A DNA stretch of 64,000 nucleotides from Hyphomicrobiaceae bacterium. GTDB lineage: Bacteria > Pseudomonadota > Alphaproteobacteria > Rhizobiales > Hyphomicrobiaceae. The notes beneath the pieces are model-generated. The model saw nothing but the letters and a program-made list of their open reading frames with translations. It was not told the origin of the DNA and did no database searches. Location: contig CBDCWA010000004.1 of the NCBI GenBank assembly GCA_965223255.1, positions 1,611,514 to 1,675,513 of the forward strand. The letters run 5' to 3'. This document shows positions 1-64,000 of the stretch, one piece after another; the first letter of the stretch is position 1; each line of letters begins with the position of its first letter. Both the position numbers and the translations under genes were made by a program.

Positions 1-273
1 TTTCTAATGAAGGCCGCTTTCAAAAGGGGCCGGTGCTTCCGACGTCATTCTTCGAGGTCGCACTTACTCGTTTCAATGTCCGCAGCAGCTCTTGGGCGTG
101 TCAAAAGGTCATGATGCGACGGCATTAGGCTGATGGTTCAAAGTCTGCTTTGCCCCTGGCAGCAGCCCCGATGTTCACAACTTTACGGATTCTCTTCGGC
201 ATCAGACATCAAAGTGGTTGAGCCAATAGGGCGCATGGGGCATCTTGGATGAGTGTCAAACAAGTGAGCAGCC

Positions 274-1101
274 GTGAGAAGTTTCATTTCGATCATCGGC
301 ATAGGGGCCGTGGCTTATGGTCTAGTGCTCGTGTTCTTGTTCATTACTCAGTCGCGACTGATCTACTTTCCGAGCGTTCCGTCACGTGCACTTGATACAA
401 CGCCCAAAAGCATCGGTCTCGATTATGAAAATGTCAAAATAGTCACCGAAGATGGTCTCAGGCTCGACGCCTGGTATGTGCCGGCACGAAAAATGCGTGG
501 CTTCCTATTGTTCTTTCATGGCAATGCAGGCAACATTTCGCATCGGCTCGACTCACTAAAGATCTTCCATGACATAGGTCTGTCCACCCTGATAATCGAT
601 TATCGTGGCTATGGTCGAAGCGAGGGCAAACCTTCCGAGCAAGGTACCTATCGCGATGCCGAGGCCGCATGGCGATATCTTACGAAACAGCGGGGTGTCC
701 CCGCCTCACGTATTGTACTTTTTGGACGTTCTCTGGGTGCAGCCGTCGCAACCTATCTCGCAACCCGAAAGGCACCTGCCGCGCTGATTATTGAAAGCGG
801 CTTCGTGTCCGTGCCGGAGCTAGGCGCTCAGATCTATCCTTGGCTTCCGGTGAGGTGGCTCGCACGGTTTAAGTATCCGACCGGCGAATATCTTAAGACG
901 GTATCTGTCCCTGTATTAATCGTTCATGGCCGCGATGATGAGATCATTCCATTTACGCACGGCAGATCGCTCTTTGAACGCGCACGCAGGCCAAAAGAGT
1001 TCCTAGAGCTGCGGGGCGGTCATAATGATGGCTTCCTTGTCAGTGGCAGGCGCTATGTGAACGGGCTAGATGCCTTTATCGCCTCAGTGCTGGGCAAATG
1101 A
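274..1101 (+). CDS. alpha/beta-fold hydrolase (BEM46/ABHD-like serine hydrolase)
   Basis: 275 aa; N-terminal TM helix; HGNAGN oxyanion-type motif, GRSLG (GXSXG) nucleophile elbow, C-terminal HG...DD/H; GTG start as given by ORF track. Confidence 0.75.
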   Translation: MRSFISIIGIGAVAYGLVLVFLFITQSRLIYFPSVPSRALDTTPKSIGLDYENVKIVTEDGLRLDAWYVPARKMRGFLLFFHGNAGNISHRLDSLKIFHDIGLSTLIIDYRGYGRSEGKPSEQGTYRDAEAAWRYLTKQRGVPASRIVLFGRSLGAAVATYLATRKAPAALIIESGFVSVPELGAQIYPWLPVRWLARFKYPTGEYLKTVSVPVLIVHGRDDEIIPFTHGRSLFERARRPKEFLELRGGHNDGFLVSGRRYVNGLDAFIASVLGK

Positions 1102-1493
1102 ACCCATCAGCGATGACGTTGGCTTGAGTGGGGTCGAGATTGCCTTGGCGATCCGGCACTGACCGCAAAACCTCTCTCCGTCAGACATCAATGACAAAAA
1201 GCAGGACCTCCTTGCTGCTCGATTGACAGGACTGTGTTTGATCAGATCGGTCTACTGCGTGAACCACACATTTTGGCCATCTAGCGATGATCCCGGCTGA
1301 CAATTGAACGACCGTATTTCCTTACAGCGAGCCAAGGCACAGATTCATTCTCGCACCATCCGAATTTCATACAATGAATGGACTTGGCCTGGCGCTTGAC
1401 TGGCATCCGGTCATGTTTTTGATCCATACTCGCTTCTTGGTGAGGCTTTCTAATCTGTGGTTGCCATGCTGCCGTAGCAAAGGAGTGCTCCAC

Positions 1494-2120
1494 ATGACTG
1501 CAAGACGTATCGTATTGTTGGGTGACTCGATCATCGACAACGGCCCGTATGTCCTTCCCGGTCAGCCGGACGTTGCACAACAGTTGGCGACCCTGCTGCC
1601 AGAAGATGACATCGAGAAGCGTGCGCTAGATGGGGCGGTCTGTGCCGATGTGCTCCGCGATCAGACGACCGGACTTCGGCCAGACGATCGCGTAGTATTG
1701 AGCGTCGGGGGCAACGATGCTCTCTCCCACATTGACTTGATCTACTCTCCATCCGACACCGACACCAGAAGCTTTCTTGCTGGCCTTTGGCAAATACGAG
1801 AAACTTTTCGAAACGGCTATGCCTCGCTTCTCGATGTGCTCAATCATCCAGCCCATCGCGTCCTGGTCCTAACGATCTACAATCCGAGCTTTGTGGCCAT
1901 TGGAATGGAGGAGACTGACCAACAGGCCGCCGAAGGCGCGTTGTCGATTTACAACGATGTGATCCAGCAGGAGGCACTTCGGCGTAACCTTGAGTTACTT
2001 GACCTGCGCGCTCTGTTCAGTGACATCGAAGACTATGCCAATCCAGTCGAGCCCTCGGCAATTGGCGGCTTGAAGCTCGCAGCCGCCATTCGCGATTGGG
2101 CAAAAAATTCAAATTTCTGA
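1494..2120 (+). CDS. SGNH/GDSL-family hydrolase
   Basis: Start moved to ATG 1494 (AAAGGAG RBS 8 nt upstream); N-terminal LLGDSI (GDS block I), SVGGND (block III). Confidence 0.7.
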   Translation: MTARRIVLLGDSIIDNGPYVLPGQPDVAQQLATLLPEDDIEKRALDGAVCADVLRDQTTGLRPDDRVVLSVGGNDALSHIDLIYSPSDTDTRSFLAGLWQIRETFRNGYASLLDVLNHPAHRVLVLTIYNPSFVAIGMEETDQQAAEGALSIYNDVIQQEALRRNLELLDLRALFSDIEDYANPVEPSAIGGLKLAAAIRDWAKNSNF

Positions 2121-2352
2121 GCAGATTCTATCGCTGGGTGTTTGGATGGTTCTCATAAATCAAGCGATTTATAGACCATCATTGACGAATTCGAGCGACT
2201 GTCTGACAAATTCATGACGGCATTGCCCCTGACAGCTGAACATTGCCCGCTTTCCACCTAACTCTCCGCTGTGCCCGTGAGAGCGGCTACTACCCAGCGT
2301 TGGGTCGATGTCAGTGTAGGACTAAAATTACAAGACGCAGCAAGCACATCAA

Positions 2353-2724
2353 TTACAGCAAAGCCCAGGCCGCAATGTGAAGCGCGCCCAAGACGCCGGC
2401 CAAACAGATTAGCAGCCATGAGCTTAAATCATTGTATTCATACGCTGGATGGTTTCGGAGCAACCAGGTCAATCCCACGTGAATTATTGCAAATGCCGAC
2501 AATCCGATTGCAAAGACTGATCCTGCACCGAACTGTGAAAGCCAAAGCACCAAGAAAACAAACGGTAGGTGCATCCAGATAAAGATTTGTTCGCCAACGT
2601 CGTCTGGTAGATTCTGTAAGATGGGCAAAATCCGCCATTCATGATTCTTTATGGCATCTAATTCATGCGTTAGGAGTGCCGACACCATCAACCAATAGAA
2701 AACCTCTATCATCGCCATCTCCAT
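2353..2724 (-). CDS. hypothetical small integral membrane protein
   Basis: 123 aa, 3-4 predicted hydrophobic helices; no recognisable motif. Confidence 0.45.
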   Translation of the reverse strand: MEMAMIEVFYWLMVSALLTHELDAIKNHEWRILPILQNLPDDVGEQIFIWMHLPFVFLVLWLSQFGAGSVFAIGLSAFAIIHVGLTWLLRNHPAYEYNDLSSWLLICLAGVLGALHIAAWALL

Positions 2725-2882
2725 ATAAATAAACGTGATATTGCTACCAGAACGCTACCTCGCAATTCATCGCTCCGATCAGTGGCAAATTGGCACTTCA
2801 TTTTCGTACTACGGCTGATTGGAGTCCTGTTTTGGAATACGCTACAAGTATGCACGTGAAATTGTAGCGACCACCAAGGATC

Positions 2883-3683
2883 ATGAGGCGACGGCAGCAT
2901 GCTCAAGCTATGCGACCATTAGCTGAGGTACCCTTTTTGACTGCCAGTCAAAATGTTCCAAAGGATACGGTCATTGTGAATATTCATTGCGCACTCAATA
3001 AATTGTTGTGCATTGTAGGCGACGCTAAAGATTACTTCATAAGCGGCTCGCTCTCATTCCTACCGTTACTCCCGGACTATCGCGAGCCGATCCATGACGT
3101 AGATGTCGCAATATCGATTGAACTCTTCCAACAGCGTAAAGCTGAATTTGAGGCGGCGGGTCAGCCGCGCGTACTGCGGATATCAGAAATTGCCATAGCG
3201 AAGGAGTCCTTACTCGCCGGTCTTCCGACACCCAAAACAAAGTTCGTGCATGTCGAGACGAACAACGGACTTATCGACATTGCGCAATACCAGCCGAGAA
3301 AGGAAAGTATCGAGCTATTCTTCGGTTGTGGCCTAACACTACGTGTCCCCAACTCAATTCTGGAGCGGGTTCGCTTGCTGGATTGGAAAGGTTTGAACTA
3401 TCGAGCCGGGCCACCCGAACTGGCGCTCTTGCCGAAAATGCTCTGTTACCACGATTGGAAGACGAGAGGGACCAAACTCAATCGCGAACAGAAAAAACAC
3501 CTTGCCGATCTTAAGAATGCATTGTCACTTGTGGACTGGCAGTTCTCTGAAATGTTAATCGCTGCGGCGGAATTTCGATACTTGGGACGCCGCTTACCTA
3601 ATGCGCTAGATCGGCAATTGAACCCATTTCGGCGGCTTCAAGTTGCGAGAATGAAAGAGGAGCTTAAGGGATTGACGCTCTAA
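2883..3683 (+). CDS. hypothetical protein
   Basis: 266-aa ORF with coding-like codon usage; no confident family assignment. Confidence 0.4.
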   Translation: MRRRQHAQAMRPLAEVPFLTASQNVPKDTVIVNIHCALNKLLCIVGDAKDYFISGSLSFLPLLPDYREPIHDVDVAISIELFQQRKAEFEAAGQPRVLRISEIAIAKESLLAGLPTPKTKFVHVETNNGLIDIAQYQPRKESIELFFGCGLTLRVPNSILERVRLLDWKGLNYRAGPPELALLPKMLCYHDWKTRGTKLNREQKKHLADLKNALSLVDWQFSEMLIAAAEFRYLGRRLPNALDRQLNPFRRLQVARMKEELKGLTL

Positions 3684-4079
3684 CAGGCCGCAAGAGCAAA
3701 AGTGTTTGCGCATATTTGAGACCATTGCGCCGGACATAGGTAATCATTTTGGCTTCTCCGTTGAAAACTATGCAGAAAGGCCATGACTAAGAAGCCAAGT
3801 GCTGTGTATTCGAATGTCAATCGCGAACCTTGGAAAAAGGGCAAGTTGATCGTTGCGAAGCGAGCGACCAGACAGTCGCACGAGTAACAGGCACTGCTAT
3901 CTGAGGGACAATTAGTGGGTGTTGAGCCCCCAGACCTTGCCCCGTCTAGCCAGGGAGGTCGTTCAAAAGTTGATGCGACCATTAAAGTGATCACGAATCG
4001 TTTACTTTGAGCTTCTTGCTTCGCTGACCGAAAATACTTTGCACGTGATGCAGAATGGGATAGCGCTAGCCGGAGCGCA

Positions 4080-4787
4080 TTGGTTGATGTGAGGTTGCTT
4101 GTGAGACGCTTACTGCTGGTCGCTCTATCTGTTCTGGCCGTAGCTGGTGTAGTCTATTGGGCGATCGATTCAAATGGACTACAGCGAAGCGCCGTTATAG
4201 AGGATCCGGTCAAGAACTTAGATCGAACGGGGCTGTCAGTCGCAACGTTTGCAGGCGGGTGTTTTTGGTGTGTCGAAGCAGCTTTCGAGGCCGTGCCGGG
4301 CGTTCGCGCGGCAGTATCCGGCTATTCTGGTGGTGTTATTAAGAATCCGACATACAAAATGGTCACGCGCGGCCTGACTAAGCACGCGGAGTCGGTGCAA
4401 GTCTATTACGACCCAACGATAATAACATATAAAGGGTTACTGCAGGTGCTATGGCGCAGCTCTGATCCTACAGACGATCGGGGCCAGTTTTCTGACAGGG
4501 GCAGCCACTACCGGCCAATCATTTTCTATCACGATAAAGAACAGCAGCGCATAGCCATTCGTGCACGTGACGAACTCTCAAAATCTGGACGTTTCAGCAA
4601 ACCGATCAAGGTCGAGATCGTCGCATTCAAAGCATTCTATCCAGCCGAAGCCTATCACCAGGATTATTATCGGAAGAACCCGGGTTACTACCAGATTTAT
4701 AATATAGGGTCAGGCCGGGTCGATTTTCTGACCAAAACATGGGGCGATGATCTCAAGGTCGACTATGCTAAATACCGACCCCAATGA
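4080..4787 (+). CDS. msrA: peptide-methionine (S)-S-oxide reductase MsrA with N-terminal signal/anchor (exported)
   Basis: GGCFWC active-site motif and GYSGG; hydrophobic N-terminus LLLVALSVLAVAGVVYWA before the catalytic domain. Confidence 0.85.
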   Translation: MVDVRLLVRRLLLVALSVLAVAGVVYWAIDSNGLQRSAVIEDPVKNLDRTGLSVATFAGGCFWCVEAAFEAVPGVRAAVSGYSGGVIKNPTYKMVTRGLTKHAESVQVYYDPTIITYKGLLQVLWRSSDPTDDRGQFSDRGSHYRPIIFYHDKEQQRIAIRARDELSKSGRFSKPIKVEIVAFKAFYPAEAYHQDYYRKNPGYYQIYNIGSGRVDFLTKTWGDDLKVDYAKYRPQ

Positions 4788-5147
4788 AATCAGCTAACAG
4801 ATTTCCACCTTTCCCTACGACACGGATTATCAAGGAACGTGGCGCCAATGGATGTGGCGAACAAACGTAACTTGACCAGGTCTCTATTGTTCCGATCGGC
4901 GATCAATCTCGCGCGGCTTTTTTCTTGCACCATTGAAATGCCCCGCCGGCTTTGCGCAGAAATGCGGTCGGACACCGCCCCATATGACAGCGTTTGCCGC
5001 TGTATTGGCTGAACAATTCCGCCTGCAGACCGAGCGCGCTGGCTGCAAGTATATCGTAACGGCCGGTTCTTGGGTGGCACACATATTGCAACAAAATGGT
5101 GGTCTTAACGTAAACCGCTAAGTTAACTGAAAGCTTTGGAGGACGAG

Positions 5148-5618
5148 ATGGGAACATGGTTGATTGATCGCCGCTTGCTGGGGGTTGTCCTTGCCAGCCT
5201 GGTATTGTTGGTCGTGCCTGGTATGAGCGCGCAGGCTAAAAATGAGGCGATGGCCTCTTACCGGGCTTCTATTATGCAGAGTCTGAATGGGCACGTTGCG
5301 GCCATCGGCGCGATTGTCGATGAAAAGGTCGCCTTTAGGCATCACCTCCTTGATCACGCGGTCGCAATCGTTGGCACAAGCCGCGGTTTGCTGGAAATTT
5401 TCCCCGAGAAGGTAAAGAAAAAGACCGCTGAAAAATCCAAGGCGAATGGCAAGAAGTCAAAGTCTTCTCCTTCCTTCGAGGCTCTGGCTACGGAATTCAA
5501 TCTGGCGGCTGCACATTTGGTTCAGGTGATTCCATCGGGGAACAAGGCAGCCATCAAACAACACTTTGCAAAACTGAAAACAGTGTACGGAAAGCTTCAG
5601 GAGCAAACGAAGAAATAG
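5148..5618 (+). CDS. hypothetical exported all-helical protein (four-helix-bundle-like, Lys-rich linker)
   Basis: ATG 5148 with GGAGGA RBS 4 nt upstream; signal peptide ...VVPGMSAQA; no Cys. Confidence 0.5.
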   Translation: MGTWLIDRRLLGVVLASLVLLVVPGMSAQAKNEAMASYRASIMQSLNGHVAAIGAIVDEKVAFRHHLLDHAVAIVGTSRGLLEIFPEKVKKKTAEKSKANGKKSKSSPSFEALATEFNLAAAHLVQVIPSGNKAAIKQHFAKLKTVYGKLQEQTKK

Positions 5619-6305
5619 GTACCCGCCAAGAGCGATGCAAAGTAGTTTCAAAGCCGATCAGGCCAAGGGACCCTACCCTTGGCCTGCCAAAATGTCGGAG
5701 TAGATTTATTGTGGGTAGAGGAATCCGTGCCGGCGAAGCTGGTAAGAACGCGGGCTGCGACAAGCCTGCAATGGAGTTGAAGCAGCTGGACACAAAGCCA
5801 GTCAATTTATCGGATCAGGCGCAGTCGCAGATTAACTTTGTCCACTCTGACAAACAACAAACAAGTGGCACGGCGGACCAATGCGTGCCGTCGCATCAAC
5901 ACAAGCTGAGCATTTAATTCCCATGGTCAACGAGCGCTTTCGAAGGGCGCTTCCATTGTGTGGCGCAGGTGTCCGATTGCTTGATTGACCGGAGCCCCAT
6001 GCGTTCCATGGGTGTGATTCAACAGCTGACAACTAACATAGATAACATAGACGAATTTTTGCCTATTCGGCTCAAGTATCCGACATGCATGGGTTTTGCC
6101 AATTTGTCAGATGTAGGCCGCCCAACCTACGCATTGATAAATAATGTGAAAGTGCGGAGGTGGCCTGATATTTCCAAGTGCACCCAGACAAGATGGCAGC
6201 ATAGCTGCCACATCTGGCCGGTGTTGCTTGAGGCCGGAGTGGCTATTGTCTTGAATTTCCGGAAAAACCGAAGTTTTCCATTGCGAATCAATCAGTTGTA
6301 GCTTC

Positions 6306-6321
6306 TGGCACAGTCCTTGCA
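6306..6321 (+). promoter_or_regulatory. sigma54 (RpoN) -24/-12 promoter, exact consensus TGGCAC-N5-TTGCA
   Basis: TGGCACAGTCCTTGCA about 178 nt upstream of the Gly-Met-X protein gene; an NtrC-type activator is encoded 8 kb away. Confidence 0.55.
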
Positions 6322-6498
6322 AGCGGTTAATAGAACGTGATGCATTGGGAACGTTTTGTGAGGCCAGGACGCACAGCTGGGGGGTCTCATGTTCTGTAGT
6401 CAGTCAAGAGGCATCGGATTCGCCGCGGTTGTGAAGACGTGCCGCCAACCGAAGGAGCAGGATTAGCAATGGTAACGTTTCAAAAGGAGTTTGGTCGA

Positions 6499-7425
6499 AT
6501 GCGTGGCTACATGGCCGCGGCCGCGGTTATTGCAGCGGGCGTAATAACGGGTATGAGCAGCTCGGAAAGTACCGCGCAGGGCATGCGTGGCATGTACGGA
6601 ATGCCGGGTATGTACGGCATGGGCGGCATGCGCGGCATGCCTGGTATGGGCGGTATGTACGGCATGGGCGGCATGCGCGGCATGTACGGCATGGGTGGTA
6701 TGCGCGGCATGTACGGCATGGGCGGCGTGCGCGGCATGTACGGCATGGGTGGTATGCGAGGTCCAGCCGGCAGGTGGACTTGGGTGTGGGTGCCAGCTCC
6801 TACAAGCAGAATGAGAGGCATGTACGGTATGTACGGAATGCCGGGCATGTACGGCATGGGTGGCATGCGTGGTATGTACGGCATGTACGGAATGCCGGGT
6901 ATGTACGGCATGGGTGGCATGCGCGGTATGTACGGCATGGGCGGCATGCGCGGTATGTACGGTATGCGGGGCATGCCGGGCATGTACGGCATGGGCGGCA
7001 TGCGCGGTATGTACGGCATGGGCGGCATGCGCGGTATGTACGGTATGCGGGGCATGCCGGGCATGTATGGCATGTATGGAATGCCGGGCATGTACGGCAT
7101 GGGCGGCATGCGCGGTATGTATGGCATGGGCGGTATGCGCGGTATGTACGGTATGCGTGGCATGCCCGGTATGGGTGGCATGTACGGCATGTACGGAATG
7201 CCGGGCTTGTACGGCATGGGCGGCATGCGCGGCATGCGCGGTATGTACGGCATGGGCGGCATGGGCGGTATGTACGGCATGCGCGGAATGCCAGGTATGG
7301 GCGGCATGTATGGCATGCGCGGCATGCCGGGTATGGGCGGTATGCGTGGCATGCCCGGAACGCGAAGCTGGGCTCCTCCGCAACCACCGCAGACTCCGCC
7401 ACCGGCGCAGAAGAAGCCGAGCTAA
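6499..7425 (+). CDS. secreted methionine-rich Gly-Met-X triplet-repeat protein (about 80 GMX triplets, about 30% Met)
   Basis: Start at ATG 6499 (AAAGGAG RBS, spacing 9). Signal peptide MRGYMAAAAVIAAGVITGMSSSESTAQG. Then GM[YRPG] triplets in two blocks, about 20 and about 60, split by GPAGRWTWVWVPAPTSRMR. C-terminal Pro-rich tail PPQPPQTPPPAQKKPS. Codon third positions GC-rich in this frame only. Confidence 0.75.
   Translation: MRGYMAAAAVIAAGVITGMSSSESTAQGMRGMYGMPGMYGMGGMRGMPGMGGMYGMGGMRGMYGMGGMRGMYGMGGVRGMYGMGGMRGPAGRWTWVWVPAPTSRMRGMYGMYGMPGMYGMGGMRGMYGMYGMPGMYGMGGMRGMYGMGGMRGMYGMRGMPGMYGMGGMRGMYGMGGMRGMYGMRGMPGMYGMYGMPGMYGMGGMRGMYGMGGMRGMYGMRGMPGMGGMYGMYGMPGLYGMGGMRGMRGMYGMGGMGGMYGMRGMPGMGGMYGMRGMPGMGGMRGMPGTRSWAPPQPPQTPPPAQKKPS
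6583..7360. repeat. tandem nucleotide repeat (9-nt GGCATGNNN units with 81-nt higher-order period) underlying the GMX protein
   Basis: Repeating GGCATGTACGGCATGGGCGGCATGCGC. For example, the 44-nt string at 6943-6986 recurs exactly at 7024-7067. All six frames are open across it, which gives many overlapping artefactual ORFs. Confidence 0.9.
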
Positions 7426-7629
7426 GAGGGCATGGATTTTATGTGATGACAATGTGGGTGCCGGTGGGCAAAGACAGTGCACGCGCACAATGCCCCACCG
7501 GCCTCCGCAAAAACAACCCATCGCATCGTTTCGCTCGTCAACTAACAGCAGTCAAAATCACTTATACCGTGAACCGTTGATTTGATTTTGGGTGCGGTGA
7601 GATTTTCAGAATCTGTGCGGGGGAGGTGA

Positions 7630-8220
7630 ATGTCAGACAGTACTGAGAGCTACAGCGAGGCTGAAGCGTCGTCTCCAATAGAAGAGGCGCGAGCGAAGCC
7701 TATGAAACGAGAAGCATTCAACCAAATTGCTCCGTTTCTTGTCGCTGTCGCAGTCACCGCAGGCATTATAATGGTCTCCGTGGGGGTATCGAAAAAGCAG
7801 CCGGAGCTCGAGCCAGGTCCAAGCAAAGACATCGGCCGACCTGCGGCTCCGCTGTCAAGCGCGAAAGTGCCCGCCGCAAAAGGGCCGGCCGCCACTGCAC
7901 CAAAAGATCCGCAAGTGAGAACGACACCACCAAAGGAGACGGCTTCCCGGCCCTCGAAAGTAGAACCAGTAAAATCCGAATCATCATCGACTGTTAAGAG
8001 TCTTTTTGTCGGCGGTGCAGCACCGAGTAGACGTCCCTCTGATGCTCCGTCGATCAAAGACCTTGCAAAGGACGCCGATTGGTATGCGCGTGCACTTACC
8101 GGCCTCGCAAAGCCCTACCCGCGCAGCTTCAAGTTTTTGGAAGACCAAGGTGCTTGGTATACGCCCTTCAACAAGCGCGGAATGACTGGCCCTTACGACA
8201 TTAGGAGTTGGCATGAATAA
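7630..8220 (+). CDS. single-pass membrane protein with Pro/Ala-rich linker and a conserved about 50-aa C-terminal module
   Basis: GGGGGAGG RBS; acidic N-terminus, TM IAPFLVAVAVTAGIIMVSVGV, low-complexity PAAPLSSAKVPAAKGPAATAPKDP, then C-terminal WYARALTGLAKPYPRSFKFLEDQGAWYTPFNKRGMTGPYDIRSWHE. Confidence 0.6.
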   Translation: MSDSTESYSEAEASSPIEEARAKPMKREAFNQIAPFLVAVAVTAGIIMVSVGVSKKQPELEPGPSKDIGRPAAPLSSAKVPAAKGPAATAPKDPQVRTTPPKETASRPSKVEPVKSESSSTVKSLFVGGAAPSRRPSDAPSIKDLAKDADWYARALTGLAKPYPRSFKFLEDQGAWYTPFNKRGMTGPYDIRSWHE

Positions 8221-9046
8221 GAACACTGGGATGCAACAAATAGCACAGCCATTCACAAATCATGCGTGGCGACCAATGGGCGTCACTGCAATCAAATCCT
8301 TGATTCCAGAAGCGTCGCTCATAGCATCTCTATTGTGGGCAAGTCTGTTCATGATCGGCGTCGCCGACGCGCGCGCTGAAGGCGATATTGAGCAGGGCAA
8401 GAGAGTATTCAGGCTCTGCATCGCCTGCCATAAGATTGGGCCAGGGGCGAGAAACCTGAGCGGGCCAAAACTCAATGGCATTGTTGGCCGAAAGGCCGGC
8501 ACCGTTGAGGGGTTCAAGTATTCTCCCGCCAACAAGAAGGCTGGCGAACAGGGATGGATTTGGACCGAACAGGCATTGGATAAATATTTGGAGAACCCGC
8601 GCAAGGCGATGCCTGGCAATCGGATGGTGTTCATCGGGATAAAAAGCGCGAAGGATAGAAAGAATCTCATCGCTTATCTCAAGTCATTCAAGTCAAGTCA
8701 GCACCGCGGGACGACCAAGACCATGGACGCCGCATCAGCACCGGTCCAGCCGGGGGCTAAAACAAAGCGTTCGGCGAAGGCCGAGCGCGGGGGCAAATCC
8801 CAACCCAAACGGACGACGTCAGTCATATGGGTCGGTGGATCAACCCCGTCCAAACGGCCACCCGCCGCACCGCGCCTGAGAAGCTTCGAGAAGACGCCTG
8901 CCTGGTACCGCCGTGCTCTGGCAGGCCTGTCGAAGCCCTATCCGCCGAGCTTCCGGTTCCTCGAGGATCAAGGTGCTTGGTACACACCATTCAATAGCTC
9001 GGGCATGACAAGCCCTTACGATCTGCGCGCTTGGCATAAAAGTTAG
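8213..9046 (+). CDS. class I (c2-like) cytochrome c with C-terminal extension carrying the same about 50-aa module
   Basis: AGGAG RBS; signal peptide ...MIGVADA; CIACH heme site, GPKLNGIVGRKAG, Met ligand region NRMVFIGIK; basic/Pro-rich linker; C-terminal WYRRALAGLSKPYPPSFRFLEDQGAWYTPFNSSGMTSPYDLRAWHKS. Confidence 0.8.
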   Translation: MNKNTGMQQIAQPFTNHAWRPMGVTAIKSLIPEASLIASLLWASLFMIGVADARAEGDIEQGKRVFRLCIACHKIGPGARNLSGPKLNGIVGRKAGTVEGFKYSPANKKAGEQGWIWTEQALDKYLENPRKAMPGNRMVFIGIKSAKDRKNLIAYLKSFKSSQHRGTTKTMDAASAPVQPGAKTKRSAKAERGGKSQPKRTTSVIWVGGSTPSKRPPAAPRLRSFEKTPAWYRRALAGLSKPYPPSFRFLEDQGAWYTPFNSSGMTSPYDLRAWHKS

Positions 9047-9116
9047 CTTCGCGCAGTGGGTGCCGACGGAGCCCCGGCGCGGTGTGAGAAACAGCATAAG
9101 AATATGAGATAAGAAG

Positions 9117-9977
9117 ATGATGCACAGAACGCTAACCTTGGCAGTGAGTTGCCTGTCCGTCGTTCTTGTCACAGGCAGCATTTATTCGTTTGCATGGTCA
9201 GAGAGTGGCACACGCAAGGGCGATTATGCTGCTGCGGTATGGAACAAACTTCATTTCTCACCAGCCATTGATCGCGCAAGAGATGAGCAGTGCCTTTCAT
9301 GCCATAGCGAGATCCTCAAGCAAAAAGTGCGCACCAAGTCTCCCGCCGGGATAAAGGCGAAAGATTCAATTGCTTGGTATCAGGCAATGGATACGTACAC
9401 AGGAGATCAAGAAACGTTTCATTGGCGGCATATTTCTTCGCCTTTTGCAAAGGCTGTCATGAAGCTGTCGTGCAATTTCTGTCACCGTGGACACGATCCG
9501 CGTGAAGAGGCGCCAGGCTCGAGTGCAACCGCACCGCAAATTGGCAAAGCGACTGGGTTTGCCTTGCGCAAGACGGTTGATCCTTCGCAAACGTGCCTCA
9601 AGTGCCATGGCAGCTTTCCCTATAAGATCATGCAATTGCCGGGACCTTGGCACGAAGTGCGACCGTTAATGGAGTCACCGGAAATAAAAAACGGCTGCCT
9701 AGGCGCTTGTCACAAGGTAGCATTCCGCACCAATCGCCATAACGTGACCTATCTCAATCGCGACAAGATAGAGGAATTGTCCAAGGACAACTCGGACACG
9801 TGCTTTGGCTGTCATGGCGGAAGGGCATGGTACCGGAATTCCTACCCTTATCCGCGAAATCCCTGGCCCGGCATGGACAAAGAGATTCCAAAGTGGGCCA
9901 AGGATAGGCCCACCCAATCCGAAGCGCGCTTTCGCATTGGCGACAAACAAGGCGCCGCGGCTGGCAAGACGAAATAG
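9117..9977 (+). CDS. multiheme c-type cytochrome (four CXXCH plus one CX3CH)
   Basis: N-terminal hydrophobic anchor/signal; CLSCH, CNFCH, CLKCH, CFGCH plus CLGACH. Confidence 0.75.
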   Translation: MMHRTLTLAVSCLSVVLVTGSIYSFAWSESGTRKGDYAAAVWNKLHFSPAIDRARDEQCLSCHSEILKQKVRTKSPAGIKAKDSIAWYQAMDTYTGDQETFHWRHISSPFAKAVMKLSCNFCHRGHDPREEAPGSSATAPQIGKATGFALRKTVDPSQTCLKCHGSFPYKIMQLPGPWHEVRPLMESPEIKNGCLGACHKVAFRTNRHNVTYLNRDKIEELSKDNSDTCFGCHGGRAWYRNSYPYPRNPWPGMDKEIPKWAKDRPTQSEARFRIGDKQGAAAGKTK

Positions 9978-10012
9978 CGGGCACGGCAGCAAAGTGTTGG
10001 AGGCAAAACCAT

Positions 10013-12547
10013 ATGAGTGTGAAGATTGACGTCCTCAGATCAGCTTTAAACCTGACGCGCCGCCGTTTCGTGCAACTGTCGGCGGCAAGTGCAGCCGCCG
10101 GTGCGGCAGGGCTTAAGCCGGAGCAGGCACAGGCGTTCGCCTATGAACCATATCCGACTGACGACGAGCTGACGACGATAGTAACAAGCTGCGCGCATAA
10201 TTGCGGATCGCGTCACGCACTCGTTGCACACAAGAAAGGTGATGTAATTGTCAGGCTGTCATCGGATGACGGACGCTATCAGAAGGATGGAGAATACGGC
10301 AAGGATACAGAGGACGAGCCGCAGGTGCGCGCCTGTCTGCGCGGACGGTCGTATCGTTCGCGGCTCTACTCGGCAGAGCGCCTGCTCCATCCCATGATTC
10401 GGGTCGGAGCGCGCGGTGAAGGGAAATTCAAACGCGCCTCCTGGGATACGGCGTTGGACTACATTGCCGAGCGCATAGTGAACATTAAGAATACCTATGG
10501 GCCAACTGCAATCCTGGACCAAAGCTATGCCGGCGCCTCATGGGGCGTCTTGCATCGCTCGGATCAGATCGAGGGGCTATTAGGGCGCTTTCTCGGCATT
10601 TTCGGTTGCCGCACGACGTCCTGGTCCGTGCCTTCGTATCAGGGAACGACTTTTTCGTCAGAAACGACCTTTGGCACGATTGAGGATGGAAATGAGGATG
10701 ATACGTTTGCCCACTCCAAGCTGATGATCATGTGGGGCTGGAATCCGGCCTACACATTTCATGGCGGCAATACATTCTACTATATGCGACTTGCAAAGCA
10801 GCGCGGATGCAAATTTGTCTTGGTGGACCCGCAATACACAGATTCAGCGGCCTCCTATGATGCCTGGTGGATTCCAATTCGGCCTAATACGGATGCGGCA
10901 ATGCTCGCGGCAATGGCCCACTATATCTTTGTCAACAAACTTCAAGATCAGAGCTTCATCAATCGCTTCTGCCTTGGCATGGACGCGGGCACAATGCCGG
11001 CATTCGCCACCGACCAGGAAAATTTCAGAGACTACATTCTTGGCAGGTATGACGGTCAACCTAAGTCTCCGGAATGGGCGCAAGAGATCTGTGGTGTAAA
11101 GGCCGATGACATCAAGAAGCTCGCGCGGATGTATGCGACGACAAAGCCAGCGGCATTGAAAGCAAGCTGGGCGCCAGGGCGATGCGCATACGGCGAACAG
11201 TATAGCAGGATGGCCGCGGCCCTTCAGGCAATGACCGGAAACATCGGTGTCTTGGGCGGCAGTGCTGAAGGCGTCGGCAAGGCCTGGAAAGCACAGGCTG
11301 CTGCGGGACCGGTAGATCAATACGCCAACATACATGCCGCTGCGATCAAGTCAGATAGATGGGCCGACTGCGTCCTTAATTACCCAAATGTGCGCCGCGA
11401 AGATGTCGGCTTGTGGCCGAAGTCGGGCGCCATGGATGGGGTAATACCGAATATTCGAGCGATTTGGTGGCAAGCGTCCGACTGGTTTAACCAGCTCCCC
11501 AACATCAACAAACAAATAGAAGCGATCCAAAAGCTTGATCTCGTCGTCTGCCAAGATTCGACCATTACGCCATCTGGGATATGGGCCGATGTGCTTCTGC
11601 CGGTTGCTACCCACTTCGAGCGCCACGATGTGGCCCTGCCTTGGTACAAGGGCCACTACTATATTCATAGGCCGAAGGTGATCGAGCCGCTTGGAGAAAG
11701 CAAGACCGACTGGCAGATTTTCACCGAGCTCGCGTTCCGACTCGGATTTGGCAAGACCATGAATCCACTTGCCTCCCGCGACTATTTCCACAACGATGAT
11801 GCGACCGACGAGGCGTATCTCAGGGATTGGTGGGAAAAGCGCGTCATGGGGTATCAAGGAGTTACGATGCCCTGGGATGAGTTCAAGAAACGCGGCATCT
11901 ACAAATTCCGACTGGACAAGCCCCATGTTGCCTTTCGCGAGCAGATTGAGGAGGGCAAACCATTCAAGACCACCTCCGGCAAGATCGAGATATTCTCTAT
12001 CAAACTATCGAACATTAAGGACTTTCGCCAAACGCAGTTTGGTTATCCTATCCCCGCAATCCCAAAATGGATTGAGCCATGGGAAGGCAGGCGCGATCCA
12101 AAGGTGCGCCAATATCCATTCCAGATGATCACGCCACACCCACGTTGGCGAACGCACTCAATATTCAACAACATCGGGTGGCTTCGGGAGACCTATGAGC
12201 AGGAAGTGACAATCAATGCGGACGATGCCGAGAAGCTCGGCATTAAGACAGGGGACAACGTCTACATCTGGAATGAGCGAGGCGCGACGGTGACACCAGC
12301 CTATGTGACACAACGACTGATGCCGGGCGTCGTTGTGCTTTACGAAGGCGCTTGGATGGATCGGGACACAAAGGGTATCGACCGGTCCGGCAATCCGGAT
12401 TTCCTGACCCTGGATGCGCCCAGCCCTGCAGGGGCATTTGCATACAATACGCTGTTGGTAAACATGCAGAAGACCGATCTGCCGCATCGACCCGGCTGGG
12501 ACAAGCTCGCAACGGCACGCAGCCACGTCTTCCGGCGTGACAATTGA
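10013..12547 (+). CDS. Tat-exported DmsA/YnfE-family molybdopterin (bis-MGD) oxidoreductase catalytic subunit
   Basis: GGAGG RBS; twin-arginine signal TRRRFVQLSAASAAAGAAG; TSCAHNCGSRHAL aligns with E. coli DmsA SACTVNCGSRCPL; QVRACLRGRS...HPMIRVGARGEGKFKRASWDTALDYIA is near-identical to the DmsA block as I recall it. Confidence 0.9.
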   Translation: MSVKIDVLRSALNLTRRRFVQLSAASAAAGAAGLKPEQAQAFAYEPYPTDDELTTIVTSCAHNCGSRHALVAHKKGDVIVRLSSDDGRYQKDGEYGKDTEDEPQVRACLRGRSYRSRLYSAERLLHPMIRVGARGEGKFKRASWDTALDYIAERIVNIKNTYGPTAILDQSYAGASWGVLHRSDQIEGLLGRFLGIFGCRTTSWSVPSYQGTTFSSETTFGTIEDGNEDDTFAHSKLMIMWGWNPAYTFHGGNTFYYMRLAKQRGCKFVLVDPQYTDSAASYDAWWIPIRPNTDAAMLAAMAHYIFVNKLQDQSFINRFCLGMDAGTMPAFATDQENFRDYILGRYDGQPKSPEWAQEICGVKADDIKKLARMYATTKPAALKASWAPGRCAYGEQYSRMAAALQAMTGNIGVLGGSAEGVGKAWKAQAAAGPVDQYANIHAAAIKSDRWADCVLNYPNVRREDVGLWPKSGAMDGVIPNIRAIWWQASDWFNQLPNINKQIEAIQKLDLVVCQDSTITPSGIWADVLLPVATHFERHDVALPWYKGHYYIHRPKVIEPLGESKTDWQIFTELAFRLGFGKTMNPLASRDYFHNDDATDEAYLRDWWEKRVMGYQGVTMPWDEFKKRGIYKFRLDKPHVAFREQIEEGKPFKTTSGKIEIFSIKLSNIKDFRQTQFGYPIPAIPKWIEPWEGRRDPKVRQYPFQMITPHPRWRTHSIFNNIGWLRETYEQEVTINADDAEKLGIKTGDNVYIWNERGATVTPAYVTQRLMPGVVVLYEGAWMDRDTKGIDRSGNPDFLTLDAPSPAGAFAYNTLLVNMQKTDLPHRPGWDKLATARSHVFRRDN

Positions 12548-13233
12548 TGATTGGGGACACAGATATGGCAAAGGCGCCGATTGACAAGAAGAAGATAAAG
12601 AACGCGGTAAAACGCAAGAAACAAGACGTTTACAAGCCAGTGGTTCCCCACCAACAGCTCGGGTTTATCCATAACAATGTCGATTGTATCGGGTGCAGGG
12701 CTTGCGAGATTGCTTGTAAGGATAAGAATGGGTTAGCACCCGGACCAAGATTCCGCAGAGTACAATATATCGAGGGTGGCACATATCCCGAGGTGTTTGC
12801 ATACAAGGTAAATATGTCGTGCAATCACTGCGCTGAACCTGCCTGCCTTCCCGCCTGTCCCACCGGCGCGATCTACAAACGGAAAAAGGATGGTATTGTC
12901 GACATTGACTCGACGTTGTGCATCGGATGCCGGCGCTGCGAGGCCACATGCCCCTACGGCGCACCGCAATACATCCCTGATCAAAATATCGTTTCTAAGT
13001 GTAATATGTGCGTGGATGAGATTGATGCCGGTCGTAAGCCCTATTGCGTGATGGCCTGCATGATGCGCGTGCTCGATATTGGTCCGATAGACAAATTGCG
13101 TGATGGGACTTGGGACACTAAAGCCAAGGCAAAGCAGGAGAAAGTTGTACGTCAGGTGCAGAATATGGCGGATCCGGAGCTAACCAATCCATCGATCGTA
13201 TTCGTCGCGCATAGCAAGGGCAAAGTGAAATAG
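12544..13233 (+). CDS. DmsB-like 4x[4Fe-4S] electron-transfer subunit
   Basis: Four Cys clusters: CIGCRACEIAC, CNHCAEPACLPACP, CIGCRRCEATCP, CNMCVDEIDAGRKPYCVMAC. Probable true start ATG 12565 (MAKAPID, GGGGA RBS). Confidence 0.9.
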   Translation: MMIGDTDMAKAPIDKKKIKNAVKRKKQDVYKPVVPHQQLGFIHNNVDCIGCRACEIACKDKNGLAPGPRFRRVQYIEGGTYPEVFAYKVNMSCNHCAEPACLPACPTGAIYKRKKDGIVDIDSTLCIGCRRCEATCPYGAPQYIPDQNIVSKCNMCVDEIDAGRKPYCVMACMMRVLDIGPIDKLRDGTWDTKAKAKQEKVVRQVQNMADPELTNPSIVFVAHSKGKVK

Positions 13234-13302
13234 GCGGTATGCTGCCGTGTTCGTGAACCACCCTGCGCCTTTTCCAATGCGCACTCACCTAGAGCGTTTC
13301 AA

Positions 13303-14130
13303 GTGCACAAACCTATCAGAGGTGCCCACCATGCTGGCCCTAGCCAGCATGCAGGGCGGGAGAATTCATTCGTGCAAGACCATGGACAAAGCGAAGCTGA
13401 ACTTCTTGCTGCTTTCAGAGAGTCGGTCGATGATGACCTGAAGTTGATTGCAGCACTGCACGATCGCGAGATCGATGCACCTGCGATCGCGCAGCTCAAA
13501 CAACTGAGGTTTCCCAGTGGCCTCGGTTTTAATCTGTCAAAGTCGGCAGCGAAACAAGCCCAACGACAAATGATCGATGCTCTTGCGGATCTGCCGGATG
13601 TACCCGATCAAGCGCTTCTCGATGAACTCGCCGTCGATTTTGCAGCAATCTATCTGACCTATCGCTACCGGGCCGCGCCAACGGAATCCGTGTGGCTCGA
13701 TAAGGACCATCTCGAGCGCCAGCAACCTATGTTTCAGACCCGAGCCGCCTACCGCCGAAGAGGTCTGAAGGTCGTCAACTGGAACGTGAGGTCTGAAGAT
13801 CACCTGGTCACTCAACTGCTTTTTGTGGCGCATTTGATTGGCGAATGTCGCGACGAAGTGGCGCTAGCGGATGCTGCAGCGTTCCTTGACCAGCACTTGC
13901 TCCGTTGGATTGACATCTTCGCCTTGAGTGTAGCGCAACGTTGCAGCGCTCGTTTTTATAGCGCCCTCGGCTCGCTGACAGCTGCCTATTTGGACGAGCT
14001 GCGCGATGTTCTCGCAGAGATCCTGGATGAACCGCGACCCCAAATCGTAACAGCCGATCAGATTCTGCAGCCACCCGACGAAGCCGAGCAGCACACTCCA
14101 ATCGCACCGGCCGTTGGTCCAAGCTGGTGA
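13303..14130 (+). CDS. TorD/DmsD-family redox-enzyme maturation chaperone
   Basis: Position immediately after A/B subunits; ...EDHLVTQLLFVAHLI... resembles the TorD family signature; start uncertain (alternative GTG 13372 with GGGAG RBS). Confidence 0.6.
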   Translation: MHKPIRGAHHAGPSQHAGRENSFVQDHGQSEAELLAAFRESVDDDLKLIAALHDREIDAPAIAQLKQLRFPSGLGFNLSKSAAKQAQRQMIDALADLPDVPDQALLDELAVDFAAIYLTYRYRAAPTESVWLDKDHLERQQPMFQTRAAYRRRGLKVVNWNVRSEDHLVTQLLFVAHLIGECRDEVALADAAAFLDQHLLRWIDIFALSVAQRCSARFYSALGSLTAAYLDELRDVLAEILDEPRPQIVTADQILQPPDEAEQHTPIAPAVGPSW

Positions 14131-14151
14131 TCAACCAGCGAATGGGTGCCG

Positions 14152-15534
14152 TTAGTCGCTGCGTTCACTAACGCTAAGTCCATGCTTCTTGAGCAACCTG
14201 TACGTGTTGCGCTCGCTTATTCCCAATACTTCAGCAATCCGCGAGCGATGTCCGCCGTATTTTACGACCAATCTAGCCAGGTAATCTCGCCGGATTTCCT
14301 CTAACGTTGGCTCGTGATCAAACATGAACGCCGCCGTTTCACAACGAGACGACTGAGCGCTGGGTGGAGCACTCAACCCCAGGTGCCGTGCTCGGATAGT
14401 AACGTCGTCGCCAGATACCAGGATTGCCCGCTCTATGACGTTTCTAAGCTCGCGAACATTGCCTGGCCATGAGTATGCGGTAAGCACCTCAATGGCATCC
14501 TTGCTCAATATCTTCTGCCGGGCGCGCTGAAAAGATCTGGTATCCAAAAACAGCTCTGACAGCACCGCGATGTCCTCGCGCCGCTGTCGCAGCGGTGGTA
14601 CACTGATCACAACTGTAGCCAAGCGATAGTAAAGGTCAGATCGAAATCGTCCCTCGTCGATGGATGCTATAAGGTCACGATTAGTTGCAGCGACGATGCG
14701 CGCGTCACTGATTATCTTCTGGGTGCCGCCGACGCGCCGAAATTCTCCGGTCTCAAGCACGCGCAGTAGTTTTGCCTGCATCGACGCAGGCAATTCGCCG
14801 ATTTCGTCAAGGAACAGTGTTCCGCCCTCGGCAATTTCGATCAAGCCCTGCTTGCGCCGGTCCGCTCCTGTAAATGCCCCTTTCTCGTGACCAAACAACT
14901 CCGATTCGAACAGCGTCTCTTGTAATGTCGTTGCATCCACAGGCACAAAGTTGGAATCCGCACGATCGCTCAGCTGGTGAATGGCTTTTGCTACAAGCTC
15001 CTTGCCGACGCCACTTTCGCCCTCGATTAGAACCGTTGAATCGCTTGGTGCGACCAACTCAATAAGATGTGCCATTTCCTCAAAAGCATTGCTCCGTCCA
15101 ACCATAATCTTCTTGATGTTGGGATTTAGTTGTTCTCGGCAATACTGGTAGCTGCGCCTCAAGGAGCTGTTTTCCAATGCTCGGCCAATAGCAAACTCCA
15201 GTTCGGACGGATTGATCGGTTTCGTCAGATAGTCAACCGCACCAGACCGGATAGCTTCGACTGCATGCCGAATGCTTCCGTACGCCGTCAGAACGAGCAC
15301 AGGGCATTGAGCTGAAAGTTCCGGCAAACACTGGATACCATCGATGTCGGGAAGTCTGATATCGAGGAGAGCAAGAGCGGGATCATGAGTCTCCAGCGTC
15401 ACCTTGGCTTCCTCCCATGAATAGACGCCAGTTGGCTGATAGCCCATCGCCCGCAGTTGTTCGATCAGAAAATGATTAAGTGCCTTGTCGTCCTCTATGA
15501 CAAGAAGATGCTTACCTTTCTTTCTTTGCGTCAT
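14152..15534 (-). CDS. sigma54-dependent NtrC-family response regulator (receiver-AAA+-HTH)
   Basis: Receiver domain with D...LLDIRLPDIDG; Walker A GESGVGKE; GAFTGA sigma54-contact motif (ESELFGHEKGAFTGA); C-terminal Fis-type HTH. Confidence 0.9.
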   Translation of the reverse strand: MTQRKKGKHLLVIEDDKALNHFLIEQLRAMGYQPTGVYSWEEAKVTLETHDPALALLDIRLPDIDGIQCLPELSAQCPVLVLTAYGSIRHAVEAIRSGAVDYLTKPINPSELEFAIGRALENSSLRRSYQYCREQLNPNIKKIMVGRSNAFEEMAHLIELVAPSDSTVLIEGESGVGKELVAKAIHQLSDRADSNFVPVDATTLQETLFESELFGHEKGAFTGADRRKQGLIEIAEGGTLFLDEIGELPASMQAKLLRVLETGEFRRVGGTQKIISDARIVAATNRDLIASIDEGRFRSDLYYRLATVVISVPPLRQRREDIAVLSELFLDTRSFQRARQKILSKDAIEVLTAYSWPGNVRELRNVIERAILVSGDDVTIRARHLGLSAPPSAQSSRCETAAFMFDHEPTLEEIRRDYLARLVVKYGGHRSRIAEVLGISERNTYRLLKKHGLSVSERSD

Positions 15535-17435
15535 GATAGTTCTTTCGCTACTTCTGCAGAAGGCAATGTGACAACGAATCTAGTCCCCTCACCAACCACG
15601 CTCGTCACATCTAACCTGCCGCCGCTTCGTTTGACTATTTCTTGGCATATTGAAAGCCCAAGCCCTGTTCCGTGAACGCCGTCGGCACGTTTACTCCAGA
15701 AGGGATCGAATATTTTGGCGAGATCGCTCTTCTTGATCCCCACGCCAGTGTCCTCAAAGACCAGCTCGACCACATCTTCGCAGACTGAGCCCGAAACCAG
15801 CAGGCGCCCGCCATCAGGCATGGCATGCAGAGCGTTCTGTGCGATGTTTAGCACCATCATTCTCATCTCGCTGTCGGAGCCGATTGATCTGAGTTCACTC
15901 TCAAGATCCATCGATATGTCGACCTCTGACTTCAGTGCCTCAGCGTTGAGTAGGGAGAGAACCTCGAACACGACGTTGTTGAGATTTACAAGTTCGCGGT
16001 GCTCGCTTGCTGGTGCGCTAAGCTTCAAAAGACGCGACGTAACTTCTATGCAGCGCGTTATCTGATCTTCGATAATGTCAAGATACTTGCTTGCCTTCTC
16101 GTCCCGACCCTCCCGTAGAGCTCTTTTCGCTGAGTCGAAGCCCAAAAGTATGGACGCAAGAGGGTTGTGAATCTCGTGTGCAACACCCGCGGCCAGGAAG
16201 CCAATTTCCGACAGCCGCTGCTCTTGCGATAGCCGCACGTCCTTGCTCAGGTCTCTAATGACCTCCACAACGAATTTTTTTTGCGTGTCGTCAATAGTGA
16301 TTTCAAGCAGCGCTGCTGAGACCTCGACCGGGATTTCTTTCTCATCGGCGCTCACATGAGAATGCCGACAAGTCAAGACCTGCCCTCCTTTCTGCAGTTC
16401 ATGCAGCGGACAGCTGACCAAGCTCGCTGGGCAAGGCGATTCACGAGAATGGCTGGACCAATAGCAGGGTCGCTGTACCACCTCAGACCGCGCGCGATGC
16501 TGTTGTTCGCAGAATGCGCGGTTAGCCTTGACGACCTGATAGTTCATGTCGATCACGCGCACTCCATCGGGCATTATGTCGATCAGGTCCTGCAAATACC
16601 GCTCTCTGGTCTCTATATTGTGTACAGCTTGAGCGATACGAGCGGACATGTCGTTAAAGGCACGTCCAAGCCGCCCAATCTCATCGGAGCTTTTTAGCGG
16701 CACACGGTGACCCAGTTGGCCCAGCGACATCTTATCCGCTGCCTCGGTCAGTCCTTTCACAGGTGCGAGCACGAACCAGTTAAGCAGAAATCCGATGCCA
16801 CCAATGGTAGTCAGCACGACTGCTATTCCGGCACCACTCAGCATCAATACTGCAAACATTGTGTCGCGTCTGATGTTCGTTGCGTCATAGTCAACGACGA
16901 GAATTCCGTTTATTGGGTGGGTATCAATCTGGCCATGGCATTTAGTGCATGGGCCGCGGTTGCGGACCGGGTTTATGCTGCGCAGAATGTCACCAGCAAC
17001 GGCGTCCGCAACGAAGGCCGAACGGGGCCCGTGCCCTTTTATTGTTGCCTTGCAGTCTGGGCACAACTCACCTGCTTCGAGATCAAAACGTCGGCCAAGC
17101 TGTATCTTGTTGCTCGCAAATCTGACTTCACCATTCGGCGCAAGAATCATGACACCGGAAATATTCTCCTGTTCACCCAATCGTTCGACCATTTTCCTCA
17201 GGCCAACGATGTCACGATTGAGCATCGCATTCTCAAGCCCCAGCTGCAGCAGGCGGTTGACCTCCGTGGATGCTGCGCTGCGTTCCCTCAGGATTTGATC
17301 ACGATAGGAGAGAATGACCAACGCAAGGAAACAGATCGATGCAAACGTTAGGCTTGCGACAAGGATCAGGGTTATTTTCCGCCTTAGGCTTGCAGCAGAC
17401 CACCTGGCTAGGTCATTCCATAACTGTCCCATCAT
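15531..17435 (-). CDS. sensor histidine kinase; periplasmic domain with CXXC and CXXCH motifs, then HAMP and a Cys-rich PAS-like region
   Basis: Two TM helices flank an about 140-aa periplasmic domain with CPDCKATIKGH and GPCTKCHGQ. Cytoplasmic part has C-x11-C-x6-C-x16-C, H-box AHEIHNPLA and an HATPase_c domain with G-boxes DTGVGI, GTGLGL. Stop overlaps the RR start. Confidence 0.85.
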   Translation of the reverse strand: MMGQLWNDLARWSAASLRRKITLILVASLTFASICFLALVILSYRDQILRERSAASTEVNRLLQLGLENAMLNRDIVGLRKMVERLGEQENISGVMILAPNGEVRFASNKIQLGRRFDLEAGELCPDCKATIKGHGPRSAFVADAVAGDILRSINPVRNRGPCTKCHGQIDTHPINGILVVDYDATNIRRDTMFAVLMLSGAGIAVVLTTIGGIGFLLNWFVLAPVKGLTEAADKMSLGQLGHRVPLKSSDEIGRLGRAFNDMSARIAQAVHNIETRERYLQDLIDIMPDGVRVIDMNYQVVKANRAFCEQQHRARSEVVQRPCYWSSHSRESPCPASLVSCPLHELQKGGQVLTCRHSHVSADEKEIPVEVSAALLEITIDDTQKKFVVEVIRDLSKDVRLSQEQRLSEIGFLAAGVAHEIHNPLASILLGFDSAKRALREGRDEKASKYLDIIEDQITRCIEVTSRLLKLSAPASEHRELVNLNNVVFEVLSLLNAEALKSEVDISMDLESELRSIGSDSEMRMMVLNIAQNALHAMPDGGRLLVSGSVCEDVVELVFEDTGVGIKKSDLAKIFDPFWSKRADGVHGTGLGLSICQEIVKRSGGRLDVTSVVGEGTRFVVTLPSAEVAKELS

Positions 17436-17962
17436 TGCGATGCCAGCCGAATGATAAAGCTCTCAGTAGGAACAAGATCCGTATCAATCCGGCAAAGCCT
17501 TTCGGTTTGGTCAGCAAGATCATCCTGGAAGACGGTGATCGGAACGACGACCGGCACCAGCCATTCCCGCGCAGCAAATGCCTTAAGCCAGTCCCGCCGC
17601 TCCTCAGAGGCCTTTGTCGCGAGAATGGATTCCGCGTTATGCACAACGAGCCCGCCACGATTCGATTTCTTTTCGATGTACGCGGTCAGAGCCGATAGTG
17701 GAACCTGGCCGGCCTCCCATCCCAGGGGGAGAAGTTTTTCCGCCCGAAAGTCTATGAAGGTGAAGTCAAGAGCATTCGTCATGGCGCGTATTAACTCTGG
17801 CCGGTACTCGGGAAAAACGACGAAGAAACCTCCACGTCCAGCAGCCTGGGCAATCATCTCGGCAACCGGCCTTATCCAAGGTAATAGAGGCTCTCGAGAC
17901 TGCATCATCGCAACACTTGAAACAGTTTGTCGTAATGCTGCGTCTTCAGGCAGATCCGACAT
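17432..17962 (-). CDS. hypothetical protein co-transcribed with the two-component system
   Basis: Overlaps kinase start by 4 nt; start may be an internal Met at 17908/17905 abutting the upstream stop. Confidence 0.5.
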   Translation of the reverse strand: MSDLPEDAALRQTVSSVAMMQSREPLLPWIRPVAEMIAQAAGRGGFFVVFPEYRPELIRAMTNALDFTFIDFRAEKLLPLGWEAGQVPLSALTAYIEKKSNRGGLVVHNAESILATKASEERRDWLKAFAAREWLVPVVVPITVFQDDLADQTERLCRIDTDLVPTESFIIRLASQ

Positions 17963-19083
17963 CGCAACTCGGCCGATCCCTGGCTCTCAGGCATCAAAAA
18001 CACAGTTCCGCACGAGCGGCATTGCGCAGAATCAAGTTGAATGGATGTCGGGTCGCCGCGCTGCCAGGACTTGACGGCGACTGCATCAGTATCACAAACG
18101 TCAGCGCACAGCCTGCAGCCGGTGCAATGTGACGGAGCGATCTTGTAGGCGGGCCGGCCCGCGTGATCAGTCACAAGTGTGATTGCATGAGTTGGGCATA
18201 TGCGAATACAGGCATTGCACCCGACGCAGTTCGCAGTATCAATTTCGGGAAGATAGGGGTTCAAAGGCATCCCGCTTTCGCCGGCTGGAAGTCGCTCCGC
18301 TGCCGGAACCTGACGTTGTGTCTTCAAGTTGGAATCCACGTCCACCAACCTGCTAACGGCCACAAAAAAACCGCGCCGGGATGCACGCATCGTTGTTGAA
18401 CGTATAGTATGCCATTCGCCAGGTGTGTACTCAGTGATGCTGAATTCATCCATGCCTCGGTCCGCCCAGAGACGTTGGAGGTTGATAACCGCTTGATCAA
18501 ACTGATGACTCAAACCACGCTCGCAGCTCAGGCATGCTTCGCGGCTCACGATCAGCTGTCGCAAACCTTGTGCATATAGTTGAGCCAGTTCATCTATTCC
18601 GATCGAATTCAGGCAAGGTCGTACACCAGGTCCACCTTCTTCGACGGCGACGGAACAGGCAAACAGTCCAATCTTGTCATCGTCATAAGATCTCGCAGCG
18701 TTGGCCAGTGGCAATTCAATCGCAGTCTGCGGGCAGACCGGCACACAGATGCCACATCCATCGCAAGCTTGTTCGTCAAATCCGAGAGCATCCTCCTCTA
18801 AGACCCACGCGGCACGTGGACAAGCATCAACGCAGTCTTGGCAACTAGCGTTGGACACGATCGCATGAACGCAACGATCAGCATCAATAACTGGAAGGTC
18901 TGCGGGCAGATGCGACAGCTTATCGCTTCGCGGAAGGGCAAAGCTGCGTCCTGGCAACCCAGACTCAGTCGTGTCCGAACGATTCTTCGACATCACGTTA
19001 TCGCTTCCGGCGCCCGGTTGCCCTCGCTCGCGCTCGCTGCGCGCACCTACTCGCGTGGCAGCCGACCCGGCGGGCACGGGCAC
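17905..19083 (-). CDS. polyferredoxin-like multi-[4Fe-4S] protein
   Basis: CDGCGICVPVCP, CVGCNACIRICP, CTGCRLCADVCD (CX2CX2CX3C[PD]) plus extra CxxC pairs; N-terminal 40 aa low-complexity so start uncertain. Confidence 0.75.
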   Translation of the reverse strand: MPVPAGSAATRVGARSERERGQPGAGSDNVMSKNRSDTTESGLPGRSFALPRSDKLSHLPADLPVIDADRCVHAIVSNASCQDCVDACPRAAWVLEEDALGFDEQACDGCGICVPVCPQTAIELPLANAARSYDDDKIGLFACSVAVEEGGPGVRPCLNSIGIDELAQLYAQGLRQLIVSREACLSCERGLSHQFDQAVINLQRLWADRGMDEFSITEYTPGEWHTIRSTTMRASRRGFFVAVSRLVDVDSNLKTQRQVPAAERLPAGESGMPLNPYLPEIDTANCVGCNACIRICPTHAITLVTDHAGRPAYKIAPSHCTGCRLCADVCDTDAVAVKSWQRGDPTSIQLDSAQCRSCGTVFLMPESQGSAELRCRICLKTQHYDKLFQVLR

Positions 19084-19148
19084 TTCCGACGATTATGAAA
19101 GACAGCTATTCCAACCCGAGAAACAGCCGCCACGACACGCTGTCGTGA

Positions 19149-19164
19149 TGCAACTCCTGTGCCA
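19149..19164 (-). promoter_or_regulatory. sigma54 -24/-12 promoter, exact consensus, reading into the polyferredoxin-kinase-regulator operon
   Basis: Plus strand GCAACTCCTGTGCCA = minus strand TGGCACAGGAGTTGCA; about 55 nt upstream of ORF start 19083. Confidence 0.55.
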
Positions 19165-20049
19165 TCACCAATACTCTTTGGCGTCCTGTGTCGACGGCTC
19201 GGCAGATAGCCTTTCAGCGCCGTGACTTGGGCAGGAGGAGCACTGAGGCTGACAAATTGTCATGGGTCGGAGGCGCTGAATATGCCAGTCTGTCAGGTCT
19301 GCGCCAAGCATGTTTGATGCTAGTCTCGGATCGACCATATCGAGTGTCTGGAGTCTCTCCGAAAGAGGGGTCCAATAGATCGGTCTTAGCTATGCCCGAC
19401 AACTGGAGGGCAAATATTTGGGGGCAGACCAACCATCGGATATGCGACGACATTTTGCCGAGTTAGCGAAAGCTTCGCAGCAAGAACGCACGAGCTTCTG
19501 TGCTGCCCACTGAGAGCGGACATCACCCGGCGTGGGGCTGACATCGCGGTGGGGGCAAACGAGAAAGTCACACTGAAGCATTGGCTTACAGCCATGGATG
19601 GATGAGCTGGACCGATCGGTACAATTGTAGCTAATGTCCCACTTGGCGTTCAGGACCAGTTCCATCACCAGCAAGTGCCGGCAGTTAGTCTCGATTTGAT
19701 GAGAATTCCTCGTCAATATCGATGAGCCGGCGCCAGAGCATACAAGCGCGGTGCACGAACACGACGCCAGATCAGACACTTGCACTTCCTTTCCATACGG
19801 CCCCGGCACGCTTCTTTTGATCGAGTCGGGAATCAAATGCCATACGCATCGTAGGCTTTGCTCATGGAGCGCGGGCAGTCATGCCAAGTATTTGGCAAGA
19901 TTTGACGCACATCAAAAACTACGCGCAAGACTTGCATGGAACTTGCATGGAAAGAGCAAATTGCCTGCAGAAGTGGAGAGAGCCGTTGGTCCATGATGGT
20001 GATGTGCAGGCCCGTCGCAAAGGGACGGCTCATTTTAGGAGGAAGTAAG

Positions 20050-20346
20050 ATGGCTGCAATGTTCGCGCGAATCCGTACGCCTGTCGCGGGGAAGCACGTC
20101 GACGGTTATAAGTTCGCTCAGGAGCGGGCGAAGGCGATGAAGGATGTTTTGGGAATTGACCAAGAGGTCTATGTGCGCCTGGGTGGTCCGGTCGGCCAGG
20201 TGATTGCGGTCTCGAAGCACAACAGCATCGCCGAGATCGAGGAAGTGAAGAAGAAAGTGATTAAGGCAGACGGCGAGGGAAAGTTACCGACAGCGCCGGC
20301 GGGTACCTTCTCTGAGATCGTCGATCACGTCTGGCTGCAGGAATAA
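20050..20346 (+). CDS. hypothetical small protein (98 aa)
   Basis: ATG 20050 with GGAGGA RBS; the upstream part of the 19936 ORF lacks coding character. Confidence 0.45.
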   Translation: MAAMFARIRTPVAGKHVDGYKFAQERAKAMKDVLGIDQEVYVRLGGPVGQVIAVSKHNSIAEIEEVKKKVIKADGEGKLPTAPAGTFSEIVDHVWLQE

Positions 20347-20766
20347 GGCGGATCCGCAGTGGTCTGCGCGGCCCTACGTGGAATTCAAGAGGCATGTTAG
20401 GAGTGATCCCACCGTTATGGAGAGCGGGATCGGCGGTTGATATGCAGTGTGATCATCGGCTGAAGTGACCAATACTTTGGGGCTAGAAGCTGGTCGAAGC
20501 ACACGCGCACCGCGCAATACGCAAATGGCACAAACGTGCTATTCATAAAAACTGCCTTCGACATAAGACTTGTGCCCATGTGATCCGATTTGCGGCAGCG
20601 CTGCTTCCAGCGAAGGCTCCCGCAGTTCCCGGGGGCTCCGACATCACCTAACGCTGATCCGATAAGCCGTTCAGGGCAAGCAACGACATCTTGCTTGGCA
20701 GCGCCGTGACAGGATCACCTGAGACATAGCGCCTGGCTAGAGGGGTAAGCCGAGGGGTCGTTACGC

Positions 20767-20815
20767 AAAAAATAAACGCGGCCAGCGCTTGCGCCTCTGG
20801 CCGCGTTTATTTTGA
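20767..20815. terminator. bidirectional rho-independent terminator
   Basis: A-tract, stem AAACGCGGCCAG / CTGGCCGCGTTT with 11-nt loop, then TATTTTG; lies between convergent genes. Confidence 0.6.
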
Positions 20816-20830
20816 ATGGATCTTAAGCTC

Positions 20831-21538
20831 CTACTTCAAAGGTTCATAAGCCGGTGCGGATCGCCGACCGAACAAGTTGAATCGGTAACCGATGTTCGCC
20901 GAAAAAATCCATGGATCGAGATCAACGTCGGCGGTGAAGGCGGATCCTACCCAGCTGGCATCGGCATCGAGCCAGGTCTTCTTAACGTCCGCGTTGAGGT
21001 ACCAGCCATCACCAATTGGAACGTCGATACCCACCTGGAGCGTAAAGCCGAAAGCGTTATCGATGCTCAATGTGGGATTCCCGGCCAAGTTGCTCCGGCC
21101 CTCAGCGAAGAAGGCGATATATTGGACACCTGCACCGACGTAAGGCTTGATCCGGCCCATGTTGGTGAAGTGGTATTGCAGCGTTATAGCTGGTGGGAAG
21201 ATCCAGGTATCGCCCAGGTTTATGCCATTAAGCACGCCTTTGCCGTCAACGTTGTGTTTGGCGAAGCAGCAGAAGAGTTCCAGGGCAAGATTCGGGCTGA
21301 CGAAATATGTGAGTGTCGCTGAGGGGATGACCTCCGTGCTGACCTCTGCGTCAGCGCCCGCTACGGGTACGCCACCTGAAAACACATCGGCACTCGAGTC
21401 CGGATGGACAACGCTGGCACCCAACCGGATCATGAAGTCACCGTTGTAATCACCGGCCGCCACCCGCTGATCCGACACAGCTATAGCGCACAGCGAAAGC
21501 GCCAGCGCAGCGGTTAGCATCTTAAGTTGTCGTAACAT
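20831..21538 (-). CDS. ompW: OmpW-family outer-membrane beta-barrel protein
   Basis: Signal peptide; alternating amphipathic strands; C-terminal ...GYRF; resembles the OmpW/AlkL family. Confidence 0.75.
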   Translation of the reverse strand: MLRQLKMLTAALALSLCAIAVSDQRVAAGDYNGDFMIRLGASVVHPDSSADVFSGGVPVAGADAEVSTEVIPSATLTYFVSPNLALELFCCFAKHNVDGKGVLNGINLGDTWIFPPAITLQYHFTNMGRIKPYVGAGVQYIAFFAEGRSNLAGNPTLSIDNAFGFTLQVGIDVPIGDGWYLNADVKKTWLDADASWVGSAFTADVDLDPWIFSANIGYRFNLFGRRSAPAYEPLK

Positions 21539-21896
21539 TTTGGCCCCTCGAAAAGAAAAGAATTTCTGGACAAGAGGTTTGCTGATTCGCGAGGGCGGGC
21601 CAATATCCGGGATGCCACAGGCAGGGCGGAAAGGTCATAACACCTGCCAGGCCGATGAGGCTTACTGATTTGGACCACCCATAGCCCGGCGCTGGGCTGG
21701 TGCCGGCATTAGGCGTGCTCCGGCCATCGACTCGATGGTCCCAGTTGTGGAGAGTCGAACGTTTCAAGTCTTGGCGCAATAAGGCAACAAACCGACCCAA
21801 TATTATAGGGCTGATGCTCCATACACCGGAGGAATCAAAGCTGTAGGAACTCTATGCGGCACTGATCGTTCAACCGTGTGGTCACCCTAAAAGGAA

Positions 21897-22586
21897 TCAC
21901 GCCGCGACCAGTTCTTTAGCTCCTTCCACGCCGAGATTGTCGCGCAGCGTTCTTACGGTCGCCTCGGAGCGGAACACATTGCGCTTCTGCAGGATCGGCA
22001 CGACGTAGTCAACGAAATCATCAAGACCGGTTGGGAAGCAGCCGATCATTAGGTTGAATCCATCGGCCGCGCCGTCGCGCCACTGCGCCTCGACGAGATC
22101 GGCCACCTGCTCGGGCGTACCGACCAACTGCCGATGGCCGCCGACATTGTGGTATACTATTTTACGTACTGTCAGCTTTTCCACTGTCGCCAACCGGAGA
22201 GCTGCTGCCCGGACTCCTTCGGATGCGCTGAACTGATCGTTGGCGAGGGTCTTGTCGACTGGCATCGGCTCGTCAAACTTCAGGTCTTCAACCTTGCAAC
22301 CAACACGGCGTGCAAGCTTTTTCAACTCCGCCTGGCCGCCCAGTTCATCGAGCTTTTCCTTGCGCGCCCGGGCCTCCGCCTCCGTAGAGCCGATCACGGA
22401 CATCAGTCCTGGCAGAACCTTTATCCGGTCTGGATCACGACCAAATCTGGCGGCATGCCTGCGGATATCGGTGCAGAACTCCGTCGCCGCGTCTGTCGTG
22501 TTCTGCGCCGTAAACACGACGTCGGCGATGCGCGCAGCCAGATTGCGGCCCAGACCACACGAACCGTCGGCCACGAAGGGCATCAC
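21897..22586 (-). pseudogene. luciferase-like monooxygenase (NtaA/SsuD/DszA group), C-terminal about half only
   Basis: 229 aa matching only the C-terminal part of about 440-aa LLM enzymes (DVVFTAQ..., FNLMIGCFPTGLDDFVDYVVPILQKRNVFR); the required N-terminal TIM-barrel half is not encoded upstream. Confidence 0.5.
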
Positions 22587-22785
22587 TATGCGGTTAAGGG
22601 GCCACTGACATTGCCTCGGACGCCACTGGGCCGCACACTTCTGTTCCAGGCCCTTTGTTAAGAGTCTTGACTTGTATCAAGTCGATGGTTTGCTCATCGC
22701 CATCGGAGGATTGACCCAAAATTAGTCGGCCTAAGCCTCTAACGTGTGAACAAGTCTCGGTCCTGGGCAAGCCTCTGGAGCCACA

Positions 22786-23697
22786 CTAACTGACGGGATC
22801 CGGGTCGCGCACGGTCACCCGCCGCATCATACGGCGCTTGTCCGGTGAAAAGTACGTCCGCGCGTGTATCGAGCAGCGATTGTCCCACATCATCATGTCG
22901 CCAACCGTCCAGACATGTTCGTAGACGAACTCAGGGCTCTCGATGTGATCAAACAGATAGTTGAGTATTTCGTCGCTCTCTTGGCGAGCCAAGCCATCAA
23001 TCGACAGCGTCATGAGGCGATTAACGAAGAGTGCCTTTCTGCCGGTCTCCGGGTGCGTGCGAACGATGGGGTGGACCCAATGCGGTGCTTCTGTGTTGAT
23101 CTCGTCCGGCCGGAGCGTTGGATTGCCGCTATAATCGTAGTAATTCAGCGCTCTTAGACCCTCCAATCGCCTCTTCCAATCTACGGACAAAGCGTCATAA
23201 GCCATGGCACAATTTGCAAATAACGTATTTCCCCCTTCATCCGGCACTTCAATCGCGTATAGCGTTGCCCCAAGGCAGGGGTGTTCGTAGTAGCACTGGT
23301 CGTAGTGGAACATCATCTCGCCGTCCTCGAGCGCGGTAGGCCGGCCAGTGTCGTTGGCATTGGTGATCATCATCACGGCAGGATGGTCTCCACCGACAGC
23401 CTGGCCGGTTCGGACGAGTTCCAAGTCTCCGAAATAGCGGCAGAACCGTTCTTGATCGTCCTCCGTGAGATCTTGCCCCGGAAATAAGATGATCACGTTG
23501 TCGAGCAGAGCCTGCTTAATCTCACGAACCGCCTCCTGGTCTAGGTCATGGCCGAGATCGACACCTTCAATTCGGGCACCGAGCGCGTCCGAGAGCCTGT
23601 CAAAGGTGATCCGTCGCCTATTCATGCCAAGCCCCTCTTCATGTGGTTCAACAGTCCGCGGTTCCAATTCCAGCAATCCTTCAAAAAGAACTACCAA
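22786..23697 (-). CDS. TauD/TfdA-family Fe(II)/2-oxoglutarate-dependent dioxygenase
   Basis: HYDQ... His-x-Asp region, WDNRCSIHAR C-terminal motif typical of TauD. Confidence 0.85.
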   Translation of the reverse strand: MVVLFEGLLELEPRTVEPHEEGLGMNRRRITFDRLSDALGARIEGVDLGHDLDQEAVREIKQALLDNVIILFPGQDLTEDDQERFCRYFGDLELVRTGQAVGGDHPAVMMITNANDTGRPTALEDGEMMFHYDQCYYEHPCLGATLYAIEVPDEGGNTLFANCAMAYDALSVDWKRRLEGLRALNYYDYSGNPTLRPDEINTEAPHWVHPIVRTHPETGRKALFVNRLMTLSIDGLARQESDEILNYLFDHIESPEFVYEHVWTVGDMMMWDNRCSIHARTYFSPDKRRMMRRVTVRDPDPVS

Positions 23698-23965
23698 ATT
23701 CTCTGTGGTATGGCCCCTGAAGACGGGGCTATCGACAGAATTGCTGTGTCAGATTATGGCGCATAATGTCGTATTGCCGGCCCACAACGCACCGGCCGGC
23801 CTCCGCCCGATCCATCAACTGATAAGATACCTTGGTCGGTCGTACGTGTATCGCTTCCGCTTCCATTTGATCCGAATACATTCGCCAAAGTTTCACTCGC
23901 TGATCGGTCGCTTTTCGCAAGCTTTGCTGGCGCCGTCGATGGCTACATCTAGGCCAGGTAGTATT

Positions 23966-25144
23966 TCAGGCAGCCGGGCTGTAAGTTCGTCCAGCCTTCG
24001 TACCCGGAAGACTAGCGATCTGTGGATACACTTCTTCGGCAAACATCTTGATGTTCTTCACGGTCCGTTTGTGGTCCAGGAAGCCGGCCTGCATCATCAT
24101 AAGCAGATGATCGAAACCGCCGACACGCTCATACTGACGCTTGATCTGCTTGACGATAGAGTCGGGCGTGCCGTACATCATTGTCCCGGCTTCCCGGGCA
24201 TCCTCCATTTTCAAGCCGCGAACACTCTCGCTCCGTGAAGTGCGAGCCGATCCGGAGCCTTTTAAAGCCTCGACATTATAGGAGACAGGGACATAGCCTG
24301 GCGGATTACGGAACTGTGGCTCAACCTTCGCAGCGAGATACCATGCGAGCTCCCGGGCGCCTGCCTCTGCTTCCACTTCGGTATCCCCGACGTACATCAG
24401 CGGCATGAAGGCAACGCCTCCCCCGCCCGGTTGACCATTATCCTTGTAGTTCTCCCGATAGGCATCGAACAACTTCCGTGCCTGCTGATGGGGTTGCAAG
24501 AAGGTGGCAAATACGAAACCGGCCGCCGCCGCTCGCTTAACTGACTCGACATCACTCGATCCGGTGACCCAGACCGGTGGATGAGGAATCTGATAGGGCC
24601 GCGGCCATAGGTTCACCGATCGTTTATGCGTGAACTGCCCCTCGAAATTGAACGGGCCGGTTGTCGTTGTCCAAGCCTTCACACATAGGTCGACACCTTC
24701 CCACAGCCTACCAAGCGTTTGGGTTGGATTGGTGTTTGCTGCAAAAACCTCATAGGGCACACCGCGCACGAAACCCGCGTCAAGCCGGCCCCTGGAAATA
24801 CAGTCGACCATTGCCATCTCTTCCGCAATGCGGATGGGGTCGCCACGATTTGCAATTGGATTGCCGAGTATGCAAAGCCGCGCCTTCTTCGTCTCGCGCG
24901 CCAGTATCGCCAGCGACAAGGGCGCTGCCACATCGATGCACGTCGCGGTTTGATGGTGTTCATTGACCATCAAGTCCAGTCCAGCCTCATCAGCGATGAT
25001 GTATTCGTCCAGATACCGGTTGTAGAGATCCGCCCCAACCTTTGGGTCGAAGTGTTTGCTCGGTAGCGAGACGCGGATCGATGATACCTCCTCGAAAGGC
25101 GGCAAATGTGGGTAGGGCATTTCTGTGAAGTACCAAGCCCGCAT
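23966..25144 (-). CDS. LLM-class flavin-dependent monooxygenase (full length)
   Basis: 392 aa luciferase-like fold signature. Confidence 0.85.
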   Translation of the reverse strand: MRAWYFTEMPYPHLPPFEEVSSIRVSLPSKHFDPKVGADLYNRYLDEYIIADEAGLDLMVNEHHQTATCIDVAAPLSLAILARETKKARLCILGNPIANRGDPIRIAEEMAMVDCISRGRLDAGFVRGVPYEVFAANTNPTQTLGRLWEGVDLCVKAWTTTTGPFNFEGQFTHKRSVNLWPRPYQIPHPPVWVTGSSDVESVKRAAAAGFVFATFLQPHQQARKLFDAYRENYKDNGQPGGGGVAFMPLMYVGDTEVEAEAGARELAWYLAAKVEPQFRNPPGYVPVSYNVEALKGSGSARTSRSESVRGLKMEDAREAGTMMYGTPDSIVKQIKRQYERVGGFDHLLMMMQAGFLDHKRTVKNIKMFAEEVYPQIASLPGTKAGRTYSPAA

Positions 25145-25675
25145 CTATGCTTTTCCTCTAGGCGATACAGATTCCGTAACAATATGTTTCTAGCTGCGCC
25201 AGAATCATTGCCAGATTGATCTGGATCAAAGGGCGGCAATCGAGCGCGGTAAGGCAGCACTCATTGGACTTACGACAGCTCCTTAGACCCTGTCGTACAG
25301 ACGACTAACGCGGCCCAAAACTAGGCCGTGCCGGCTGGCTCCCGGCGTTGATGCAAACTGCTGGGCGACCAATTGAGCTCTAATCTAGCCAAGCAATATT
25401 GCACCGTGGATATTCGCGTAACCAACGTCTGGAACCGGTCAAACTCGGCCATCGCACTACGTCCCCGCCGAGGCTGCTCTAACTCCAAGAACAGACCAAA
25501 ACTAGCTGCGGCGTCGGAGATGCACCCTTGTTCTGAAATGAGGGGTAGAGCGGACATTGATTTGTGCGACGCCGATAACCGAGTTTGACCCTGAGCCGTG
25601 ATAAGATGTTCACAAAGATTTTCTGCCCCACCCGTTCTGGTTTCGAGAAGAACAACAGTCGATAGCAGCAATTCC

Positions 25676-26128
25676 CTATTTTGCTCTAGATTGCTTCAGA
25701 AGCAATTTTCCCGCCAGCTCTGAAACCACCCATTCTTCCACAATTTTCCCGTTCTCAAATCGGGTAACCACCATGTCTATCCATTGAACCTTCCTGTTGC
25801 TGGCAGGAATACCCATCATTTCTGCCTTATGGGTGCCGCCCAGTGTGCGCTGCCATATGGTGGTCTCATCCGCTTGTGCCAGGAATGCAATTTTCAGAAC
25901 CGTGATATCGGGAATCGCTGAGCGGAGTTGATTTGTCCATCGTTTGATATTTGTCCATCGTTTGATAAAGGTGTGCCCCCTAAATTCACTGTCTCCCGCA
26001 TGTGCGATGTAATCGTGTGAGAAAATTTCGTCCAAGAAATCCAAGTTTCCTTGAGTGAGTTGTTCAAGCCCGAATCTGATGTGCGCTTCTTTGTCCATAA
26101 TCGTCGTGTCCAACATAGCTCGTGGCAA
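25676..26128 (-). CDS. SnoaL-like/ester-cyclase-fold protein (NTF2-like)
   Basis: 150 aa; contains an exact in-frame duplication IKRWTN-IKRWTN. Confidence 0.55.
   Translation of the reverse strand: MPRAMLDTTIMDKEAHIRFGLEQLTQGNLDFLDEIFSHDYIAHAGDSEFRGHTFIKRWTNIKRWTNQLRSAIPDITVLKIAFLAQADETTIWQRTLGGTHKAEMMGIPASNRKVQWIDMVVTRFENGKIVEEWVVSELAGKLLLKQSRAK
25932..25967. repeat. perfect 18-bp tandem duplication (TTTGTCCATCGTTTGATA x2) inside the CDS
   Basis: Direct reading of sequence 25932-25949 = 25950-25967. Confidence 0.9.
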
Positions 26129-26491
26129 GCAGTTCGTTGAATGCTGATTGTACAGATCACTTGGGCGACGGATCGGCGGGTCCGCGACGATTTCGCTGAA
26201 TTTTTCTCTGGCCTACGGGCTGATCGCAACGGAGGCAATCGCGGTAGCCATCGCCCTCGCACGTCATTTCGATGTCTCATTTGTCGGATAATCTCGTTGA
26301 TTGGCCCACTGCGTCGATCAGGTTGGCGATTACGATCGTCCGACGCTGGAAGTACCGCACCCGCGGTCCTGATCCGGAGCGCGATCGGCAGTTGCCGAAG
26401 ATTGAGCTGACATGCCCAGGGACGGGCGCTACTCACCTTCGCACCCACGTGAGACATCGCGTGATGACTCCTAAAAACGGAGACGCCAATC

Positions 26492-27157
26492 ATGGCTGAG
26501 GCACTGACATTTTACACACATCCGATGTCGCGTGGGCGAACGGTGCGCTGGATGCTTGAGGAAATCGGGCAACCCTATGAAACCGAAGTGCTGACGTACG
26601 GCGGGACGATGAAGTCACCGGGGTACCTGGCCATCAATCCGATGGGAAAGGTTCCTGCGATCAAACATGGCAACACGGTCGTTACGGAGTGCGGCGCAAT
26701 CCTCGCATATCTAGCGGATGCATTCCCCGACGCCGGTTTGGCCCCAGCGATCAACGATCCGCGGCGTGGTGCGTACTATCGGTGGCTGTTCTTCGGTGCA
26801 GGTTGTGTTGAGGGGGCCTCTGGCGCTGCCGCCATCGGCATCAAGGAATTGAACGAGCGCCAGCGGGCGATGGCTGGCTTCGGCTCGCTGCAACAGGTCG
26901 TCGACACACTCGACCAAGCACTATCACGGCCTCAGCCCTATTTGACTGGCGACACGTTCACGGCTGCCGACCTATATATTGGGTCCCAGCTTGCTTGGCT
27001 AACCAGTTTCGGCGTGTTTGATAAGCGCGACTCGTTCGTAGCCTTCATAGATCGGGTCACGTCGCGCGAGGCCGGCAAGCGAGCCGACCGAATCGATGAG
27101 CAATTGCTGGCCCAAGACCCGGGGCTGATCCCTGAAGGCATGGGTGAGGGCCCTTAG
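26492..27157 (+). CDS. glutathione S-transferase
   Basis: N-terminal thioredoxin-like GST motif ...YTHPMSRGRTVRWMLEE...INPMGKVPAI...; C-terminal helical domain. Confidence 0.8.
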   Translation: MAEALTFYTHPMSRGRTVRWMLEEIGQPYETEVLTYGGTMKSPGYLAINPMGKVPAIKHGNTVVTECGAILAYLADAFPDAGLAPAINDPRRGAYYRWLFFGAGCVEGASGAAAIGIKELNERQRAMAGFGSLQQVVDTLDQALSRPQPYLTGDTFTAADLYIGSQLAWLTSFGVFDKRDSFVAFIDRVTSREAGKRADRIDEQLLAQDPGLIPEGMGEGP

Positions 27158-27439
27158 CAGAGGCCGACCGCTTGAGAGGAATGCAGTCAGCGCGAACTGG
27201 CAGGCCAGATTTTGCCCGTTGGCGAACTCAAGCATGCGCTTGGCGATAACCGGTGCTGGGGGTGAATCGGAATGTTGATCGAAGAAGCGGACATAGGTCC
27301 GCTGTTGGTGGCTAAGCTGTCCCAAAACCTTCAGATCACGATGGTCGCCCAATGACCCAAAGGCGGAAACAAAATAGCTTGGCGCAGTCCCCGACAAAAT
27401 CATCCACGTCAGTGTTTCTGTGAAGGGGACGGGGTCTTT

Positions 27440-28300
27440 TCAAGCTGCCTTTCTCTTCGCATTGCCGTTCATCAGAACCTGGGTGGCTGCCGCTGTATTG
27501 GAAATAGGCACGTGATAGTTGCGATGCAGCTGGCTCACTTCGCCGGTGAGTGCTCCGCGCATCGCAAGCCAGTTGAGAAGTTCAACGCCCTGTGCGCCAG
27601 CTTCCTTTATCAGCATATGAGTCGAGTATTTCGCTAGCGCATCAGGATCATCAATGAGCTTGTCCATGCTCATCTTGTCGAATGTTTTGTTGACGAAACC
27701 AGCACGTGTTCCATCGAGCTGATGGGAAAGTCCACCGGTTCCAACAACTAGAATACGTTGGTCGGATGCGTAACTGTCGAGTGCCCGTCCGACACTGCGC
27801 CCAAGCGCAAGACATCGGCGTGGAGATGGCAACGGATGTTGTACGGTATTCACTGCAATCGGGACAACTTTGACCGGCCATTCTCCTCCGCCCGGCCACA
27901 TCAGCTGCATCGGAATGGTAGATGCATGGTCGACGAGCATTTCCTGGCACATGGTAATGTCGAACTCATCGCCGACGACCGAATTGATGATATGCCAGGA
28001 CAAATCGGGATCACCGAGGAACCTTCGGGCGACCGGGATACCCCAACCCTCGTCTTCGCTATGATATTCTGCAGCAGCCCCAATCGCGAAGGTTGGAAGT
28101 TTGTCCAGAAAGAAGTTCAAGCCATGGTCATTATAGAAGATCACCACGACATCAGGCTCGTTCTCGTTAAGCCAGCTGTGCACAAAATCGAAACCGGAAA
28201 AGAAAGGTTTCCAATAGGGATCATCCTGAAGACCATCAGCAATCGCTTTGCCGATGGATGGCACATGGGTGGTGCCGACTGCCCCAATGACATTGGCCAT
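27440..28300 (-). CDS. class III extradiol dioxygenase catalytic subunit (LigB-like paralog)
   Basis: HVPSIG, VIFYNDHG, PTFAIG, GTGGLSHQL blocks conserved with LigB. Confidence 0.85.
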   Translation of the reverse strand: MANVIGAVGTTHVPSIGKAIADGLQDDPYWKPFFSGFDFVHSWLNENEPDVVVIFYNDHGLNFFLDKLPTFAIGAAAEYHSEDEGWGIPVARRFLGDPDLSWHIINSVVGDEFDITMCQEMLVDHASTIPMQLMWPGGGEWPVKVVPIAVNTVQHPLPSPRRCLALGRSVGRALDSYASDQRILVVGTGGLSHQLDGTRAGFVNKTFDKMSMDKLIDDPDALAKYSTHMLIKEAGAQGVELLNWLAMRGALTGEVSQLHRNYHVPISNTAAATQVLMNGNAKRKAA

Positions 28301-28301
28301 T

Positions 28302-28679
28302 CTAAGCCCTCCCCGCTTCCAGAAGCTTGGCCTTGAACTGGTCTACGCTCATACCCGTCTGCTGTGCGCCGATGTCCTGGACGTTGAGGCCGAATATCCC
28401 CGCCAGCTTGGCCAGATAGTAGATATTGCCGCCGGCCTCGATCATCCTGAGAACATTTCTGCTGCGAACGGCTTCGCGTTGTTCATCGGTCAGGCCAAAT
28501 TTTGCGCAATAGGCATCCTCATCATCGAGGAAGGCCTGACGATTTTCCGCGCTATTAAAAGAAAAGCACATCTTGTTAAGCGCATATCCTTTCTGCGCCT
28601 GGTCCCCATCGAAGAGGGTGGTGCCGGGTATCTGTTGATCTGCCATCTCGTCCATCCGTGTATTCCGATCTCCGGTCAT
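28302..28679 (-). CDS. LigA-like small subunit of extradiol dioxygenase (paralog)
   Basis: IPGTTLFDGDQAQKGYALNKMCFSF / GGNIYYLAKL resemble LigA blocks; start chosen at Met17 of the ORF. Confidence 0.7.
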   Translation of the reverse strand: MTGDRNTRMDEMADQQIPGTTLFDGDQAQKGYALNKMCFSFNSAENRQAFLDDEDAYCAKFGLTDEQREAVRSRNVLRMIEAGGNIYYLAKLAGIFGLNVQDIGAQQTGMSVDQFKAKLLEAGRA

Positions 28680-28808
28680 TAGTTCACACTCGGAAGATGT
28701 CGAAGGTGAAACCTTGATTTGTATCAACGCAACACAAAGTGTCAGATCCTTAGCTATCTAAGTATATTCAGCGGCGCGTCATGTTGACGTTCGGCGGCGC
28801 GTGCGCGT

Positions 28809-30452
28809 ATGTCGGAGGGTGGGGACTTGAACCAAGAAGTACTGATCGTCGGGGCAGGACCTGTTGGCCTGACGCTGGCAATCGATCTGGCCAAACGTGG
28901 CGTCAAATCTGTTCTTGTCGAGATGAAGGACGCCCCCCAGTTCCTTCCCAAGATGGAACGCTGCAACGCTCGCACGATGGAGATCTACCGCAGGCTCGGG
29001 CTTGCCGATCAGATCAGGAGGGCAGGCCTGCCGGCGGACATCCCGATGGATGTCTATGTTATTCTCTCAATGAGCGAGCCACCACTACTGCGCCTTGCTT
29101 ATCCTTCCGTGAACGAAGCGCGGGCGACGATCAAAGCCACCAACGATGGTAGCGAGCCGCTTGAGCCCTATCAGCTCATCTCCCAATACACGTTGGAGCC
29201 GCTCCTGAAAGCCGTGGCCGAAGGCATGTCCAATATCGACGTGCGTTTCGGATGCGAGCTGTTGTCGTTGGAACAGGACGAGTTAGGCGTAAGTGCCAAA
29301 GTGAGAAATACCGATCGATCAACGGAAACGTTGAGAGCTCTCTATCTTGTCGGGTGTGACGGTGGCGCCAGCACGGTGCGCAAGGAACTCGACATTACGC
29401 TTCGCGGAGAGTTCAACATCCTTGAACTCTACCAAGCGCTTTATCGCTGCGACGAGCTATTCGAGAAGATACCCATTGGGAATGGCCCTGGACCCGGTCG
29501 GCACTATCACGTTGCCGATGGTCAAAGCACGTTTCTCATCATGCAGGATTCCACTCGGCATTTCACGCTCCACTCGGTGGTCGAACGGCCTGAGGACATG
29601 AAAGCCATGTTCGAGAAAACCGTTGGCATCCCAATAAAATACGAGATGTTAGCCTCAAATCCCTGGCGGCAAAATTTGGTCGTCGCGGATCGCTATCAGC
29701 TCGGCCGGGTATTCCTAGCGGGCGATGCCGTTCATCTTGTTATTCCCACCGGTGGACTTGGTATGAACACCGGAGTAGGCGATGCTATCGATCTCGGCTG
29801 GAAGCTTGCTGCCACCATAAAGGGCTGGGGAGGCCCCCGTCTACTCGCCTCGTATGAGGTCGAACGCCGCCAGATCGGCGATCGCAATGTGGGTGCATCT
29901 CGATATGCTTCGTTGGGACGGCGTAAGTGGCGCGGGCAGTGGCGGCCCGAGATCCGAGAGCGAACCCCGCAAGGCAAATGGGTGCGAGAGAACCTGACCC
30001 GTGTGGCTGACGTCGAACAACGTAAAACGAACGAAATGATCGGCGCTGAACTCGGATATCGGTATTTTGGATCGCCCATTATTTGGGATGAACCTGGGGG
30101 GCCTGAGACGCTATATCGCGTTTATGAGCCAACGACATGGCCGGGCGCACGCCTGCCGCATGTCTGGCTGAACGATGGCTCGGCATTGCAGGATAAGATC
30201 GCCTATGAAGGCTACACCATCTTAAAGCTAGGCGATGCCTCCCACGATATCGGCGGCCTAGCCGAGGCCGTGCGCGGCACCGGGGCCCACTGCGAAATCC
30301 AAGACATACCCGACGAGGTGGCGCGTGACATATATGGCTATGACTACATACTGCTACGGCCTGACATGCATGTCGCCTGGCGGGGCAATGCGCCGCCGGA
30401 GGACGCGGCGCATGTGGCAGGTGTTGTGACCGGACATCGACCATTGTTTTGA
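28809..30452 (+). CDS. FAD-dependent aromatic-ring monooxygenase (PheA/TfdB/MhpA-like)
   Basis: VLIVGAGPVGLTLAIDLAKRGVKSVLVE dinucleotide fold; GDAVH FAD motif; DG motif. Confidence 0.85.
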   Translation: MSEGGDLNQEVLIVGAGPVGLTLAIDLAKRGVKSVLVEMKDAPQFLPKMERCNARTMEIYRRLGLADQIRRAGLPADIPMDVYVILSMSEPPLLRLAYPSVNEARATIKATNDGSEPLEPYQLISQYTLEPLLKAVAEGMSNIDVRFGCELLSLEQDELGVSAKVRNTDRSTETLRALYLVGCDGGASTVRKELDITLRGEFNILELYQALYRCDELFEKIPIGNGPGPGRHYHVADGQSTFLIMQDSTRHFTLHSVVERPEDMKAMFEKTVGIPIKYEMLASNPWRQNLVVADRYQLGRVFLAGDAVHLVIPTGGLGMNTGVGDAIDLGWKLAATIKGWGGPRLLASYEVERRQIGDRNVGASRYASLGRRKWRGQWRPEIRERTPQGKWVRENLTRVADVEQRKTNEMIGAELGYRYFGSPIIWDEPGGPETLYRVYEPTTWPGARLPHVWLNDGSALQDKIAYEGYTILKLGDASHDIGGLAEAVRGTGAHCEIQDIPDEVARDIYGYDYILLRPDMHVAWRGNAPPEDAAHVAGVVTGHRPLF

Positions 30453-31131
30453 TGGTGTAGCGATGCCTCTTGGCTGCAGCATTATGAACACGTCGATTGC
30501 AATAAGAAATCGTGCGCCCGCCTAGCCCCGGAAGTTCAGACCGCTAACAGATTTGCGATGTTCACTCTCGGTCCTGGGTGTTACGAAACGCGCATACTGA
30601 TAACTCGGGCTACTTCATCCTCATTGCGAACGGCAACGACTTCACGGCCACAAAGCCTACAATCGAAGGCAAGGCTGGAGAGCGCTAGATCGCGCTCTGT
30701 TCTGCGATCCGGAGTTTTGTCCTAAATGACCAATCATGGCTTGGTCGCAGGGGCGGCTTCGGTCCGACAATCTTGCCTTTGCTCTTTGGCTCGCATCGAG
30801 CGGATTCTGGCCCAATTAGAATCTGATGGTTTTACGTACCATGTCTCGTTGTCTGAGAGACCGAGAAATTTGGCCTTCTGGCAGTTTATGCTCTTGAACT
30901 GATGGCTGTTTTTGAAAGTGCGGCTGCTGTTATGCACTCGCGATCCTGCTGGGACCACAAAGAGGGGAATATCAACTGGCCCTGTTCTATGCGAAACGGG
31001 ATAGAGACTTCATAAAGTCTCAAACTGGTTGCCGCATATAGGTAGAGAGACATAGCAACAATTATTTGCGAATTGTGCTCCTTGCGGCAACGAGTAGATT
31101 GCAAAGTTTGGAGTTACAAGCCTGCCCGCAC

Positions 31132-31207
31132 TGGCTGGGGAACCAGGAGTCGAACCTAGGCTGACGGAGTCAGAGTACTCTGCTCTAACCCTGTGTGCTA
31201 GTCGTTT
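31132..31207 (-). other. degenerate/chimeric tRNA-like element (tRNA 5' half fused to a different tRNA 3' end, encoded CCA)
   Basis: Minus strand reads AAACGACTAGCACACAGGGTTAGAGCA... matching the first about 27 nt of the tRNA at 32927-32999, then ...CCTAGGTTCGACTCCTGGTTCCCCAGCCA (canonical T-arm + acceptor + CCA). The 3' acceptor strand cannot pair with AAACGAC. Confidence 0.4.
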
Positions 31208-31221
31208 CGGAGAAGCCGAAG
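31197..31221. repeat. 25-bp direct repeat copy 1 (GCTAGTCGTTTCGGAGAAGCCGAAG)
   Basis: Identical to 32989-33013; covers tRNA 5' end plus 14 nt upstream; weaker similarity extends about 20 nt further. Confidence 0.85.
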
Positions 31222-31364
31222 AGCGTAGCATTTGTGGCGAGGCAAGCATCGGCGAGGCCAAAGAACTCGTTGCAGAAGGCATTCCTGTGGTGCCGCTCGC
31301 GCGCTTACCAGAAGATGAGAACTGGAACCGACGAGACAACCGCCTTTGCGCCTTTTGAACGTCC

Positions 31365-31400
31365 AAAAAAAATGGGGTTCGCACGTGGCGTGCGAACCCC
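31365..31400 (-). terminator. rho-independent terminator for the SPFH gene
   Basis: Minus strand: 12-bp perfect stem GGGGTTCGCACG/CGTGCGAACCCC, 3-nt loop, then T8. Confidence 0.65.
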
Positions 31401-31427
31401 AATATCCTGACCAACCAAGCGGCCGGA

Positions 31428-32573
31428 TCAATCGTCCTTGTTGGCGAGCCGGTAGAGGTTTTTCAGCATCGCATCGAAGCCGCCGGCCCCATCGCCGGTG
31501 TGCAGATCGATCCGCCCGACTTTTTCCACCAGCTTCTCCAGCGCCTCCAGCTCCTTCAGACGCAACAGCAATGGATTATCTTCCATCAGCCGTGACGTGT
31601 TCAGCAAAGAGCGTGTTGCCGCAGTCTCTTCCTGGCGCCGGATGAGGTTGGCCTTGGCGACGCGCTCAGCCTCGACGACCTTGTTCAGGAGCTCGCGCAC
31701 TTCACCCGGCAGTATCACATCCTTGATACCGATCTCTCCCACTTCGACACCAAGCTCAACGGCCCGCTTGGTGACATAGGCCCGGATTTCATTGTCGATC
31801 GCATCACGCGCTGCAAGAATGTCGTCCAGCGTGCGCGTCGCCACCGCCTCACGCACCGCGAACTGAACCAGCCGGTAGAGCGTGTTGAGTACGTCACTCG
31901 ATGCCAGCACAGACTTTTCCGGATCGACGATCTTGGTGAAGGCCGTCAACGTGACACGGATCGCAACCCGATCCTTGGTCAGGATTTCCTGTGCTGTGAC
32001 CTCCAGCGGCAACGGACGCAGATCGACCTTCTCGATCCGAACCTTGCGCCCGATTGCCCAGAACGCATGTTGACCTGGCTTCAACCGTTCGACCAGATCG
32101 CCATCGATGAACAACAGACCCGCCTCGTATGCTTGCACCACATCATGCACAACATGCGGCACACGCTGGAGATCCAGCTTGTCGAGATGGCTTTTGGCCA
32201 CCCGCATGTTCTCGTCGGTGTTGATCCGCTCGACATCGACGTCATTGAGCGTCTTCCAAAACGCCCGCGTCGTATTTGCCATCACCACATGCGTCGGCGC
32301 CCCATCTATCGAGACGATCGCAACCTCGCCGGGACCAACCTGGACGATCTCGAAATTCTCTGCGGCAAGCGCCGGATGCGTCTTGGCAAGCAACATTGCC
32401 CGCTCGCTCGCGATCTCGGCCTGCGCCACCTTCAAGACCTCCACCGAATACCGGCGAAAAGGATCGAAAGCGGTAAAGCGGCCCGGCATGAGCAGCCGCA
32501 CCAATCGGCCGTCGCGAGACAGAAAAGCACGCTCATCGTCGCGAACAACCACGCAGAATTGTGACAACCGCAT
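31428..32573 (-). CDS. SPFH/band-7 (stomatin/HflK-like) domain protein
   Basis: 381 aa; central SPFH-like region followed by long coiled-coil/Glu-Ala-rich segment. Confidence 0.75.
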   Translation of the reverse strand: MRLSQFCVVVRDDERAFLSRDGRLVRLLMPGRFTAFDPFRRYSVEVLKVAQAEIASERAMLLAKTHPALAAENFEIVQVGPGEVAIVSIDGAPTHVVMANTTRAFWKTLNDVDVERINTDENMRVAKSHLDKLDLQRVPHVVHDVVQAYEAGLLFIDGDLVERLKPGQHAFWAIGRKVRIEKVDLRPLPLEVTAQEILTKDRVAIRVTLTAFTKIVDPEKSVLASSDVLNTLYRLVQFAVREAVATRTLDDILAARDAIDNEIRAYVTKRAVELGVEVGEIGIKDVILPGEVRELLNKVVEAERVAKANLIRRQEETAATRSLLNTSRLMEDNPLLLRLKELEALEKLVEKVGRIDLHTGDGAGGFDAMLKNLYRLANKDD

Positions 32574-32926
32574 TTTATTTCACTCCCATTCATACGCCTG
32601 CGCAGCTGGCAGAACATACAAACTCAATTCAATTGGGGTCCACCGACCGCCTACCCATAAGGAGCCGTGGATCCGGATTTAAGCCCCGCAGCGCCATCCC
32701 CTGGCCCTGGTTGCGTCCATCCAGACCGAAGTCTGCCATGCCGGTGCCAGGACCGCGGATTTTGCCGCACAGGCGGTATCCATCCGGATACAAAACGTCT
32801 CAATATGTGCCCGTGTTGCTTTGCCCGCCGCCGAAGCTTTGGGGGCCACAAAACGGGCTGGCAGACAGCCGGCTTTCCCCTTGGATAGGCTCTCGCCTCA
32901 CTAGCAGTGTGCTTAACAGGCACGTG

Positions 32927-32999
32927 CAAACGACGTGGGAGTTGAACCCACGACCGCAGGATTAGTAGTCCTGTGCTCTACCCTCTGAGCTAGTCGTTT
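32927..32999 (-). tRNA. tRNA gene candidate (73 nt, no encoded CCA) with non-standard anticodon loop CUACUAA
   Basis: Hand-folded cloverleaf. Acceptor AAACGAC/GTCGTTT. D-stem GCTC/GAGC. Anticodon stem CAGGA/TCCTG. 5-nt variable loop. T-stem GTGGG/CCCAC with TTCAACT loop. Anticodon positions read ACU, or CUA if the loop is shifted. Confidence 0.5.
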
Positions 33000-33013
33000 C
33001 GGAGAAGCCGAAG
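32989..33013. repeat. 25-bp direct repeat copy 2
   Basis: Identical to 31197-31221. Confidence 0.85.
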
Positions 33014-33412
33014 GGATTCGAACCCTCCCAACCGTTCCCGGTCAGCAGCCAGCTTAGCCTCGACCCCAAAAAACGCGGAACACGGATGAGCGCCGCAAAG
33101 CGGCCCGCGCCAGCCGGGTCTCAGCGAGCCCGGACACATGGCGTCCCTCAGGGCCGGGTGATCTAGCCAAAGATTCTGGCGTGATGACAGCGATTATTGG
33201 AAGAAAGTTTAACTTTGTGAAAATCGCCATCGCAATTGCGCCACAATTGGTGAGCACCGCGCCGAAGAACGTTCGATGCCAGCACTTTGAAAAAGATCAT
33301 TGACAGCGAGATGTACACACCCTATTAGTTTGGTTATCAAACTATATTGCAAACGCTAATCACACCAGCGCAAGTGTGCTGGGGCTAAGTCCCCATCGAG
33401 GGTTCCCAAGTT

Positions 33413-33946
33413 ATGGCGAAGTCAGGGCCCGATAGCATCGCTACAGCAGTGTCAGCCGAACAACGTGCCGACTCGCTTGGCCCAGGCGGGATCGACTATG
33501 ATGAACTGCCGACCTATCTCGGATATCTCATACGCCGCGCCCACTCGCACATCCAAACAGAATTCGAAAGCGATCTCGCCTATGTCGGCATGGCGACCAG
33601 CGCATTTGGTATCCTTACACTCATTCGCGCCAACCCCGGCATTACAGCAAATCAATTGGCGCAAGCCTCCCGTCTCGACAAATCAACCTTGAGCCCAATG
33701 ATCGTGAACCTCGAAACCGCCGGCCTCATAACGCGAAAACAGCGCACCTCTGACCGCCGCTATCAATCCCTGTTCCTCGCGAAAGGTGCCGAAGCCAGTT
33801 ATATGCGCTATCGCGATAAGATCCGCACATTTGAAAGAAAAGTTGCAAACCGCTTGACGCAAGGCGAACAATCGCAGCTCGCGAAACTCCTCACAAAACT
33901 GCAGGGATTAGAGACTCCCGCACCCGATCACCAGGAGGACATATAG
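33413..33946 (+). CDS. MarR-family transcriptional regulator
   Basis: Winged-HTH pattern ...ITANQLAQASRLDKSTLSPMIVNLETAGLITRKQRTSDRR. Confidence 0.85.
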   Translation: MAKSGPDSIATAVSAEQRADSLGPGGIDYDELPTYLGYLIRRAHSHIQTEFESDLAYVGMATSAFGILTLIRANPGITANQLAQASRLDKSTLSPMIVNLETAGLITRKQRTSDRRYQSLFLAKGAEASYMRYRDKIRTFERKVANRLTQGEQSQLAKLLTKLQGLETPAPDHQEDI

Positions 33947-33950
33947 GCCC

Positions 33951-34823
33951 ATGGACCCCAATTGGATCCCCTTCCACCCAAACCCCTCGAAGCCAAAATT
34001 CAGGGTCCCGGCCGGTGCCGTCGACGCGCATTGTCACGTGTTCGGTCCCGCCGATATTTTCCCCTACGCACCAGAGCGCAAATACACACCGTGCGATGCG
34101 CCAAAAGAGAAGTTATTCGAATTGCGCGACTATTTGGGCTTCGAAAGAAATGTCATCGTTCAAGCGAGCTGCCACAGCAAAGACAATCGCGCACTGGTCG
34201 ATGCCCTGGAAAATTCCGATGGCAAGGCACGCGGAGTCGCCTTTATCGGTGAAGAGGTCAGCGATGACGAACTCAAGTGGATGCACGATGCCGGCGTACG
34301 CGGCATCCGCTTCAACTTTCTCAAACGCCTTGTCGACATCACACCGAGCGACGTGTTGGAGCGCATTGCCGCCCGCGTAATTCCACTCGGCTGGCATATC
34401 GTGATCTACTTTGAAATGCCCGATTTGCCGGAATTCGAGGACTTCTTCAAATCTTTGAAGACAACGGTTGTTGTCGACCATATGGGGACACCCGACATTA
34501 CAAAAGGTGTCGACCATCCAGAAAATCAGCGATTTCACAAACTGATGGAAACCCATACCAACTTCTGGGTGAAGGCAACCTGTCCCGAACGGCTGACTCG
34601 CGCCGGAGCACCCTACGACGACGTCGTCCCCTTCGGCCGCGCGTTGGTTGAGAAATTTCCCGATCGTGTGATCTGGGGCACTGATTGGCCCCACCCGAAT
34701 ATGAAAGTCGAAGCACCCAACGATGGCGAGCTCGTAGACTTCATCGAAAAGATTGCGCCAACACCGGAGCAGCAGCAGAAGCTCCTGGTCGACAACCCGA
34801 TGCGCCTATATTGGGCGGATTGA
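33951..34823 (+). CDS. ligI: 2-pyrone-4,6-dicarboxylate lactonase (amidohydrolase-2 family)
   Basis: AVDAHCHVFGP, GVRGIRFN, VVVDHMG, GTDWPHP blocks and about 290-aa length resemble LigI; sits directly upstream of ligAB. Confidence 0.8.
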   Translation: MDPNWIPFHPNPSKPKFRVPAGAVDAHCHVFGPADIFPYAPERKYTPCDAPKEKLFELRDYLGFERNVIVQASCHSKDNRALVDALENSDGKARGVAFIGEEVSDDELKWMHDAGVRGIRFNFLKRLVDITPSDVLERIAARVIPLGWHIVIYFEMPDLPEFEDFFKSLKTTVVVDHMGTPDITKGVDHPENQRFHKLMETHTNFWVKATCPERLTRAGAPYDDVVPFGRALVEKFPDRVIWGTDWPHPNMKVEAPNDGELVDFIEKIAPTPEQQQKLLVDNPMRLYWAD

Positions 34824-34866
34824 TACCCGCTCTCAGGCCCAACCAAAAAACCAAAGGAGGTGGAGT

Positions 34867-36103
<1,237 letters not shown>

Positions 36104-36137
36104 GCACAATTTACGATCCCAATTTAGGAGGACGACG

Positions 36138-37094
36138 ATGAAAATCTGCGTGGCCGGTCAAGGGGCCTTTGGACAAAAGCATCTCGATGCGCTGGCCCGC
36201 ATCGATGAAGCCGAGGTAACATCACTTGTCGGCGGCAATCAGGATGCAACGGCGGAGGTGGCAAAAAAGTATGGCATCCCGCATTACACCGGCGATTTGT
36301 CGGAAGGCATCGCCCGCGCCGACGCCGTTATCTTGACCACACCGACGAAGATGCACCATTCGCAAGCTGTGCAAGTCATGCAGGCTGGCAAACATGTGTT
36401 GGTCGAAATCCCCGTTACAGATAGCGTCGCAGACGCTGAAGACCTGGTCAAGGTTCAGCAGCAAACCGGCGTTGTCGCAATGGGCGGACACGTTCGCCGC
36501 TTCAATCCGAGCCATCAATATGTGCACAAGAAGATAAAGGCAGGTGAGCTCAAAGTTCAGCAAATGGACGTGCAGACCTACTTCTTCCGCCGTAAGAACA
36601 TCAACGCCGCCGGCAATCCACGCAGCTGGACCGACCACCTTTTGTGGCATCACGCTGCCCACACCATTGACCTGTTTCAATATCAGGCCGGTGAAGAAAT
36701 TTCTGATTGCTATGCCGTCCAAGGCCCCATCCATCCAGAACTCAACATCGCAATGGACATGGGAATTGTCTGCAAGACGCCATCGGGTCCGATGTTGACA
36801 CTCTCGCTATCGTTCAACAACGACGGACCGCTCGGATCGTTCTTCCGTTACATCTGTGACAACGGCACCTACAAGGCCTATTACGACGACTTGAGCGATG
36901 GCAAAGACAACGTCATCGATCTTTCAGGAGTTGACGTCTCGATGGACGGTATTGAACTCGAAGATCGGGAGTTTATTGCAGCCATCAAGGAGAACCGGGA
37001 GCCGAACGCCAGCCTGAAACAGGTCCTCTCCTGCATGCATGTATTGGGTAAGCTGGAACAAATTATCGATCCCGAACGCAAGGCGCATGCCTAA
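36138..37094 (+). CDS. ligC: 4-carboxy-2-hydroxymuconate-6-semialdehyde dehydrogenase (Gfo/Idh/MocA fold)
   Basis: ATG 36138 with GGAGGA RBS; MKICVAGQGAFGQKHLDAL..., GHVRRFNPSHQYVHKKIKAGEL, QQMDVQTYFFRRKN, SFFRYICDNGTY match LigC as recalled. Confidence 0.85.
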   Translation: MKICVAGQGAFGQKHLDALARIDEAEVTSLVGGNQDATAEVAKKYGIPHYTGDLSEGIARADAVILTTPTKMHHSQAVQVMQAGKHVLVEIPVTDSVADAEDLVKVQQQTGVVAMGGHVRRFNPSHQYVHKKIKAGELKVQQMDVQTYFFRRKNINAAGNPRSWTDHLLWHHAAHTIDLFQYQAGEEISDCYAVQGPIHPELNIAMDMGIVCKTPSGPMLTLSLSFNNDGPLGSFFRYICDNGTYKAYYDDLSDGKDNVIDLSGVDVSMDGIELEDREFIAAIKENREPNASLKQVLSCMHVLGKLEQIIDPERKAHA

Positions 37095-37184
37095 TCGCAC
37101 CCAGCAGCAAGCCATCGGCAGCACAAAAGTAAAAATAACGGCGAGTGTGCAGGAATTCGATCCTGCAACTCGCCGTTACTCAAG

Positions 37185-37232
37185 CCTGGTCTATCCACCA
37201 GCGCGGATCGCCGCGCTGGTGGATAGACCAGG
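37185..37232. repeat. 48-bp perfect palindrome (22-bp arms around ATCG)
   Basis: CCTGGTCTATCCACCAGCGCGG ATCG CCGCGCTGGTGGATAGACCAGG; preceded at 37141-37173 by an imperfect hairpin GCGAGTGTGCAGGAATTCGATCCTGCAACTCGC; no flanking T-tract. Confidence 0.85.
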
Positions 37233-37314
37233 CTGGCTAGCAAACGCATGACCTGTTGCCAGCATGCGATCATCTAGCACTATGATTATTACAAAAGTCC
37301 AAAGAAACTTATGG

Positions 37315-38079
37315 TTAACGCTGCGCACCGCATAGCCAGGCCGGTAGAAACTGCTGCAACCACCTACGAACATTCGCCGAATGTGCCAGATGCTGGGTGA
37401 AATGGTCGTCCCGGCCCTTGGCCCCAGGATAGCTCAGCGGTTCTTGATTGCGGCTCCACCGGTTAATCATCATGTAAGTTATCTCCGGGTGAAACTGCAA
37501 TCCGATGGCGCTTTCCCCAAATCTAAATGCCTGATTGGGAAATGGCCCATCAGATACCGCAAGCGGCGTAGAATGGGCCGGCAGATCAAAGCCTTCCTTA
37601 TGCCAGTGATAAACTTCACCGGGCCAACCTTCACACAACGCCTGCCCATCGTTGGTGGCGATCAAGGGGTAATAACCCCGCTCGACGAAACCATCTGGAT
37701 GCAGACTGACCTCAGCCCCTAACAGCCCGGCCAGCATTTGGCCACCAAGGCATACGCCAAGATAAGGCGTCTTGGCATCAATCAGCTTTCCGATCCACTT
37801 AGTCTCGGCGACTATGAAATCCGAGCGATCATTGGCACTATCCGGCCCGCCAAATATAATCCCACCGGCATAGGATTGCACATCATCGGGCAGCGTATCA
37901 CCAAACTTTGGCCTGCGAATATCCAGGTCATATCCCGCTTCGACAAGACACTGGCCAATCGCGCCAGTAGAGCCAGGATTGCGATGCAGTACGATAGCGA
38001 TCGTACCTCGCCGATGCACAGGCACCGGCACCGTGCTCATCGCGCCCGCATCATCGAGCTTCATGCGCTCATCATCCAT
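37315..38079 (-). CDS. class I glutamine amidotransferase-like protein
   Basis: GATase1 catalytic triad context (LGVCLGGQ Cys; HWH); start set to an internal Met (38079 or 38064) because the long ORF overlaps the upstream SDR gene by 95 nt. Confidence 0.7.
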   Translation of the reverse strand: MDDERMKLDDAGAMSTVPVPVHRRGTIAIVLHRNPGSTGAIGQCLVEAGYDLDIRRPKFGDTLPDDVQSYAGGIIFGGPDSANDRSDFIVAETKWIGKLIDAKTPYLGVCLGGQMLAGLLGAEVSLHPDGFVERGYYPLIATNDGQALCEGWPGEVYHWHKEGFDLPAHSTPLAVSDGPFPNQAFRFGESAIGLQFHPEITYMMINRWSRNQEPLSYPGAKGRDDHFTQHLAHSANVRRWLQQFLPAWLCGAQR

Positions 38080-38902
38080 TATTATCTCTAGACTTATTGC
38101 GATGTGGGCCCAGCAGAAAACCCACGATCGGCGCCAAAAGAATATTGGGCACGATACGCGAGACAACCGCTATTGCAAAACTGATCGGATCTGGAAATAT
38201 TACCGTCACACGATACTTGAAGCCGATGCGGGCGATGCGAGCAACCCACCCGGCTGACATATGCGGCAACAGCCAGCGATAACGCGCACTTCCAGCGCCC
38301 ATCTTCGCATGAAATCGAGTCTCGACCGGCCCCGGAGCGACCACCGACACCCTGACACCGCTCCCCCACACCTCCTGGTTTATCGCCTTGGTAAATGAGA
38401 TCAAGAACGCCTTGCTGGCATAGTATAGGGCTTGCCCCGGCCCCGGAACGTAGCCACCAAGCGACGCCATGTTGAGAACGCCACCCTCACCCCGCCGGCA
38501 CATGTCGGGCAGAAAAACCCGTGTCAATTGGGCAGGGACATCGACATTCAGCGCGATGATTTCAGCGACAGAATCAGCATCCTGGTGACTAAAAAGGCCG
38601 CTGTAACCGACACCGGCATTGTTCACAAGCACATCGCAATAAAGTTGGTGCGTTGCCAGGAAACGTTGAACACGCCCGCCAGCGTCTTCCTCCGTCAGAT
38701 CCATAGCCACAACATGAAACATTCTGTCATCACGCTGTGCCAAGTCCTGCTTCAAGGTCGCCAGAGCATCGCTTCTTCGCGCGATCAACACCAGGGCCCT
38801 CTTGTCTGCGCGCGCAAATTGCCGGGCGAGTTCCCGGCCAATCCCATCATTTGCGCCTGTAATCACGATGGCTGGCTGCAACTCCACACCGATATCCCTC
38901 AA
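38072..38902 (-). CDS. SDR-family short-chain dehydrogenase/reductase
   Basis: VITGANDGIGRELA (TGxxxGxG), NNAG, YxxxK (YYASKAF). Confidence 0.85.
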   Translation of the reverse strand: MRDIGVELQPAIVITGANDGIGRELARQFARADKRALVLIARRSDALATLKQDLAQRDDRMFHVVAMDLTEEDAGGRVQRFLATHQLYCDVLVNNAGVGYSGLFSHQDADSVAEIIALNVDVPAQLTRVFLPDMCRRGEGGVLNMASLGGYVPGPGQALYYASKAFLISFTKAINQEVWGSGVRVSVVAPGPVETRFHAKMGAGSARYRWLLPHMSAGWVARIARIGFKYRVTVIFPDPISFAIAVVSRIVPNILLAPIVGFLLGPHRNKSRDNNG

Positions 38903-38991
38903 CTGTTATAAATCCCTGTGACAGTCGTGTTAGTACTTGCCACTGACACCCTAGAATGGCTCAAGGCCGGTTGGAATGGAGACCATTAAAT

Positions 38992-40602
38992 ATGTTCTCG
39001 CCGCGATTCATCACGTACACATTATCAATTCTCGCAGCGCTTAGTCTGGCATTACTCGTCTGGCAGTTTCCCGATTGGCGAACGATCCTCGCCGCACCGC
39101 TCGCTATAGCAGCATTTCTGGTCATTCTCGGCACTCGCGACAGACTTCAGACCGGCCACTCAATATTACGCAATTATCCGATCGCAGCCCATATCCGCTT
39201 TTTGCTGGAAGAAATCCGGCCCGAGCTCCGGCAATATTTCTTTGAAAGTGAAAAGGACGGCACGCCCTTCAGCCGTGACAAGCGTACGATCGTCTACCAG
39301 CGCGCCAAATCGGCACCCGACAAGCGCCCATTTGGCACACAATACGATGTTTACGAGGAAAAGTTCGAGTGGATCCAGCACTCAATGACGCCCTGTTCGC
39401 CCAAGCCGTCTGAATTCCGAGTGACCATCGGCGGGCCCGATTGCACAAAACCCTACAATGCCTCGATATATAATATTTCAGCACTCAGTTTTGGCTCCAT
39501 ATCCGCCAATGCCGTCCGAGCCTTGAATAAGGGGGCAGCAAACGCAGGCTTCGCTCACGATACCGGTGAAGGTGGCATTACCCATTATCACACGCAGTAT
39601 GGCGGTGACCTTATCTGGGAAATTGGTTCCGGGTATTTTGGGTGTCGCACAGCTGACGGCCAATTTGACCCTGAACAATTCGCAGAGAAGGCAAAACAAT
39701 CCCAAGTTAAAATGATTGAGATCAAATTGAGCCAGGGCGCCAAACCCGGTCATGGTGGCGTTCTACCGGCCGCCAAAGTAACAGCAGAGATCGCGCGCGT
39801 ACGCGGCGTGCCAATCGGCAAAGATTGTATCTCACCGCCCAGGCATCCTGCATTTTCGACACCGATCGAATTAATGCAATTTATTGGCAAACTGCGTCAA
39901 CTCTCCGATGGCAAGCCCATAGGTTTCAAGCTCTGCATCGGTCATTACTGGGAGTTCCTGGCGATCTGCAAAGCCATGCTGGCAACGGAAACCTATCCCG
40001 ATTTCATCGTTATTGACGGCAAGGAAGGCGGCACAGGTGCTGCCCCACTCGAGTTCATGGACCATATCGGCACCCCCCTGCGGGAAGGCCTGCATTTTGC
40101 ACACAATGCGCTGATCGGCATCAATGCACGCGACAGGGTCCGCATCGGCGCAGCCGGAAAAATCGTGACTGCGTTTGATATCGCGCGGGCAATTGCACTA
40201 GGCGCCGACTGGTGCAACTCCGGGCGCGCATTCATGTTCGCGCTCGGCTGCATCCAGTCTCAAAGCTGTCACACCGATCTTTGCCCGGTCGGCGTGGCAA
40301 CACAAAATAGGTCGCGCCAGCAGGCACTCGTTGTTTCCGACAAGTCGGTACGCGTTGCCAATTTCCACTCTGCCACGATGCAAGCCCTCGGCGAGCTTAT
40401 CGGTGCAGCTGGCCTGGAGCATCCCCGTGAGCTGCTTCCGGAGCATTTTTACCACCGCATGACAACGGATAACGTGGCAAGCTTCAAGCAACTCTACCCC
40501 ACATTGGAGCCAGGCGAATTGCTCGCCGGCACCCGCCACGCCGAATACGCCTTAGCCTGGCAACGCGCCAGGGCCGACAGCTTCGCCCCCCAGCCCGCCT
40601 AA
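38992..40602 (+). CDS. FMN-binding glutamate-synthase-domain family protein with N-terminal TM helices
   Basis: GltS FMN-domain blocks (KLSQGAKPGHGG, VIDGKEGGTGAAP); start placed at ATG 38992 (GGAGA RBS); an alternative upstream start at 38956 exists. Confidence 0.75.
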   Translation: MFSPRFITYTLSILAALSLALLVWQFPDWRTILAAPLAIAAFLVILGTRDRLQTGHSILRNYPIAAHIRFLLEEIRPELRQYFFESEKDGTPFSRDKRTIVYQRAKSAPDKRPFGTQYDVYEEKFEWIQHSMTPCSPKPSEFRVTIGGPDCTKPYNASIYNISALSFGSISANAVRALNKGAANAGFAHDTGEGGITHYHTQYGGDLIWEIGSGYFGCRTADGQFDPEQFAEKAKQSQVKMIEIKLSQGAKPGHGGVLPAAKVTAEIARVRGVPIGKDCISPPRHPAFSTPIELMQFIGKLRQLSDGKPIGFKLCIGHYWEFLAICKAMLATETYPDFIVIDGKEGGTGAAPLEFMDHIGTPLREGLHFAHNALIGINARDRVRIGAAGKIVTAFDIARAIALGADWCNSGRAFMFALGCIQSQSCHTDLCPVGVATQNRSRQQALVVSDKSVRVANFHSATMQALGELIGAAGLEHPRELLPEHFYHRMTTDNVASFKQLYPTLEPGELLAGTRHAEYALAWQRARADSFAPQPA

Positions 40603-40710
40603 TCCACAACGAACCGGCAAACAAAATTTTTCATTTGGTATTTGGCTTCTGTGCAGCCCGGCCTATAATCTCGCCAGTACAATTGGACGATTGAGAATGG
40701 GGAGCTGATC

Positions 40711-41592
40711 ATGAGACTGTGCCGTTACGACAATGATAAGTTGGGTGTCATCATCAATGGAAACGTCCATGATGTGACCTCGGCTCAAGACGAAATACGC
40801 GCCAAAGCGCCATATACGATGAAGGGTGATCCGGTTATTGCCGCGCTTCCAGAGTGGCGCAACAAGCTTGAAGAAATTGCAAAGAGCGCACCAGGCAAAC
40901 CCTTGTCGGATGTGAAGTTGCTGCCCCCCGTGGCCCGTCCCAGCAAGGTGATGGCGGCCCCGACCAACTATCAAAAACACATCGAGGAAATGGCGGCGCG
41001 CAGAGCTGACAAGACGCATCAAATGCCAAATACCAGCCCCAAAATTCTTGAAGCGGGCATTTTCCTCAAGGCCAATTCGGCGGTCGTCGGCCCGTCGGAA
41101 GGCATCCCGCTGCGCTTTCCTGAGCGGCGCAATGAACACGAAGCTGAGCTTGTGGTGGTGATTGGCAAGGAAGGAACAAACATCCCTAAGGAAAAAGCGC
41201 TTGAATATGTTGCTGGCTACAGCCTTGGTCTTGATATGACAGCACGCGGCTCCGAGGACCGCTCGTTCCGCAAGTCAATCGATGGTTATGCGCCAATGGG
41301 ACCCTGGTTCGTTACAGCCGACGAAATTGCCGATCCCAATAACATTGACTTCGAGTTGACCGTCAACGGCGAGACCCAGCAAAAGGCAAACACCTCAGAC
41401 CTGATCCTAAACGTGCACCAGCTCATAGAGTTTGCCTCGAAATTCTATACGCTGTATCCAGGCGACGTATATTTTACAGGGACACCTGAGGGCGTCTCAC
41501 CAGTCAAGCCTGGCGATTGGATCAGCCTGACGTCCATCGAGCCACTCGGCGAACTGAAGATACAGTGTCGCGGTCACGGCGACGGTTGGTAG
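40711..41592 (+). CDS. fumarylacetoacetate hydrolase (FAH) family protein
   Basis: E-x-E-L metal-binding pattern HEAELVVVIGKEG, GYSLGLDMTAR, C-terminal FAH fold blocks. Confidence 0.85.
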   Translation: MRLCRYDNDKLGVIINGNVHDVTSAQDEIRAKAPYTMKGDPVIAALPEWRNKLEEIAKSAPGKPLSDVKLLPPVARPSKVMAAPTNYQKHIEEMAARRADKTHQMPNTSPKILEAGIFLKANSAVVGPSEGIPLRFPERRNEHEAELVVVIGKEGTNIPKEKALEYVAGYSLGLDMTARGSEDRSFRKSIDGYAPMGPWFVTADEIADPNNIDFELTVNGETQQKANTSDLILNVHQLIEFASKFYTLYPGDVYFTGTPEGVSPVKPGDWISLTSIEPLGELKIQCRGHGDGW

Positions 41593-41702
41593 ACCACGCC
41601 CTCGACCTCACCTGGCGTGAACGAACACTAGAGCAATATCCGATGTGCGACTTGCGATGCCAGCCCATCAGATCGGATATTGCCGTACCACTATAAAGAG
41701 GC

Positions 41703-42896
41703 CTAGGCCGCCTTTTTCATGGCGACCTCGTCTTGGCAATGGCCGAGTGCGGTCAGTGCAGCTGCCACCGCGTCACCCTTGCAGTCCCAGCTTTCGCACA
41801 ACAAAACCTTTCGTTGCGCACTGGCCTCCACCGGCGCAGTAATAGCGTTCTCAATCGCTTGGGCAAAACTGACCGGCTCATCTGCAATGCTTACAAACCG
41901 CTGCCACGCACCCAATGCCGGAAAATCGGTGGTCACCACTGGGCGCCCGACAGCCAAATACTCTTTGAGCTTGATCGGATTGCACGCCTTGATCCACTCG
42001 CTCTTATTCCAGGGCATTATCAGTACATCCATCGCCGCCATATAAGCTGCAACATCCTGATAAGGCTTGCGCCCGAGGAAATATACATTCTCATGCGGGC
42101 ACCACTTATCAGGTAAAGAACACCCGCCAACCATAACGAAATTCACATCAGGCATGGCGCCGGCAACGTTTAGAAAAAGTTCAGGGTCGAATGTGTGCGC
42201 ATCAATGCCGCCGATAAACCCAACCTTGGGACCAGGGATATGCGCCATATCACGAGGCGGTTCATAGCCAGCTTGAAAGCGCCGATTGCCAGCCTCAACA
42301 AAACGATCCAAATCCACGCCATGCGTAACGAGGAGACTTTTCTTGACCTCACCACGCTCTTCCGCTTCCAGTACCGGGCTTGCATAAATGGCAAGATCCG
42401 CAGCCGACTTAAGCGCTTCGATTTGCGCCGACAGAATCTTTGGGTCGCCTTCCGGAAAACTCTCGAATCGATCGGTCCGCTGCATCACGACGGCGACCGG
42501 ATCGAGCCATTGCTCCAGCCCGGCGCCCGCCGGACAATGAAGCCACAATAACGGCTTGCGTATGCCGAGCCGCCAGGCTGCGATTTTGATTTGTGTGGCA
42601 AGTGCCAATTTCGACAGATCCCCGCCTATGGACCCTGGCGGCACAAGCGGCGAATAGACATGAAATCCCGGAGCGGCCGTCACCAACCCACGTGACAAGC
42701 TTGTCAGCTTGCGGGCAATTTTTGCACCGAATTGCCGATTGTTCTTCAAACTCGGCATGCGCACGCCGATTGAATTTATGAACAAGACCGGCCAGCGGCG
42801 CCCCAACCGCTGCATAATCTGGAAATCAAAATGGCCGCGATTGTGATACCACCAATCTTCCCCGCCCAGGCAAATGATACCGTCGAACGCTTGCAA
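41703..42896 (-). CDS. GT4/GT1-family glycosyltransferase
   Basis: C-terminal GT-B donor-binding region with E-x7-E-like ...KLKEYLAVGRPVVTT. Confidence 0.8.
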   Translation of the reverse strand: MQAFDGIICLGGEDWWYHNRGHFDFQIMQRLGRRWPVLFINSIGVRMPSLKNNRQFGAKIARKLTSLSRGLVTAAPGFHVYSPLVPPGSIGGDLSKLALATQIKIAAWRLGIRKPLLWLHCPAGAGLEQWLDPVAVVMQRTDRFESFPEGDPKILSAQIEALKSAADLAIYASPVLEAEERGEVKKSLLVTHGVDLDRFVEAGNRRFQAGYEPPRDMAHIPGPKVGFIGGIDAHTFDPELFLNVAGAMPDVNFVMVGGCSLPDKWCPHENVYFLGRKPYQDVAAYMAAMDVLIMPWNKSEWIKACNPIKLKEYLAVGRPVVTTDFPALGAWQRFVSIADEPVSFAQAIENAITAPVEASAQRKVLLCESWDCKGDAVAAALTALGHCQDEVAMKKAA

Positions 42897-43118
42897 ATTA
42901 AGAAACCCTTAAAAAAAAAATTACGGCTCAAGCCCCAACGATCGGCGAGGCGATAAGCACCAATGCAACCATTTAAGCCAGCCCAAGGATTAAATTTCTC
43001 TTATCGTTACGCAATTCCAGCCCGTTTGTTCGCAAATAACATCTCTTCAATGCACTTAACCGACGGTTAGTTCAAAAGAATTTATAATGGACCGATTTTA
43101 AAACCTCCGCAGGGCACT

Positions 43119-44117
43119 ATGTCGGGATATTCAAACACCAAACTCACAATCATTATCGTGAGCTACAATACGCGCGACCTCACCATTGCCTGTCTCGACA
43201 GCCTTGCCGATGAGCTGGCCTCCTTGCCGGAAAATTCAGTCGAGGTGATTGTCGTCGATAACGCTTCGAAAGATGGCTCGGCCACTGCGATCGTGGCTCA
43301 CGAGGCCCCCAGCCAGGTTATACCGCTCGCTGATAACATCGGTTTTGCAGCTGCAAACAACCTCGCCGCACAATATGCATCGGGCGAGTATTTGTTGCTG
43401 CTCAATCCAGACACCGTCGTTTTGCCCGGGGCTATTATCAAAGTGTTAAAGACAGCAAGACGCAACCCAAGGAACGGCATCTGGGGTGGGCGCACGTTAT
43501 TTGGCGACAAGAGCCTCAATCCATCGTCCTGCTGGAGTGAGATTACGCTCTGGAATCTGTTCTGCCGTGCGGTTGGCCTGACGGCAGTTTTCAAGAACAC
43601 CGAGACCTTCAATGGCGAAGCTTATGGTGGCTGGACACGCGATAACGTCCGCAATGTCGATATCGTTTCCGGCTGCTTCCTACTCATTACCCGCAGCCTG
43701 TGGCGGCAGCTTAACGGCTTTGATCTGTCGTTTTGGATGTATGGCGAAGACGCAGACCTGTGTCTTCGTGCCAAGCGGCTCGGCTATCAGCCAATGATCG
43801 ATCCCAGCGCCGAGATTATCCACTACGGCGGTGCCTCGGAAAAAACGCGAACCGGCAAGATGATCCGTTTATTGGATGCCAAGGCGAAGCTGATCAGGCA
43901 CCACTGGCACCCGCGGCTCGTACCACTTGGTCTTGCCCTCCTGGCAGCCTGGCCGGCCTCCCGTTTACTGGCCCTTGCAACTCTGGCTTCCGTCTCGAAA
44001 GCGGTCGACGTCAAGACCAGTGCCCAAGCATGGCGTGAAATCTGGGCAACGCGATTACTATGGTGGCACGGTGCAAGCACGGGACGCACAACGTCCTTTG
44101 TGCCCTCACCACACTAG
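43119..44117 (+). CDS. GT2-family glycosyltransferase
   Basis: TIIIVSYNTRDLTIACLDSL, VVDNASKDGS, D-x-D region. Confidence 0.85.
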   Translation: MSGYSNTKLTIIIVSYNTRDLTIACLDSLADELASLPENSVEVIVVDNASKDGSATAIVAHEAPSQVIPLADNIGFAAANNLAAQYASGEYLLLLNPDTVVLPGAIIKVLKTARRNPRNGIWGGRTLFGDKSLNPSSCWSEITLWNLFCRAVGLTAVFKNTETFNGEAYGGWTRDNVRNVDIVSGCFLLITRSLWRQLNGFDLSFWMYGEDADLCLRAKRLGYQPMIDPSAEIIHYGGASEKTRTGKMIRLLDAKAKLIRHHWHPRLVPLGLALLAAWPASRLLALATLASVSKAVDVKTSAQAWREIWATRLLWWHGASTGRTTSFVPSPH

Positions 44118-44147
44118 GGCTGCTGCAATTAGACGAGACCTCTAGAG

Positions 44148-44960
44148 ATGTCCGAGCCAAACACACAAACCAGATCAAGCAGTCGGCCGACCTATAGCAT
44201 CGCAACACTTGTCACCGACTGGGACCAGCACACGGCAATGCGCCAATCATTCGAAGCTGCCGGCTTTACGATTGACGACTGCCAGTATCATTTCGTCGAC
44301 AATACCGGCCAACAGCAGACCTCAGCCTATTCCGGATTGAACCAACTTCTAAATGACGCCGACGGCCGCTTTATCATTCTCTGTCATCAAGACGTCCGCC
44401 TCGAATTCGATGATCGCGCAAAACTGGACAGCTGCTTGGAAGAGTTAGAGCAGCGTGATCCCAATTGGGCCTTGGCTGGCAATGCGGGCGCCACAAAACC
44501 TGGCAACCTGACAATCCGCATTACCGATCCTCATGGCGACGATCAGCGCCGCGGCCATTTTCCGGCACGCGTCATGAGCCTGGATGAGAATTTCATTGTC
44601 ATAAAGCGTCAGGCGCGACTGTCGTTCTCGCGCAATCTGGATGGATTTCACCTCTATGGTGCCGATATTTGCCTGGTTGCAGACGTTCTCGGCTATACCG
44701 CCTATGTCATAGATTTCCATTTGCATCATTTGAGTCCGGGCCGCAAATCGGCTGACTTTTTTCAGAGCAGGGCGGCATTTTCGAAGAAGTGGTCACATGC
44801 GCTCCGCCCGCGCATATTACAAACCACCTGCACATTGATACGTCTCAGCCCTCAGCGGTTCTCGCGCCGTATTTCAGATGCCGCAACGGCGATTGCCGAA
44901 AAGGTTTTGCGTCGCTATCCCCGCCTTGGCAATTTGATCTCGGATCGAAAGGTCATCTAA
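44148..44960 (+). CDS. hypothetical protein in polysaccharide cluster (possible GT-like)
   Basis: Position between GT2 and flippase; no strong motif. Confidence 0.45.
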   Translation: MSEPNTQTRSSSRPTYSIATLVTDWDQHTAMRQSFEAAGFTIDDCQYHFVDNTGQQQTSAYSGLNQLLNDADGRFIILCHQDVRLEFDDRAKLDSCLEELEQRDPNWALAGNAGATKPGNLTIRITDPHGDDQRRGHFPARVMSLDENFIVIKRQARLSFSRNLDGFHLYGADICLVADVLGYTAYVIDFHLHHLSPGRKSADFFQSRAAFSKKWSHALRPRILQTTCTLIRLSPQRFSRRISDAATAIAEKVLRRYPRLGNLISDRKVI

Positions 44961-44963
44961 GAG

Positions 44964-46472
44964 ATGCCGACCCGGACGCAAAATGCGGCCCCCACATCGT
45001 CGAGTGTCATGGGCCAGTCGGCAATCCTATTCACCGGTTATGCGATCATGCAAGGCTGCGCCTTTGCCCGCAACATACTGCTCGCCTACTGGTTGTCCAA
45101 GGGTGATTTCGGCATTACCGCCGCACTCACCCTCGTTTTACAAGTCCTGGAAACACTAAGCGACCTCGGCGCCGATAGGTTGATCGTGCAGGCCAAGGAC
45201 GGTGACGACCCCGACTTGATGGCCAACATTCATACGATCTTGGTCGCCCGTGGTTTGCTAAGCGGCCTGATCATAGTCGCGTTAGCCTGGCCCACGGCGA
45301 TGTTCTTTAACATCGAACACGCGACCTGGGCCTTTGCCGCCGCAGCAATAGTCCCGGTGCTAAAGGGCTTTATGCACATCGACAGCCGGCGCATGCAGCG
45401 GAACTTAAACAATGCCCCGTTTATGGCTGCTGAAGCTCTCCCGCAGGTCATTACGTTGGCCGTCGCCATACCAATCCTTTATTCGTCAGGTGACTACCAC
45501 GCTGCAATCTGGCTTGCCATCGTACAGGCCGTCGTCCTGCTTGCCACCACGCATGGTCTTGCCTATCGCCCCTACAAGCTGGGCATCAATTGGCCCATTT
45601 CTAAACGCATCATCGCATTCGGTTGGCCAATATGGCTCAGCGCAATTCCACTAATGGCTGTCTATTACACCGATCGTGCGATCATTGGCCGACTGTTTGG
45701 GATGGAAGAACTCGCGACATACACCGTCGCGTTCTTGGTAACGATGGTTCCAGCAGTCATTCTGGGTCGCGGCGCAACCGCACTTATTCTACCGATGCTC
45801 TCCCATGCACGCCCGACCATGGCTCTTTATACCCGCCACTACCGTGCCATGTGTGAAATCATAATCGTGCTTGCGAGCCTGTATGCCATGGCGATGATCA
45901 CGATCGGCGACCAACTGATCTCATACGTGTTTGGCCAGCGTTACGCGGGCCTGGCCTCTCTCGTCTCCATCCTAACCATAGTGTGGACGCTACGTATAAT
46001 TCAGTGTGTGCCTGGCACAGCCATGCTGGCTAGCGCTGACACAAAAGCTCTGCTGAAGGCAGGTTCGCTACGCGCTACAGCAATCATCCCCGCGATCTTC
46101 GCGGCCCTTTACCTCGGGTCAGTTGAAGCGGTTGCCATTATGGGCATAGCCGGCGAACTCCTCTCGACCGGTTACGTATCTTGGGCGACCCGCGCCATAA
46201 GCCCGCGCATGTCTAGGATCTTTCTGATGCGATGCCTCTATCTCGCAAGCGTCATAATTGCAGCGCTCGCCATAAAATTGACCTTACCTCCAGACCTGGG
46301 CTTGTTGCCTGCCTTGCTCTTAACAACGCTGACCATTTCGGCGGCATTTGTGCTGGCGATGTTTGTCATGCCGGCCCTGCGGCGTTACCTCGAAGAGGCG
46401 TTCGAAGAAATTCAACTCTTTGGCAGAAAGCGGGGCGCCGGCAGGCAACCGCCGCAGCCCCTTAGCAGTTAG
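44964..46472 (+). CDS. polysaccharide flippase/MOP-superfamily (Wzx-like) membrane protein
   Basis: 502 aa, about 12-14 hydrophobic helices, location in GT cluster. Confidence 0.75.
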   Translation: MPTRTQNAAPTSSSVMGQSAILFTGYAIMQGCAFARNILLAYWLSKGDFGITAALTLVLQVLETLSDLGADRLIVQAKDGDDPDLMANIHTILVARGLLSGLIIVALAWPTAMFFNIEHATWAFAAAAIVPVLKGFMHIDSRRMQRNLNNAPFMAAEALPQVITLAVAIPILYSSGDYHAAIWLAIVQAVVLLATTHGLAYRPYKLGINWPISKRIIAFGWPIWLSAIPLMAVYYTDRAIIGRLFGMEELATYTVAFLVTMVPAVILGRGATALILPMLSHARPTMALYTRHYRAMCEIIIVLASLYAMAMITIGDQLISYVFGQRYAGLASLVSILTIVWTLRIIQCVPGTAMLASADTKALLKAGSLRATAIIPAIFAALYLGSVEAVAIMGIAGELLSTGYVSWATRAISPRMSRIFLMRCLYLASVIIAALAIKLTLPPDLGLLPALLLTTLTISAAFVLAMFVMPALRRYLEEAFEEIQLFGRKRGAGRQPPQPLSS

Positions 46473-46894
46473 TATTCCGAAACGTCCGGATTATCGTTGA
46501 AGAATTTCTTCTTCAAGCGATCCATTTTCAATTGCTTGTGCGCGCGATCAACCAGATGCTCGTAATTGCGCTGCCACTGCATGTTCATCTTAGCGGTCAG
46601 CGACATGCTGCGCATCGAGGCGATGTCAGGGTCCAGTGTACGGCAACGCCGCGCATCTTCCCACAAATCGTCCTTTTTCCACTCGGGCATGCCAATTTCC
46701 TTAATGACATCCCAGAGACTGCGCATGTCCTCATCATCGCTATCGCCGACGAAGCCAGGATAGATCGCATCATCATAAATGCCGACATTCGCAGCCTCCA
46801 TCTGCGCGTCTTCTGCAACTTGTTTCGCAAGATCCCTGGCGGTAAACGGCGAGACAGCAGCTGCGCCAAGGAAGTTGCGGCGATTGAGTGTCAT
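46469..46894 (-). CDS. hypothetical small acidic protein with Tat-like signal (RRNFLGAAA)
   Basis: MTLNRRNFLGAAAVSPF twin-arginine motif; remainder acidic, no family recognised. Confidence 0.45.
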   Translation of the reverse strand: MTLNRRNFLGAAAVSPFTARDLAKQVAEDAQMEAANVGIYDDAIYPGFVGDSDDEDMRSLWDVIKEIGMPEWKKDDLWEDARRCRTLDPDIASMRSMSLTAKMNMQWQRNYEHLVDRAHKQLKMDRLKKKFFNDNPDVSEY

Positions 46895-47232
46895 TTAAAC
46901 CTCCTATGAAAATCAGCCGAAGCCGGACCATTGCCAGCATCATGACTTGAAAACCTTGTTGCTACAATTCACTGGAACGAACTGGATCACACCGCCCGCC
47001 GAGCCCGGGGATCGCCAAACGTCGCTGATCGACGTCTAAAGTTAATCCTGCCTGCGCGCTGCGCACCAGACTTAACTGGTTCGCCCGTGCATCCAATTCC
47101 ATTACCAACGCTTTGCCAATCAATGGCAACTTATAGCAACTGGCAGCCCCAATATTCGATTGAATTAAATGCTTTGCAACCACCCGATACACCCGGTTTT
47201 ATCGCCGCTCATCGCCAGAATAAGGCCATTCT

Positions 47233-48114
47233 TTGACATCTACTATGGCAGCGCCCCAACTAGAAAAGGACAACGCCGTGCCCATTGCAAAGCTACCCAC
47301 CGGGATCGATCTGCATTTCGAGACCACTGGCAATGGAGAGCCCCTGGTATTGATTCCAAGTACAGGCCTTGCCGGCAACATCTGGCACATCTATCAGGTG
47401 CCAGAGCTCGCCAAGCAGTTTCAGGTTATCACCTTCGACCCCCGCGGTTGCGGGCGCACTGCAGCACCCGACAGCCCGTTTACGATCGACCAATTGGCAA
47501 GCGACCTTGCTGCACTCTTGGATCACCTAGACATTCGTGCGGTACATTTGCTCGGCCACTCAATGGGCGGGCGCATTGCCATTGCCTTTGCCCTTGCCTT
47601 TCCGCGCCGCATCAAAAGTCTCATTCTCGCCGCCTCGGGTTCTGGTATTGCTGCCCGCCCCGGCGATGAATGCGTGCCCGGCCTTTCCATTCGCATGATG
47701 ACGCACCTGATTGAAGCGGGCTTCGACAGCTACATCCGCTCCGAATTCACCGAAAAGACAACATATTTCACACAAGCCTACCTCGACAGCCATCCCGACA
47801 AAGTCCAGGAGTTTTTTGACATCGCCTGGCGGCATCACGCCAAATTGCGTCCCTACCTGCGCCTTGTCATCGCCCGCCAAAATTGGGAGGCAACACATCG
47901 GCTAGCTGAAATCTCCGCACCCACGCTGGTTGTGATCGGCGACCATGACGCCGGCGGCTCCAATCACCTCGCCCAAGCTGAGCGCCTGCTGGAAGGCTTA
48001 CCCAACGCAGAACAACTGGTCTTGAAGGATCAGGCCCACGGCTTTTTTTGGCAGGCGCCGGACGACACCAACCGCTGGATAGCGGACTGGGTGAACCGTC
48101 ATGCACAAATTTGA
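47233..48114 (+). CDS. alpha/beta-fold hydrolase
   Basis: GHSMGG nucleophile elbow, HG oxyanion region, C-terminal D/H. Confidence 0.8.
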   Translation: MTSTMAAPQLEKDNAVPIAKLPTGIDLHFETTGNGEPLVLIPSTGLAGNIWHIYQVPELAKQFQVITFDPRGCGRTAAPDSPFTIDQLASDLAALLDHLDIRAVHLLGHSMGGRIAIAFALAFPRRIKSLILAASGSGIAARPGDECVPGLSIRMMTHLIEAGFDSYIRSEFTEKTTYFTQAYLDSHPDKVQEFFDIAWRHHAKLRPYLRLVIARQNWEATHRLAEISAPTLVVIGDHDAGGSNHLAQAERLLEGLPNAEQLVLKDQAHGFFWQAPDDTNRWIADWVNRHAQI

Positions 48115-48311
48115 CATCAAGAACTGAGCCGCACTGCGGTGCGCATTGGCCGCCTATTCAGGCCAGGCGATATTCGATCAGCAGTTAGCCTCTGTGGCTA
48201 TCGCTGTAAGCGCCCGCTTCCGGACAGAACACTTATTGCAAAAGCGCGCACAAGGGCCCGGTCAAGTCTTTGAACAACCCGTTATGTTGAGGCACGACCA
48301 CGTCGCCCCGA

Positions 48312-49586
48312 TCACCATTTCGCTTGAATTTCAGAGCCGAAGACATCACGCCAATGGGCGTCGCCTTCGACATAATTGTCGTGCGGACGAACATTGCGAT
48401 AGGATTCGGGGTCAAGCCCGCGCGGCTTTTCACCTTTTTCCACACTGGCGACAGCCTCCAGCATCAGGCGACGCATGGCAACGATTGCCTTGTCCGATGT
48501 ACCCAGATTCTCGGTCGAGCGATCGACAATCGGCCCGCCCATATTTTCCTGGAGCGCATAGTCCTGCGTGTTAACGCCTGGAATTCCAGAATAGCTCTTC
48601 GTCTTTTGCTCGTGACGATCGATAAAATAGTCGTTGTCACGGTTACTCTTGAGCTTGTACGTGCCCGGCACGAAGTCGGCCCGGCCGCGTCCCATTAGAG
48701 TTTCCCATTCCTCGACGTATTCGGGATCGAGAGGATGCGCCTCATCATAAGCGCACATCAAATTGAAGACATTCGTCGAGTAGTCATCGATGGGCACCCA
48801 GATATGCCCATCCATTTTTGGCGGCTTGGCACGCTTGCCATCGAAGCCCGTCGTTTGCGCCCGAAATTGCTGGTTGGGCATGAAGTATTGATAAACGCGA
48901 ACATAACGCCGGTTTGGACCGACATGTCGCGTCGACACGTAGTAGTAGCCATAGTCCGTGCGTTCTAGATCAATACTGGGAGTGGTATCGATATTGCGGA
49001 CATCGGTTTTAGAATTGATATCGAAGCGGTGCAGGAATGAGGCATGCACGGTATCCAGTCCACCTTCCAGACCTTGCAGATAATTGCAATCCTCATAGGT
49101 CTTGGACACGAAAAAATGTGTTGCCGGCATCCGCATCCATTCGTAGTCAGGGTAAGGCGGCTGCTCGCCAGGATCACCGAGATAGGCGAACACAATCCCC
49201 GCCTTCTCATAGGTCGGATACGCCTTAAGTTTGATCCGATCCTTCATTGTGCTGTCGGCCGGCTCAGACGGAAGGTCAACACAATTGCCTTCGAGATCGA
49301 ATTTCCAACCATGATAGACGCAACGAATGCCGCACGCCTCATTGCGTCCGAAATAGAGCGGCGCATGTCGATGCGGACAATAGGCATCGACGAGCCCGAC
49401 GCGCCCCTCGCTGTCACGAAAGGCGACCAGATCCTCACCCAACATGCGCACCTTGACGGGCGGCCCGTCAGCCTCCTTGACCTCTTCAGAAAGCAGTGCC
49501 GGCTGCCAATACCTGCGAAACAAAGCGCCGCCCGGCGTTCCAGGCCCAACGCGTGTCAAACGTTCGTTGTCCTCCGCTTTCAGCAT
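48312..49586 (-). CDS. Rieske [2Fe-2S] non-heme-iron oxygenase alpha subunit
   Basis: CPHRHAPL...x17...CVYHGW Rieske motif; start set to Met at 49586 with GGGAGGA RBS (upstream 23 aa lack an RBS). Confidence 0.8.
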   Translation of the reverse strand: MLKAEDNERLTRVGPGTPGGALFRRYWQPALLSEEVKEADGPPVKVRMLGEDLVAFRDSEGRVGLVDAYCPHRHAPLYFGRNEACGIRCVYHGWKFDLEGNCVDLPSEPADSTMKDRIKLKAYPTYEKAGIVFAYLGDPGEQPPYPDYEWMRMPATHFFVSKTYEDCNYLQGLEGGLDTVHASFLHRFDINSKTDVRNIDTTPSIDLERTDYGYYYVSTRHVGPNRRYVRVYQYFMPNQQFRAQTTGFDGKRAKPPKMDGHIWVPIDDYSTNVFNLMCAYDEAHPLDPEYVEEWETLMGRGRADFVPGTYKLKSNRDNDYFIDRHEQKTKSYSGIPGVNTQDYALQENMGGPIVDRSTENLGTSDKAIVAMRRLMLEAVASVEKGEKPRGLDPESYRNVRPHDNYVEGDAHWRDVFGSEIQAKW

Positions 49587-49791
49587 TGCCTCATCCTCCC
49601 AAGCAAATCTAAGATCCTGTTGCACCGGCTCCGGCGCCGCGCAGCACACCAACAATAGGCAGTTTTGGGGCTTTCGTCACTACCCGCAGAAACCCTATGT
49701 CGCGCTGTTGAAACCACCCCAATTTTTTCAACCCATTGTGGTAACTGCACCGAAACGAACCGATCCACATTACCCCAATGAAGGATATCCA

Positions 49792-50850
49792 ATGTCCCAA
49801 AAAATCGTCCAAGCGCAAACACTCAAGGCGTTCTGCCAACGGGCCTATCAGGCGGTCGGCGTACCCGAACGCGATGCTCTACTGGTCGCCGATAGCCTCG
49901 TTCAAGCCGATCTATGGGGCCATCAATCGCACGGCGTCATGCGCACATTTTGGTACGTCAAGCGGATACAATCTGGCGCAACCAACATTAGCGCACCCCC
50001 TGAATTTGTTATCGACCGTGGCGTCGTACGTGTGCTGGATGGCAATGATGGCCTGGGTCAGGTGGTGACTGAACGAGCGACGCGTGAAGCCATTCAAACT
50101 GCCAAACAACACGGTGCCGCCATCACATCAATTCGCAATTCCGGCCATTTCGGCACTGCCATGTACTATACCCGCATGGCCGCATTGGAAGGCTGCATCG
50201 CATTGTTGTTCACCAATGCGAGCCCCGCCATGGCGCCCTGGGGCGGGCGCCAAAAACTGGTGGGCACAAATCCCTGGTCGCTCGCAGCGCCCGCCGGCGC
50301 GCACCCACCAATGATCATGGATATCGCAACCAGCGCCGTTGCCCGTGGCAAAATTTATCTTGCCCGCCAACGTGGCACATCTATTCCAGAAGGCTGGGCC
50401 ATTGACAGCGATGGCCGCCCGACGATCGACCCGGTCGCCGCCATTGCCGGTAATATTATGCCAATGGCTGGCCACAAAGGGTATGCGATTTCCACCATGT
50501 TGGATGTGCTGTCCGGTGTACTAAGCGCCAGCCACTTTGGCGGCGACGTTGTTGGCCCCTACGTACCGGAAGGCAAGAGTGGTGCTGGCCATCTCCTCAT
50601 CGTGCTCGACATAGAGGCTTTTCGTCCTCTGGCGGACTTCAATAAGGACATGGAAGAATTGATCCGCCGCATCAAAACGGCCCCTAGATCACCGGATACC
50701 GAAGAAATATTTTATCCTGGCGAGATCGAGGCAAATACCGAGAAAAAATTGGCCCCTTCAGGCATCCCGATCCCTGAAGATACGTTTATTGATCTGAACA
50801 AAAACGCTGCGGCTCTATCAATTCCAACATTAGATGAAAAGACAAAATAA
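49792..50850 (+). CDS. Ldh_2-family (malate/L-lactate/sulfolactate-type) dehydrogenase
   Basis: Start ATG 49792 (AAGGAT RBS); the upstream about 116 codons of the ORF overlap the divergent gene and its promoter; HGVMR, GHKGYAIS motifs of Ldh_2 family. Confidence 0.8.
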   Translation: MSQKIVQAQTLKAFCQRAYQAVGVPERDALLVADSLVQADLWGHQSHGVMRTFWYVKRIQSGATNISAPPEFVIDRGVVRVLDGNDGLGQVVTERATREAIQTAKQHGAAITSIRNSGHFGTAMYYTRMAALEGCIALLFTNASPAMAPWGGRQKLVGTNPWSLAAPAGAHPPMIMDIATSAVARGKIYLARQRGTSIPEGWAIDSDGRPTIDPVAAIAGNIMPMAGHKGYAISTMLDVLSGVLSASHFGGDVVGPYVPEGKSGAGHLLIVLDIEAFRPLADFNKDMEELIRRIKTAPRSPDTEEIFYPGEIEANTEKKLAPSGIPIPEDTFIDLNKNAAALSIPTLDEKTK

Positions 50851-50897
50851 AAAGCCGGCCGCACTGGGCAGCCGACTTCAAATATCGTGATCAGAAA

Positions 50898-51380
50898 TTA
50901 CTTCGGCAGCAAAACTTTATCAATGACGTGGATCACACCATTATCCGCCATAACATTTGCCGAAACGACATTGGCACCATTTACGGTAACCCCTGCCTTG
51001 GACTTTTTAACGATCAACCGCGACGCAGTATTAAGCGGTTTCACTTTGATTGACTTGTGCGGCAGCATATCAGCTGTCAGCTTCCGCCCAACCACATGAT
51101 AAGTCAGAATACTTGCCAGCTTTTGCTTATTTTCAGGCTTCAGCAGGCTTTCTACAGTGCCAGCCGGCAACGCCTTGAACGCATCATCTGTCGGCGCAAA
51201 AACAGTGATTGGCCCTTTGCCGCTCAACGCACCGACAAGACCTGCCGCTTTTGCCGCGGCAAGAAGCGTGTTGAACTTGCCGGCAGATTTCGCCGTCTCA
51301 ACAACATTTGCTGCTTGCGCCGAAACAACACTTGCGAACAATACGCCCGCTGCAACCAAACCTGCTCTAATGATCTTCAT
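50898..51380 (-). CDS. secreted fasciclin (FAS1) domain protein
   Basis: Signal peptide; TVFAPTDDAF, H-box-like YHVV, VIHVIDKVLLP. Confidence 0.8.
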   Translation of the reverse strand: MKIIRAGLVAAGVLFASVVSAQAANVVETAKSAGKFNTLLAAAKAAGLVGALSGKGPITVFAPTDDAFKALPAGTVESLLKPENKQKLASILTYHVVGRKLTADMLPHKSIKVKPLNTASRLIVKKSKAGVTVNGANVVSANVMADNGVIHVIDKVLLPK

Positions 51381-51523
51381 TATTCAGCTCCTGATTTTTC
51401 GACAAATTGAAGCTTGGCCAAGCTTGATCATAAAACGATGCCGCTCCAATAACAGATCAACAGGGCAATCAAAATTTTTGAAAAAATTATTTGCTCAAGA
51501 AAATCGTTCTGGTGCTATGCTGG

Positions 51524-52741
51524 TTACACATGACGGAGTTGAAACAAACCGACATCCGTCTGCCGATGTCGGAAACCAACTTCGCAATAGACCAAGTAGT
51601 AGCGCCACATTCTGCGAAACCTTTCATCAAAACCAAGCTCCGCGATCGCTGGCCAGGCGCGTTCGAAACGCATCCGCCATTCAAGCAGCGTCTCTGCGTA
51701 GCTGTCACCGAACCGTTGATGCTGAGTGACTTCGAGTCCGGCCCGCGTCGCCTGTTCATAGATTATCCGTTCAGTAGGCAGCATACCGCCAGGGAAGATA
51801 TATCTTTGTATGAAGTCCGGGCGCCGACGATAACTTTCGAAGATTCGTTCATTGATCGTGATCGCCTGCAAAACGGCAACGCCGCCGGGCTTCAAACAAG
51901 TCTTGAGACGTTCAAAGTATTGAGACCAATAACGTTCACCGACTGCTTCAATCATCTCGATCGACACGATCCTGTCGAACGCCTCGTCGACATCACGATA
52001 ATCGCGAAGTGCAAAGTCCGCTTGTCCGGCAGACTGCAGCTTGGCATGAGCGGTTTTGGCATGCGCCAATTGCTCTTTCGACAACGTTATCCCATAGAGC
52101 GTGCATTCGGTGTCACTGATCAACCGGCGCGCAAAGGCACCCCAACCGCATCCAATCTCTAGTACCTTATGCCCCGGCCTGACATCGAGAAGCGCCTTGA
52201 CGCGATCCAGCTTCTCGACTTGCGACGCCTCCAGCGATCGTACACCGTCACTATAGAGGCCCGAAGAATAGTTCATTTCAGGGTCGAGCCATTGCCCGTA
52301 GAAGGCGTTACCGAGATCGTAGTGCTGCGCAATATTGCGCCGACTGCCGCGGCGCGTATTGGAACGTGAAAAGTGTCCCATGCCGTTCAACGCATGCGCC
52401 AATCGCCAGCCGCTAGTCTCTTTTGTTAGCGCCTGTACATTAGCCAATCCGAAAGACATCACTTGGAATAGATCCGGTGTTGACCAATCGCCGTCGACGT
52501 AGCTTCGCGCAAGGCCATGTTCACCCTCATAAACAAGACGCCACAAGACACGCCAGCGATGAATAACAAGTGTCGCGGTCGGCCCGGGTTGAACACCGAC
52601 ATGTTCGATACTCTGGCCATTTGGCAACTCGATCATTGCGCGCCCGGCGCGAAACGACCGCAAGCGATAGCGGATGAACCAATGCACAAAATTCTGTGCT
52701 GCAAAGGAATTGTCGGCGGTCCTGGAGCGGCTGGGTATCAT
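51524..52741 (-). CDS. cyclopropane-fatty-acyl-phospholipid-synthase-family SAM methyltransferase
   Basis: VLEIGCGWGAFA SAM motif I within CFA-synthase-like scaffold. Confidence 0.85.
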   Translation of the reverse strand: MIPSRSRTADNSFAAQNFVHWFIRYRLRSFRAGRAMIELPNGQSIEHVGVQPGPTATLVIHRWRVLWRLVYEGEHGLARSYVDGDWSTPDLFQVMSFGLANVQALTKETSGWRLAHALNGMGHFSRSNTRRGSRRNIAQHYDLGNAFYGQWLDPEMNYSSGLYSDGVRSLEASQVEKLDRVKALLDVRPGHKVLEIGCGWGAFARRLISDTECTLYGITLSKEQLAHAKTAHAKLQSAGQADFALRDYRDVDEAFDRIVSIEMIEAVGERYWSQYFERLKTCLKPGGVAVLQAITINERIFESYRRRPDFIQRYIFPGGMLPTERIIYEQATRAGLEVTQHQRFGDSYAETLLEWRMRFERAWPAIAELGFDERFRRMWRYYLVYCEVGFRHRQTDVGLFQLRHV

Positions 52742-52753
52742 AGGTAGGTCTTT

Positions 52754-53530
52754 TTATTTGCTTTTTTCTATAATTGTAATGTCGTTTTCGGGCGGCGCGG
52801 GCTTTGCCATGATTTCAAAACCCTGCCACCACATGACCAATGCATGCCAATAGATTGAGGCCACCACTTTCAGCGTCAGCAGCGGATACGTCAGCAACAG
52901 GCGTGCAAGCCCGAGATCGGTGAGCGCCCGCCGTCTTCCACTGAGCCCTGTATTGATAATCAGCCCGGCATCATCATACCCGCCGACACCCAGCGCAATA
53001 TGGCCTCCAGGCTTCTTGGCACGAAAGCGATAAGACATCTTCATGCCGAGGAACGGTGAAACGTAAAAGCCTTTCTCGCAGCGTTGGCGCACGTCCCCAT
53101 CACCGTTTCCGGCCGGCACAACATAACTATGACGCTCACCATAGGTATTGTTGACCTCGTAGATCATGGCCACCAATTCGCCGTCACCGTGCGTGCAATA
53201 ATAAACGGTCAAAGGATTGAAATCGTAGCCCATCACGCGTGGCATGCATAAAACCTGCACTTTAATGCCATCGCCAGAAATACCCGCCGCCTCAAGGTGT
53301 CTGATAATCTGTAATTTTATCGATGTCTTCGAACCATCACCATGATCGCGATCAAAAAAACTCAATATGTTTGGCTTGTTATACGAGAACAACCAGAGCC
53401 TTCGGCTGAGAGCCTCAATCTCATCGAGATCCAAGAACAACCAGTAGACCCGATAGCGCAAACGATGTGCACGCGGCCTTAATCTATGATGCATCACATG
53501 GCCATAATAGAGGCAGGATCGATCGTTCAT
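52754..53530 (-). CDS. DUF1365-family protein
   Basis: Typical partner of CFA-synthase-like and amine-oxidase genes; start abuts the upstream gene. Confidence 0.7.
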   Translation of the reverse strand: MNDRSCLYYGHVMHHRLRPRAHRLRYRVYWLFLDLDEIEALSRRLWLFSYNKPNILSFFDRDHGDGSKTSIKLQIIRHLEAAGISGDGIKVQVLCMPRVMGYDFNPLTVYYCTHGDGELVAMIYEVNNTYGERHSYVVPAGNGDGDVRQRCEKGFYVSPFLGMKMSYRFRAKKPGGHIALGVGGYDDAGLIINTGLSGRRRALTDLGLARLLLTYPLLTLKVVASIYWHALVMWWQGFEIMAKPAPPENDITIIEKSK

Positions 53531-54885
53531 GCACCCGCCCCTAATTGCACCAGCGGTATTCGCGCCGGCTCAAGTGAAATACGACCAGATTCGTTTGCAA
53601 CTCGCCACGGACGCCGCACACCACCAAGCGCCTCCGCAACGGCCAACCCGGCCTGTAGTCCGTCCTCATGAAACCCGGCACCGAAATAAGCACCACAGAA
53701 CCACGTTCGCCGCCGCCCCTGCAGCGACCACAACTCGCGTTGCGCCGAAATCGCAGCTTCATCCATGACCGGATGGGTGAATGTTTCGCAATGAATTGTT
53801 TTATCAGGGTGGGGCGCGTGCTCCGGATTGAGTGTCACGAATAAGGGCGTGCTGTCTGGAATGTGCTGCAGCAAATTCATCCAGTACGTGACGGTCAACG
53901 CTTCACCCTGTGCCCGATCGCGACGCCCGATATAATTCCAGCTCGACCACACCTTGCGCCGCTTCGGCATCAACTGCACATCGCTATGGAGATAGGCAAG
54001 GTTTGTGTTGTAGCGGAAGGCACCAAGCAACCGGCGTTCATCATGATCGGCATCCGCAATCAAGCCCAATGCTTGATTGGCATGCGCCGCAATCACAACC
54101 TCATCGAACGTTTCCGTGCTCCCAGATGCATCCACCACTTCCACGCGATCCGGGAAACGGCGCACCGCACGCACCGCGCATCCGAGCTTGATGCGTTCTC
54201 GGAAGCTATGCGTTAGCTTTTCGACATAGGCGCGGCTACCGCCGGCGACCGTCCGCCAAAGCGGCCGATTAAACACCTTGAGCAGACCATGGTTCTCGTT
54301 GAATCTCAAAAACGCACGCGCTGGATAGTTCAGAATTTCGGCCCGTGGCACCGACCAGATTGCAGCCGCCATAGCCAATAGATGATCATTGATGAAGGCC
54401 TCGCCATATCGATGGCGCACGAGATATTCGCCAAGCGAAAGCCCTTGGCACTCCGGCTTCGAAATATCGCGCGGCGCATTGCGGTAGAAGCGAAGCACAT
54501 CGCGCACCATACCGAGGAACCGCTTCGAAACGATATTCTTGCGCTGCGCAAAAAGATGGTCAAGCGAGGTACCGGCATATTCTAACGCACCATCGTCGAG
54601 CGAGATGGCCAGCGACATGTTGGTCTCGCGCGATTGCACGCCCAGGTGATCAAAAAGCTGAACCAAATTGGGGTAAGCGTCAGGATTATAGACGATGAAG
54701 CCAATATCGACCGGCTGATTGCCTTCCGCACCCGGCGCATCAAAAGTGTAGGAATGACCGCCGATCCGCGGTGCCTGCTCAAAGACTGTGATAGACTGCG
54801 TCTTATCGAGCAACCAGGCAGCGCTGAGCCCGGCAATACCTGTACCGACCACGGCCACCCTTTTGCCGATAAACTGCCCATCCAT
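53527..54885 (-). CDS. FAD-dependent amine-oxidase-family oxidoreductase
   Basis: Start set to Met at 54885 (GGAG RBS); RVAVVGTGIAGLSAAWLL dinucleotide-binding motif. Confidence 0.8.
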   Translation of the reverse strand: MDGQFIGKRVAVVGTGIAGLSAAWLLDKTQSITVFEQAPRIGGHSYTFDAPGAEGNQPVDIGFIVYNPDAYPNLVQLFDHLGVQSRETNMSLAISLDDGALEYAGTSLDHLFAQRKNIVSKRFLGMVRDVLRFYRNAPRDISKPECQGLSLGEYLVRHRYGEAFINDHLLAMAAAIWSVPRAEILNYPARAFLRFNENHGLLKVFNRPLWRTVAGGSRAYVEKLTHSFRERIKLGCAVRAVRRFPDRVEVVDASGSTETFDEVVIAAHANQALGLIADADHDERRLLGAFRYNTNLAYLHSDVQLMPKRRKVWSSWNYIGRRDRAQGEALTVTYWMNLLQHIPDSTPLFVTLNPEHAPHPDKTIHCETFTHPVMDEAAISAQRELWSLQGRRRTWFCGAYFGAGFHEDGLQAGLAVAEALGGVRRPWRVANESGRISLEPARIPLVQLGAGA

Positions 54886-54939
54886 TGCGTTTCTCCAAGA
54901 GGTAGAAGGGCCCGGTTGAGGCACCCGCCGAATTACGCA

Positions 54940-55025
54940 ATACTTACGAACCGGTATCACTGACGGATCACCGTCAATTAATGCTACCTGCAATGATCCA
55001 TTGCACCCCTCTGGCCGTATTTGGT
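54940..55025. promoter_or_regulatory. candidate divergent RpoE(ChrR-class)-type promoters
   Basis: Minus strand TGATCC-N18-TAAGTA (plus 54970-54942) and plus strand TGATCC-N18-TATTTG (54994-55023); -35 TGATCC resembles the Rhodobacter sigmaE promoter as I recall it. Confidence 0.35.
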
Positions 55026-55132
55026 CCATGCAGGTAGAAATTATGATAGAACAGACAGGTTTTTCGGCGCCTCGGCCCGTTAGGTCGGATCGCGTGGTCT
55101 GGCGGCAAACACGTCTTCCCAGTGGAACATCA

Positions 55133-55708
55133 ATGCATGATCAACCCCAAATATCTCCGGCCGCCGCCGACAATCCATCAACGCTGATCAAATTGATCGC
55201 AAAGGAGCAAAACAAAGAGGCTTTCAAGCAATTGTTTGATCTTTATGCGCCACGTCTGAAGAATTTTCTGATGCGCCAAGGCACGACGCCCGAAGCGGCA
55301 GAGGATCTTGCTCAGGAAGCCATGCTGATGGTTTGGCGTAAGGCCCACTATTTCGCCGACAGCAAGGGCAGCGCCTCAACTTGGATCTTTACCATCGCGC
55401 GCAATCTGCGCATCGACGAGGCCCGTCGGGCGCAACGCGCGCAGCATTATGCCATGGTCGAAGACTTCGATGATGAGGAGCCCGAACGCCCGGATGACAT
55501 TGTGACCAACGCGCAATATGCCAGTCATGTGCATGCCGCCATGCAGGAGCTGCCGCCCGAACAGCTTGAAGTCATCAAATTATCATTCATGGAGGGGGCA
55601 GCGCACGGCGAAATTGCCGAGCGCCTCAACCTTCCGCTTGGAACAGTAAAATCACGCCTCCGGCTAGCAATCCGTCGTTTGAGGAATTCTCTTGAGGACC
55701 TTTCATGA
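55133..55708 (+). CDS. rpoE: ECF sigma factor, RpoE (ChrR-partner) type
   Basis: Start set to ATG 55133 (about 191 aa); sigma region 2 and region 4 HTH IAERLNLPLGTVKSRL. Confidence 0.8.
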   Translation: MHDQPQISPAAADNPSTLIKLIAKEQNKEAFKQLFDLYAPRLKNFLMRQGTTPEAAEDLAQEAMLMVWRKAHYFADSKGSASTWIFTIARNLRIDEARRAQRAQHYAMVEDFDDEEPERPDDIVTNAQYASHVHAAMQELPPEQLEVIKLSFMEGAAHGEIAERLNLPLGTVKSRLRLAIRRLRNSLEDLS

Positions 55709-56367
55709 CCATCTCCCATCACCCAACTGACGAAACTCTGGCAGAATTTGCTGCTGGAACCTTGGACGAAGGCAAATCATTAGTTGTCTCGGTCCATCTT
55801 ACTCACTGCCAGGCCTGCCGGCAGGCTGTAAAGCAGTTCAATTTGATTGCTGGTGCTATGCTTGAGACCCAGTCAGTGTTGGCTGGGGCAACAAGTGCTG
55901 ACCACAAGGTTCGAATGCCGAACCTTGACACCTTGCCACCGATGGATGCCGCACCAGACCGGTCTCACCACCTCGCAGAACGCCGATTCAAGGACGACGG
56001 TAAGACCTCGCCGTTGGATCTTTATAGCGCCTGCGAATGGCGTCGGATCGGTCTTGGAGTTCAGTTCAAGTCCGTTGATGTACCGTCAAATGATGGCACG
56101 CGCGTCTTTCTTTTGAAGGCAGCTCCTGGAACCCGCCTTCCTGACCATCGCCATAGCGGTTTGGAATGGACATGCGTCCTCAAGGGCGCGTTCAGCCATG
56201 ACTTTGGGCGCTTTGGCCCTGGCGATTTCGACGAAGCCGATCATACTGTCGAACATCGTCCGTTTGTCGAGCGCGAGGGCGATTGCATTTGCCTTGTTGC
56301 GCTAAATGGGCAGATTGAGCTGCGCAGTTGGGTCGGTCGGCTGATACAGCCGCTCGTAAAACTTTAA
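55705..56367 (+). CDS. chrR: ChrR-family anti-sigma factor (Zn-binding N-domain + cupin C-domain)
   Basis: Overlaps rpoE stop by 4 nt; H-x3-C-x2-C (HLTHCQACRQ) zinc motif; C-terminal cupin-like beta region. Confidence 0.8.
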   Translation: MTISHHPTDETLAEFAAGTLDEGKSLVVSVHLTHCQACRQAVKQFNLIAGAMLETQSVLAGATSADHKVRMPNLDTLPPMDAAPDRSHHLAERRFKDDGKTSPLDLYSACEWRRIGLGVQFKSVDVPSNDGTRVFLLKAAPGTRLPDHRHSGLEWTCVLKGAFSHDFGRFGPGDFDEADHTVEHRPFVEREGDCICLVALNGQIELRSWVGRLIQPLVKL

Positions 56368-56491
56368 ACTGGCGAAACGGCACAATTTGCATTGTATCGG
56401 CGACCAATTTTCCACACCCGATAGAACCAAGCTGATCCACGAAGCGTAAGCAATTAAACGCTGAAGAGACCGTCATCACCCGGGGCTCACC

Positions 56492-57319
56492 ATGTCTTGG
56501 CTCTCGCTGCTACACCTCTCGTTCTTGATCTGGCTCGCACTCACAGCCGTGATGGCGTTTGCCTGGCTCGTCCAGCAGCGGTCCGGCAACAGCGGCTGGG
56601 TCGATGTGTTTTGGACCTTCGGTGTGGCACTCGTAGCCATCGCCACGGCAATAGTCTGGCAAGTCGCAGAAACCAACGGCGTACGGTTCATATTGGTGAT
56701 TTCAATGACCACCCTTTGGGCTTTGCGCCTTGGTGGCTACATCGTGATGCGTACCAAGGACATTGCCGACGACCCGAGATATGCCAAACTCAGCGCCGAT
56801 TGGGGCGCGCGGGCTCCGTTCAATATGTTCTGGCTATTACAATTCCAGGCGTTAGCATCCGTACCATTGTGCCTCGCCATAGTGCTGGCCGCCCTCAATC
56901 CGGCACCAACATTTGCCATTTTGGATGTGTTTGGCGTGTTGCTTTTTGTCGCCGGCATCTCCGGATCCGCCATCGCCGATCAACAGTTACGCCACTTCAA
57001 AGGGCGGCCAGACGCCAGCGGGCAAATCTGCGATGTCGGTCTTTGGTCGCTCTCGCGTCATCCAAATTACTTCTTCGAATGGTTGGTGTGGTGCGCTTAT
57101 CCGCTATTGGCAGTTTCGTTTGCCGGCGGCTGGCCCTGGGGGTGGCTGGCGTTCGCCGCACCGATCTTGATGTACGTCTTGCTCAATAACGTATCAGGAA
57201 TTCCGCCGCTTGAGGCGCATATGACCGCGAAATACGGCGAAAAGTATCTCAGCTATCAACGCCGCACCAGCGCGTTTTTTCCGATCCCGACCTCCGATTT
57301 TGAAGAAGGACAAGCCTAA
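56492..57319 (+). CDS. DUF1295-family membrane protein (steroid-5alpha-reductase/ICMT-like fold)
   Basis: Multi-TM; LSRHPNYFFEW signature. Confidence 0.75.
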   Translation: MSWLSLLHLSFLIWLALTAVMAFAWLVQQRSGNSGWVDVFWTFGVALVAIATAIVWQVAETNGVRFILVISMTTLWALRLGGYIVMRTKDIADDPRYAKLSADWGARAPFNMFWLLQFQALASVPLCLAIVLAALNPAPTFAILDVFGVLLFVAGISGSAIADQQLRHFKGRPDASGQICDVGLWSLSRHPNYFFEWLVWCAYPLLAVSFAGGWPWGWLAFAAPILMYVLLNNVSGIPPLEAHMTAKYGEKYLSYQRRTSAFFPIPTSDFEEGQA

Positions 57320-58347
57320 TGACCATCGTTGAAAACATTCTTTCGTTTACCGAGCGCACCAATCTGCCGGATCCGGTGACACAAGCAGGGATTACGTTTT
57401 TGGTAAGCCGGTCCAAACGGGATCGCGCCCGCCAGCCCGAAACCTTGACGGCCGAATTTGCGAGAAATATGAGCGCCTACCCTATCGCCCTGAACACCGA
57501 CGCAGCAAACCGTCAACACTATGAAGTCCCGGCGGCCTTCTTTGCCAAGTCTCTCGGCGCGCGGCGCAAGTACTCCTGCTGCTATTATGAATCGGATGAC
57601 ACGCCCCTCGATGTTGCCGAGGAAAAGGCGCTCACAATGACGTGCGGTTATGCCGACCTCCAAGACGGCCAATCGATTTTGGAATTGGGCTGCGGCTGGG
57701 GCTCACTAACGCTATGGATGGCTGAAAAATATCCCGGTTCCCACATTACAGCAGTGTCAAATTCGCAATCTCAACGCGACTATATTTTGTCTCGCGCCAA
57801 GGCCGCAGATCTGACCAACGTCGACGTCATCACCGCCGACATGAATATATTCGAAACCAACCAACGCTTCGATCGCATCGTCTCAATCGAAATGTTTGAG
57901 CATATGGCCAACTGGCGTCCCCTTTTCGAAAAGGCCCTCAAATGGCTGCAACCAGATGGCCGAATGTATATTCATATTTTTAGTCATCGAACCGCCCCTT
58001 ATCGCTTCGACATCGGCGACAAATCCGATTGGATCGCCCAACACTTTTTCACCGGCGGCATCATGCCGAGTCATTATTTGATGTTTGAATTCTCTGACCT
58101 TTTTGAGGTCGAACGCGATTGGCGCTGGAGCGGTATCCACTACGCCCGCACCGCCCGTGACTGGCTCAACAACTACGATAACAATAGCGCCGAAATCGAT
58201 CCGATTCTGCAAACCGTCTATGGACCGGAGGCTCAGATCTGGAAACGTCGCTGGCGTCTCTTTTATCTGGCAACAAGGGGTTTGTTTGGGCACAGTGACG
58301 GCCAGGAATGGGGCATCAGTCATTATCGCTTGAAGCCCCGCTCCTAA
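57319..58347 (+). CDS. CFA-synthase-like SAM-dependent methyltransferase
   Basis: ILELGCGWGSLTLWMAEKYP motif I; shares a stop/start junction with the upstream gene. Confidence 0.8.
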   Translation: MTIVENILSFTERTNLPDPVTQAGITFLVSRSKRDRARQPETLTAEFARNMSAYPIALNTDAANRQHYEVPAAFFAKSLGARRKYSCCYYESDDTPLDVAEEKALTMTCGYADLQDGQSILELGCGWGSLTLWMAEKYPGSHITAVSNSQSQRDYILSRAKAADLTNVDVITADMNIFETNQRFDRIVSIEMFEHMANWRPLFEKALKWLQPDGRMYIHIFSHRTAPYRFDIGDKSDWIAQHFFTGGIMPSHYLMFEFSDLFEVERDWRWSGIHYARTARDWLNNYDNNSAEIDPILQTVYGPEAQIWKRRWRLFYLATRGLFGHSDGQEWGISHYRLKPRS

Positions 58348-58418
58348 AACACTTCCAGTTGCGGCTGCAAATAGAAGGGGCCAGCCGCAGAGACCGGCGC
58401 TTCTTTGCTTCAGACCAA

Positions 58419-58817
58419 TCAATAAATTGCGCGCACGGCATAAAACGCCGCTAGCGCACAAAATGCAGCCGTCAGCGCACCATAGGTAATATCGATCAAT
58501 GTCAGTTGCAGCGTCCAAGCCTTGAGCGTGGCATAATTGGTTAGATCATAAGTGGCATACGCAAGTGCCCCGTAGAGCATTGCCAGCGCCACTGCCAGGA
58601 TAGCCGAGTTCTCACGCAATGCCGGCATCACTGCGAACACCACGATCCCGACCGGATAAAACAAATAAAACACCACCGCCGGCAGTATACGGATCTGATC
58701 GAGCAGCATCGGGCCTAAAATCGGACGGTAAAGTTTGTCGGCCATGGACATCAACCATATCGCATCGATGATCCCGAAAACGATAAGGATCGTCACATAG
58801 GCCACGAGATAAGACAT
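58419..58817 (-). CDS. DUF2177-like small membrane protein
   Basis: 132 aa, four hydrophobic helices; typical member of RpoE-ChrR neighbourhoods. Confidence 0.55.
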   Translation of the reverse strand: MSYLVAYVTILIVFGIIDAIWLMSMADKLYRPILGPMLLDQIRILPAVVFYLFYPVGIVVFAVMPALRENSAILAVALAMLYGALAYATYDLTNYATLKAWTLQLTLIDITYGALTAAFCALAAFYAVRAIY

Positions 58818-59028
58818 TTAAGACCTCCGTTCCGCATAGGTGAATGCACCAACTACGGTTCGCGCTGGCATATGGATTGATTATTGGCCGTCCGACGCCG
58901 CACCCGCAGCGGCGAAAAGTTACCATTGCTGCTACTGCTTAATGGATGTTGGCCTTATTCAGTGCTGACAGTATAACGAAAAGGGCATCACGAGGTGCCT
59001 CAACACATGCGTCGGGATAAAACCGCAA

Positions 59029-60042
59029 ATGCATAGATCGTTATCAGGATCAATTCAGTTGCCACTGCTTCTCATCGCTGGAGCAGTATTGTTGATATCT
59101 ACCGCGCCAGCCCACAGCTGCGGCCGTGTCACCATCGCTGAAATGAAGTGGGCCTCTGCGGAATTCGCTGCCAACGTCGATAAGATCATTCTTGAGAAAG
59201 GCTTCGGCTGCCGCGTGCGCCTGTTAGCTGGCGATACCATGCCGACCACCGCATCGATGACATCGAAAGGCCAACCTGATATCGCTCCCGAACTTTGGAT
59301 CAACGCGATCAAGGCGACAATCGAGCGCGCCGTCAAAGCCGGTCGACTGAAGATTGCCGGCAAAATCCTCTCTGAGGGCGGCATCGACGGCTGGTGGATA
59401 CCGGCTTACATGCTTGAGAAACACCCGGAACTCACGACACTATCCGCGGTCCTGAAGCGGCCGGACCTATTTCCCAACCCTGAAAACAATTCACGTGGCG
59501 CATTATACAATTGCCCATCGGGCTGGCATTGCCAGATCATCACGGAGAATTTGGCCCGTGCCTTCAAGCTCAAGGCAAAAGGCTTCGACCTGGTGGATAC
59601 CGGCTCGGCTGCCGGTCTCGATGGCAGCCTTGCCAAGGCCTACACCCGCCGCCAGGCATGGTTCGGATATTATTGGGCACCAACGCCATTGTCAGCGAAA
59701 TACAAAATGGTACGGCTAAAAATGGGCGTTGCGCATGACCCGGTGGAGTGGGACCGTTGTACCGGCCGCGCCGATTGCGCAAAACCAAAGAAGAACGCTT
59801 TTACCCGCGCAACGGTCAACACCGTTACATCAGCCGAATTCGCAAAGCGCGCACCCGAAGCCTTTGCTTATTTGGCCAAACGATCCTGGACCAACGCACT
59901 GATCACCCGCTACATCGCGTTCATGGAAAAGAACCAGGCCGCTGGCGATGAGGCGGCGGAAAAATTCCTAAAGTCTGCGCCAGACGTGTGGACCAACTGG
60001 CTCCCGGACCATATCGCCAAAAAAGTCAAAGCCGCGCTTTAG
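59029..60042 (+). CDS. proX: glycine betaine/proline-type ABC transporter substrate-binding protein
   Basis: Signal peptide; ProX/OpuAC-like blocks; followed by permease and ATPase. Confidence 0.75.
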   Translation: MHRSLSGSIQLPLLLIAGAVLLISTAPAHSCGRVTIAEMKWASAEFAANVDKIILEKGFGCRVRLLAGDTMPTTASMTSKGQPDIAPELWINAIKATIERAVKAGRLKIAGKILSEGGIDGWWIPAYMLEKHPELTTLSAVLKRPDLFPNPENNSRGALYNCPSGWHCQIITENLARAFKLKAKGFDLVDTGSAAGLDGSLAKAYTRRQAWFGYYWAPTPLSAKYKMVRLKMGVAHDPVEWDRCTGRADCAKPKKNAFTRATVNTVTSAEFAKRAPEAFAYLAKRSWTNALITRYIAFMEKNQAAGDEAAEKFLKSAPDVWTNWLPDHIAKKVKAAL

Positions 60043-60134
60043 TTCGAACTGGCGAGGCGCAGCGCTATTCGCCAACCCACTATCGCAAGCGCTCGCAATC
60101 AGATTCGAACCTAGCTGGTTTCACAGAGGTCTCC

Positions 60135-61043
60135 ATGAGCATATCGAGTGCACTGCCAAATTGGTTGTTTCAGTTTCCAGAGATGGACAAAGCTGCCTTA
60201 CGCGACCTCAAGCGATCGATTGACAGCGGCTATCGCGAGTTCTCACGTGACTGGGGCGCAAGCATCGAAGCCTTCTTCGACCCGCTCCTTGGCCTCCTGG
60301 TCAGCGTCGAATACCTGTTTCAGGCAATCCCCTGGTGGCTGGTGATTGCGATGCTCGCAAGCATTGCCTATTCGGCCTCGCGACGCTGGTCGCTGCCTCT
60401 CGGACTTGCCGTTGCACTCATCGCAATCGGTTATTTCGGGATGTGGCAGGCGATGATGTCTACAATGGCATTCATTACCGTTGCTACGGCGTTGTCGATC
60501 CTCATTGGATTTCCGATCGGCATTGCCATGGCACGCCACGATCGCGCACAATCCGTCATCACCCCCATCCTCGATGTCATGCAGACGATGCCAAACTTCG
60601 TCTACTTGATACCCGTCGTCATGTTGCTCGGGATCGGCAAGATCCCAGGTCTCATTGCCGTCGTCATCTATGCCATGCCGCCCATAATCCGCTTCACCAA
60701 CCTTGGCATTCGGCTCGTCGACAAAGAAGTCCTCGAAGCCGCCCACGCATTTGGCACGACCCATTGGCAGCGTCTTTTCAACATCGAGATTCCCATGGCC
60801 CTGCCAACGATCCTGGCCGGCGTCAATCAGACCATCATGATGGCTCTCGCCATGGTCGTGATCGCTGCAATGATCGGTGTTCAAGGACTTGGCCAACCGG
60901 TTTTAAAAGCCGTCACAAACCAGTATTTTGCGCTTGGCCTCTTTAATGGCTTGGCAATTGTCGCCCTGGCGATCATGTTCGACCGCATCACTCAGGCATT
61001 CGGGACCCGCGTGCACACTGATCGGACCGCTCCCCATGCCTGA
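60135..61043 (+). CDS. proW: ABC transporter permease (ProW-type)
   Basis: Start ATG 60135 (AGAGGT RBS); EAA-loop-like ...MPPIIRFTNLGIRLVDKEVLEAAHAFG. Confidence 0.85.
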   Translation: MSISSALPNWLFQFPEMDKAALRDLKRSIDSGYREFSRDWGASIEAFFDPLLGLLVSVEYLFQAIPWWLVIAMLASIAYSASRRWSLPLGLAVALIAIGYFGMWQAMMSTMAFITVATALSILIGFPIGIAMARHDRAQSVITPILDVMQTMPNFVYLIPVVMLLGIGKIPGLIAVVIYAMPPIIRFTNLGIRLVDKEVLEAAHAFGTTHWQRLFNIEIPMALPTILAGVNQTIMMALAMVVIAAMIGVQGLGQPVLKAVTNQYFALGLFNGLAIVALAIMFDRITQAFGTRVHTDRTAPHA

Positions 61044-62091
61044 CCAATCCCAACCAGCAATTCGCATTCGCGACCTCTACAAAATCTTCGGCCCCTCACC
61101 GAACGACGCATTGGCGGAAGTAAAAGCTGGCTTGAGCAAGGCCGATCTATTGGCACGTGATGGCCATGTCCTGGCCTTGAAGGATATAGATCTCGATATT
61201 GGAGAGGGAACGATCACCGCCATAATGGGTCTTTCAGGCAGCGGCAAATCCACACTCTTACGCCACATCAACTTCCTGATCGCACCGACCGGTGGCACTG
61301 TCGAGGTCCTCGGCCATCAGCTCAACGAGCTGACGCCAGCGGAGATTCAGCATCTTCGACGCCATACCATTTCGATGGTCTTTCAGTCCTTTGCACTGTT
61401 TCCTCACAAGACCGTTCGCGCCAACATTGCCTTCGGTCTTAGTGTCCAAGGTCGGAGCCAGGCAGAAATCATCACCACCACCAACCATTGGATCGACCGC
61501 ATGGGCTTGGTCGGCTTTGCGGACCATTATCCGGTCACCCTCTCAGGCGGCATGCAGCAACGCGTCGGCCTAGCCCGGGCGCTTGCAACTGACGCTGAAG
61601 TTTTACTACTTGATGAACCCTTCAGTGCCCTCGACCCGCTGATCCGCCAAGATATGCAGACACTACTGCTGGATCTCCAGAACGATCTCCGAAAAACCAT
61701 TGTGGTGATCAGCCATGACCTCGACGAAGCACTGAAATTGGGCGATCGTGTTCTCATCCTTGCTGAGGGCGAAGTCGTCCAGGACGCACCGCCGGCAGCG
61801 CTCCTCCTCAACCCGGCCAATGCTTATGTCGAACGCTTCACGGCCAGGATAAATTCCGCTCGTGTTCTGACATTAGGTGACATCGTCAGCCGAAATGCAG
61901 CACAATCCGGCGACATTACGTTACCGGCCAGCCTAACCCTTGAGGCGGCGCTTGAGACCATGATCGGCGCAAATGCGGTAGCGACGCTTGTCACCGATAG
62001 CGCCAATCAGCCGCTAGGCCGCGCCGACTTACACACCATCATGGCCGCCATCCGCGGCCACCAAAATTTGCGCGCAAATCCTGACAGCTGA
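61036..62091 (+). CDS. proV: ABC transporter ATP-binding protein with C-terminal CBS-like domains (ProV-type)
   Basis: Start ATG 61036 overlapping proW stop; Walker A GLSGSGKST, signature LSGGMQQRV, Walker B LLLDEPFSALD. Confidence 0.85.
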   Translation: MPDQSQPAIRIRDLYKIFGPSPNDALAEVKAGLSKADLLARDGHVLALKDIDLDIGEGTITAIMGLSGSGKSTLLRHINFLIAPTGGTVEVLGHQLNELTPAEIQHLRRHTISMVFQSFALFPHKTVRANIAFGLSVQGRSQAEIITTTNHWIDRMGLVGFADHYPVTLSGGMQQRVGLARALATDAEVLLLDEPFSALDPLIRQDMQTLLLDLQNDLRKTIVVISHDLDEALKLGDRVLILAEGEVVQDAPPAALLLNPANAYVERFTARINSARVLTLGDIVSRNAAQSGDITLPASLTLEAALETMIGANAVATLVTDSANQPLGRADLHTIMAAIRGHQNLRANPDS

Positions 62092-62463
62092 GTTGTACGA
62101 TGGCATGTCATGGACAGATCGATACGCATCACGTCCGATCAGGCACAGACTGTGGCCTTCGCGACACGCACCACACATGACCGGCTGACCTCACGAACAC
62201 CACAAGACATCAGACACAGGGAGCGTTCGTTGCTCACGACTATAGGACGAATTAACAATTTACTGCCTGTTTTTATTGGTTAATTTGAGATACATTGGCC
62301 ACAAACCGCGTTAGAGAACAAGGCCGGAACCCAGATCGCTCCCCCAGCCTCGCCGCCACATCGAACCGGATCGGCGAATCTGGCGGTTCATAGGCGGCAT
62401 TGTGACGAGAATATTTCTAGTCACTGTTCGTTGTTCAATTAGACACGCGAGGAGACTTCAATA

Positions 62464-62973
62464 TTGGACGAGGTCCGAAAAGAACTTCTCGAGTTTTTGC
62501 CACGACTAAGACGTTTCGCTCTTGGACTTACCGGAAGTCAAGATTCGGCAGATGACCTCGTGCAAGAAACATGTCTGCGCGCGTTGTCTCGTATCGACCA
62601 GTTTGAAAAGGGGACCCGATTAGACAGTTGGCTTTATCGAATTGCACAGAATGTATGGATTGACGAACGCAAAAGTGCCCGCGCTCGTACGCCACACACC
62701 GACCTCGATACAGCAGCGGACGTTGCCGACACCTTAGGACAAAACGCAATCGAAGCGCGCATAACAATGCTGGAGGTTAGCAAGGCGATCAGCCAGTTAC
62801 CCGATGATCTCAAGGTCTTAGTACTCGTCGTGTGTGTTGATGGCAGCAGCTACCAGGAGGCAGCAGAAATATGTTCCATACCGGTCGGCACCGTGATGAG
62901 CCGTTTAGCCAGAGCGAGACGCATGCTGCACGGCGCATTGAATATGCCGCATAACGAGAAGGGCAACGGTTAA
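62464..62973 (+). CDS. ECF-subfamily RNA polymerase sigma factor
   Basis: TTG start with GAGGAGA RBS; region 2 DDLVQETCLRAL...WLYRIAQN; region 4 YQEAAEICSIPVGTVMSRLARAR. Confidence 0.8.
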   Translation: MDEVRKELLEFLPRLRRFALGLTGSQDSADDLVQETCLRALSRIDQFEKGTRLDSWLYRIAQNVWIDERKSARARTPHTDLDTAADVADTLGQNAIEARITMLEVSKAISQLPDDLKVLVLVVCVDGSSYQEAAEICSIPVGTVMSRLARARRMLHGALNMPHNEKGNG

Positions 62974-63086
62974 AGAATTGGGGTTGAGAAAAAGCGACAA
63001 AGAGGTGGCAACCCAAGATAAACCAAACTTGGGCGGCTGACTGATGGATTAAAAATTGCCAGGTTTTTTAGAATTTGAACCACAAT

Positions 63087-63133
63087 CTATATGACAAAAA
63101 TTTATATGACAAAAATCTATATGACAGCAAAAT
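63087..63133. repeat. three tandem copies of a 15-bp AT-rich unit (yTATATGACAAAAAT)
   Basis: CTATATGACAAAAAT / TTATATGACAAAAAT / CTATATGACAGCAAAAT inside a roughly 250-bp AT-rich spacer in a GC-rich genome. Confidence 0.85.
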
Positions 63134-63287
63134 TATTAAAGTGACAATTAGCAACGGAACATAAGCACAAAACCAAATTAAAGAACATTAACGCGTGACA
63201 AGAAAAACGGCCGACAGTGCATTTCCCGCGCATTATAGACTTTTGGAGCAAAGGTGACCCGTGACCAAACCCGACGGACAAACAATA

Positions 63288-64000
63288 ATGGCCTACGCAG
63301 ACGGCGCATTGGATGCCGCGACGCAAGAAGCCGTTAAACAACAGATTGACCAGGACCCAGAGTCACAGGCACTGCTCCGGATTTATTTGGAGACCGGTCA
63401 GTCACTTTCTGAAGCATTTAAACCCATCTATGAAGCACCGCTTCCTGCCGCATGGATTGACTTGGTGAACAACCATGGCCGGGCTGTCTCCCGGCAAGCA
63501 GATGCGACGGCTGACGCATATATTTCCCAGCGTGGCAAATCTCTGTTCACACGCATGGTGGATCGGGCCAGGCACCTGGTATCCGGTAACTTTGATTTCA
63601 CCCCACAATTGGCAGCAGCAAGCGCGATGTTCATCTTTGCGGTCGGTGCAGGCTTTGGCTGGCTCGTGAGCATGAATCCAACGCCAACACCGGGCCATCC
63701 GGCAAACACGTCTATTGTCATGGGAGCGTTGGCGCAAGATAGTCCTATGGCCACCGCCTTGGCGCGCACGCCGAGCCGTAAGGCAGCATTTTGGAAAACG
63801 GCAGCGGGGACTGACGCCGCCTTCATGCCGATCATGAGTTTTCAAACTAAGGACCGCCGCCTTTGCCGCCAGTTTATATATCGCACTACAACACGTGCTG
63901 GCGTCAGCGGCCTCGCCTGCAAACACGCAACCGGCGGTTGGCGCATCGAAGTCGCAGGGAATGCCAACATCCCGATCCTCAACAAGGATAACGTGAAGAC
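63288..64000 (+). CDS. anti-sigma factor (membrane-spanning), 5'-partial: runs off the window end
   Basis: Open frame from ATG 63288 to the window edge, absent from the ORF track because it has no stop. MAYADGALDAATQEAVKQQIDQDPESQALL matches the common anti-sigma N-terminal motif (AYxDGELdxxxxxxVexhL). TM segment AAASAMFIFAVGAGFGWLV. Confidence 0.6.
   Translation, partial: MAYADGALDAATQEAVKQQIDQDPESQALLRIYLETGQSLSEAFKPIYEAPLPAAWIDLVNNHGRAVSRQADATADAYISQRGKSLFTRMVDRARHLVSGNFDFTPQLAAASAMFIFAVGAGFGWLVSMNPTPTPGHPANTSIVMGALAQDSPMATALARTPSRKAAFWKTAAGTDAAFMPIMSFQTKDRRLCRQFIYRTTTRAGVSGLACKHATGGWRIEVAGNANIPILNKDNVK

What the first reader, a model, noticed from the sequence alone, without database searches (positions are those of the whole stretch)
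4080..19164. Candidate periplasmic 'methionine sink + Met-sulfoxide reductase' module built on a DMSO-reductase-family enzyme
Within 15 kb, on consistent strands, sit the following genes. An exported MsrA. The hyper-Met secreted protein. An operon encoding a membrane-tethered protein and a cytochrome c2 that share a novel C-terminal module. A multiheme cytochrome c. A Tat-exported DmsA-family molybdoenzyme. A DmsB-like FeS subunit and a TorD-like chaperone. Convergent with these is an NtrC-type sigma54 two-component system whose kinase has a periplasmic CXXCH/CXXC domain. DmsA-family enzymes are established Met-sulfoxide reductases (E. coli DmsABC activity; Haemophilus MtsZ; BisC). Periplasmic Met-rich peptides partnered with Mo-reductases are known only from the unrelated MsrP (YedY) family, as in MrpX-YedY1 in Azospira. 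If this locus is one system, it would be a different enzymatic solution to the same problem. It would be fed by c-type cytochromes rather than MsrQ/DmsC, under sigma54 rather than ECF control.
Basis: inference. Interest (0 to 1): 0.8.

Follow-up and report, generated by a model that had tools for sequence, protein, structure and literature searches.

The report
Hyper-methionine protein paired with DmsAB-like reductase
A secreted protein that is about one-quarter methionine is encoded directly upstream of a soluble DMSO-reductase-type molybdenum enzyme and its five-haem cytochrome in many proteobacteria, which points to an undescribed periplasmic methionine oxidation and re-reduction cycle that has not yet been tested biochemically.

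Summary
The link it called hypothetical is real and conserved.

**Gene neighbourhood.** Among 80 genomes carrying the same DmsA-like enzyme (72-80% identical), 66 have a secreted (G-M-x)n hyper-Met protein directly upstream of a five-haem cytochrome c, DmsA and DmsB. Six more are cut off too early to tell.

**Reverse test.** I scanned metagenomes with the Met-repeat DNA pattern alone. Of 104 informative contigs, 77 fell in the same cluster.

**Regulation.** The only three perfect sigma54 promoters in the 64 kb sit in front of the cluster's three transcription units. The promoter and the haem-c sensor kinase with its NtrC-type regulator recur in other genomes.

**Enzyme.** It keeps the Ser molybdenum ligand and the catalytic Tyr of S-oxide reductases. 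It has no DmsC membrane anchor, and one iron-sulfur Cys is replaced by His.

**What is not core.** MsrA is only occasionally linked (5-6 of 82 loci). The cytochrome c2 fusion is specific to this lineage.

**Best reading.** This looks like a non-homologous analogue of the MrpX-MsrP scavenger/reductase system. No paper describing it was found. The substrate is inferred, not shown. The main rivals are a small-molecule or oxyanion reductase with a protective Met protein, and Cu(I) binding.

The parts
4080..4787 (+). Exported (signal-anchored) MsrA. Loosely associated, not a core member.
   Evidence: PF01625 1.7e-58 and TIGR00401. Exported MsrA or MsrAB lies near the cluster in L081, L016, L054 and L072, with a partial hit in L008. 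It is absent from the other loci. No sigma54 motif lies upstream.
5075..5090 (+). Sigma54 promoter (TGGCACACATATTGCA) in front of the cytochrome c'-like gene
   Evidence: One of only three perfect matches in the 64 kb
5136..5618 (+). Secreted cytochrome c'-like four-helix protein with no Cys, so no haem c
   Evidence: PF01322 6.2e-11; sequence. Conserved at the same position in the close relative L081. Not found in the 80 other loci.
6100..6110 (+). Candidate activator-binding site, CAATTTGTCAG
   Evidence: The exact 11-mer occurs twice in the window. Both copies lie 90-200 nt upstream of sigma54 promoters. The motif was picked post hoc, so this is weak.
6306..6321 (+). Sigma54 promoter (TGGCACAGTCCTTGCA) in front of the Met-repeat gene and the reductase operon
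   Evidence: An equivalent promoter lies upstream of the module gene in 12 other genomes.
6469..7425 (+). Secreted hyper-Met (G-M-x)n repeat protein, about 24% Met, with a WVWVP interruption and a C-terminal W-x-P-P motif
   Evidence: Orthologues sit directly upstream of the cytochrome in 66 of 80 genome loci. 77 of 104 informative metagenome loci chosen by the repeat alone lie in the same cluster.
7630..8220 (+). Membrane-tethered protein: TM helix, Pro/Ala/Lys-rich linker, then the conserved roughly 70-aa module
   Evidence: The module is a free secreted roughly 100-aa protein in most genomes. AlphaFold2 pLDDT 63, mostly coil.
8213..9046 (+). Cytochrome c2/c550 domain, linker, then the same module
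   Evidence: PF00034 and NF043008. Module aligned in A2. The fusion was seen only here and in L081.
9117..9977 (+). Periplasmic five-haem cytochrome c, the conserved redox partner
   Evidence: Present directly upstream of DmsA in 78 of 80 loci.
10013..12547 (+). Tat-exported DmsA/YnfE-like molybdopterin catalytic subunit
   Evidence: TIGR02166 615 bits, below the 777.7 cutoff. Ser208 and Tyr172 align with DorA Ser147 and Tyr114. C60-x3-C64-x3-H68...C108 is invariant. Homologues are 72-100% identical across Alpha-, Beta- and Gammaproteobacteria.
12544..13233 (+). DmsB-like four-cluster Fe-S subunit
   Evidence: TIGR02951 197 bits, cutoff 214. Present in 78 of 80 loci.
13303..14130 (+). TorD/DmsD-family maturation chaperone
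   Evidence: PF02613 5.8e-19 and NF003442. Present in 70 of 80 loci.
14152..15534 (-). NtrC-type sigma54-dependent response regulator
   Evidence: PF00072, PF00158 and AAA lid. Present in 43 of 80 loci within the available flanks.
15531..17435 (-). Sensor histidine kinase with a periplasmic CXXC/CXXCH (haem c) domain, then HAMP, a Cys-rich PAS domain and the kinase core
   Evidence: A CXXCH motif is found in the periplasmic part of 38 of 46 orthologues.
17432..17962 (-). 176-aa protein with no family match, between the polyferredoxin and the kinase
   Evidence: No Pfam or NCBIfam hit. Homologues at the same position in 6 loci and in L081.
17905..19083 (-). Cytoplasmic polyferredoxin, NapF-like, probably a maturation factor
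   Evidence: Several Fer4 families and a weak napF match. It follows TorD in about 55 of 80 loci.
19149..19164 (-). Sigma54 promoter (TGGCACAGGAGTTGCA) for the operon encoding the polyferredoxin, 176-aa protein, kinase and regulator
   Evidence: The 11-mer CAATTTGTCAG lies at 19249-19259 (-), about 90 nt upstream.

Best explanation
The locus is a conserved sigma54-controlled periplasmic module.

Proposed cycle:
1. A Sec-exported, probably disordered (G-M-x)n protein presents dozens to more than a hundred thioether side chains. Oxidants such as hypohalous acids, chloramines, peroxynitrite and peroxide oxidise these chemically to methionine sulfoxide.
2. A soluble Tat-exported DmsAB-type S-oxide reductase reduces the sulfoxides back. 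It draws electrons from its dedicated five-haem cytochrome c.
3. The net effect is that an oxidant is turned into an electron sink.

Accessory parts:
- The small 'module' protein is proposed to be an accessory subunit or adaptor that folds onto the complex. In this genome it is fused to a membrane tether and to cytochrome c2.
- TorD and the polyferredoxin mature the enzyme.
- The haem-c sensor kinase and NtrC-type regulator switch on the three sigma54 units.

Shown here: gene content, conservation of the pairing in both directions, the promoter motifs, and the active-site residues.

Inferred: the substrate, the direction of the reaction, the signal sensed, and the role of the module.
For: - **Pairing, forward.** A GM-repeat ORF lies directly upstream of the cytochrome, DmsA and DmsB in 66 of 80 genomes. 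Six more are uninformative. The count is 38-40 of the 47 loci that have at least 1.5 kb of upstream sequence.
- **Pairing, reverse.** 77 of 104 informative metagenome contigs picked by GM-repeat DNA alone carry the module upstream and/or the cytochrome downstream.
- **Variable size, constant features.** The Met protein ranges from about 26 to more than 400 mature residues, yet keeps its signal peptide, GM composition and usually a C-terminal W-x-P-P. This fits a bulk thioether supply rather than a fold.
- **Active site.** Ser208 and Tyr172 align with the Mo-ligand Ser147 and catalytic Tyr114 of DorA and are invariant. The role of that Tyr is described in PMC8166771.
- **No membrane anchor.** No DmsC is present; a five-haem cytochrome is present in 78 of 80 loci.
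- **Co-regulation.** Three perfect sigma54 promoters in the window. In the loci there are 18 strict motifs against about 2.5 expected, and 12 of them sit in front of the module gene. The haem-c kinase is conserved.
- **Recurrent Msr linkage.** Exported MsrA or MsrAB is linked in 4-5 independent lineages. A periplasmic Trx-like+NHL protein lies in the operon in 15 loci.
- **Precedent.** MrpX with YedY/MsrP (PMC4436054). DorA reduces protein-bound Met sulfoxide, and DmsABC is part of a hypochlorite-inducible defence in Haemophilus (PMC7402097 and PMC11024254; titles and abstract openings as listed).
- **Possible expression data.** A dmsAB-type 'anaerobic DMSO reductase' of unverified substrate is among the most highly expressed genes of aerobic lucinid symbionts (PMC6872982; PMC12172469). 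I did not verify that this is the same cluster.
Against: - No activity, expression or oxidation data exist for this clade.
- DmsA-family enzymes are promiscuous. YnfE/F reduces selenate, and DMSO reductases are known (from my own recollection) to reduce chlorate. Active-site residues therefore do not fix the substrate.
- The cytochrome c2 fusion in this genome points to a high-potential donor. That would be unfavourable for a sulfoxide couple near +160 mV (textbook value for DMSO/DMS).
- Met reacts slowly with H2O2, so the relevant oxidant is unclear.
- Eight of 80 loci lack the Met protein. L074, L077 and L078 form a CDHNC-motif variant without it, L017 and L034 have a solitary DmsA, L049 and L067 are rearranged, and L065 keeps only a remnant.
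- GM-like stretches also occur in CusB-type Cu(I)/Ag(I) adaptor proteins.
- If linked MsrA/B already repairs Met sulfoxide, the Mo enzyme could be doing something else.
Confidence: 0.45

Rival explanations
1. The DmsAB-like enzyme is a respiratory or detoxifying reductase for a small molecule. Candidates are DMSO, free Met sulfoxide or another S-/N-oxide, or an oxyanion such as chlorate, bromate, iodate or selenate. The Met-repeat protein is a co-expressed shield that absorbs a reactive product or side-oxidant. It would then be repaired by generic MsrA/B/P rather than by the Mo enzyme.
For: - The soluble AB subunits plus a multihaem cytochrome, with a sigma54 regulator and sensor kinase, resemble periplasmic oxyanion reductases such as PcrABC with PcrSR (pcrABCDPSR named in PMC4436054).
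- NCBIfam scores for YnfE (selenate) and DmsA are almost equal, 456 against 447 bits.
- The cytochrome c2 fusion suggests a high-potential acceptor.
- Exported MsrA or MsrAB is linked in several loci.
- Field literature treats the enzyme as a DMSO reductase or alternative electron sink. A dmsAB link to DMS metabolism in Hyphomicrobium is cited second-hand in PMC11237559.
Against: - In the one characterised Met-peptide system, the operon partner is the enzyme that recycles the peptide (PMC4436054).
- The GM gene is the immediate operon neighbour of the reductase in most genomes, whereas msrA is linked in only 5-6 of 82 loci.
- No chlorite dismutase or other product-handling gene is conserved in the neighbourhood.
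- The Ser and Tyr active site is that of S-oxide reductases.
Confidence: 0.27
2. The Met-repeat protein is a periplasmic Cu(I)/Ag(I) or other soft-metal sponge. It would work through its M-x-x-M spacing to protect or serve the periplasmic Fe-S/Mo enzyme, or form part of a metal response.
For: - Met occurs at every third residue, which gives continuous MxxM motifs.
- phmmer with a GM protein also finds GM-like stretches in CusB-type Cu(I)/Ag(I) efflux adaptor proteins.
- Met-rich domains recruit Cu(I) in CueO (PMC11494321, title and abstract as listed).
Against: - No cop, cus, pco or multicopper-oxidase genes occur in the conserved neighbourhood of 80 loci.
- His and Asp co-ligands typical of CopA/PcoB repeats are mostly absent.
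- The regulator is a haem-c sensor with a sigma54 activator, not a CusRS/CopRS-type pair.
- There is no chemical reason for a Mo S-oxide reductase to accompany a Cu buffer.
Confidence: 0.1
3. The Met-repeat protein is a structural scaffold for the enzyme or for periplasmic sulfur chemistry. It could form a collagen-like or gel-like matrix, or a sulfur-globule-associated coat. Its Met content would then be incidental to redox cycling.
For: - The Pfam Collagen model scores above its threshold on the G-x-y periodicity: 75 bits against a 27.2 cutoff.
- Conserved aromatic beta-like interruptions (YFxIxPxGxIFFYP, WVWxP) and a companion GW-repeat protein recur next to GM genes.
- Many carriers are sulfur-storing Gammaproteobacteria.
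- GM stretches are fused to DsrE-like proteins.
Against: - The cluster is just as present in bacteria that, to my knowledge, do not store sulfur: Competibacter, Zoogloea, Azoarcus and Hyphomicrobiales.
- The third repeat position is mostly Ser or Gly, which, to my knowledge, disfavours a collagen helix.
- Some versions are only about 26 residues long (L029), too short for a scaffold.
Confidence: 0.06
4. The adjacency is coincidental and the genes do not work together.
For: Standalone GM paralogues exist in other contexts: 27 of 104 informative metagenome loci.
Against: - The same order (module, GM, cytochrome, DmsA, DmsB, TorD) recurs across three proteobacterial classes.
- The reverse test gives 74%.
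- A shared sigma54 promoter precedes the unit.
Confidence: 0.02

Closest known systems
MrpX with YedY1/YedZ1 (MsrPQ) under SigF/NrsF in Azospira suillum (PMC4436054)
   Same: A signal-peptide-bearing Met-rich periplasmic protein is encoded in one operon with a Tat-exported molybdenum reductase. The logic is sacrificial Met oxidation followed by enzymatic regeneration, under a dedicated stress-type regulator.
   Different: - The Mo enzyme here is a bis-MGD DMSO-reductase-family AB enzyme, not the sulfite-oxidase-fold YedY.
- The electron donor is a soluble five-haem cytochrome c, not the haem-b membrane protein YedZ/MsrQ.
- The Met protein is a long Gly/Ser/Met repeat (up to more than 400 residues, 20-30% Met), not a small protein with 20% Met and 44% charged residues.
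- Control is by sigma54 with a haem-c kinase, not an ECF sigma factor with its anti-sigma factor.
DmsABC / YnfEFGH of Enterobacteria and Haemophilus (membrane-bound S-/N-oxide and selenate reductases)
   Same: This is the closest sequence family (TIGR02166 615 bits). It shares the Tat signal, the N-terminal Fe-S domain, the Ser ligand, a DmsB-type four-cluster subunit and a DmsD/TorD chaperone. DmsABC is implicated in sulfoxide-damage and hypochlorite defence (PMC11024254 and PMC12096835, titles and abstract openings as listed).
   Different: - It scores below the subfamily cutoff (777.7).
- There is no DmsC quinol-oxidising anchor; a periplasmic cytochrome c takes its place.
- The third FS0 ligand is His, not Cys.
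- Gly replaces the conserved active-site Trp.
- It comes with a dedicated Met-rich protein and a small novel protein.
Dor/Tor-type soluble periplasmic S-/N-oxide reductases (DorA, TorA, MtsZ/TorZ, BisC)
   Same: These are soluble periplasmic enzymes served by a five-haem cytochrome. DorA, MtsZ and BisC reduce Met sulfoxide. They are the best PDB matches: 1eu1 at 1.2e-71 and 7l5i at 3.1e-69.
   Different: - Those enzymes have no Fe-S domain or B subunit.
- Their cytochrome (DorC/TorC) is a membrane-anchored NapC-type quinol dehydrogenase.
- No Met-rich partner is known for them.
Periplasmic oxyanion reductases with a multihaem partner and sigma54 two-component control (PcrABCD with PcrPSR)
   Same: Both have a soluble AB enzyme, a periplasmic multihaem cytochrome, a TorD-like chaperone, and a sensor kinase with a sigma54-dependent regulator.
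   Different: PcrA is a type II (NarG-like, Asp-ligand) enzyme. In that system the Met-rich peptide lies in a separate operon with YedY.

Membership tests
DmsA/YnfE subfamily (TIGR02166) of the DMSO reductase family | Whole-protein score at or above the curated subfamily cutoff | tested here: not met
   615 bits against a cutoff of 777.7. It is still the best-scoring family.
DmsA/YnfE subfamily (TIGR02166) of the DMSO reductase family | Twin-arginine signal peptide | tested here: met
   LTRRRFVQLSAASAAAGAAG at residues 14-33. R16 and R17 are invariant.
DmsA/YnfE subfamily (TIGR02166) of the DMSO reductase family | N-terminal FS0 motif with four Cys (C-x3-C-x3-C...C, as I recall it for E. coli DmsA) | tested here: not met
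   The motif here is C60-x3-C64-x3-H68...C108, and the His is invariant in 28 homologues. The E. coli motif is from memory and was not aligned here.
DmsA/YnfE subfamily (TIGR02166) of the DMSO reductase family | Serine ligand to Mo and the catalytic Tyr of S-oxide reductases | tested here: met
   Ser208 aligns with DorA Ser147 and Tyr172 with Tyr114 in the phmmer alignment to 1eu1. Both are invariant. Trp116 is replaced by Gly174.
DmsABC-type complex | DmsB four-cluster subunit | tested here: inconclusive
   TIGR02951 scores 197 bits, just below its 214.1 cutoff. Four Cys motifs are present.
DmsABC-type complex | DmsC/NrfD-type membrane anchor encoded with A and B | tested here: not met
   DmsB is followed directly by TorD in the window and in the loci. 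No conserved polytopic membrane protein appears among the neighbour clusters.
MrpX-MsrPQ hypochlorite scavenging system | Secreted Met-rich protein encoded with the reductase | tested here: met
   About 24% Met with a signal peptide. Conserved adjacency.
MrpX-MsrPQ hypochlorite scavenging system | YedY/MsrP molybdoenzyme with a YedZ/MsrQ membrane partner | tested here: not met
   No such domains appear in the cluster proteins. The Mo enzyme belongs to PF00384/PF01568.
MrpX-MsrPQ hypochlorite scavenging system | SigF/NrsF ECF control | tested here: not met
   Control is by sigma54 promoters with an NtrC-type regulator and a kinase.
MrpX-MsrPQ hypochlorite scavenging system | Oxidant-induced expression, with oxidation and re-reduction of the peptide | not testable with these tools
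   This needs RNA-seq and gel-shift or mass spectrometry of the protein in a cultured carrier.
Dor/Tor-type periplasmic S-/N-oxide reductases | Single-subunit enzyme without an Fe-S domain or B subunit | tested here: not met
   An FS0-like N-terminal domain and a DmsB partner are present.
Dor/Tor-type periplasmic S-/N-oxide reductases | Five-haem NapC/NirT-type membrane-anchored donor (DorC/TorC) | tested here: inconclusive
   There are five haem motifs. The window protein has no Cytochrom_NNT hit. The L039 orthologue scores 27.9 bits, but with no stretch passing on its own. The N-termini look like cleavable signal peptides.
Bacterial collagen-like proteins (PF01391) | G-X-Y triplet repeat capable of forming a triple helix | tested here: inconclusive
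   The window protein scores 75 bits against a 27.2 cutoff, and the L059 orthologue 26.4 bits. The match reflects Gly periodicity. Position X is always Met and Y is mostly Ser or Gly.
Met-rich Cu(I)-binding proteins (CopA/PcoA/CusF/CusB N-terminus, 'Mets' motifs) | MxxM/MxM motifs | tested here: met
   Met occurs at every third residue through most of the protein.
Met-rich Cu(I)-binding proteins (CopA/PcoA/CusF/CusB N-terminus, 'Mets' motifs) | Genomic association with copper or silver resistance genes and regulators | tested here: not met
   None appear among the conserved neighbours in 80 loci. Only unrelated CusB-type proteins elsewhere carry GM-like stretches.

The most novel reading that the evidence does not exclude
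The cluster is a widespread, self-contained 'protein-bound sulfoxide respiration' device. Cells secrete a thioether-rich polymer that captures reactive oxidants chemically. A dedicated soluble DmsAB enzyme with its five-haem cytochrome and a novel small subunit then respires the resulting sulfoxides. Oxidative stress in the periplasm is thereby converted into an electron sink. If this is right, it would also explain why an 'anaerobic DMSO reductase' is among the most highly expressed genes of oxygen-exposed lucinid sulfur symbionts.
Probability: 0.3. Interest if true: 0.85.

Novelty: new variant of a known kind. Interest (0 to 1): 0.72.

Why it matters
**Scale.** Carriers include sulfur-oxidising symbionts, wastewater denitrifiers and glycogen accumulators, and Hyphomicrobiales. 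Databases label it 'anaerobic DMSO reductase', and its substrate has not been tested.

**What the pairing adds.** Its constant pairing with a protein that is one-quarter methionine gives a concrete, cheap-to-test hypothesis for what it does.

**If confirmed, it would:**
- add a second, non-homologous solution to periplasmic methionine redox cycling;
- define two new protein families (the GM-repeat protein and the roughly 100-aa module);
- describe a His-ligated FS0 variant of DmsA;
- prompt a re-reading of 'DMSO respiration' calls in metagenomes and symbiont transcriptomes.

**Practical point.** The GM repeats break short-read assemblies, so the gene is systematically lost from MAG annotations.

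Tried and rejected
- **tblastn with the window's Met protein** found only 6 of 80 orthologues, because the repeat flavour differs (GMY/GMR here, GMS/GMG elsewhere). A composition scan replaced it.
- **phmmer with a GM protein** recovered few true orthologues because of composition correction. It mostly found GM-like stretches in unrelated periplasmic proteins, so it could not serve as the reverse test. A DNA-pattern scan of metagenomes did that job instead.
- **Structure prediction of the module** gave a low-confidence, mostly coil model (pLDDT 63), so I ran no fold search.
- **Source organism.** The exact DmsA is in the protein collection, but no encoding contig or name is on record. Only a relative from ENA analysis ERZ25072999 was retrieved.
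- **Rfam scan of 3500-20500** found nothing, so there is no Moco riboswitch.
- **Literature searches** for the repeat sequence and for Met-rich plus DmsA/molybdoenzyme combinations found no description of this cluster. The Koch and Dahl 2018 paper on Hyphomicrobium dmsAB could not be read.
- **Rejected readings of the enzyme.** Polysulfide, thiosulfate or tetrathionate reductase: these score far lower, the Mo ligand here aligns as Ser, and the Psr/Phs/Ttr types use Cys (my own knowledge). Arsenate reductase: ArrA scores only 76 bits. Type II enzymes: only partial matches.

Full report
**1. What is in the window**

- **MsrA (4080-4787).** It has the GCFWC active site and an N-terminal hydrophobic anchor, so it faces the periplasm.
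- **Hyper-Met protein (ORF from 6439; probable ATG at 6469 after an AAGGAG; ends 7425).** It has a signal peptide followed by (G-M-x)n. There are 83 Met in 341 residues. At the DNA level this is a 27-nt unit repeated 26 times.
- **Two module proteins (7630-8220 and 8213-9046).** One is a TM-anchored protein and the other a cytochrome c2/c550 domain. Each carries a long Pro/Ala/Lys linker and ends in the same roughly 70-residue module, 63% identical between the two. The module matches no curated family.
- **Cytochrome c (9117-9977).** It has five haem motifs, one of them CX3CH.
- **DmsA-like enzyme (10013-12547).** It has a twin-arginine signal.
- **DmsB-like subunit (12544-13233) and TorD-like chaperone (13303-14130).**
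- **Minus strand.** A single operon runs polyferredoxin (17905-19083), a 176-aa protein of unknown family (17432-17962), a histidine kinase (15531-17435; periplasmic CPDC and CTKCH, HAMP, Cys-rich PAS) and an NtrC-type sigma54 activator (14152-15534).
A haem-less cytochrome c'-like protein lies at 5136-5618.

**2. Regulation**

A search for TGGCAC-N5-TTGCW gives exactly three perfect matches in the 64 kb, against about 0.06 expected by my own estimate. They lie at 5075 (+), 6306 (+) and 19149 (-). These are in the three intergenic regions in front of the c'-like gene, the Met-protein/reductase operon and the regulator operon, each in the correct orientation. No such site precedes msrA.

The exact 11-mer CAATTTGTCAG occurs twice in the window, 90-200 nt upstream of two of these promoters. 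This could be an activator site, but I picked it post hoc.

In the related loci, a strict sigma54 motif occurs 18 times in 1.3 Mb, against roughly 2.5 expected. Twelve of these are 60-250 nt upstream of the module gene that heads the operon. A CXXCH motif is found in the periplasmic part of 38 of 46 kinase orthologues. A sigma54 regulon governed by a haem-c sensor is therefore a conserved property of the cluster. It is inferred from sequence, not measured.

**3. The enzyme**

The closest curated family is the DmsA/YnfE subfamily. The score is 615 bits, below the 777.7 cutoff. YnfE and DmsA 'exception' models score almost equally, and ArrA, TtrA, PhsA and type II models score far lower.

The best solved relatives are DorA and MtsZ. 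In the alignment to DorA, Ser208 matches the Mo ligand Ser147 and Tyr172 matches Tyr114. Gly174 replaces Trp116. That Tyr is described as the residue required for catalysis in S-/N-oxide reductases (PMC8166771).

In 28 homologues these residues are invariant. So is an unusual Fe-S motif, C60-x3-C64-x3-H68...C108, where I recall a fourth Cys in E. coli DmsA.

Homologues are 72-89% identical across Alpha-, Beta- and Gammaproteobacteria.

**4. The neighbourhood test, forward**

I ran tblastn with the window proteins against 80 genome loci. The results were:

| Component | Loci with a match (of 80) |
|---|---|
| Five-haem cytochrome | 78 |
| DmsB | 78 |
| TorD | 70 |
| Polyferredoxin | about 55 |
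| Kinase / regulator | 45 / 43 |
| Module | 44 |

The counts for the kinase, regulator and module are limited by flank length.

The Met protein appeared in only 6 loci by tblastn. A composition scan showed this was a sensitivity artefact. A + strand ORF rich in GM dipeptides (typically GMSGMGGMSGM..., 20-31% Met) lies between the module gene and the cytochrome in 63 loci by a strict criterion, and in 3 more as short versions. Six loci have less than 650 nt upstream and are uninformative. Of the 47 loci with at least 1.5 kb upstream, 38-40 have the gene.

In about 22 loci the contig ends inside the repeat. The gene breaks assemblies, which helps explain why it has gone unnoticed.

The protein ranges from a mature peptide of about 26 residues (L029) to more than 400 residues. 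It nearly always keeps:
- a Sec signal;
- short aromatic interruptions (YFxIxPxGxIFFYP, WVWxP);
- a C-terminal W-x-P-P, W-R or Lys-rich tail.

Eight loci lack it. L017 and L034 have a solitary DmsA. L049 and L067 are rearranged. L065 keeps a remnant. L074, L077 and L078 have a divergent module and a CDHNC variant of the Fe-S motif.

**5. The neighbourhood test, reverse**

I scanned metagenome contigs with a degenerate DNA pattern encoding only GMSGMGGMSGMSGMGGM.

- Of 104 loci with enough flank, 77 (74%) have the module upstream and/or the five-haem cytochrome (usually with DmsA) downstream in the right orientation.
- 39 of 49 downstream-informative loci have the cytochrome.
- 48 of 67 upstream-informative loci have the module.

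The remainder are standalone secreted GM paralogues. Some of these lie next to a GW-repeat protein or a Trx-like+NHL protein that also occur in the main cluster. The pairing is therefore specific in both directions.

**6. Other members**

- **The module.** In most genomes it is a free, secreted, roughly 100-aa 'hypothetical protein' (91 hits). AlphaFold2 gives a low-confidence, mostly coil model. This fits a peptide that folds on a partner.
- **The fusions.** The membrane tether and the cytochrome c2 fusion occur only in the window and in its close relative L081.
- **MsrA.** L081 has rearranged the cluster, with TorD and msrA moved beyond the regulator, yet it keeps an exported MsrA adjacent. 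Exported MsrA (L016, a lipoprotein) or MsrA-MsrB fusions (L054, L072) lie next to the regulator gene in other lineages. That makes 5-6 of 82 loci, more than the roughly 0.3-0.7 I would expect from one or two msrA genes per genome. MsrA is still clearly not a core component.
- **Trx-like+NHL protein.** A periplasmic version follows the polyferredoxin in 15 loci.
- **Absent.** No DmsC/NrfD-type anchor, copper genes or chlorite dismutase are conserved.

**7. Interpretation**

The most economical reading follows the one characterised precedent. In Azospira, the Met-rich peptide MrpX is encoded in an operon with the Mo enzyme YedY1 that regenerates it after hypochlorite oxidation (PMC4436054).

Here the components are not homologous to those, but the operon logic is the same. 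A secreted thioether-rich protein sits in one sigma54 unit with an S-oxide-type reductase and its private electron donor. DMSO-reductase-family enzymes do reduce protein-bound or free Met sulfoxide (DorA, MtsZ, DmsABC; listings).

I put this at about 0.45. The substrate is not shown, and the family is promiscuous.

The rivals are:
- **Small-molecule or oxyanion reductase (about 0.27).** Its reactive chemistry would be buffered by the Met protein. This reading gains from the PcrABC-like architecture, the cytochrome c2 fusion and the occasional linked Msr.
- **Cu(I)/Ag(I) sponge (about 0.10).** This is suggested by the MxxM spacing and by GM-like stretches in CusB-type proteins. No copper genes or regulators support it.
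- **Scaffold or sulfur-globule role (about 0.06).**
- **Coincidence.** This is excluded by the conservation data.

**8. Context from the literature**

No paper describing this cluster or its repeat was found.

Lucinid-symbiont studies report a dmsAB-type 'anaerobic DMSO reductase' among the most highly expressed genes and proteins, alongside aerobic oxidases. Its substrate is unverified (PMC6872982; PMC8090883). The dmsB and dmsD transcripts are higher in the upwelling season (PMC12172469).

Six Thiodiazotropha loci here carry the cluster. I could not verify that the expressed genes are these. If they are, the oxidant-sink model would explain the puzzle.

**9. Verdict**

The system is real, conserved and apparently undescribed.
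- The Met-sulfoxide cycle remains a well-motivated hypothesis.
- I rate it a new variant of a known kind, with interest 0.72.

Noticed in passing
L025, L027, L030, L031, L036, L038, L041, L044, L053, L055, L057, L063, L068 and others (position 1); many of L082-L201: Contigs very often begin or end inside the GM-repeat gene. The repeat breaks short-read assemblies, so the gene is under-represented or truncated in MAG annotations.
   Followed up: partly
window 10187-10216 (DmsA residues 59-68) and alignment A1: The N-terminal Fe-S motif reads C-A-H-N-C-G-S-R-H, with an invariant His where I recall the third Cys in E. coli DmsA. The loci without a GM protein (L074, L077, L078) have C-D-H-N-C instead.
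   Followed up: partly
proteins P0217-P0284: GM-like stretches are also fused to monohaem cytochromes c/c5, NapC-like multihaem cytochromes, DsrE/DsrF-like proteins, an OmpA-like protein and CusB-type Cu(I)/Ag(I) efflux adaptors. They look like a reusable periplasmic appendage.
   Followed up: no
L016:5619-6695, L012:5411-6256, L059:5985-6992; also L152 and L177 next to standalone GM genes: A secreted protein with repeats of the type GW..ER..DGS.LLYP and a conserved C-terminal domain often precedes the module gene. In some loci it has its own sigma54 motif. It also accompanies GM paralogues outside the reductase cluster. It has no family match.
   Followed up: partly
L044:7210-8817 (-) and 14 other loci; L083, L126: A periplasmic thioredoxin-like plus NHL-repeat protein follows the polyferredoxin in the operon, mainly in Thiodiazotropha and Sedimenticola-type Gammaproteobacteria. 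In L083 it lies directly upstream of a GM gene.
   Followed up: partly
L082:535-2838 and L102:1922-4672: In two metagenome contigs a GM gene is followed by a small Tat-signal protein, a Tat-exported NrfC-like Fe-S protein and an NrfD-like membrane protein, rather than by the DmsAB cluster.
   Followed up: no
window 9693-9710 (cytochrome residues about 193-198); same in L081: The fourth haem motif is CLGACH (CX3CH) in this lineage, where the orthologues have CXXCH. It recurs in the close relative L081, so it is not a sequencing error.
   Followed up: partly
window 5136-5618 and L081:4698-5195: This cytochrome c'-family four-helix protein has no Cys at all, so it cannot bind haem c. It is secreted and has its own perfect sigma54 promoter. 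It is found only in this lineage.
   Followed up: partly
window 6463-7521 (-), 6507-7352 (-), 6774-7580 (+): Long alternative-frame and antisense ORFs (PMPxMP..., HGRHVRH...) overlap the GM gene. They are by-products of the repeat, not genes.
   Followed up: yes
window 20831-25144: Downstream of the cluster lie an OmpW-family porin, a C-terminal fragment of a luciferase-like monooxygenase (229 aa, probably a pseudogene), a TauD-family dioxygenase and a full-length luciferase-like monooxygenase. This looks like an organosulfonate-type utilisation set, with no evident link to the cluster.
   Followed up: partly
L058:3670-4656 and L059:16129-16851: Some genomes carry a second GM gene near the cluster. 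In L058 the GM repeats are fused to the C-terminal domain of the GW-repeat protein family and are preceded by a sigma54 motif.
   Followed up: no
L018 (MAG labelled Desulfobulbus sp.): A complete cluster of the Azoarcus/Zoogloea type sits on a 10-kb contig binned as Desulfobulbus. This is probably a binning error rather than a deltaproteobacterial occurrence.
   Followed up: no

What the first reader, a model, noticed from the sequence alone, without database searches (positions are those of the whole stretch)
6499..7425. Secreted protein built from about 80 consecutive Gly-Met-X triplets (about 30% methionine), behind a sigma54 promoter
After a normal signal peptide the whole mature protein is GM[Y/R/P/G] triplets. 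Gly sits at every third residue, a collagen-like G-X-Y register, and Met at every third residue, a continuous MxxM 'Mets' register. One 19-residue Trp/Val-rich break (GPAGRWTWVWVPAPTSRMR) splits it, and it ends in a Pro-rich tail. This composition is far outside ordinary low-complexity linkers. The DNA is a 9-nt repeat with an exact 81-nt higher-order period, implying recent expansion and likely length polymorphism. An exact TGGCAC-N5-TTGCA element lies about 178 nt upstream. Two functional readings are reasonable. It could be a sacrificial methionine sink for periplasmic oxidants such as HOCl, chloramines or peroxynitrite; this is the MrpX concept, but with a different, repeat-based architecture. 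Or it could be a high-capacity Cu(I)/Ag(I)-binding MxxM protein. The Gly periodicity also raises the possibility of polyproline-II/collagen-like assembly.
Basis: partly seen in the sequence, partly recalled or inferred. Interest (0 to 1): 0.88.

Follow-up and report, generated by a model that had tools for sequence, protein, structure and literature searches.

The report
Secreted Gly-Met repeat protein, molybdoenzyme operon
This is a real gene for a secreted protein made almost entirely of Gly-Met-X triplets, and it belongs to an undescribed family found across proteobacteria beside a DMSO-reductase-like molybdenum enzyme, probably serving as a rechargeable methionine "sponge" for oxidants.

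Summary
ORF 6499-7425 (+) encodes a signal peptide, 20 + 60 Gly-Met-X triplets split by a 19-residue Trp/Val island, and a Pro-rich tail. The mature protein is 28% Met and 36% Gly. An exact sigma54 -24/-12 box lies 178 nt upstream.

The gene opens a conserved operon:
- GMx protein
- small unknown membrane-anchored protein
- multihaem cytochrome
- Tat-exported DmsA-like molybdoenzyme (35% identical to E. coli DmsA, Ser ligand)
- DmsB-like FeS subunit
- TorD-like chaperone

A polyferredoxin, a haem-c sensor kinase and a sigma54 activator lie alongside. In 77 of 84 loci holding this enzyme (Alpha-, Beta-, Gammaproteobacteria), a secreted GM-rich gene lies upstream on the same strand. Sigma54 boxes and a palindromic enhancer motif recur there.

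In Ca. Thiodiazotropha endoloripes the apparent orthologous enzyme is among the most expressed proteins. The repeat gene there was annotated "SRP54".

Best reading (inferred, about 0.45): a periplasmic methionine sink re-reduced by its own S-oxide reductase. This resembles MrpX/MsrPQ in function but uses unrelated parts. The copper and collagen readings gain no support. I found no description in the searchable literature.

The parts
6097..6109 (+). Candidate enhancer (UAS) palindrome TGCCAATTTGTCA for the sigma54 activator, 209 nt upstream of the -24/-12 box
   Evidence: The same TG[AC]CA-N3-TG[TG]CA motif lies upstream of the second sigma54 box of the cluster (19250, 19283). It also lies upstream of the operon start in most related loci, often as a pair about 65 bp apart. 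Binding is inferred.
6306..6321 (+). Sigma54-type -24/-12 promoter element TGGCACAGTCCTTGCA
   Evidence: Exact consensus match. Equivalent boxes occur upstream of the first operon gene in 32 of 44 loci against about 3 expected. A sigma54-activator gene is in the cluster.
6499..7425 (+). GMx-repeat protein gene (308 aa; alternative start ATG 6469)
   Evidence: ORF and RBS. Synonymous variation supports this frame. Secreted GM-rich homologues occupy the same operon position in 77 of 84 loci.
6499..6579 (+). Predicted Sec signal peptide MRGYMAAAAVIAAGVITGMSSSESTAQ
   Evidence: Read from the sequence. All complete family members start with a basic plus hydrophobic N-terminus. AlphaFold2 predicts a helix only at residues 5-16. 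No signal-peptide predictor was run.
6580..6759 (+). First block of 20 Gly-Met-X triplets
   Evidence: triplet listing.
6760..6816 (+). Aromatic island GPAGRWTWVWVPAPTSRMR. It shifts the triplet register by one residue.
   Evidence: It corresponds to the family's recurring islands G[QN]WVW[VQM]P, GYFxITPxGxIFFYP and GPGWVCTQWT.
6817..7356 (+). Second block of 60 Gly-Met-X triplets (27-nt DNA period, with a local 81-nt duplication around 6916-7070)
7357..7425 (+). Pro-rich C-terminal tail GTRSWAPPQPPQTPPPAQKKPS plus stop codon
   Evidence: A W-x-P-P C-terminal motif occurs in 21 of 60 complete family members.
7455..7508 (+). Stable stem-loop just after the stop codon, with no U-tract. Possibly an mRNA-stabilising or attenuating hairpin.
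   Evidence: RNA fold of 7420-7560: -46.4 kcal/mol, z = -2.3. Function is inferred.
7630..8220 (+). Membrane-anchored protein carrying a conserved unknown ~70-aa domain (8005-8217: ...PYPxSFxFLEDQGxWYTPF..GMTGPYDIRxWH)
   Evidence: The domain is encoded next to the GMx gene in 45 loci, usually just upstream. It has no Pfam, NCBIfam or PDB match. There are 243 clusters in 1.84 billion representatives.
8213..9046 (+). Class I cytochrome c (CIACH) fused to a second copy of the unknown domain (8828-9043)
9117..9977 (+). Secreted multihaem c cytochrome (4 CxxCH plus CLGACH)
   Evidence: Present in 80 of 84 loci directly upstream of the Mo gene.
10013..12547 (+). Tat-exported DmsA/YnfE-like Mo-bisPGD catalytic subunit (844 aa)
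   Evidence: RR motif. TIGR02166 scores 615 bits against a cut-off of 777.7. 35% identical to E. coli DmsA. Ser aligns with the DorA Ser147 and DmsA Mo ligand. More than 573 relatives, the best 80 at 72-81% identity.
12544..13233 (+). DmsB-like four-cluster FeS subunit
   Evidence: Pfam Fer4_11. 47% identical to E. coli DmsB. Present in 80 of 84 loci.
13303..14130 (+). NarJ/TorD/DmsD-family maturation chaperone
   Evidence: Pfam Nitrate_red_del. Present in 72 of 84 loci.
14152..15534 (-). NtrC-type response regulator with sigma54-interaction domain
   Evidence: Pfam. Also next to GMx genes found independently.
15531..17435 (-). Sensor histidine kinase (TM, periplasmic domain with CTKCH haem-c motif, TM, HAMP, PAS, HisKA, HATPase)
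   Evidence: CxxCH is conserved in 44 of 45 orthologues.
17432..17962 (-). Cytoplasmic protein of unknown function, part of the kinase operon
   Evidence: No Pfam hit. Present in 8 loci.
17905..19083 (-). Cytoplasmic polyferredoxin (24 Cys, no TM segment)
   Evidence: Present in 54 of 84 loci, usually after the chaperone gene on the operon strand.
19149..19164 (-). Second exact sigma54 box of the cluster, driving polyferredoxin, kinase and regulator. UAS palindromes lie at 19250-19262 and 19283-19295.

Best explanation
The ORF is a genuine gene for a Sec-exported, intrinsically disordered periplasmic protein of about 80 Gly-Met-X triplets. It belongs to an undescribed protein family. That family forms the start of a conserved sigma54-dependent operon in Alpha-, Beta- and Gammaproteobacteria.

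The usual gene order is:
1. small membrane-anchored protein with an unknown ~70-aa domain
2. one to four GMx proteins
3. multihaem c cytochrome
4. Tat-exported DmsA-like molybdoenzyme
5. DmsB-like FeS subunit
6. TorD-like chaperone
7. cytoplasmic polyferredoxin
8. haem-c sensor kinase
9. NtrC-type activator

Proposed mechanism (inferred, not shown): the protein is a high-capacity thioether sink. Periplasmic oxidants (HOCl, chloramines, peroxide, peroxynitrite) convert its roughly 80 exposed, Gly-flanked methionines to methionine sulfoxide. The co-encoded periplasmic DmsAB-like S-oxide reductase then reduces them back. Electrons reach it from the respiratory chain through the multihaem cytochrome. 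The pair therefore acts as a catalytic oxidant-quenching cycle. The haem-c kinase and its sigma54 activator switch the operon on through the TGNCA-N3-TGNCA enhancer sites and the -24/-12 promoter.

In function this would parallel MrpX plus MsrPQ, but every component is unrelated.
For: Shown:
- Real coding frame.
- Secreted GM-rich homologues occur in 77 of 84 loci that carry the Mo enzyme, always upstream on the same strand.
- GMx genes found independently of the enzyme also sit by the enzyme or the sigma54 two-component system. The same holds in an unbiased DNA-pattern scan.
- G and M are fixed while x is free. Met-Met spacing is 3 in 92% of cases; the median is 26% Met.
- No predicted fold.
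- The enzyme is periplasmic (Tat motif) and of the Ser-ligated S-/N-oxide reductase type. Its best NCBIfam match is dmsA_ynfE. It is 35% identical to E. coli DmsA and its partner 47% identical to DmsB. The DorA Ser147 and Tyr114 equivalents are conserved.
- Sigma54 boxes and a palindromic UAS recur upstream of the operon.
- The kinase's periplasmic domain keeps CxxCH in 44 of 45 orthologues.

From the literature:
- DMSO-reductase-family enzymes reduce free and protein-bound Met sulfoxide: DorA (PMC7402097) and C. concisus BisA (PMC10653797, title and abstract).
- A methionine-rich periplasmic protein recycled by a Mo reductase scavenges hypochlorite: MrpX/YedY (PMC4436054).
- In Ca. Thiodiazotropha endoloripes the gene set A3193_10185 to A3193_10205 matches this operon in order and sizes. 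Its 854-aa Mo enzyme is among the most expressed genes in all transcriptomes and proteomes, together with aa3 oxidase, that is, where oxygen is present. The 336-aa repeat gene is transcribed (PMC6872982 and supplements).

Weak support:
- Extracytoplasmic MsrA or MsrAB lies within 10 kb in 4 loci, including the window.
- A periplasmic thioredoxin-NHL lipoprotein lies nearby in 14 gammaproteobacterial loci.
Against: - No experiment links GMx oxidation to this enzyme. The substrate of the enzyme clade is unknown.
- The enzyme scores below the DmsA/YnfE family cut-off (615 against 777.7 bits). It has SYAG where DorA has the SYGW motif reported as necessary for sulfoxide reduction.
- Its relatives also reduce DMSO, selenate and possibly iodate or bromate. 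The enzyme could therefore serve respiration, with GMx in another role.
- MsrA is not a conserved neighbour. No known oxidant-defence regulator or gene is conserved in the locus.
- The GMx product (A3193_10185) does not occur in the stored proteome table of T. endoloripes. That file was cut when stored, and GMS repeats give no tryptic peptides, so this is inconclusive.
- Orthology of the T. endoloripes genes rests on gene order and sizes, not on sequence.
- The signal sensed by the kinase is unknown.
Confidence: 0.45

Rival explanations
1. The operon is a respiratory or detoxifying reductase for a small substrate: DMSO, free Met sulfoxide, TMAO, selenate, or chlorate, bromate or iodate. GMx is an accessory. 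It might absorb reactive by-products such as hypohalous acids generated by the enzyme itself. It might bind thioether or sulfoxide substrates or products. It might feed back on the haem-c sensor. It is not itself the enzyme's main substrate.
For: - The enzyme is DmsA/YnfE-like and has a full electron-transfer chain and chaperone, like respiratory systems.
- Dms-type enzymes are linked to DMSO, selenate and possibly iodate or bromate reduction (PMC13488963).
- Authors have interpreted the Thiodiazotropha enzyme as a DMSO reductase and electron sink.
- Perchlorate reducers pair an oxyanion reductase with a methionine-rich scavenger.
Against: - No chlorite dismutase or other oxyanion-pathway gene is conserved nearby.
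- The sensor is a haem-c kinase rather than a TorT/TorS-type substrate sensor.
- High expression alongside aa3 oxidase is odd for anaerobic respiration.
- This reading does not explain why a 26% Met protein, often in 2-4 copies, is so strictly conserved as a leading gene.
Confidence: 0.25
2. GMx is a structural or chaperone-like periplasmic material. It would be a flexible Met/Gly polymer that forms a cohesive phase or gel, comparable to FG repeats. Alternatively it would bind unfolded or hydrophobic clients, like the GGM tails of GroEL or the SRP54 M domain. The aromatic islands would act as cross-linking or docking sites. It might organise or shield the reductase complex.
For: - No predicted fold.
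- Conserved short beta-hairpin-like islands and C-terminal W-x-P-P motifs punctuate the repeats.
- A neighbouring protein that is very abundant in Thiodiazotropha (A3193_10180 type) is built from a similar 'RGWHVERTADGSTLLYPL' motif.
- GroEL tails are GGM repeats.
- RAST confused the protein with SRP54.
Against: - This is analogy only.
- It does not explain the strict pairing with an S-oxide-type reductase.
- Betaproteobacterial members lack islands altogether.
Confidence: 0.12
3. GMx is a high-capacity Cu(I)/Ag(I) (soft-metal) sponge that uses its continuous M-x-x-M register.
For: The M-x-x-M spacing matches known Cu(I) 'Mets' motifs (established knowledge; one search lists CueO Met-rich-domain papers). 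Met spacing of 3 holds in 92% of cases.
Against: - No copper-homeostasis genes occur among the conserved neighbours in 84 loci.
- The repeats have no His, Asp or Cys co-ligands.
- Regulation is by a haem-c kinase and sigma54, not by CueR/CusRS-type systems.
Confidence: 0.06
4. It is a collagen-like triple-helical or polyproline-II fibre, or it is not a real protein at all (repeat DNA that happens to be open).
For: Gly at every third residue. Pfam Collagen and Scl-type NCBIfam hits.
Against: - Those hits are far below the family cut-offs or are compositional (76 against 325 bits).
- Across the family the third position is Ser or Gly in 73% of triplets.
- No trimerisation domain and no predicted structure.
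- The 'not a gene' reading is contradicted by frame-specific synonymous variation, by signal peptides in all complete homologues and by transcription in Thiodiazotropha.
Confidence: 0.03

Closest known systems
MrpX with MsrPQ (YedYZ) of Azospira suillum PS and relatives (Melnyk et al. 2015, PMC4436054)
   Same: A signal-peptide-bearing, methionine-rich periplasmic protein is encoded in one operon with a periplasmic molybdenum enzyme that can reduce sulfoxides. The proposed logic is the same: sacrificial Met oxidation followed by enzymatic regeneration.
   Different: - MrpX is small, 20% Met and 44% charged residues, and not a G-M-x repeat.
[quoted passage not shown]
- Its regulation is by the ECF sigma SigF/NrsF.
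- Here the protein is an uncharged ~80-unit repeat, the reductase is a DmsAB-type bis-PGD enzyme with a c-type multihaem partner, and control is by a haem-c kinase, an NtrC-type activator and sigma54.
- Sequence homology to MrpX was not tested because no MrpX sequence was available.
DmsABC / YnfEFGH of E. coli, and Shewanella DmsEFAB
   Same: Tat leader, N-terminal FS0 motif, Ser Mo ligand, 35% identity to DmsA and 47% to DmsB, and a TorD/DmsD-type chaperone. E. coli DmsA reduces Met-R-sulfoxide (PMC7402097).
   Different: - No DmsC or NrfD-type membrane anchor; a secreted multihaem cytochrome takes its place.
- The score is below the TIGR02166 cut-off.
- The third FS0 Cys is replaced by His (CAHNCGSRH).
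- Sigma54 control.
- The conserved GMx gene and the unknown-domain gene have no counterpart.
DorA (Rhodobacter) and BisA (Campylobacter concisus): periplasmic DMSO-reductase-family enzymes that repair protein-bound Met sulfoxide
   Same: They are a precedent that soluble periplasmic enzymes of this superfamily act on Met sulfoxide in unfolded or flexible proteins (PMC7402097; PMC10653797).
   Different: Those are single-subunit Dor/Tor/Bis-type enzymes without an FeS subunit. The window enzyme matches them less well than it matches DmsA (245 bits to DorA). They have no dedicated Met-rich partner.
GGM repeats of the GroEL C-terminal tail, and the SRP54 M domain
   Same: Gly/Met-rich flexible segments. 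RAST annotated the Thiodiazotropha GMx gene as SRP54 for this reason. GroEL tails dominate an unbiased (GM.)n DNA scan.
   Different: Those are short cytoplasmic tails or helical domains of larger proteins. GMx is a stand-alone secreted protein with 8-178 units.
Met-rich Cu(I) motifs and sponges (CueO insert, CopB/PcoB N-termini, PcoE/SilE)
   Same: M-x-x-M spacing, periplasmic location and intrinsic disorder.
   Different: Those carry His, Asp or Glu co-ligands and sit in copper or silver resistance loci. Neither is true here.
Bacterial collagen-like proteins (Scl1/Scl2, Lcl)
   Same: Gly at every third residue. Weak HMM hits.
   Different: No Pro- or charge-rich X/Y positions across the family, no trimerisation or anchoring domain, and scores far below the family cut-offs.

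Membership tests
MrpX-type methionine-rich periplasmic scavenger | Exported to the periplasm (signal peptide) | tested here: met
   Basic and hydrophobic N-terminus in the window protein and in all complete homologues. No dedicated signal-peptide predictor was run.
MrpX-type methionine-rich periplasmic scavenger | Very high methionine content in an unstructured protein | tested here: met
   28% Met in the mature window protein; family median 26%. pLDDT 44.7. MrpX is 20% Met.
MrpX-type methionine-rich periplasmic scavenger | Encoded with yedYZ (msrPQ) and controlled by SigF/NrsF | tested here: not met
   The partners are a DmsAB-like enzyme and a multihaem cytochrome. Control is by sigma54 and a two-component system.
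MrpX-type methionine-rich periplasmic scavenger | Sequence homology to MrpX (Dsui_0158); charged-residue-rich composition (44%) | tested here: not met
   Composition differs: the only common charged residue is Arg at 9%.
MrpX-type methionine-rich periplasmic scavenger | Oxidised by hypochlorite in vivo and re-reduced by the partner reductase | not testable with these tools
   Needs biochemistry.
DmsABC/YnfEFGH S-oxide/selenate reductase (for the partner enzyme) | Tat-exported bis-PGD catalytic subunit with Ser Mo ligand and N-terminal FeS (FS0) motif | tested here: met
   TRRRF leader. Ser aligned to DorA Ser147 and the DmsA ligand. The FS0 motif is present but with His in place of the third Cys.
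DmsABC/YnfEFGH S-oxide/selenate reductase (for the partner enzyme) | Scores above the curated family threshold (TIGR02166, 777.7 bits) | tested here: not met
   615 bits.
DmsABC/YnfEFGH S-oxide/selenate reductase (for the partner enzyme) | DmsB-type four-cluster subunit | tested here: met
   47% identity to E. coli DmsB.
DmsABC/YnfEFGH S-oxide/selenate reductase (for the partner enzyme) | DmsC/NrfD-type quinol-oxidising membrane anchor | tested here: not met
   None in the window cluster or among the conserved neighbours. A multihaem cytochrome is present instead.
Collagen-like triple-helix proteins | Uninterrupted G-X-Y with helix-stabilising X/Y residues and a trimerisation domain | tested here: not met
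   The G-X-Y register is present. However, Y is Ser or Gly in 73% of family triplets, there is no extra domain, and NCBIfam scores are 57-76 bits against cut-offs of 325-500.
Periplasmic Cu(I)/Ag(I) Met-motif proteins | MxxM/MxM motifs | tested here: met
   Met spacing of 3 in 92% of cases.
Periplasmic Cu(I)/Ag(I) Met-motif proteins | Genomic association with copper or silver homeostasis genes or regulators | tested here: not met
   None among the conserved neighbours of 84 loci.
Periplasmic Cu(I)/Ag(I) Met-motif proteins | Measured metal binding | not testable with these tools
   Needs ITC or ICP-MS.
Sigma54-dependent promoter | GG at -24 and GC at -12 with consensus TGGCAC-N5-TTGCW, plus a cognate enhancer-binding activator | tested here: met
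   Exact box at 6306. Activator gene at 14152-15534. Boxes in 32 of 44 loci. Shared UAS palindrome. The transcription start was not measured.

The most novel reading that the evidence does not exclude
The physiological substrate of this widespread DmsAB-like enzyme is the oxidised GMx polypeptide itself. Its side chains are in effect a polymeric analogue of DMS/DMSO (my chemical analogy). The pair would form a protein-based, rechargeable periplasmic redox buffer wired to the respiratory chain. The haem-c sensor kinase would read the redox state of the pool, for example through thioether ligation of its haem by reduced GMx methionines. This would explain why an "anaerobic DMSO reductase" is among the most abundant proteins of lucinid-clam symbionts living with oxygen.
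Probability: 0.15. Interest if true: 0.9.

Novelty: new variant of a known kind. Interest (0 to 1): 0.82.

Why it matters
If the reading is right, a second periplasmic "methionine sink plus molybdenum reductase" defence exists. It would have evolved independently of MrpX/MsrPQ. It is present in hundreds of genomes of sulfur oxidisers, animal symbionts (lucinid clams, sponges) and wastewater bacteria.

It offers a concrete, testable answer to a puzzle open since 2016: why a DMSO-reductase-like enzyme is one of the most expressed proteins of Ca. Thiodiazotropha in oxygenated gills.

It also flags three systematic blind spots:
- These genes break short-read assemblies. 24 of the 83 comparison loci then fetched (L001-L083) begin inside the repeat.
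- They are misannotated. RAST called the apparent Thiodiazotropha orthologue "SRP54", and Pfam matches the window protein and two homologues to Collagen.
- Most members have no tryptic cleavage sites, so standard proteomics may not see them.

The accompanying unknown ~70-aa domain and the haem-c sensor kinase are further uncharacterised parts of the same system.

Tried and rejected
- Source organism: exact-sequence look-ups of the window's GMx, Mo enzyme and unknown-domain proteins found no contig. The unknown-domain protein is in the collection (P0016, on a 3.03-Mb NCBI/ENA contig) but carries no name. The organism was therefore not identified. The closest enzyme, at 81% identity, is in a Hyphomicrobium MAG.\n- AlphaFold2 on the GMx protein gave no structure.\n- AlphaFold2 on the unknown domain with a 38-sequence alignment reached only pLDDT 63.8, so no fold search was run.\n- A profile search of that domain against PDB and Pfam gave nothing.\n- Rfam found no riboswitch or other RNA in the 178-nt leader or in the operon.\n- A strict sigma54 pattern within 400 nt of GMx starts hit only 4 of 52 genes. 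In most loci the promoter lies upstream of the preceding small gene. Re-anchoring on the first operon gene gave 32 of 44.\n- MsrA and the cytochrome-c'-like gene next to the window gene looked like supporting context but are not conserved neighbours (4 and 2 of 84 loci). The c'-like ORF has no Cys at all, so it cannot bind haem c.\n- The sigma54 box at 5075 lacks the shared UAS.\n- Literature searches for Met-rich or Gly-Met repeat proteins with DMSO-reductase-family enzymes, and for the literal peptide strings, found no description. A Hyphomicrobium denitrificans regulation paper had nothing relevant.\n- The unbiased (GGNATGNNN)n metagenome scan returned mostly GroEL and thermosome tails, eukaryotic p23-like proteins and microsatellites. 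Only about 10 of 80 loci were secreted GMx genes.
Full report
**1. The observation**

The sequence at 6499-7425 (+) is as described.
- A good ribosome-binding site (AAGGAG, 10 nt) precedes ATG 6499. A second equally good pair lies at 6469, so the start is uncertain by ten codons.
- The product has a signal-peptide-like N-terminus, 20 Gly-Met-X triplets, the island GPAGRWTWVWVPAPTSRMR, 60 more triplets and a Pro-rich tail.
- The mature protein is 36% Gly, 28% Met, 10% Tyr, 9% Arg and 8% Pro.
- The DNA repeat has a 27-nt period (TRF, 26 copies, 74% matches). The 81-nt period is only a local duplication with one 71-nt exact run.
- The frame is right. GG and ATG are invariant in 79 units while the Gly third base varies. 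Differences between units are 50 synonymous to 71 non-synonymous in this frame. In four of the other five frames they are 8-15 to 113-135; one reverse frame gives 42 to 105. The long ORFs on the other strand and frames are by-products of the repeat.
- The exact sigma54 box is at 6306-6321.

**2. The neighbourhood in the window**

Downstream on the same strand lie:
- a membrane-anchored protein with an unknown C-terminal domain (7630-8220)
- a class I cytochrome c fused to a second copy of that domain (8213-9046)
- a secreted multihaem cytochrome (9117-9977)
- an 844-aa Tat-exported molybdopterin enzyme (10013-12547)
- a DmsB-like FeS protein
- a TorD/NarJ-type chaperone

On the opposite strand, behind a second exact sigma54 box (19149), lie a cytoplasmic polyferredoxin, an unknown protein, a HAMP-PAS histidine kinase and an NtrC-type sigma54 activator.

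Upstream are a membrane-anchored MsrA (4080-4787) and a cytochrome-c'-like ORF behind a third sigma54 box.

**3. What the enzyme is**

- Its best family model is dmsA_ynfE (615 bits, below the 777.7 cut-off).
- It is 35% identical to E. coli DmsA over its full length, and its partner is 47% identical to DmsB.
- The closest solved structures are Rhodobacter DMSO reductase and TMAO reductases.
- The Mo-ligand serine and DorA Tyr114 are conserved.
- The FS0 motif reads C-x3-C-x3-H instead of C-x3-C-x3-C.
- There is no DmsC.
- It is therefore a periplasmic, Ser-ligated, S-/N-oxide-reductase-type enzyme of a distinct clade.

**4. The association is conserved**

A homology search with the GMx protein returned a handful of secreted GM-repeat proteins. 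Three could be examined in context. Two sit directly upstream of an orthologous Mo enzyme (71-76% identical), with a kinase and sigma54 regulator alongside. The third sits next to the kinase and regulator on a contig that ends just after it.

Searching one genome per species with the enzyme gave more than 573 relatives. The best 80 (72-81% identical) span:
- Hyphomicrobium, Filomicrobium and other Alphaproteobacteria
- Rhodocyclales, Thiobacillus and Zoogloea
- Thiodiazotropha, Sedimenticola, Thiothrix, Beggiatoa, Thiomargarita, Chromatiaceae and Competibacter

The comparison set is 84 loci: the window, three loci found through GMx homologues, and these 80.
- 77 of the 84 have a GM-rich secreted ORF upstream on the same strand.
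- Of the other seven, three have under 1 kb of upstream sequence, three are orphan enzyme genes, and one seems to lack the gene.
- 24 loci begin inside the repeat, so the gene breaks assemblies.
- The conserved core is: multihaem cytochrome 80/84, FeS subunit 80/84, chaperone 72/84, polyferredoxin 54/84, and kinase and regulator 48/84.
- MsrA (4/84) and the c'-like gene (2/84) are not part of the core.

An unbiased DNA-pattern scan of metagenomes returned mostly GroEL tails and eukaryotic proteins. Of the roughly ten secreted GMx genes it found, six show operon markers and the rest are cut by contig ends.

**5. The family**

Sixty complete members range from 41 to 693 aa.
- The median is 26% Met and 36% Gly.
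- Met-Met spacing is 3 in 92% of cases.
- The third residue is free: Ser 44%, Gly 29%, Tyr 7%, Pro 4%.
- Cys and His are nearly absent.
- Repeats are punctuated by three kinds of short aromatic island: GYFxITPxGxIFFYP, G[QN]WVWxP (the window's type) and GPGWVCTQWT.
- Many members end in W-x-P-P or a Lys-rich tail.
- Betaproteobacterial members are short GMSGMSGQK/E repeats without islands.
- Several loci have two to four tandem paralogues.
- AlphaFold2 predicts no structure for the window protein (pLDDT 44.7, single sequence).

**6. A second conserved unknown**

A ~70-aa domain (...PYPxSLxFLEDQGxWYTPF..PGMTGPYDIRGWH) sits on a small membrane-anchored protein. In 45 loci it is encoded beside the GMx gene, usually just upstream. 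In the window it follows the GMx gene and recurs fused to cytochrome c.
- It has no Pfam, NCBIfam or PDB match.
- It forms 243 clusters among 1.84 billion representatives.
- It is not confidently folded by AlphaFold2.
- The cytochrome fusion suggests it docks onto the electron-transfer complex. That is inference.

**7. Regulation**

- When anchored on the first operon gene, 32 of 44 loci have a -24/-12 box (GG and GC fixed, at most two mismatches) in the 700 nt upstream, against about 3 expected.
- A palindrome TG[AC]CA-N3-TG[TG]CA, often as a pair about 65 bp apart, lies upstream of these boxes in most loci. It lies upstream of both cluster promoters in the window (6097; 19250 and 19283) but not upstream of the box at 5075. 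This is the likely enhancer for the cognate activator.
- The kinase's periplasmic domain carries a CxxCH haem-c motif conserved in 44 of 45 orthologues. This points to a redox, oxidant or ligand sensor rather than a binding-protein-coupled substrate sensor.
- No known RNA element lies in the leader.
- A stable hairpin follows the GMx stop codon.

**8. Published expression data**

Petersen et al. [quoted passage not shown] Thiodiazotropha endoloripes, alongside aa3 oxidase.

Their supplementary tables list the locus:

| Locus tag | Product as listed |
|---|---|
| A3193_10175 | sensor kinase |
| A3193_10180 | abundant hypothetical protein |
| A3193_10190 | 249-aa hypothetical protein |
| A3193_10195 | 854-aa molybdopterin oxidoreductase |
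| A3193_10200 | 4Fe-4S ferredoxin |
| A3193_10205 | TorD-like chaperone |

- Order and sizes match the Thiodiazotropha loci fetched here. The GMx gene in L066 is also 1011 nt.
- I therefore take A3193_10185 to be the GMx gene. This rests on synteny, not on sequence.
- It is transcribed. It does not occur in the stored proteome table, which was cut when stored, and its repeats offer no tryptic sites.
- A 2025 preprint still notes that the function of this "DMSO reductase" is undemonstrated.

**9. Interpretation**

The strict pairing of an exported, flexible, roughly 26% Met polymer with a periplasmic S-oxide-type reductase is best explained as a sink-and-recycle system. It would be analogous to MrpX/MsrP.

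Two precedents show that DMSO-reductase-family enzymes reduce protein-bound Met sulfoxide: DorA and C. concisus BisA. Gly on the N-terminal side of every Met should give maximal access to a deep active-site funnel. That is inference. Expression under oxic conditions in a host tissue fits defence better than anaerobic respiration.

Weak extra support comes from extracytoplasmic MsrA or MsrAB within 10 kb in four loci and from a periplasmic thioredoxin-NHL lipoprotein in 14 loci.

None of this is biochemical proof. The enzyme could instead respire a small S-/N-oxide or oxyanion, with GMx protecting against by-products or serving a structural, chaperone-like or signalling role. The copper reading has no contextual support, and the collagen reading is contradicted by the family's composition.

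**10. Novelty**

Full-text searches found no paper describing a Gly-Met repeat protein linked to a DMSO-reductase-family operon. None printed such sequences. A 2026 review of sulfoxide reductases does not mention it. The library does not cover subscription-only papers.

The concept is known; the components and architecture are new. I rate it a new variant of a known kind, with high interest. The family is widespread, highly expressed in at least one symbiosis, and systematically missed by assembly, annotation and proteomics.

Noticed in passing
window 5075-5618: A third exact sigma54 box (5075-5090) precedes an ORF that hits Pfam Cytochrome C' (6e-11). The ORF contains no cysteine at all, so it cannot bind haem c. 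It is a secreted four-helix-bundle-like protein of unknown role. Its promoter lacks the UAS palindrome shared by the other two sigma54 promoters.
   Followed up: partly
window 4080-4787: MsrA with an N-terminal membrane anchor or signal (extracytoplasmic type, GCFWC active site) lies 1.7 kb upstream of the GMx gene. Similar exported MsrA or MsrAB fusions lie within 10 kb in only three other loci (L022, L063, L071).
   Followed up: yes
window 10184-10216 (MoA residues 58-68): The FS0 iron-sulfur motif of the Mo enzyme reads C-x3-C-x3-H (TSCAHNCGSRH). E. coli DmsA has C-x3-C-x3-C. The His is invariant in the three orthologues aligned.
   Followed up: partly
window 15531-17435 (-), kinase residues ~38-190: The periplasmic sensor domain of the histidine kinase has a c-type haem motif (CTKCH) and a conserved LENAML segment, kept in 44 of 45 orthologues. 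It has no Pfam domain assignment.
   Followed up: partly
window 8213-9046 and 7630-8220: The unknown ~70-aa domain occurs twice in the window, once fused to a CycA-like cytochrome c. In most other loci it is a single ~110-aa protein encoded before the GMx gene, so the window has a rearranged gene order. The polyferredoxin-to-regulator segment is also inverted relative to most loci.
   Followed up: yes
L022 5619-6695; L066 6371-7183 (A3193_10180 type): Gammaproteobacterial loci carry, between the kinase and the operon, a secreted protein built from about five copies of 'DFESLRxLLExRGWHVERTADGSTLLYPL'. It has a C-terminal domain also found at the end of some GMx proteins (P0002; L076 3688-4656). 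Its apparent Thiodiazotropha counterpart is among the most abundant proteins in the proteome. It has no Pfam match.
   Followed up: partly
L082 7335-9002 and 13 other loci: A lipoprotein with a thioredoxin-like CxxC domain plus NHL repeats recurs near the operon in 14 gammaproteobacterial loci, on either strand.
   Followed up: partly
L013, L025, L033, L036, L054, L082 and others (24 loci): Contigs start inside the GM-repeat gene, and L017 has a run of N within it. The repeat evidently breaks short-read assemblies, so gene lengths in MAGs are unreliable. Very short versions (L040, 56 aa) may be collapsed.
   Followed up: partly
L008, L012, L069: Some GMx genes appear frame-shifted in the assemblies. 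The reading frame switches into the HVRH or CPAW alternative frames mid-repeat. This is probably sequencing or assembly error in the repeat.
   Followed up: no
L106 3874-4204: A different small Met/His/Cys-rich repeat protein (MHKHDMHKMYGMHGMQGMCGCGMQGM...) turned up in the pattern scan. Its composition looks more like a metal-binding protein, and it is unrelated to the operon.
   Followed up: no
window 21897-25144 (-): Two luciferase-like monooxygenase ORFs and a TauD-family dioxygenase lie about 3 kb beyond the cluster, with an OmpW gene at 20831-21538. This suggests organosulfur (sulfonate) utilisation genes nearby.
   Followed up: no
L016, L023, L046: In Albibeggiatoa and Thiotrichaceae MAGs, a 74-75% identical Mo-enzyme gene stands alone, without the cytochrome, FeS subunit, GMx or regulator genes.
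   Followed up: partly

What the first reader, a model, noticed from the sequence alone, without database searches (positions are those of the whole stretch)
7630..9046. Novel about 50-residue C-terminal module shared by a membrane-tethered protein and a cytochrome c2
Two adjacent, otherwise unrelated proteins end in the same domain. These are WYARALTGLAKPYPRSFKFLEDQGAWYTPFNKRGMTGPYDIRSWHE and WYRRALAGLSKPYPPSFRFLEDQGAWYTPFNSSGMTSPYDLRAWHKS. They are roughly 65% identical, and each follows a flexible Pro/Ala/Lys-rich linker. I do not recognise it as a known domain. The architecture (TM anchor + linker + module; cytochrome + linker + module) suggests a docking or targeting module, possibly tethering the electron donor to the reductase or to the membrane.
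Basis: seen in the sequence. Interest (0 to 1): 0.62.

Follow-up and report, generated by a model that had tools for sequence, protein, structure and literature searches.

The report
New periplasmic docking module family
Two neighbouring genes really do end in the same ~73-residue segment, an unnamed small periplasmic protein found in over 200 bacterial species beside a methionine-rich repeat protein and a DMSO-reductase-type molybdenum enzyme. It probably acts as the handle that attaches a cytochrome and a membrane anchor to that system.

Summary
ORF A (7630-8220: membrane helix, Pro/Ser/Lys/Ala linker, module) and ORF B (8213-9046: signal peptide, cytochrome c2-like domain, linker, module) share a C-terminal region of about 73-78 residues, longer than the 46 reported (59% identity; BLASTP E 5e-35). 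It matches no Pfam, NCBIfam or PDB entry.

It is not a local duplication. The module defines a family of 272 clusters at 50% identity, found in 228 species genomes, mostly Alpha-, Beta- and Gammaproteobacteria. Most members are stand-alone proteins of about 100 aa (signal peptide plus module) annotated "hypothetical".

The module gene is followed by an exported Gly-Met-X repeat protein (about 25% Met) in 50 of 52 loci. A pentahaem cytochrome / DmsA-like / DmsB-like / TorD-like operon with sigma-54 two-component regulators lies within 10 kb in 44 of 47 loci.

The module has been fused independently to at least three cytochrome c types, to membrane anchors and to a Met-rich tail. AlphaFold2 finds no autonomous fold, and the most conserved 25 residues are disordered when modelled alone.

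Best reading (about 0.48): a fold-on-binding docking subunit of this uncharacterised periplasmic system.

The parts
7630..8220 (+). ORF A, 196 aa: acidic cytoplasmic N-terminus, one membrane helix (signal anchor), disordered linker, C-terminal module
   Evidence: ORF list. SD GGGGAGG upstream. No Pfam/NCBIfam hit. Exact sequence is in the public collection without a name (P0118).
7726..7788 (+). Membrane helix of ORF A (residues 33-53, IAPFLVAVAVTAGIIMVSV...)
   Evidence: Best 19-residue Kyte-Doolittle window 2.46 at residue 33. It is preceded by KPMKRE, so N-in/C-out is inferred.
7789..7998 (+). Linker of ORF A (residues 54-123; P13 S10 K10 A9 of 70)
   Evidence: Composition, and only 29% identity to the orthologue in L008 against 63% for the module.
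7999..8217 (+). Module copy A (residues 124-196)
   Evidence: AF2 on alignment A3: pLDDT 68.5, two short helices, C-terminal 25 residues low confidence.
8213..9046 (+). ORF B, 277 aa: signal peptide, cytochrome c2/c550-like domain, linker, C-terminal module. Its start overlaps the ORF A stop.
8375..8692 (+). Class I cytochrome c domain of ORF B (about residues 55-160, CIACH)
   Evidence: PF00034 1.9e-7, residues 59-158. NF043008 4.5e-30 but 104 bits against a cut-off of 240. 65-67% identical to orthologues.
8693..8821 (+). Linker of ORF B (residues 161-203, rich in S/T/K/A)
   Evidence: 28-33% identity to orthologues.
8822..9043 (+). Module copy B (residues 204-277)
6439..7425 (+). Exported Gly-Met-X repeat protein (328 aa, 26% Met) with a central WTWVWVP island and a C-terminal SWAPP motif. 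It is the family's constant genomic partner.
   Evidence: PF01391 collagen repeat 3.6e-21. Sequence. A homologous Met-rich ORF lies next to the module in 50/52 loci.
9117..9977 (+). Periplasmic multihaem cytochrome c (286 aa, five haem motifs including one CX3CH)
   Evidence: Pfam Cytochrome_C7 / Paired_CXXCH. Conserved at 49-69% identity in the related loci.
10013..12547 (+). Tat-exported DmsA/YnfE-like molybdopterin subunit (844 aa)
   Evidence: PF00384, PF01568. TIGR02166 615 bits against a cut-off of 777.7. Best PDB relative is DorA, 1e-71. The Mo-ligand Ser and Tyr114 equivalents are conserved. 70-90% identical in related loci.
12544..13233 (+). DmsB-like four-cluster FeS subunit (229 aa)
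   Evidence: PF13247 1.3e-22.
13303..14130 (+). TorD/NarJ-type assembly chaperone (275 aa)
   Evidence: PF02613 5.8e-19.
14152..19083 (-). Sigma-54 response regulator, HAMP/PAS histidine kinase, 176-aa unknown protein and a 392-aa polyferredoxin. All are conserved with the cluster.
   Evidence: Synteny.
4080..5618 (+). MsrA with an N-terminal hydrophobic anchor or signal (4080-4787) and a cytochrome c'-like protein (5136-5618), just upstream
   Evidence: PF01625 1.7e-58. PF01322 6e-11. N-terminus.

Best explanation
The shared C-terminal region belongs to an uncharacterised family of small periplasmic proteins, with a mature size of about 70 residues. It works as a fold-on-binding docking subunit of a conserved periplasmic redox system. 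That system comprises the module, one or more Met/Gly-rich repeat proteins, a pentahaem cytochrome, a DmsA-type Mo subunit, a DmsB-type FeS subunit and a TorD-like chaperone, under a sigma-54 two-component regulator.

In most bacteria the module is a free subunit. In the window's lineage (a Hyphomicrobiaceae-like genome) the gene was duplicated and each copy gained an N-terminal cargo on a flexible leash:
- ORF A gained a signal-anchor helix, which leashes the otherwise soluble complex to the inner membrane.
- ORF B gained a cytochrome c2, which keeps a dedicated monohaem electron carrier at the complex.

Shown: the homology, the family size, the synteny, the recurrent fusions, the variable linkers, and the lack of an autonomous predicted fold.

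Inferred: that the module binds the enzyme side (MoA/FeSB/MHC); that tethering is its role in ORF A and ORF B; and that the enzyme's substrate is methionine sulfoxide on the Met-rich protein.
For: Family and distribution:
- Strong conservation for such a short sequence: 18 invariant and 12 near-invariant columns out of 74 in 50 diverse members.
- 228 species genomes and 272 clusters at 50% identity.

Genomic context:
- It is the first gene of the same operon in Alpha-, Beta- and Gammaproteobacteria. A MoA homologue (70-90% identical) lies within 10 kb in 44/47 loci with full flanks.
- A search starting from MoA instead also found the module (Ca. Competibacter).
- In L061 the module stays directly upstream of MoA+MHC even though FeSB and the Met-rich gene are absent from the 6.4-kb contig.

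Fusions:
- The module is nearly always C-terminal and is joined by non-conserved linkers to cytochrome c2-like, cy-like and 'CAACHGPDGKG' cytochromes, to membrane helices, and to a Met-rich tail. These fusions arose in several separate clades.
- In Rhodobacterales the same two cargoes (membrane helix plus c2-like domain) are fused to the multihaem cytochrome instead. This is a Rosetta-stone link between the module and the complex.

Structure prediction and co-evolution:
- AF2 gives pLDDT 68.5 for the monomer and 62.8 (pTM 0.29) for a natural tandem. The most conserved C-terminal 25 residues fall below 50, as expected for a segment that orders only on a partner.
- Module distances track MoA and FeSB distances (r about 0.49-0.50; partial correlations 0.28 and 0.34) more than MHC distances (partial 0.10). 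This is weak evidence.
Against: - No binding was demonstrated.
- A free docking subunit with no cargo still needs a role of its own.
- L009, L010 and L069 carry the module/Met-rich pair with no MoA gene inside the 20 kb held. L010 does show the tail of a convergent operon (chaperone, polyferredoxin). L009 has exported MsrB and MsrA beside the pair.
- In three Planctomycetota-type contigs the cytochrome-module fusion lies beside haem-copper oxidase genes, not a Mo operon.
- The mirror-tree signal is weak, and the NJ tree on 73 residues is poorly resolved.
Confidence: 0.48

Rival explanations
1. The module's partner is the Met-rich repeat protein, not the enzyme. It would be an adaptor or escort that binds the conserved non-repeat islands or the C-terminal [WYF]xPP motif of the Gly-Met-X polymer and positions it at the membrane, near cytochromes or near a reductase.
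For: - Adjacency with a Met-rich ORF is the tightest linkage: 50/52 loci.
- The pair occurs without a nearby MoA gene in L009, L010 and L069. In L009 it sits beside exported MsrB/MsrA.
- P0215 and P0226 fuse the module to a Met-rich tail.
- About 70% of Met-rich proteins end in WxPP, a candidate docking peptide.
Against: - L061 keeps the module with MoA/MHC but has no Met-rich gene.
- Cytochrome c fusions make little sense for a pure escort.
- The Planctomycetota-type contigs show no Met-rich gene in the short sequence held.
- The WxPP motif is absent from roughly 30% of Met-rich proteins. Some of those may be truncated by assembly of the repeats.
- This reading is not exclusive of the main one: the module could bridge both partners.
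Confidence: 0.25
2. The module is a general docking element of the c-type cytochrome respiratory chain, binding for example a haem-copper oxidase, cytochrome c1 or another cytochrome. The Mo operon would be only its commonest client.
For: - L047 has cytochrome c-module followed by COX2 (with a fused cytochrome c domain) and COX1.
- In L090 and L095 the same fusion is followed by a COX3-like gene.
- Fusion partners are always high-potential-type monohaem cytochromes.
Against: - 94% of complete loci carry the Mo operon.
- Most members have no cytochrome attached.
- The three oxidase-context contigs are 1.4-3.9 kb, so a Mo operon nearby cannot be excluded.
- Two metagenome scans found no further examples.
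Confidence: 0.08
3. The module is a self-association domain. ORF A and ORF B would heterodimerise through their modules to build a split, membrane-tethered cytochrome c, a two-chain analogue of cytochrome c_y.
For: - The two genes are adjacent and overlap, so they are probably translationally coupled. One carries the anchor and the other the cytochrome, and the arrangement is conserved in L008, with a decayed copy in L088.
- Natural tandem double modules exist (P0113, P0114).
Against: - AF2 of the natural tandem P0113 gives no compact pseudo-dimer (pTM 0.29). The second half had almost no alignment depth.
- Single-chain proteins that already combine membrane helix and cytochrome c still keep the module (P0207, P0230, P0192). 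Joining anchor and cytochrome therefore cannot be its only purpose.
- The commonest form is a lone secreted module.
Confidence: 0.07
4. The module is itself redox-active: a small cofactor-binding or protein-derived-cofactor subunit, with haem held by Met/His or a Trp/Tyr-derived quinone.
For: It is unusually rich in conserved aromatic residues (3 Trp, 4 Tyr, 2 Phe). It also has a near-invariant Met in PGMTGPYD and a His in the C-terminal W-H.
Against: - The Met and His are not invariant. They are replaced by A, L or N and by Y, S, R or F in some members.
- There are no cysteines.
- No dedicated maturation enzyme such as a radical-SAM protein was seen in the cluster.
Confidence: 0.05
5. The module is a C-terminal sorting or targeting signal for a dedicated export or anchoring pathway.
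For: It is C-terminal in otherwise unrelated exported proteins.
Against: - Most members consist of the signal peptide plus the module only, so there is nothing to sort.
- It has no hydrophobic helix or basic tail like PEP-CTERM or LPXTG-type signals.
- No sortase-like gene was seen in the cluster.
Confidence: 0.02

Closest known systems
MrpX / YedY1 (MsrP) hypochlorite-scavenging system of Azospira suillum (Melnyk et al. 2015, PMC4436054)
   Same: An exported methionine-rich protein is encoded together with a periplasmic molybdenum enzyme of the kind that reduces methionine sulfoxide. The concept is a sacrificial, regenerable Met sink. Msr genes lie beside the cluster in the window (MsrA), in L006 (MsrP/MsrQ) and in L009 (MsrB, MsrA).
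   Different: - The Mo enzyme here is a DmsA/DmsB-type bis-MGD enzyme with a pentahaem cytochrome, not the sulfite-oxidase-fold MsrP with MsrQ.
- The regulator is a sigma-54 two-component system, not SigF/NrsF.
- The Met-rich protein is a 130-580 aa Gly-Met-X repeat polymer.
- MrpX systems have no counterpart of the module.
- Induction by reactive chlorine was not tested here.
DmsABC / DorA S- and N-oxide reductases (DorA reduces protein-bound MetO; Tarrago et al. 2020, PMC7402097)
   Same: The catalytic subunit is homologous (TIGR02166 1.8e-184; DorA 1e-71). The Mo-ligand Ser and the Tyr114 equivalent are conserved. It has a Tat signal, a DmsB-like partner and a TorD-like chaperone.
   Different: - It scores below the curated DmsA/YnfE cut-off (615 against 777.7).
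- There is no DmsC or DorC quinol-oxidising anchor in the window. A soluble pentahaem cytochrome takes that place.
- The third Cys of the N-terminal cluster motif is His.
- The extra module and the Met-rich proteins have no counterpart.
Membrane-tethered cytochrome c_y and other leashed electron carriers (own knowledge of Rhodobacter capsulatus cyt c_y)
   Same: A membrane anchor, a Pro/Ala-rich flexible linker and a class I cytochrome c domain keep the carrier close to its partners. Family members P0207 and P0230 have exactly this layout plus the module.
   Different: In the window the anchor and the cytochrome are on two separate polypeptides, each ending in the module. Cytochrome c_y has no C-terminal docking segment.
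Small fold-on-binding accessory subunits and docking domains in general (concept only)
   Same: A short, highly conserved segment predicted to be disordered on its own, attached to varied cargo by variable linkers.
   Different: There is no sequence or fold similarity to any described docking domain. The partner is unidentified.

Membership tests
Any curated protein domain (Pfam-A 2025, NCBIfam 20.0, PDB) | Significant profile or sequence match of the ~73-residue module | tested here: not met
   No Pfam or NCBIfam hit for ORF A, or for the C-terminus of ORF B, at E<=0.1. Fifty members scanned at E<=10 gave only noise (DUF6330, 0.043, in 3 members). PDB profile search best E 0.92. Foldseek against PDB gave 0 hits.
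Class I cytochrome c, c2/c550 type (ORF B N-terminal domain) | CxxCH haem motif and a cytochrome c profile match | tested here: met
   CIACH motif. PF00034 32.7 bits against a cut-off of 21.3.
Cytochrome c-550 CycA equivalog (NF043008) | Score above the curated cut-off | tested here: not met
   104.5 bits against a cut-off of 240. It is c2/c550-like but not the equivalog.
DmsA/YnfE DMSO/selenate reductase A subunit (TIGR02166) | Score above the curated cut-off | tested here: not met
   615 bits against a cut-off of 777.7.
DmsA/YnfE DMSO/selenate reductase A subunit (TIGR02166) | Serine ligand to Mo, Tat signal, N-terminal FeS motif | tested here: met
   The Ser of VPSYQG aligns with DorA Ser147, and the Tyr114 equivalent is conserved. 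TRRRF Tat motif. The cluster motif is C-x3-C-x3-H...C, with His where I recall a Cys in DmsA (the comparison is from memory).
DmsABC complex | Integral membrane quinol-oxidising anchor (DmsC/NrfD type) in the operon | tested here: not met
   No NrfD/DmsC-type hit among the window genes scanned between 4080 and 19083. An NrfD gene follows the operon only in L006/L007.
MrpX-MsrP reactive-chlorine scavenging system | Exported methionine-rich protein | tested here: met
   Window 6439-7425: 26% Met, with a signal-like N-terminus.
MrpX-MsrP reactive-chlorine scavenging system | MsrP (Oxidored_molyb) with MsrQ as the reductase, under SigF/NrsF control | tested here: not met
   The reductase is DmsAB-type and the regulators are a HAMP/PAS kinase plus a sigma-54 activator. 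MsrP/MsrQ are adjacent only in L006/L007.
MrpX-MsrP reactive-chlorine scavenging system | Induction by, and oxidation of the Met-rich protein by, hypochlorite/chlorite | not testable with these tools
   Needs expression and biochemical data.
C-terminal sorting signals (PEP-CTERM, LPXTG, GlyGly-CTERM type) | Short motif followed by a hydrophobic helix and a basic tail, attached to cargo | tested here: not met
   The module has no hydrophobic helix. 104 of 109 typical members are signal peptide plus module with no cargo.
Cytochrome c_y-type tethered cytochrome | Anchor, linker and cytochrome c on one polypeptide | tested here: not met
   These are split between ORF A and ORF B in the window. The feature is met in relatives P0207, P0230 and P0192.
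Collagen triple-helix repeat (PF01391) for the Met-rich neighbour | Uninterrupted Gly-X-Y triplets above the Pfam cut-off | tested here: met
   75.1 bits against a cut-off of 27.2. X is Met in nearly every triplet. Whether a triple helix forms cannot be tested here.

The most novel reading that the evidence does not exclude
The operon encodes a previously unrecognised periplasmic methionine / methionine-sulfoxide redox system. An exported Gly-Met-X polymer, with roughly 30-150 Met per chain and sometimes two or three such genes, would be cycled by a cytochrome-wired DmsAB-type enzyme. It would serve as a regenerable oxidant sink, or even as a rechargeable store of oxidising equivalents for bacteria living at oxic-anoxic interfaces (sulfur oxidisers, Competibacter, Rhodobacterales). 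The ~70-residue module would be its dedicated adaptor subunit, presenting the polymer, the electron carrier or the membrane anchor to the enzyme.
Probability: 0.2. Interest if true: 0.85.

Novelty: new variant of a known kind. Interest (0 to 1): 0.66.

Why it matters
- A very strongly conserved small protein found in more than 200 species, with no name, no domain model and no structure, marks a conserved and apparently undescribed molybdoenzyme operon. Its other hallmark is an exported protein that is one quarter methionine.
- If the module is the docking handle of this system, it gives an easy genomic marker for the operon.
- It would also be a natural example of modular tethering of electron carriers in the periplasm.
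- It offers a direct experimental entry point (pull-down from the module) for identifying the enzyme's partners and substrate.
- The link to MsrA, MsrB and MsrP genes suggests a new route for periplasmic methionine-sulfoxide handling in environmental Proteobacteria.

Tried and rejected
2. **AF2 of the natural tandem P0113, as a test of self-association.** The result was low confidence with no compact dimer. It is only weakly informative, because all single-module rows aligned to the first half.
3. **Foldseek of the monomer model against PDB.** It returned 0 hits. The model is too coil-like to be meaningful.
4. **Finding the source contig by exact look-up of ORF A and MoA.** Neither is on record. 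The cluster look-up shows only a 3.03-Mb NCBI/ENA contig, in the same 90% cluster as the Hyphomicrobiaceae MAG of L008.
5. **Two metagenome scans for more Planctomycetota-type cytochrome-module fusions.** The first found nothing. The second matched only the cytochrome part.
6. **Literature search** for the GMSGM repeat, and for Met-rich protein plus molybdoenzyme operons. No description of this cluster was found.
7. **Mirror-tree correlations** between the module and MoA, FeSB and MHC. They were too weak to name the partner.
8. **Considered and rejected:**
   - A WW-domain-like relationship: the Trp spacing differs (by eye).
   - A perchlorate/chlorate island: no cld was seen among the genes examined, and the enzyme is not Pcr/Clr type.
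   - Arx/Arr: the ArrA model scored only 1e-21.
Full report
**1. The observation**

- ORF A (7630-8220, 196 aa) has an acidic N-terminus and one strongly hydrophobic helix (residues 33-53, Kyte-Doolittle 2.46). A 70-residue linker rich in Pro, Ser, Lys and Ala follows, and then the shared region.
- ORF B (8213-9046, 277 aa) has a signal-peptide-like N-terminus and a class I cytochrome c domain (PF00034 1.9e-7; CycA-like NF043008 4.5e-30, but below its cut-off). A 43-residue linker follows, and then the shared region.
- BLASTP of A against B gives E 5e-35.
- The homology runs over about 73-78 residues at 59% identity, which is longer than the 46-47 residues quoted.
- The ORF B start codon overlaps the ORF A stop (ATGAATAA), and both genes have Shine-Dalgarno-like sequences. 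The pair is probably co-translated.

**2. The module is an unnamed but widespread family**

- No Pfam or NCBIfam model matches it, and no PDB sequence does.
- A profile of the two copies retrieved 112 clusters at 90% identity from public genomes and metagenomes. Nearly all are proteins of 89-135 aa.
- 104 of 109 of these have a hydrophobic signal-like N-terminus followed directly by the module. Where a name exists, it is "hypothetical protein".
- An exhaustive HMM search of 1.84 billion cluster representatives found 272 proteins at E<=1e-3, 232 of them at E<=1e-10.
- A scan of one genome per species found the module in 228 species:
  - Alphaproteobacteria: Hyphomicrobiales, Rhodobacterales, Azospirillum halopraeferens.
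  - Beta-type lineages: Thiobacillus, Hydrogenophilales, Burkholderiales.
  - Gammaproteobacteria: Chromatiales, Thiotrichales, Arenicellales, Ectothiorhodospiraceae, Sedimenticola, Ca. Thiodiazotropha.
  - A few bins labelled Myxococcota or Planctomycetota.
- Conservation is very high for so short a sequence: 18 invariant and 12 near-invariant columns out of 74. The consensus is IAG..P..RP.GAPVI....KD..WY.RALTG...PYP.SLRFLEDQGAWYTPF..PGMTGPYDIRGWH.

**3. Genomic context**

- In three unrelated first examples (Jhaorihella, an Ectothiorhodospiraceae MAG, a metagenome contig) the module gene heads the same operon. The order is module, a protein with no Pfam hit, a multihaem cytochrome, a Tat-exported molybdopterin subunit, a four-cluster FeS subunit, a Nitrate_red_del chaperone and a polyferredoxin. 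A HAMP/PAS histidine kinase and a sigma-54 activator lie nearby.
- Across the fetched loci, a MoA homologue 70-90% identical to the window's lies within 10 kb in 44 of 47 loci that have at least 6 kb on both sides.
- The unannotated protein between the module and the cytochrome is an exported Gly-Met-X repeat protein. It has 18-30% Met and 27-42% Gly, is 80-580 aa long, and reads typically GMSGMGGMSGM.
- A Met-rich ORF lies next to the module in 50 of 52 loci with enough downstream sequence. Two of these are interrupted by masked N-runs.
- The window has the same protein just upstream (6439-7425; 26% Met; it scores as a collagen repeat).
- About 70% of these proteins end in a [WYF]xPP motif (SWAPP in the window). 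Many also carry one or two non-repeat islands such as WVCTQWS (WTWVWVP in the window).
- A check starting from MoA instead of the module also found the module. In Ca. Competibacter denitrificans a 103-aa module gene and two Met-rich genes precede the cytochrome.

**4. Architectures**

Besides the free form, the family includes the following:

- Tandem double modules (P0113, P0114).
- Membrane helix, long disordered linker and module (ORF A = P0118, plus P0123, P0136, P0138, P0140, P0141, P0143, P0151, P0168).
- Cytochrome c, linker and module, with at least three cytochrome types:
  - c2-like (ORF B, P0137);
  - membrane-anchored cy-like (P0207, P0230);
  - a 'C(A/M)ACHGPDGKG' type (P0176, P0192, L047).
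- Module plus a Met-rich tail (P0215, P0226).

The contexts of these fusions support a link to the operon. P0215 sits at the end of a cytochrome-MoA-FeSB-chaperone operon. P0207 sits beside the operon and Sox genes.

The window's exact A+B arrangement recurs in a Hyphomicrobiaceae MAG (L008, MoA 90% identical). It also recurs in L088, where the A copy is an 88-aa remnant that appears degenerate.

In a neighbour-joining tree, A-type modules of the three genomes group together and B-type modules group together. The duplication is therefore older than these genomes. The tree on 73 residues is only indicative.

Linkers are 28-33% identical between orthologues, against 63-67% for the modules and the cytochrome domain. 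They behave as spacers.

In Rhodobacterales the same two cargoes, a membrane helix and a c2-like domain, are fused to the N-terminus of the multihaem cytochrome (about 490 aa, six CxxCH), while the module stays free.

**5. Structure prediction**

- AlphaFold2 with a 50-sequence alignment gives mean pLDDT 68.5. It predicts two short helices (residues 26-32 and 42-49), and the most conserved C-terminal ~25 residues score around or below 50.
- The natural tandem P0113 gives pLDDT 62.8 and pTM 0.29, with no compact pseudo-dimer.
- Foldseek finds nothing in the PDB.
- A sequence this conserved that does not fold alone is best read as a segment that orders on a partner.
- I tried to test the partner with a linked MoA + cytochrome + module + Met-rich-tail alignment.
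- Mirror-tree correlations are weak. The module tracks MoA and FeSB (r 0.49 and 0.50; partial correlations 0.28 and 0.34) more than the cytochrome (partial 0.10).

**6. What the system probably is**

- The catalytic subunit is DmsA/YnfE-like (TIGR02166 1.8e-184, but below the curated cut-off). Its closest solved relatives are DorA and TorA.
- The Mo-ligand serine and the Tyr114 equivalent of DorA are conserved.
- Public sources call it only "molybdopterin-dependent oxidoreductase" or "anaerobic DMSO reductase subunit A".
- The window contains no DmsC-type anchor. The multihaem cytochrome has a cleavable-looking signal peptide, so the complex is probably soluble in the periplasm.
- Methionine-sulfoxide reductase genes recur beside the cluster:
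  - an anchored or exported MsrA in the window (4080-4787);
  - MsrP/MsrQ in L006/L007;
  - exported MsrB plus MsrA in L009.
- DorA-type enzymes reduce protein-bound methionine sulfoxide (PMC7402097).
- A periplasmic Met-rich protein regenerated by a Mo enzyme is the principle of the MrpX/YedY system (PMC4436054).
- I therefore infer, without proof, that the Gly-Met-X polymer is a regenerable Met/MetSO pool served by this enzyme.
- The direction of electron flow is open. Fusion to c2-type cytochromes, and the oxidase context in Planctomycetota-type contigs, would also fit electrons leaving the enzyme towards an oxidase.

**7. What the module does**

The best-supported reading (about 0.48) is a docking subunit of this system. 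In the window's lineage it carries a membrane anchor (ORF A) and a cytochrome c2 (ORF B) on flexible leashes. These replace the covalent fusion to the multihaem cytochrome seen in Rhodobacterales.

The main rival (0.25) is that the module binds the Met-rich protein. Three loci have the pair with no MoA gene in the 20 kb held, though L010 shows the tail of a convergent operon. L061, in contrast, keeps the module with MoA and the cytochrome but has no Met-rich or FeSB gene. The two readings can be reconciled if the module bridges both partners.

Less likely readings:

- A general cytochrome-chain docking element (0.08).
- A dimerisation domain that assembles a split cytochrome c_y (0.07). This is contradicted by single-chain anchor + cytochrome proteins that still keep the module.
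- A cofactor-bearing subunit (0.05). The candidate Met and His ligands are not invariant.
- A sorting signal (0.02). Most members have no cargo.

**8. Novelty and limits**

Neither the module nor the operon appears in the domain libraries or in the searchable literature. The ideas it combines are known: tethered electron carriers, small accessory subunits, and a Met-rich sink paired with a Mo reductase. I therefore rate it a new variant of a known kind, with a more novel reading kept open.

Limits:
- ORFs in related loci were called mechanically.
- The starts of Met-rich genes are uncertain.
- Repeat regions are sometimes masked or mis-assembled.
- No physical interaction was tested.

Noticed in passing
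window 6439-7425 (+): A 328-aa exported protein built almost entirely of Gly-Met-X triplets (GMYGMGGMRGMPGM...; 26% Met). It scores as a collagen triple-helix repeat, has a central WTWVWVP island and ends in SWAPP plus a Pro-rich tail. Homologues (GMSGMGGM type, up to 579 aa, sometimes 2-3 genes) accompany the module in 50/52 loci. No paper containing such repeats was found.
   Followed up: partly
window 6463-7585, both strands: Several long overlapping ORFs (352, 281, 268, 241 and 200 aa) in other frames and on the opposite strand of the repeat gene. They look like by-products of the 9-nt periodic, stop-free repeat rather than genes.
   Followed up: no
window 4080-4787 (+) and 5136-5618 (+): MsrA with an N-terminal hydrophobic segment (probably facing the periplasm) and a cytochrome c'-like protein lie directly upstream of the cluster. 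A cytochrome c' homologue is also upstream in L008, L021 and L088.
   Followed up: partly
window 10190-10216 (MoA residues 60-68): The N-terminal FeS motif reads C-A-H-N-C-G-S-R-H, with His where I recall a third Cys in DmsA/YnfE. It is invariant in the 11 orthologues aligned. The fourth Cys is at residue 108.
   Followed up: no
window 9117-9977 (+): The multihaem cytochrome has four CxxCH motifs plus one CxxxCH (CLGACH) where most orthologues have CxxCH.
   Followed up: no
L047:80-3575; L090; L095: In short Planctomycetota-type contigs a 'CAACHGPDGKG' cytochrome c fused to the module is followed by haem-copper oxidase genes (COX2 with a fused cytochrome c, COX1, or a COX3-like gene). This is a second genomic context for the module.
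   Followed up: partly
L009:9857-14508: In an Arenicellales MAG, the module and a 579-aa Met-rich protein are followed by an exported MsrB (SelR 2e-48) and MsrA. Multihaem cytochromes and an NrfD-like gene lie upstream, and there is no MoA in the 20 kb held.
   Followed up: partly
L061:11-4183: A Cocleimonas contig has the module directly before a MoA homologue (873 aa), followed by a 351-aa pentahaem cytochrome. No FeSB or Met-rich gene is present. Hemerythrin, a dihaem cytochrome c and a DUF302 protein follow.
   Followed up: no
L088:9754-10020: The ORF A-type copy in this genome is only 88 aa, with no anchor or linker, and has substitutions at otherwise invariant positions (W->R; PYPLGMKFLERQG). 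It is probably decaying.
   Followed up: no
P0112 (89 aa, Rhodobacterales bin): A protein that joins a DUF1064-like (PF06356) N-terminus to the last 30 residues of the module. It is probably an assembly or gene-call chimera.
   Followed up: no
window 17432-17962 (-) and 17905-19083 (-): A 176-aa protein with no family match and a 392-aa polyferredoxin are conserved with the cluster in many loci (33-49% identity). Their role (electron input or maturation) is unknown.
   Followed up: no
L091:9001-10207: In the locus where the module is fused to a Met-rich tail (P0215), the next gene is a MobA-like NTP_transf_3 protein (molybdenum cofactor guanylyltransferase type). This is consistent with a bis-MGD enzyme operon.
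   Followed up: no
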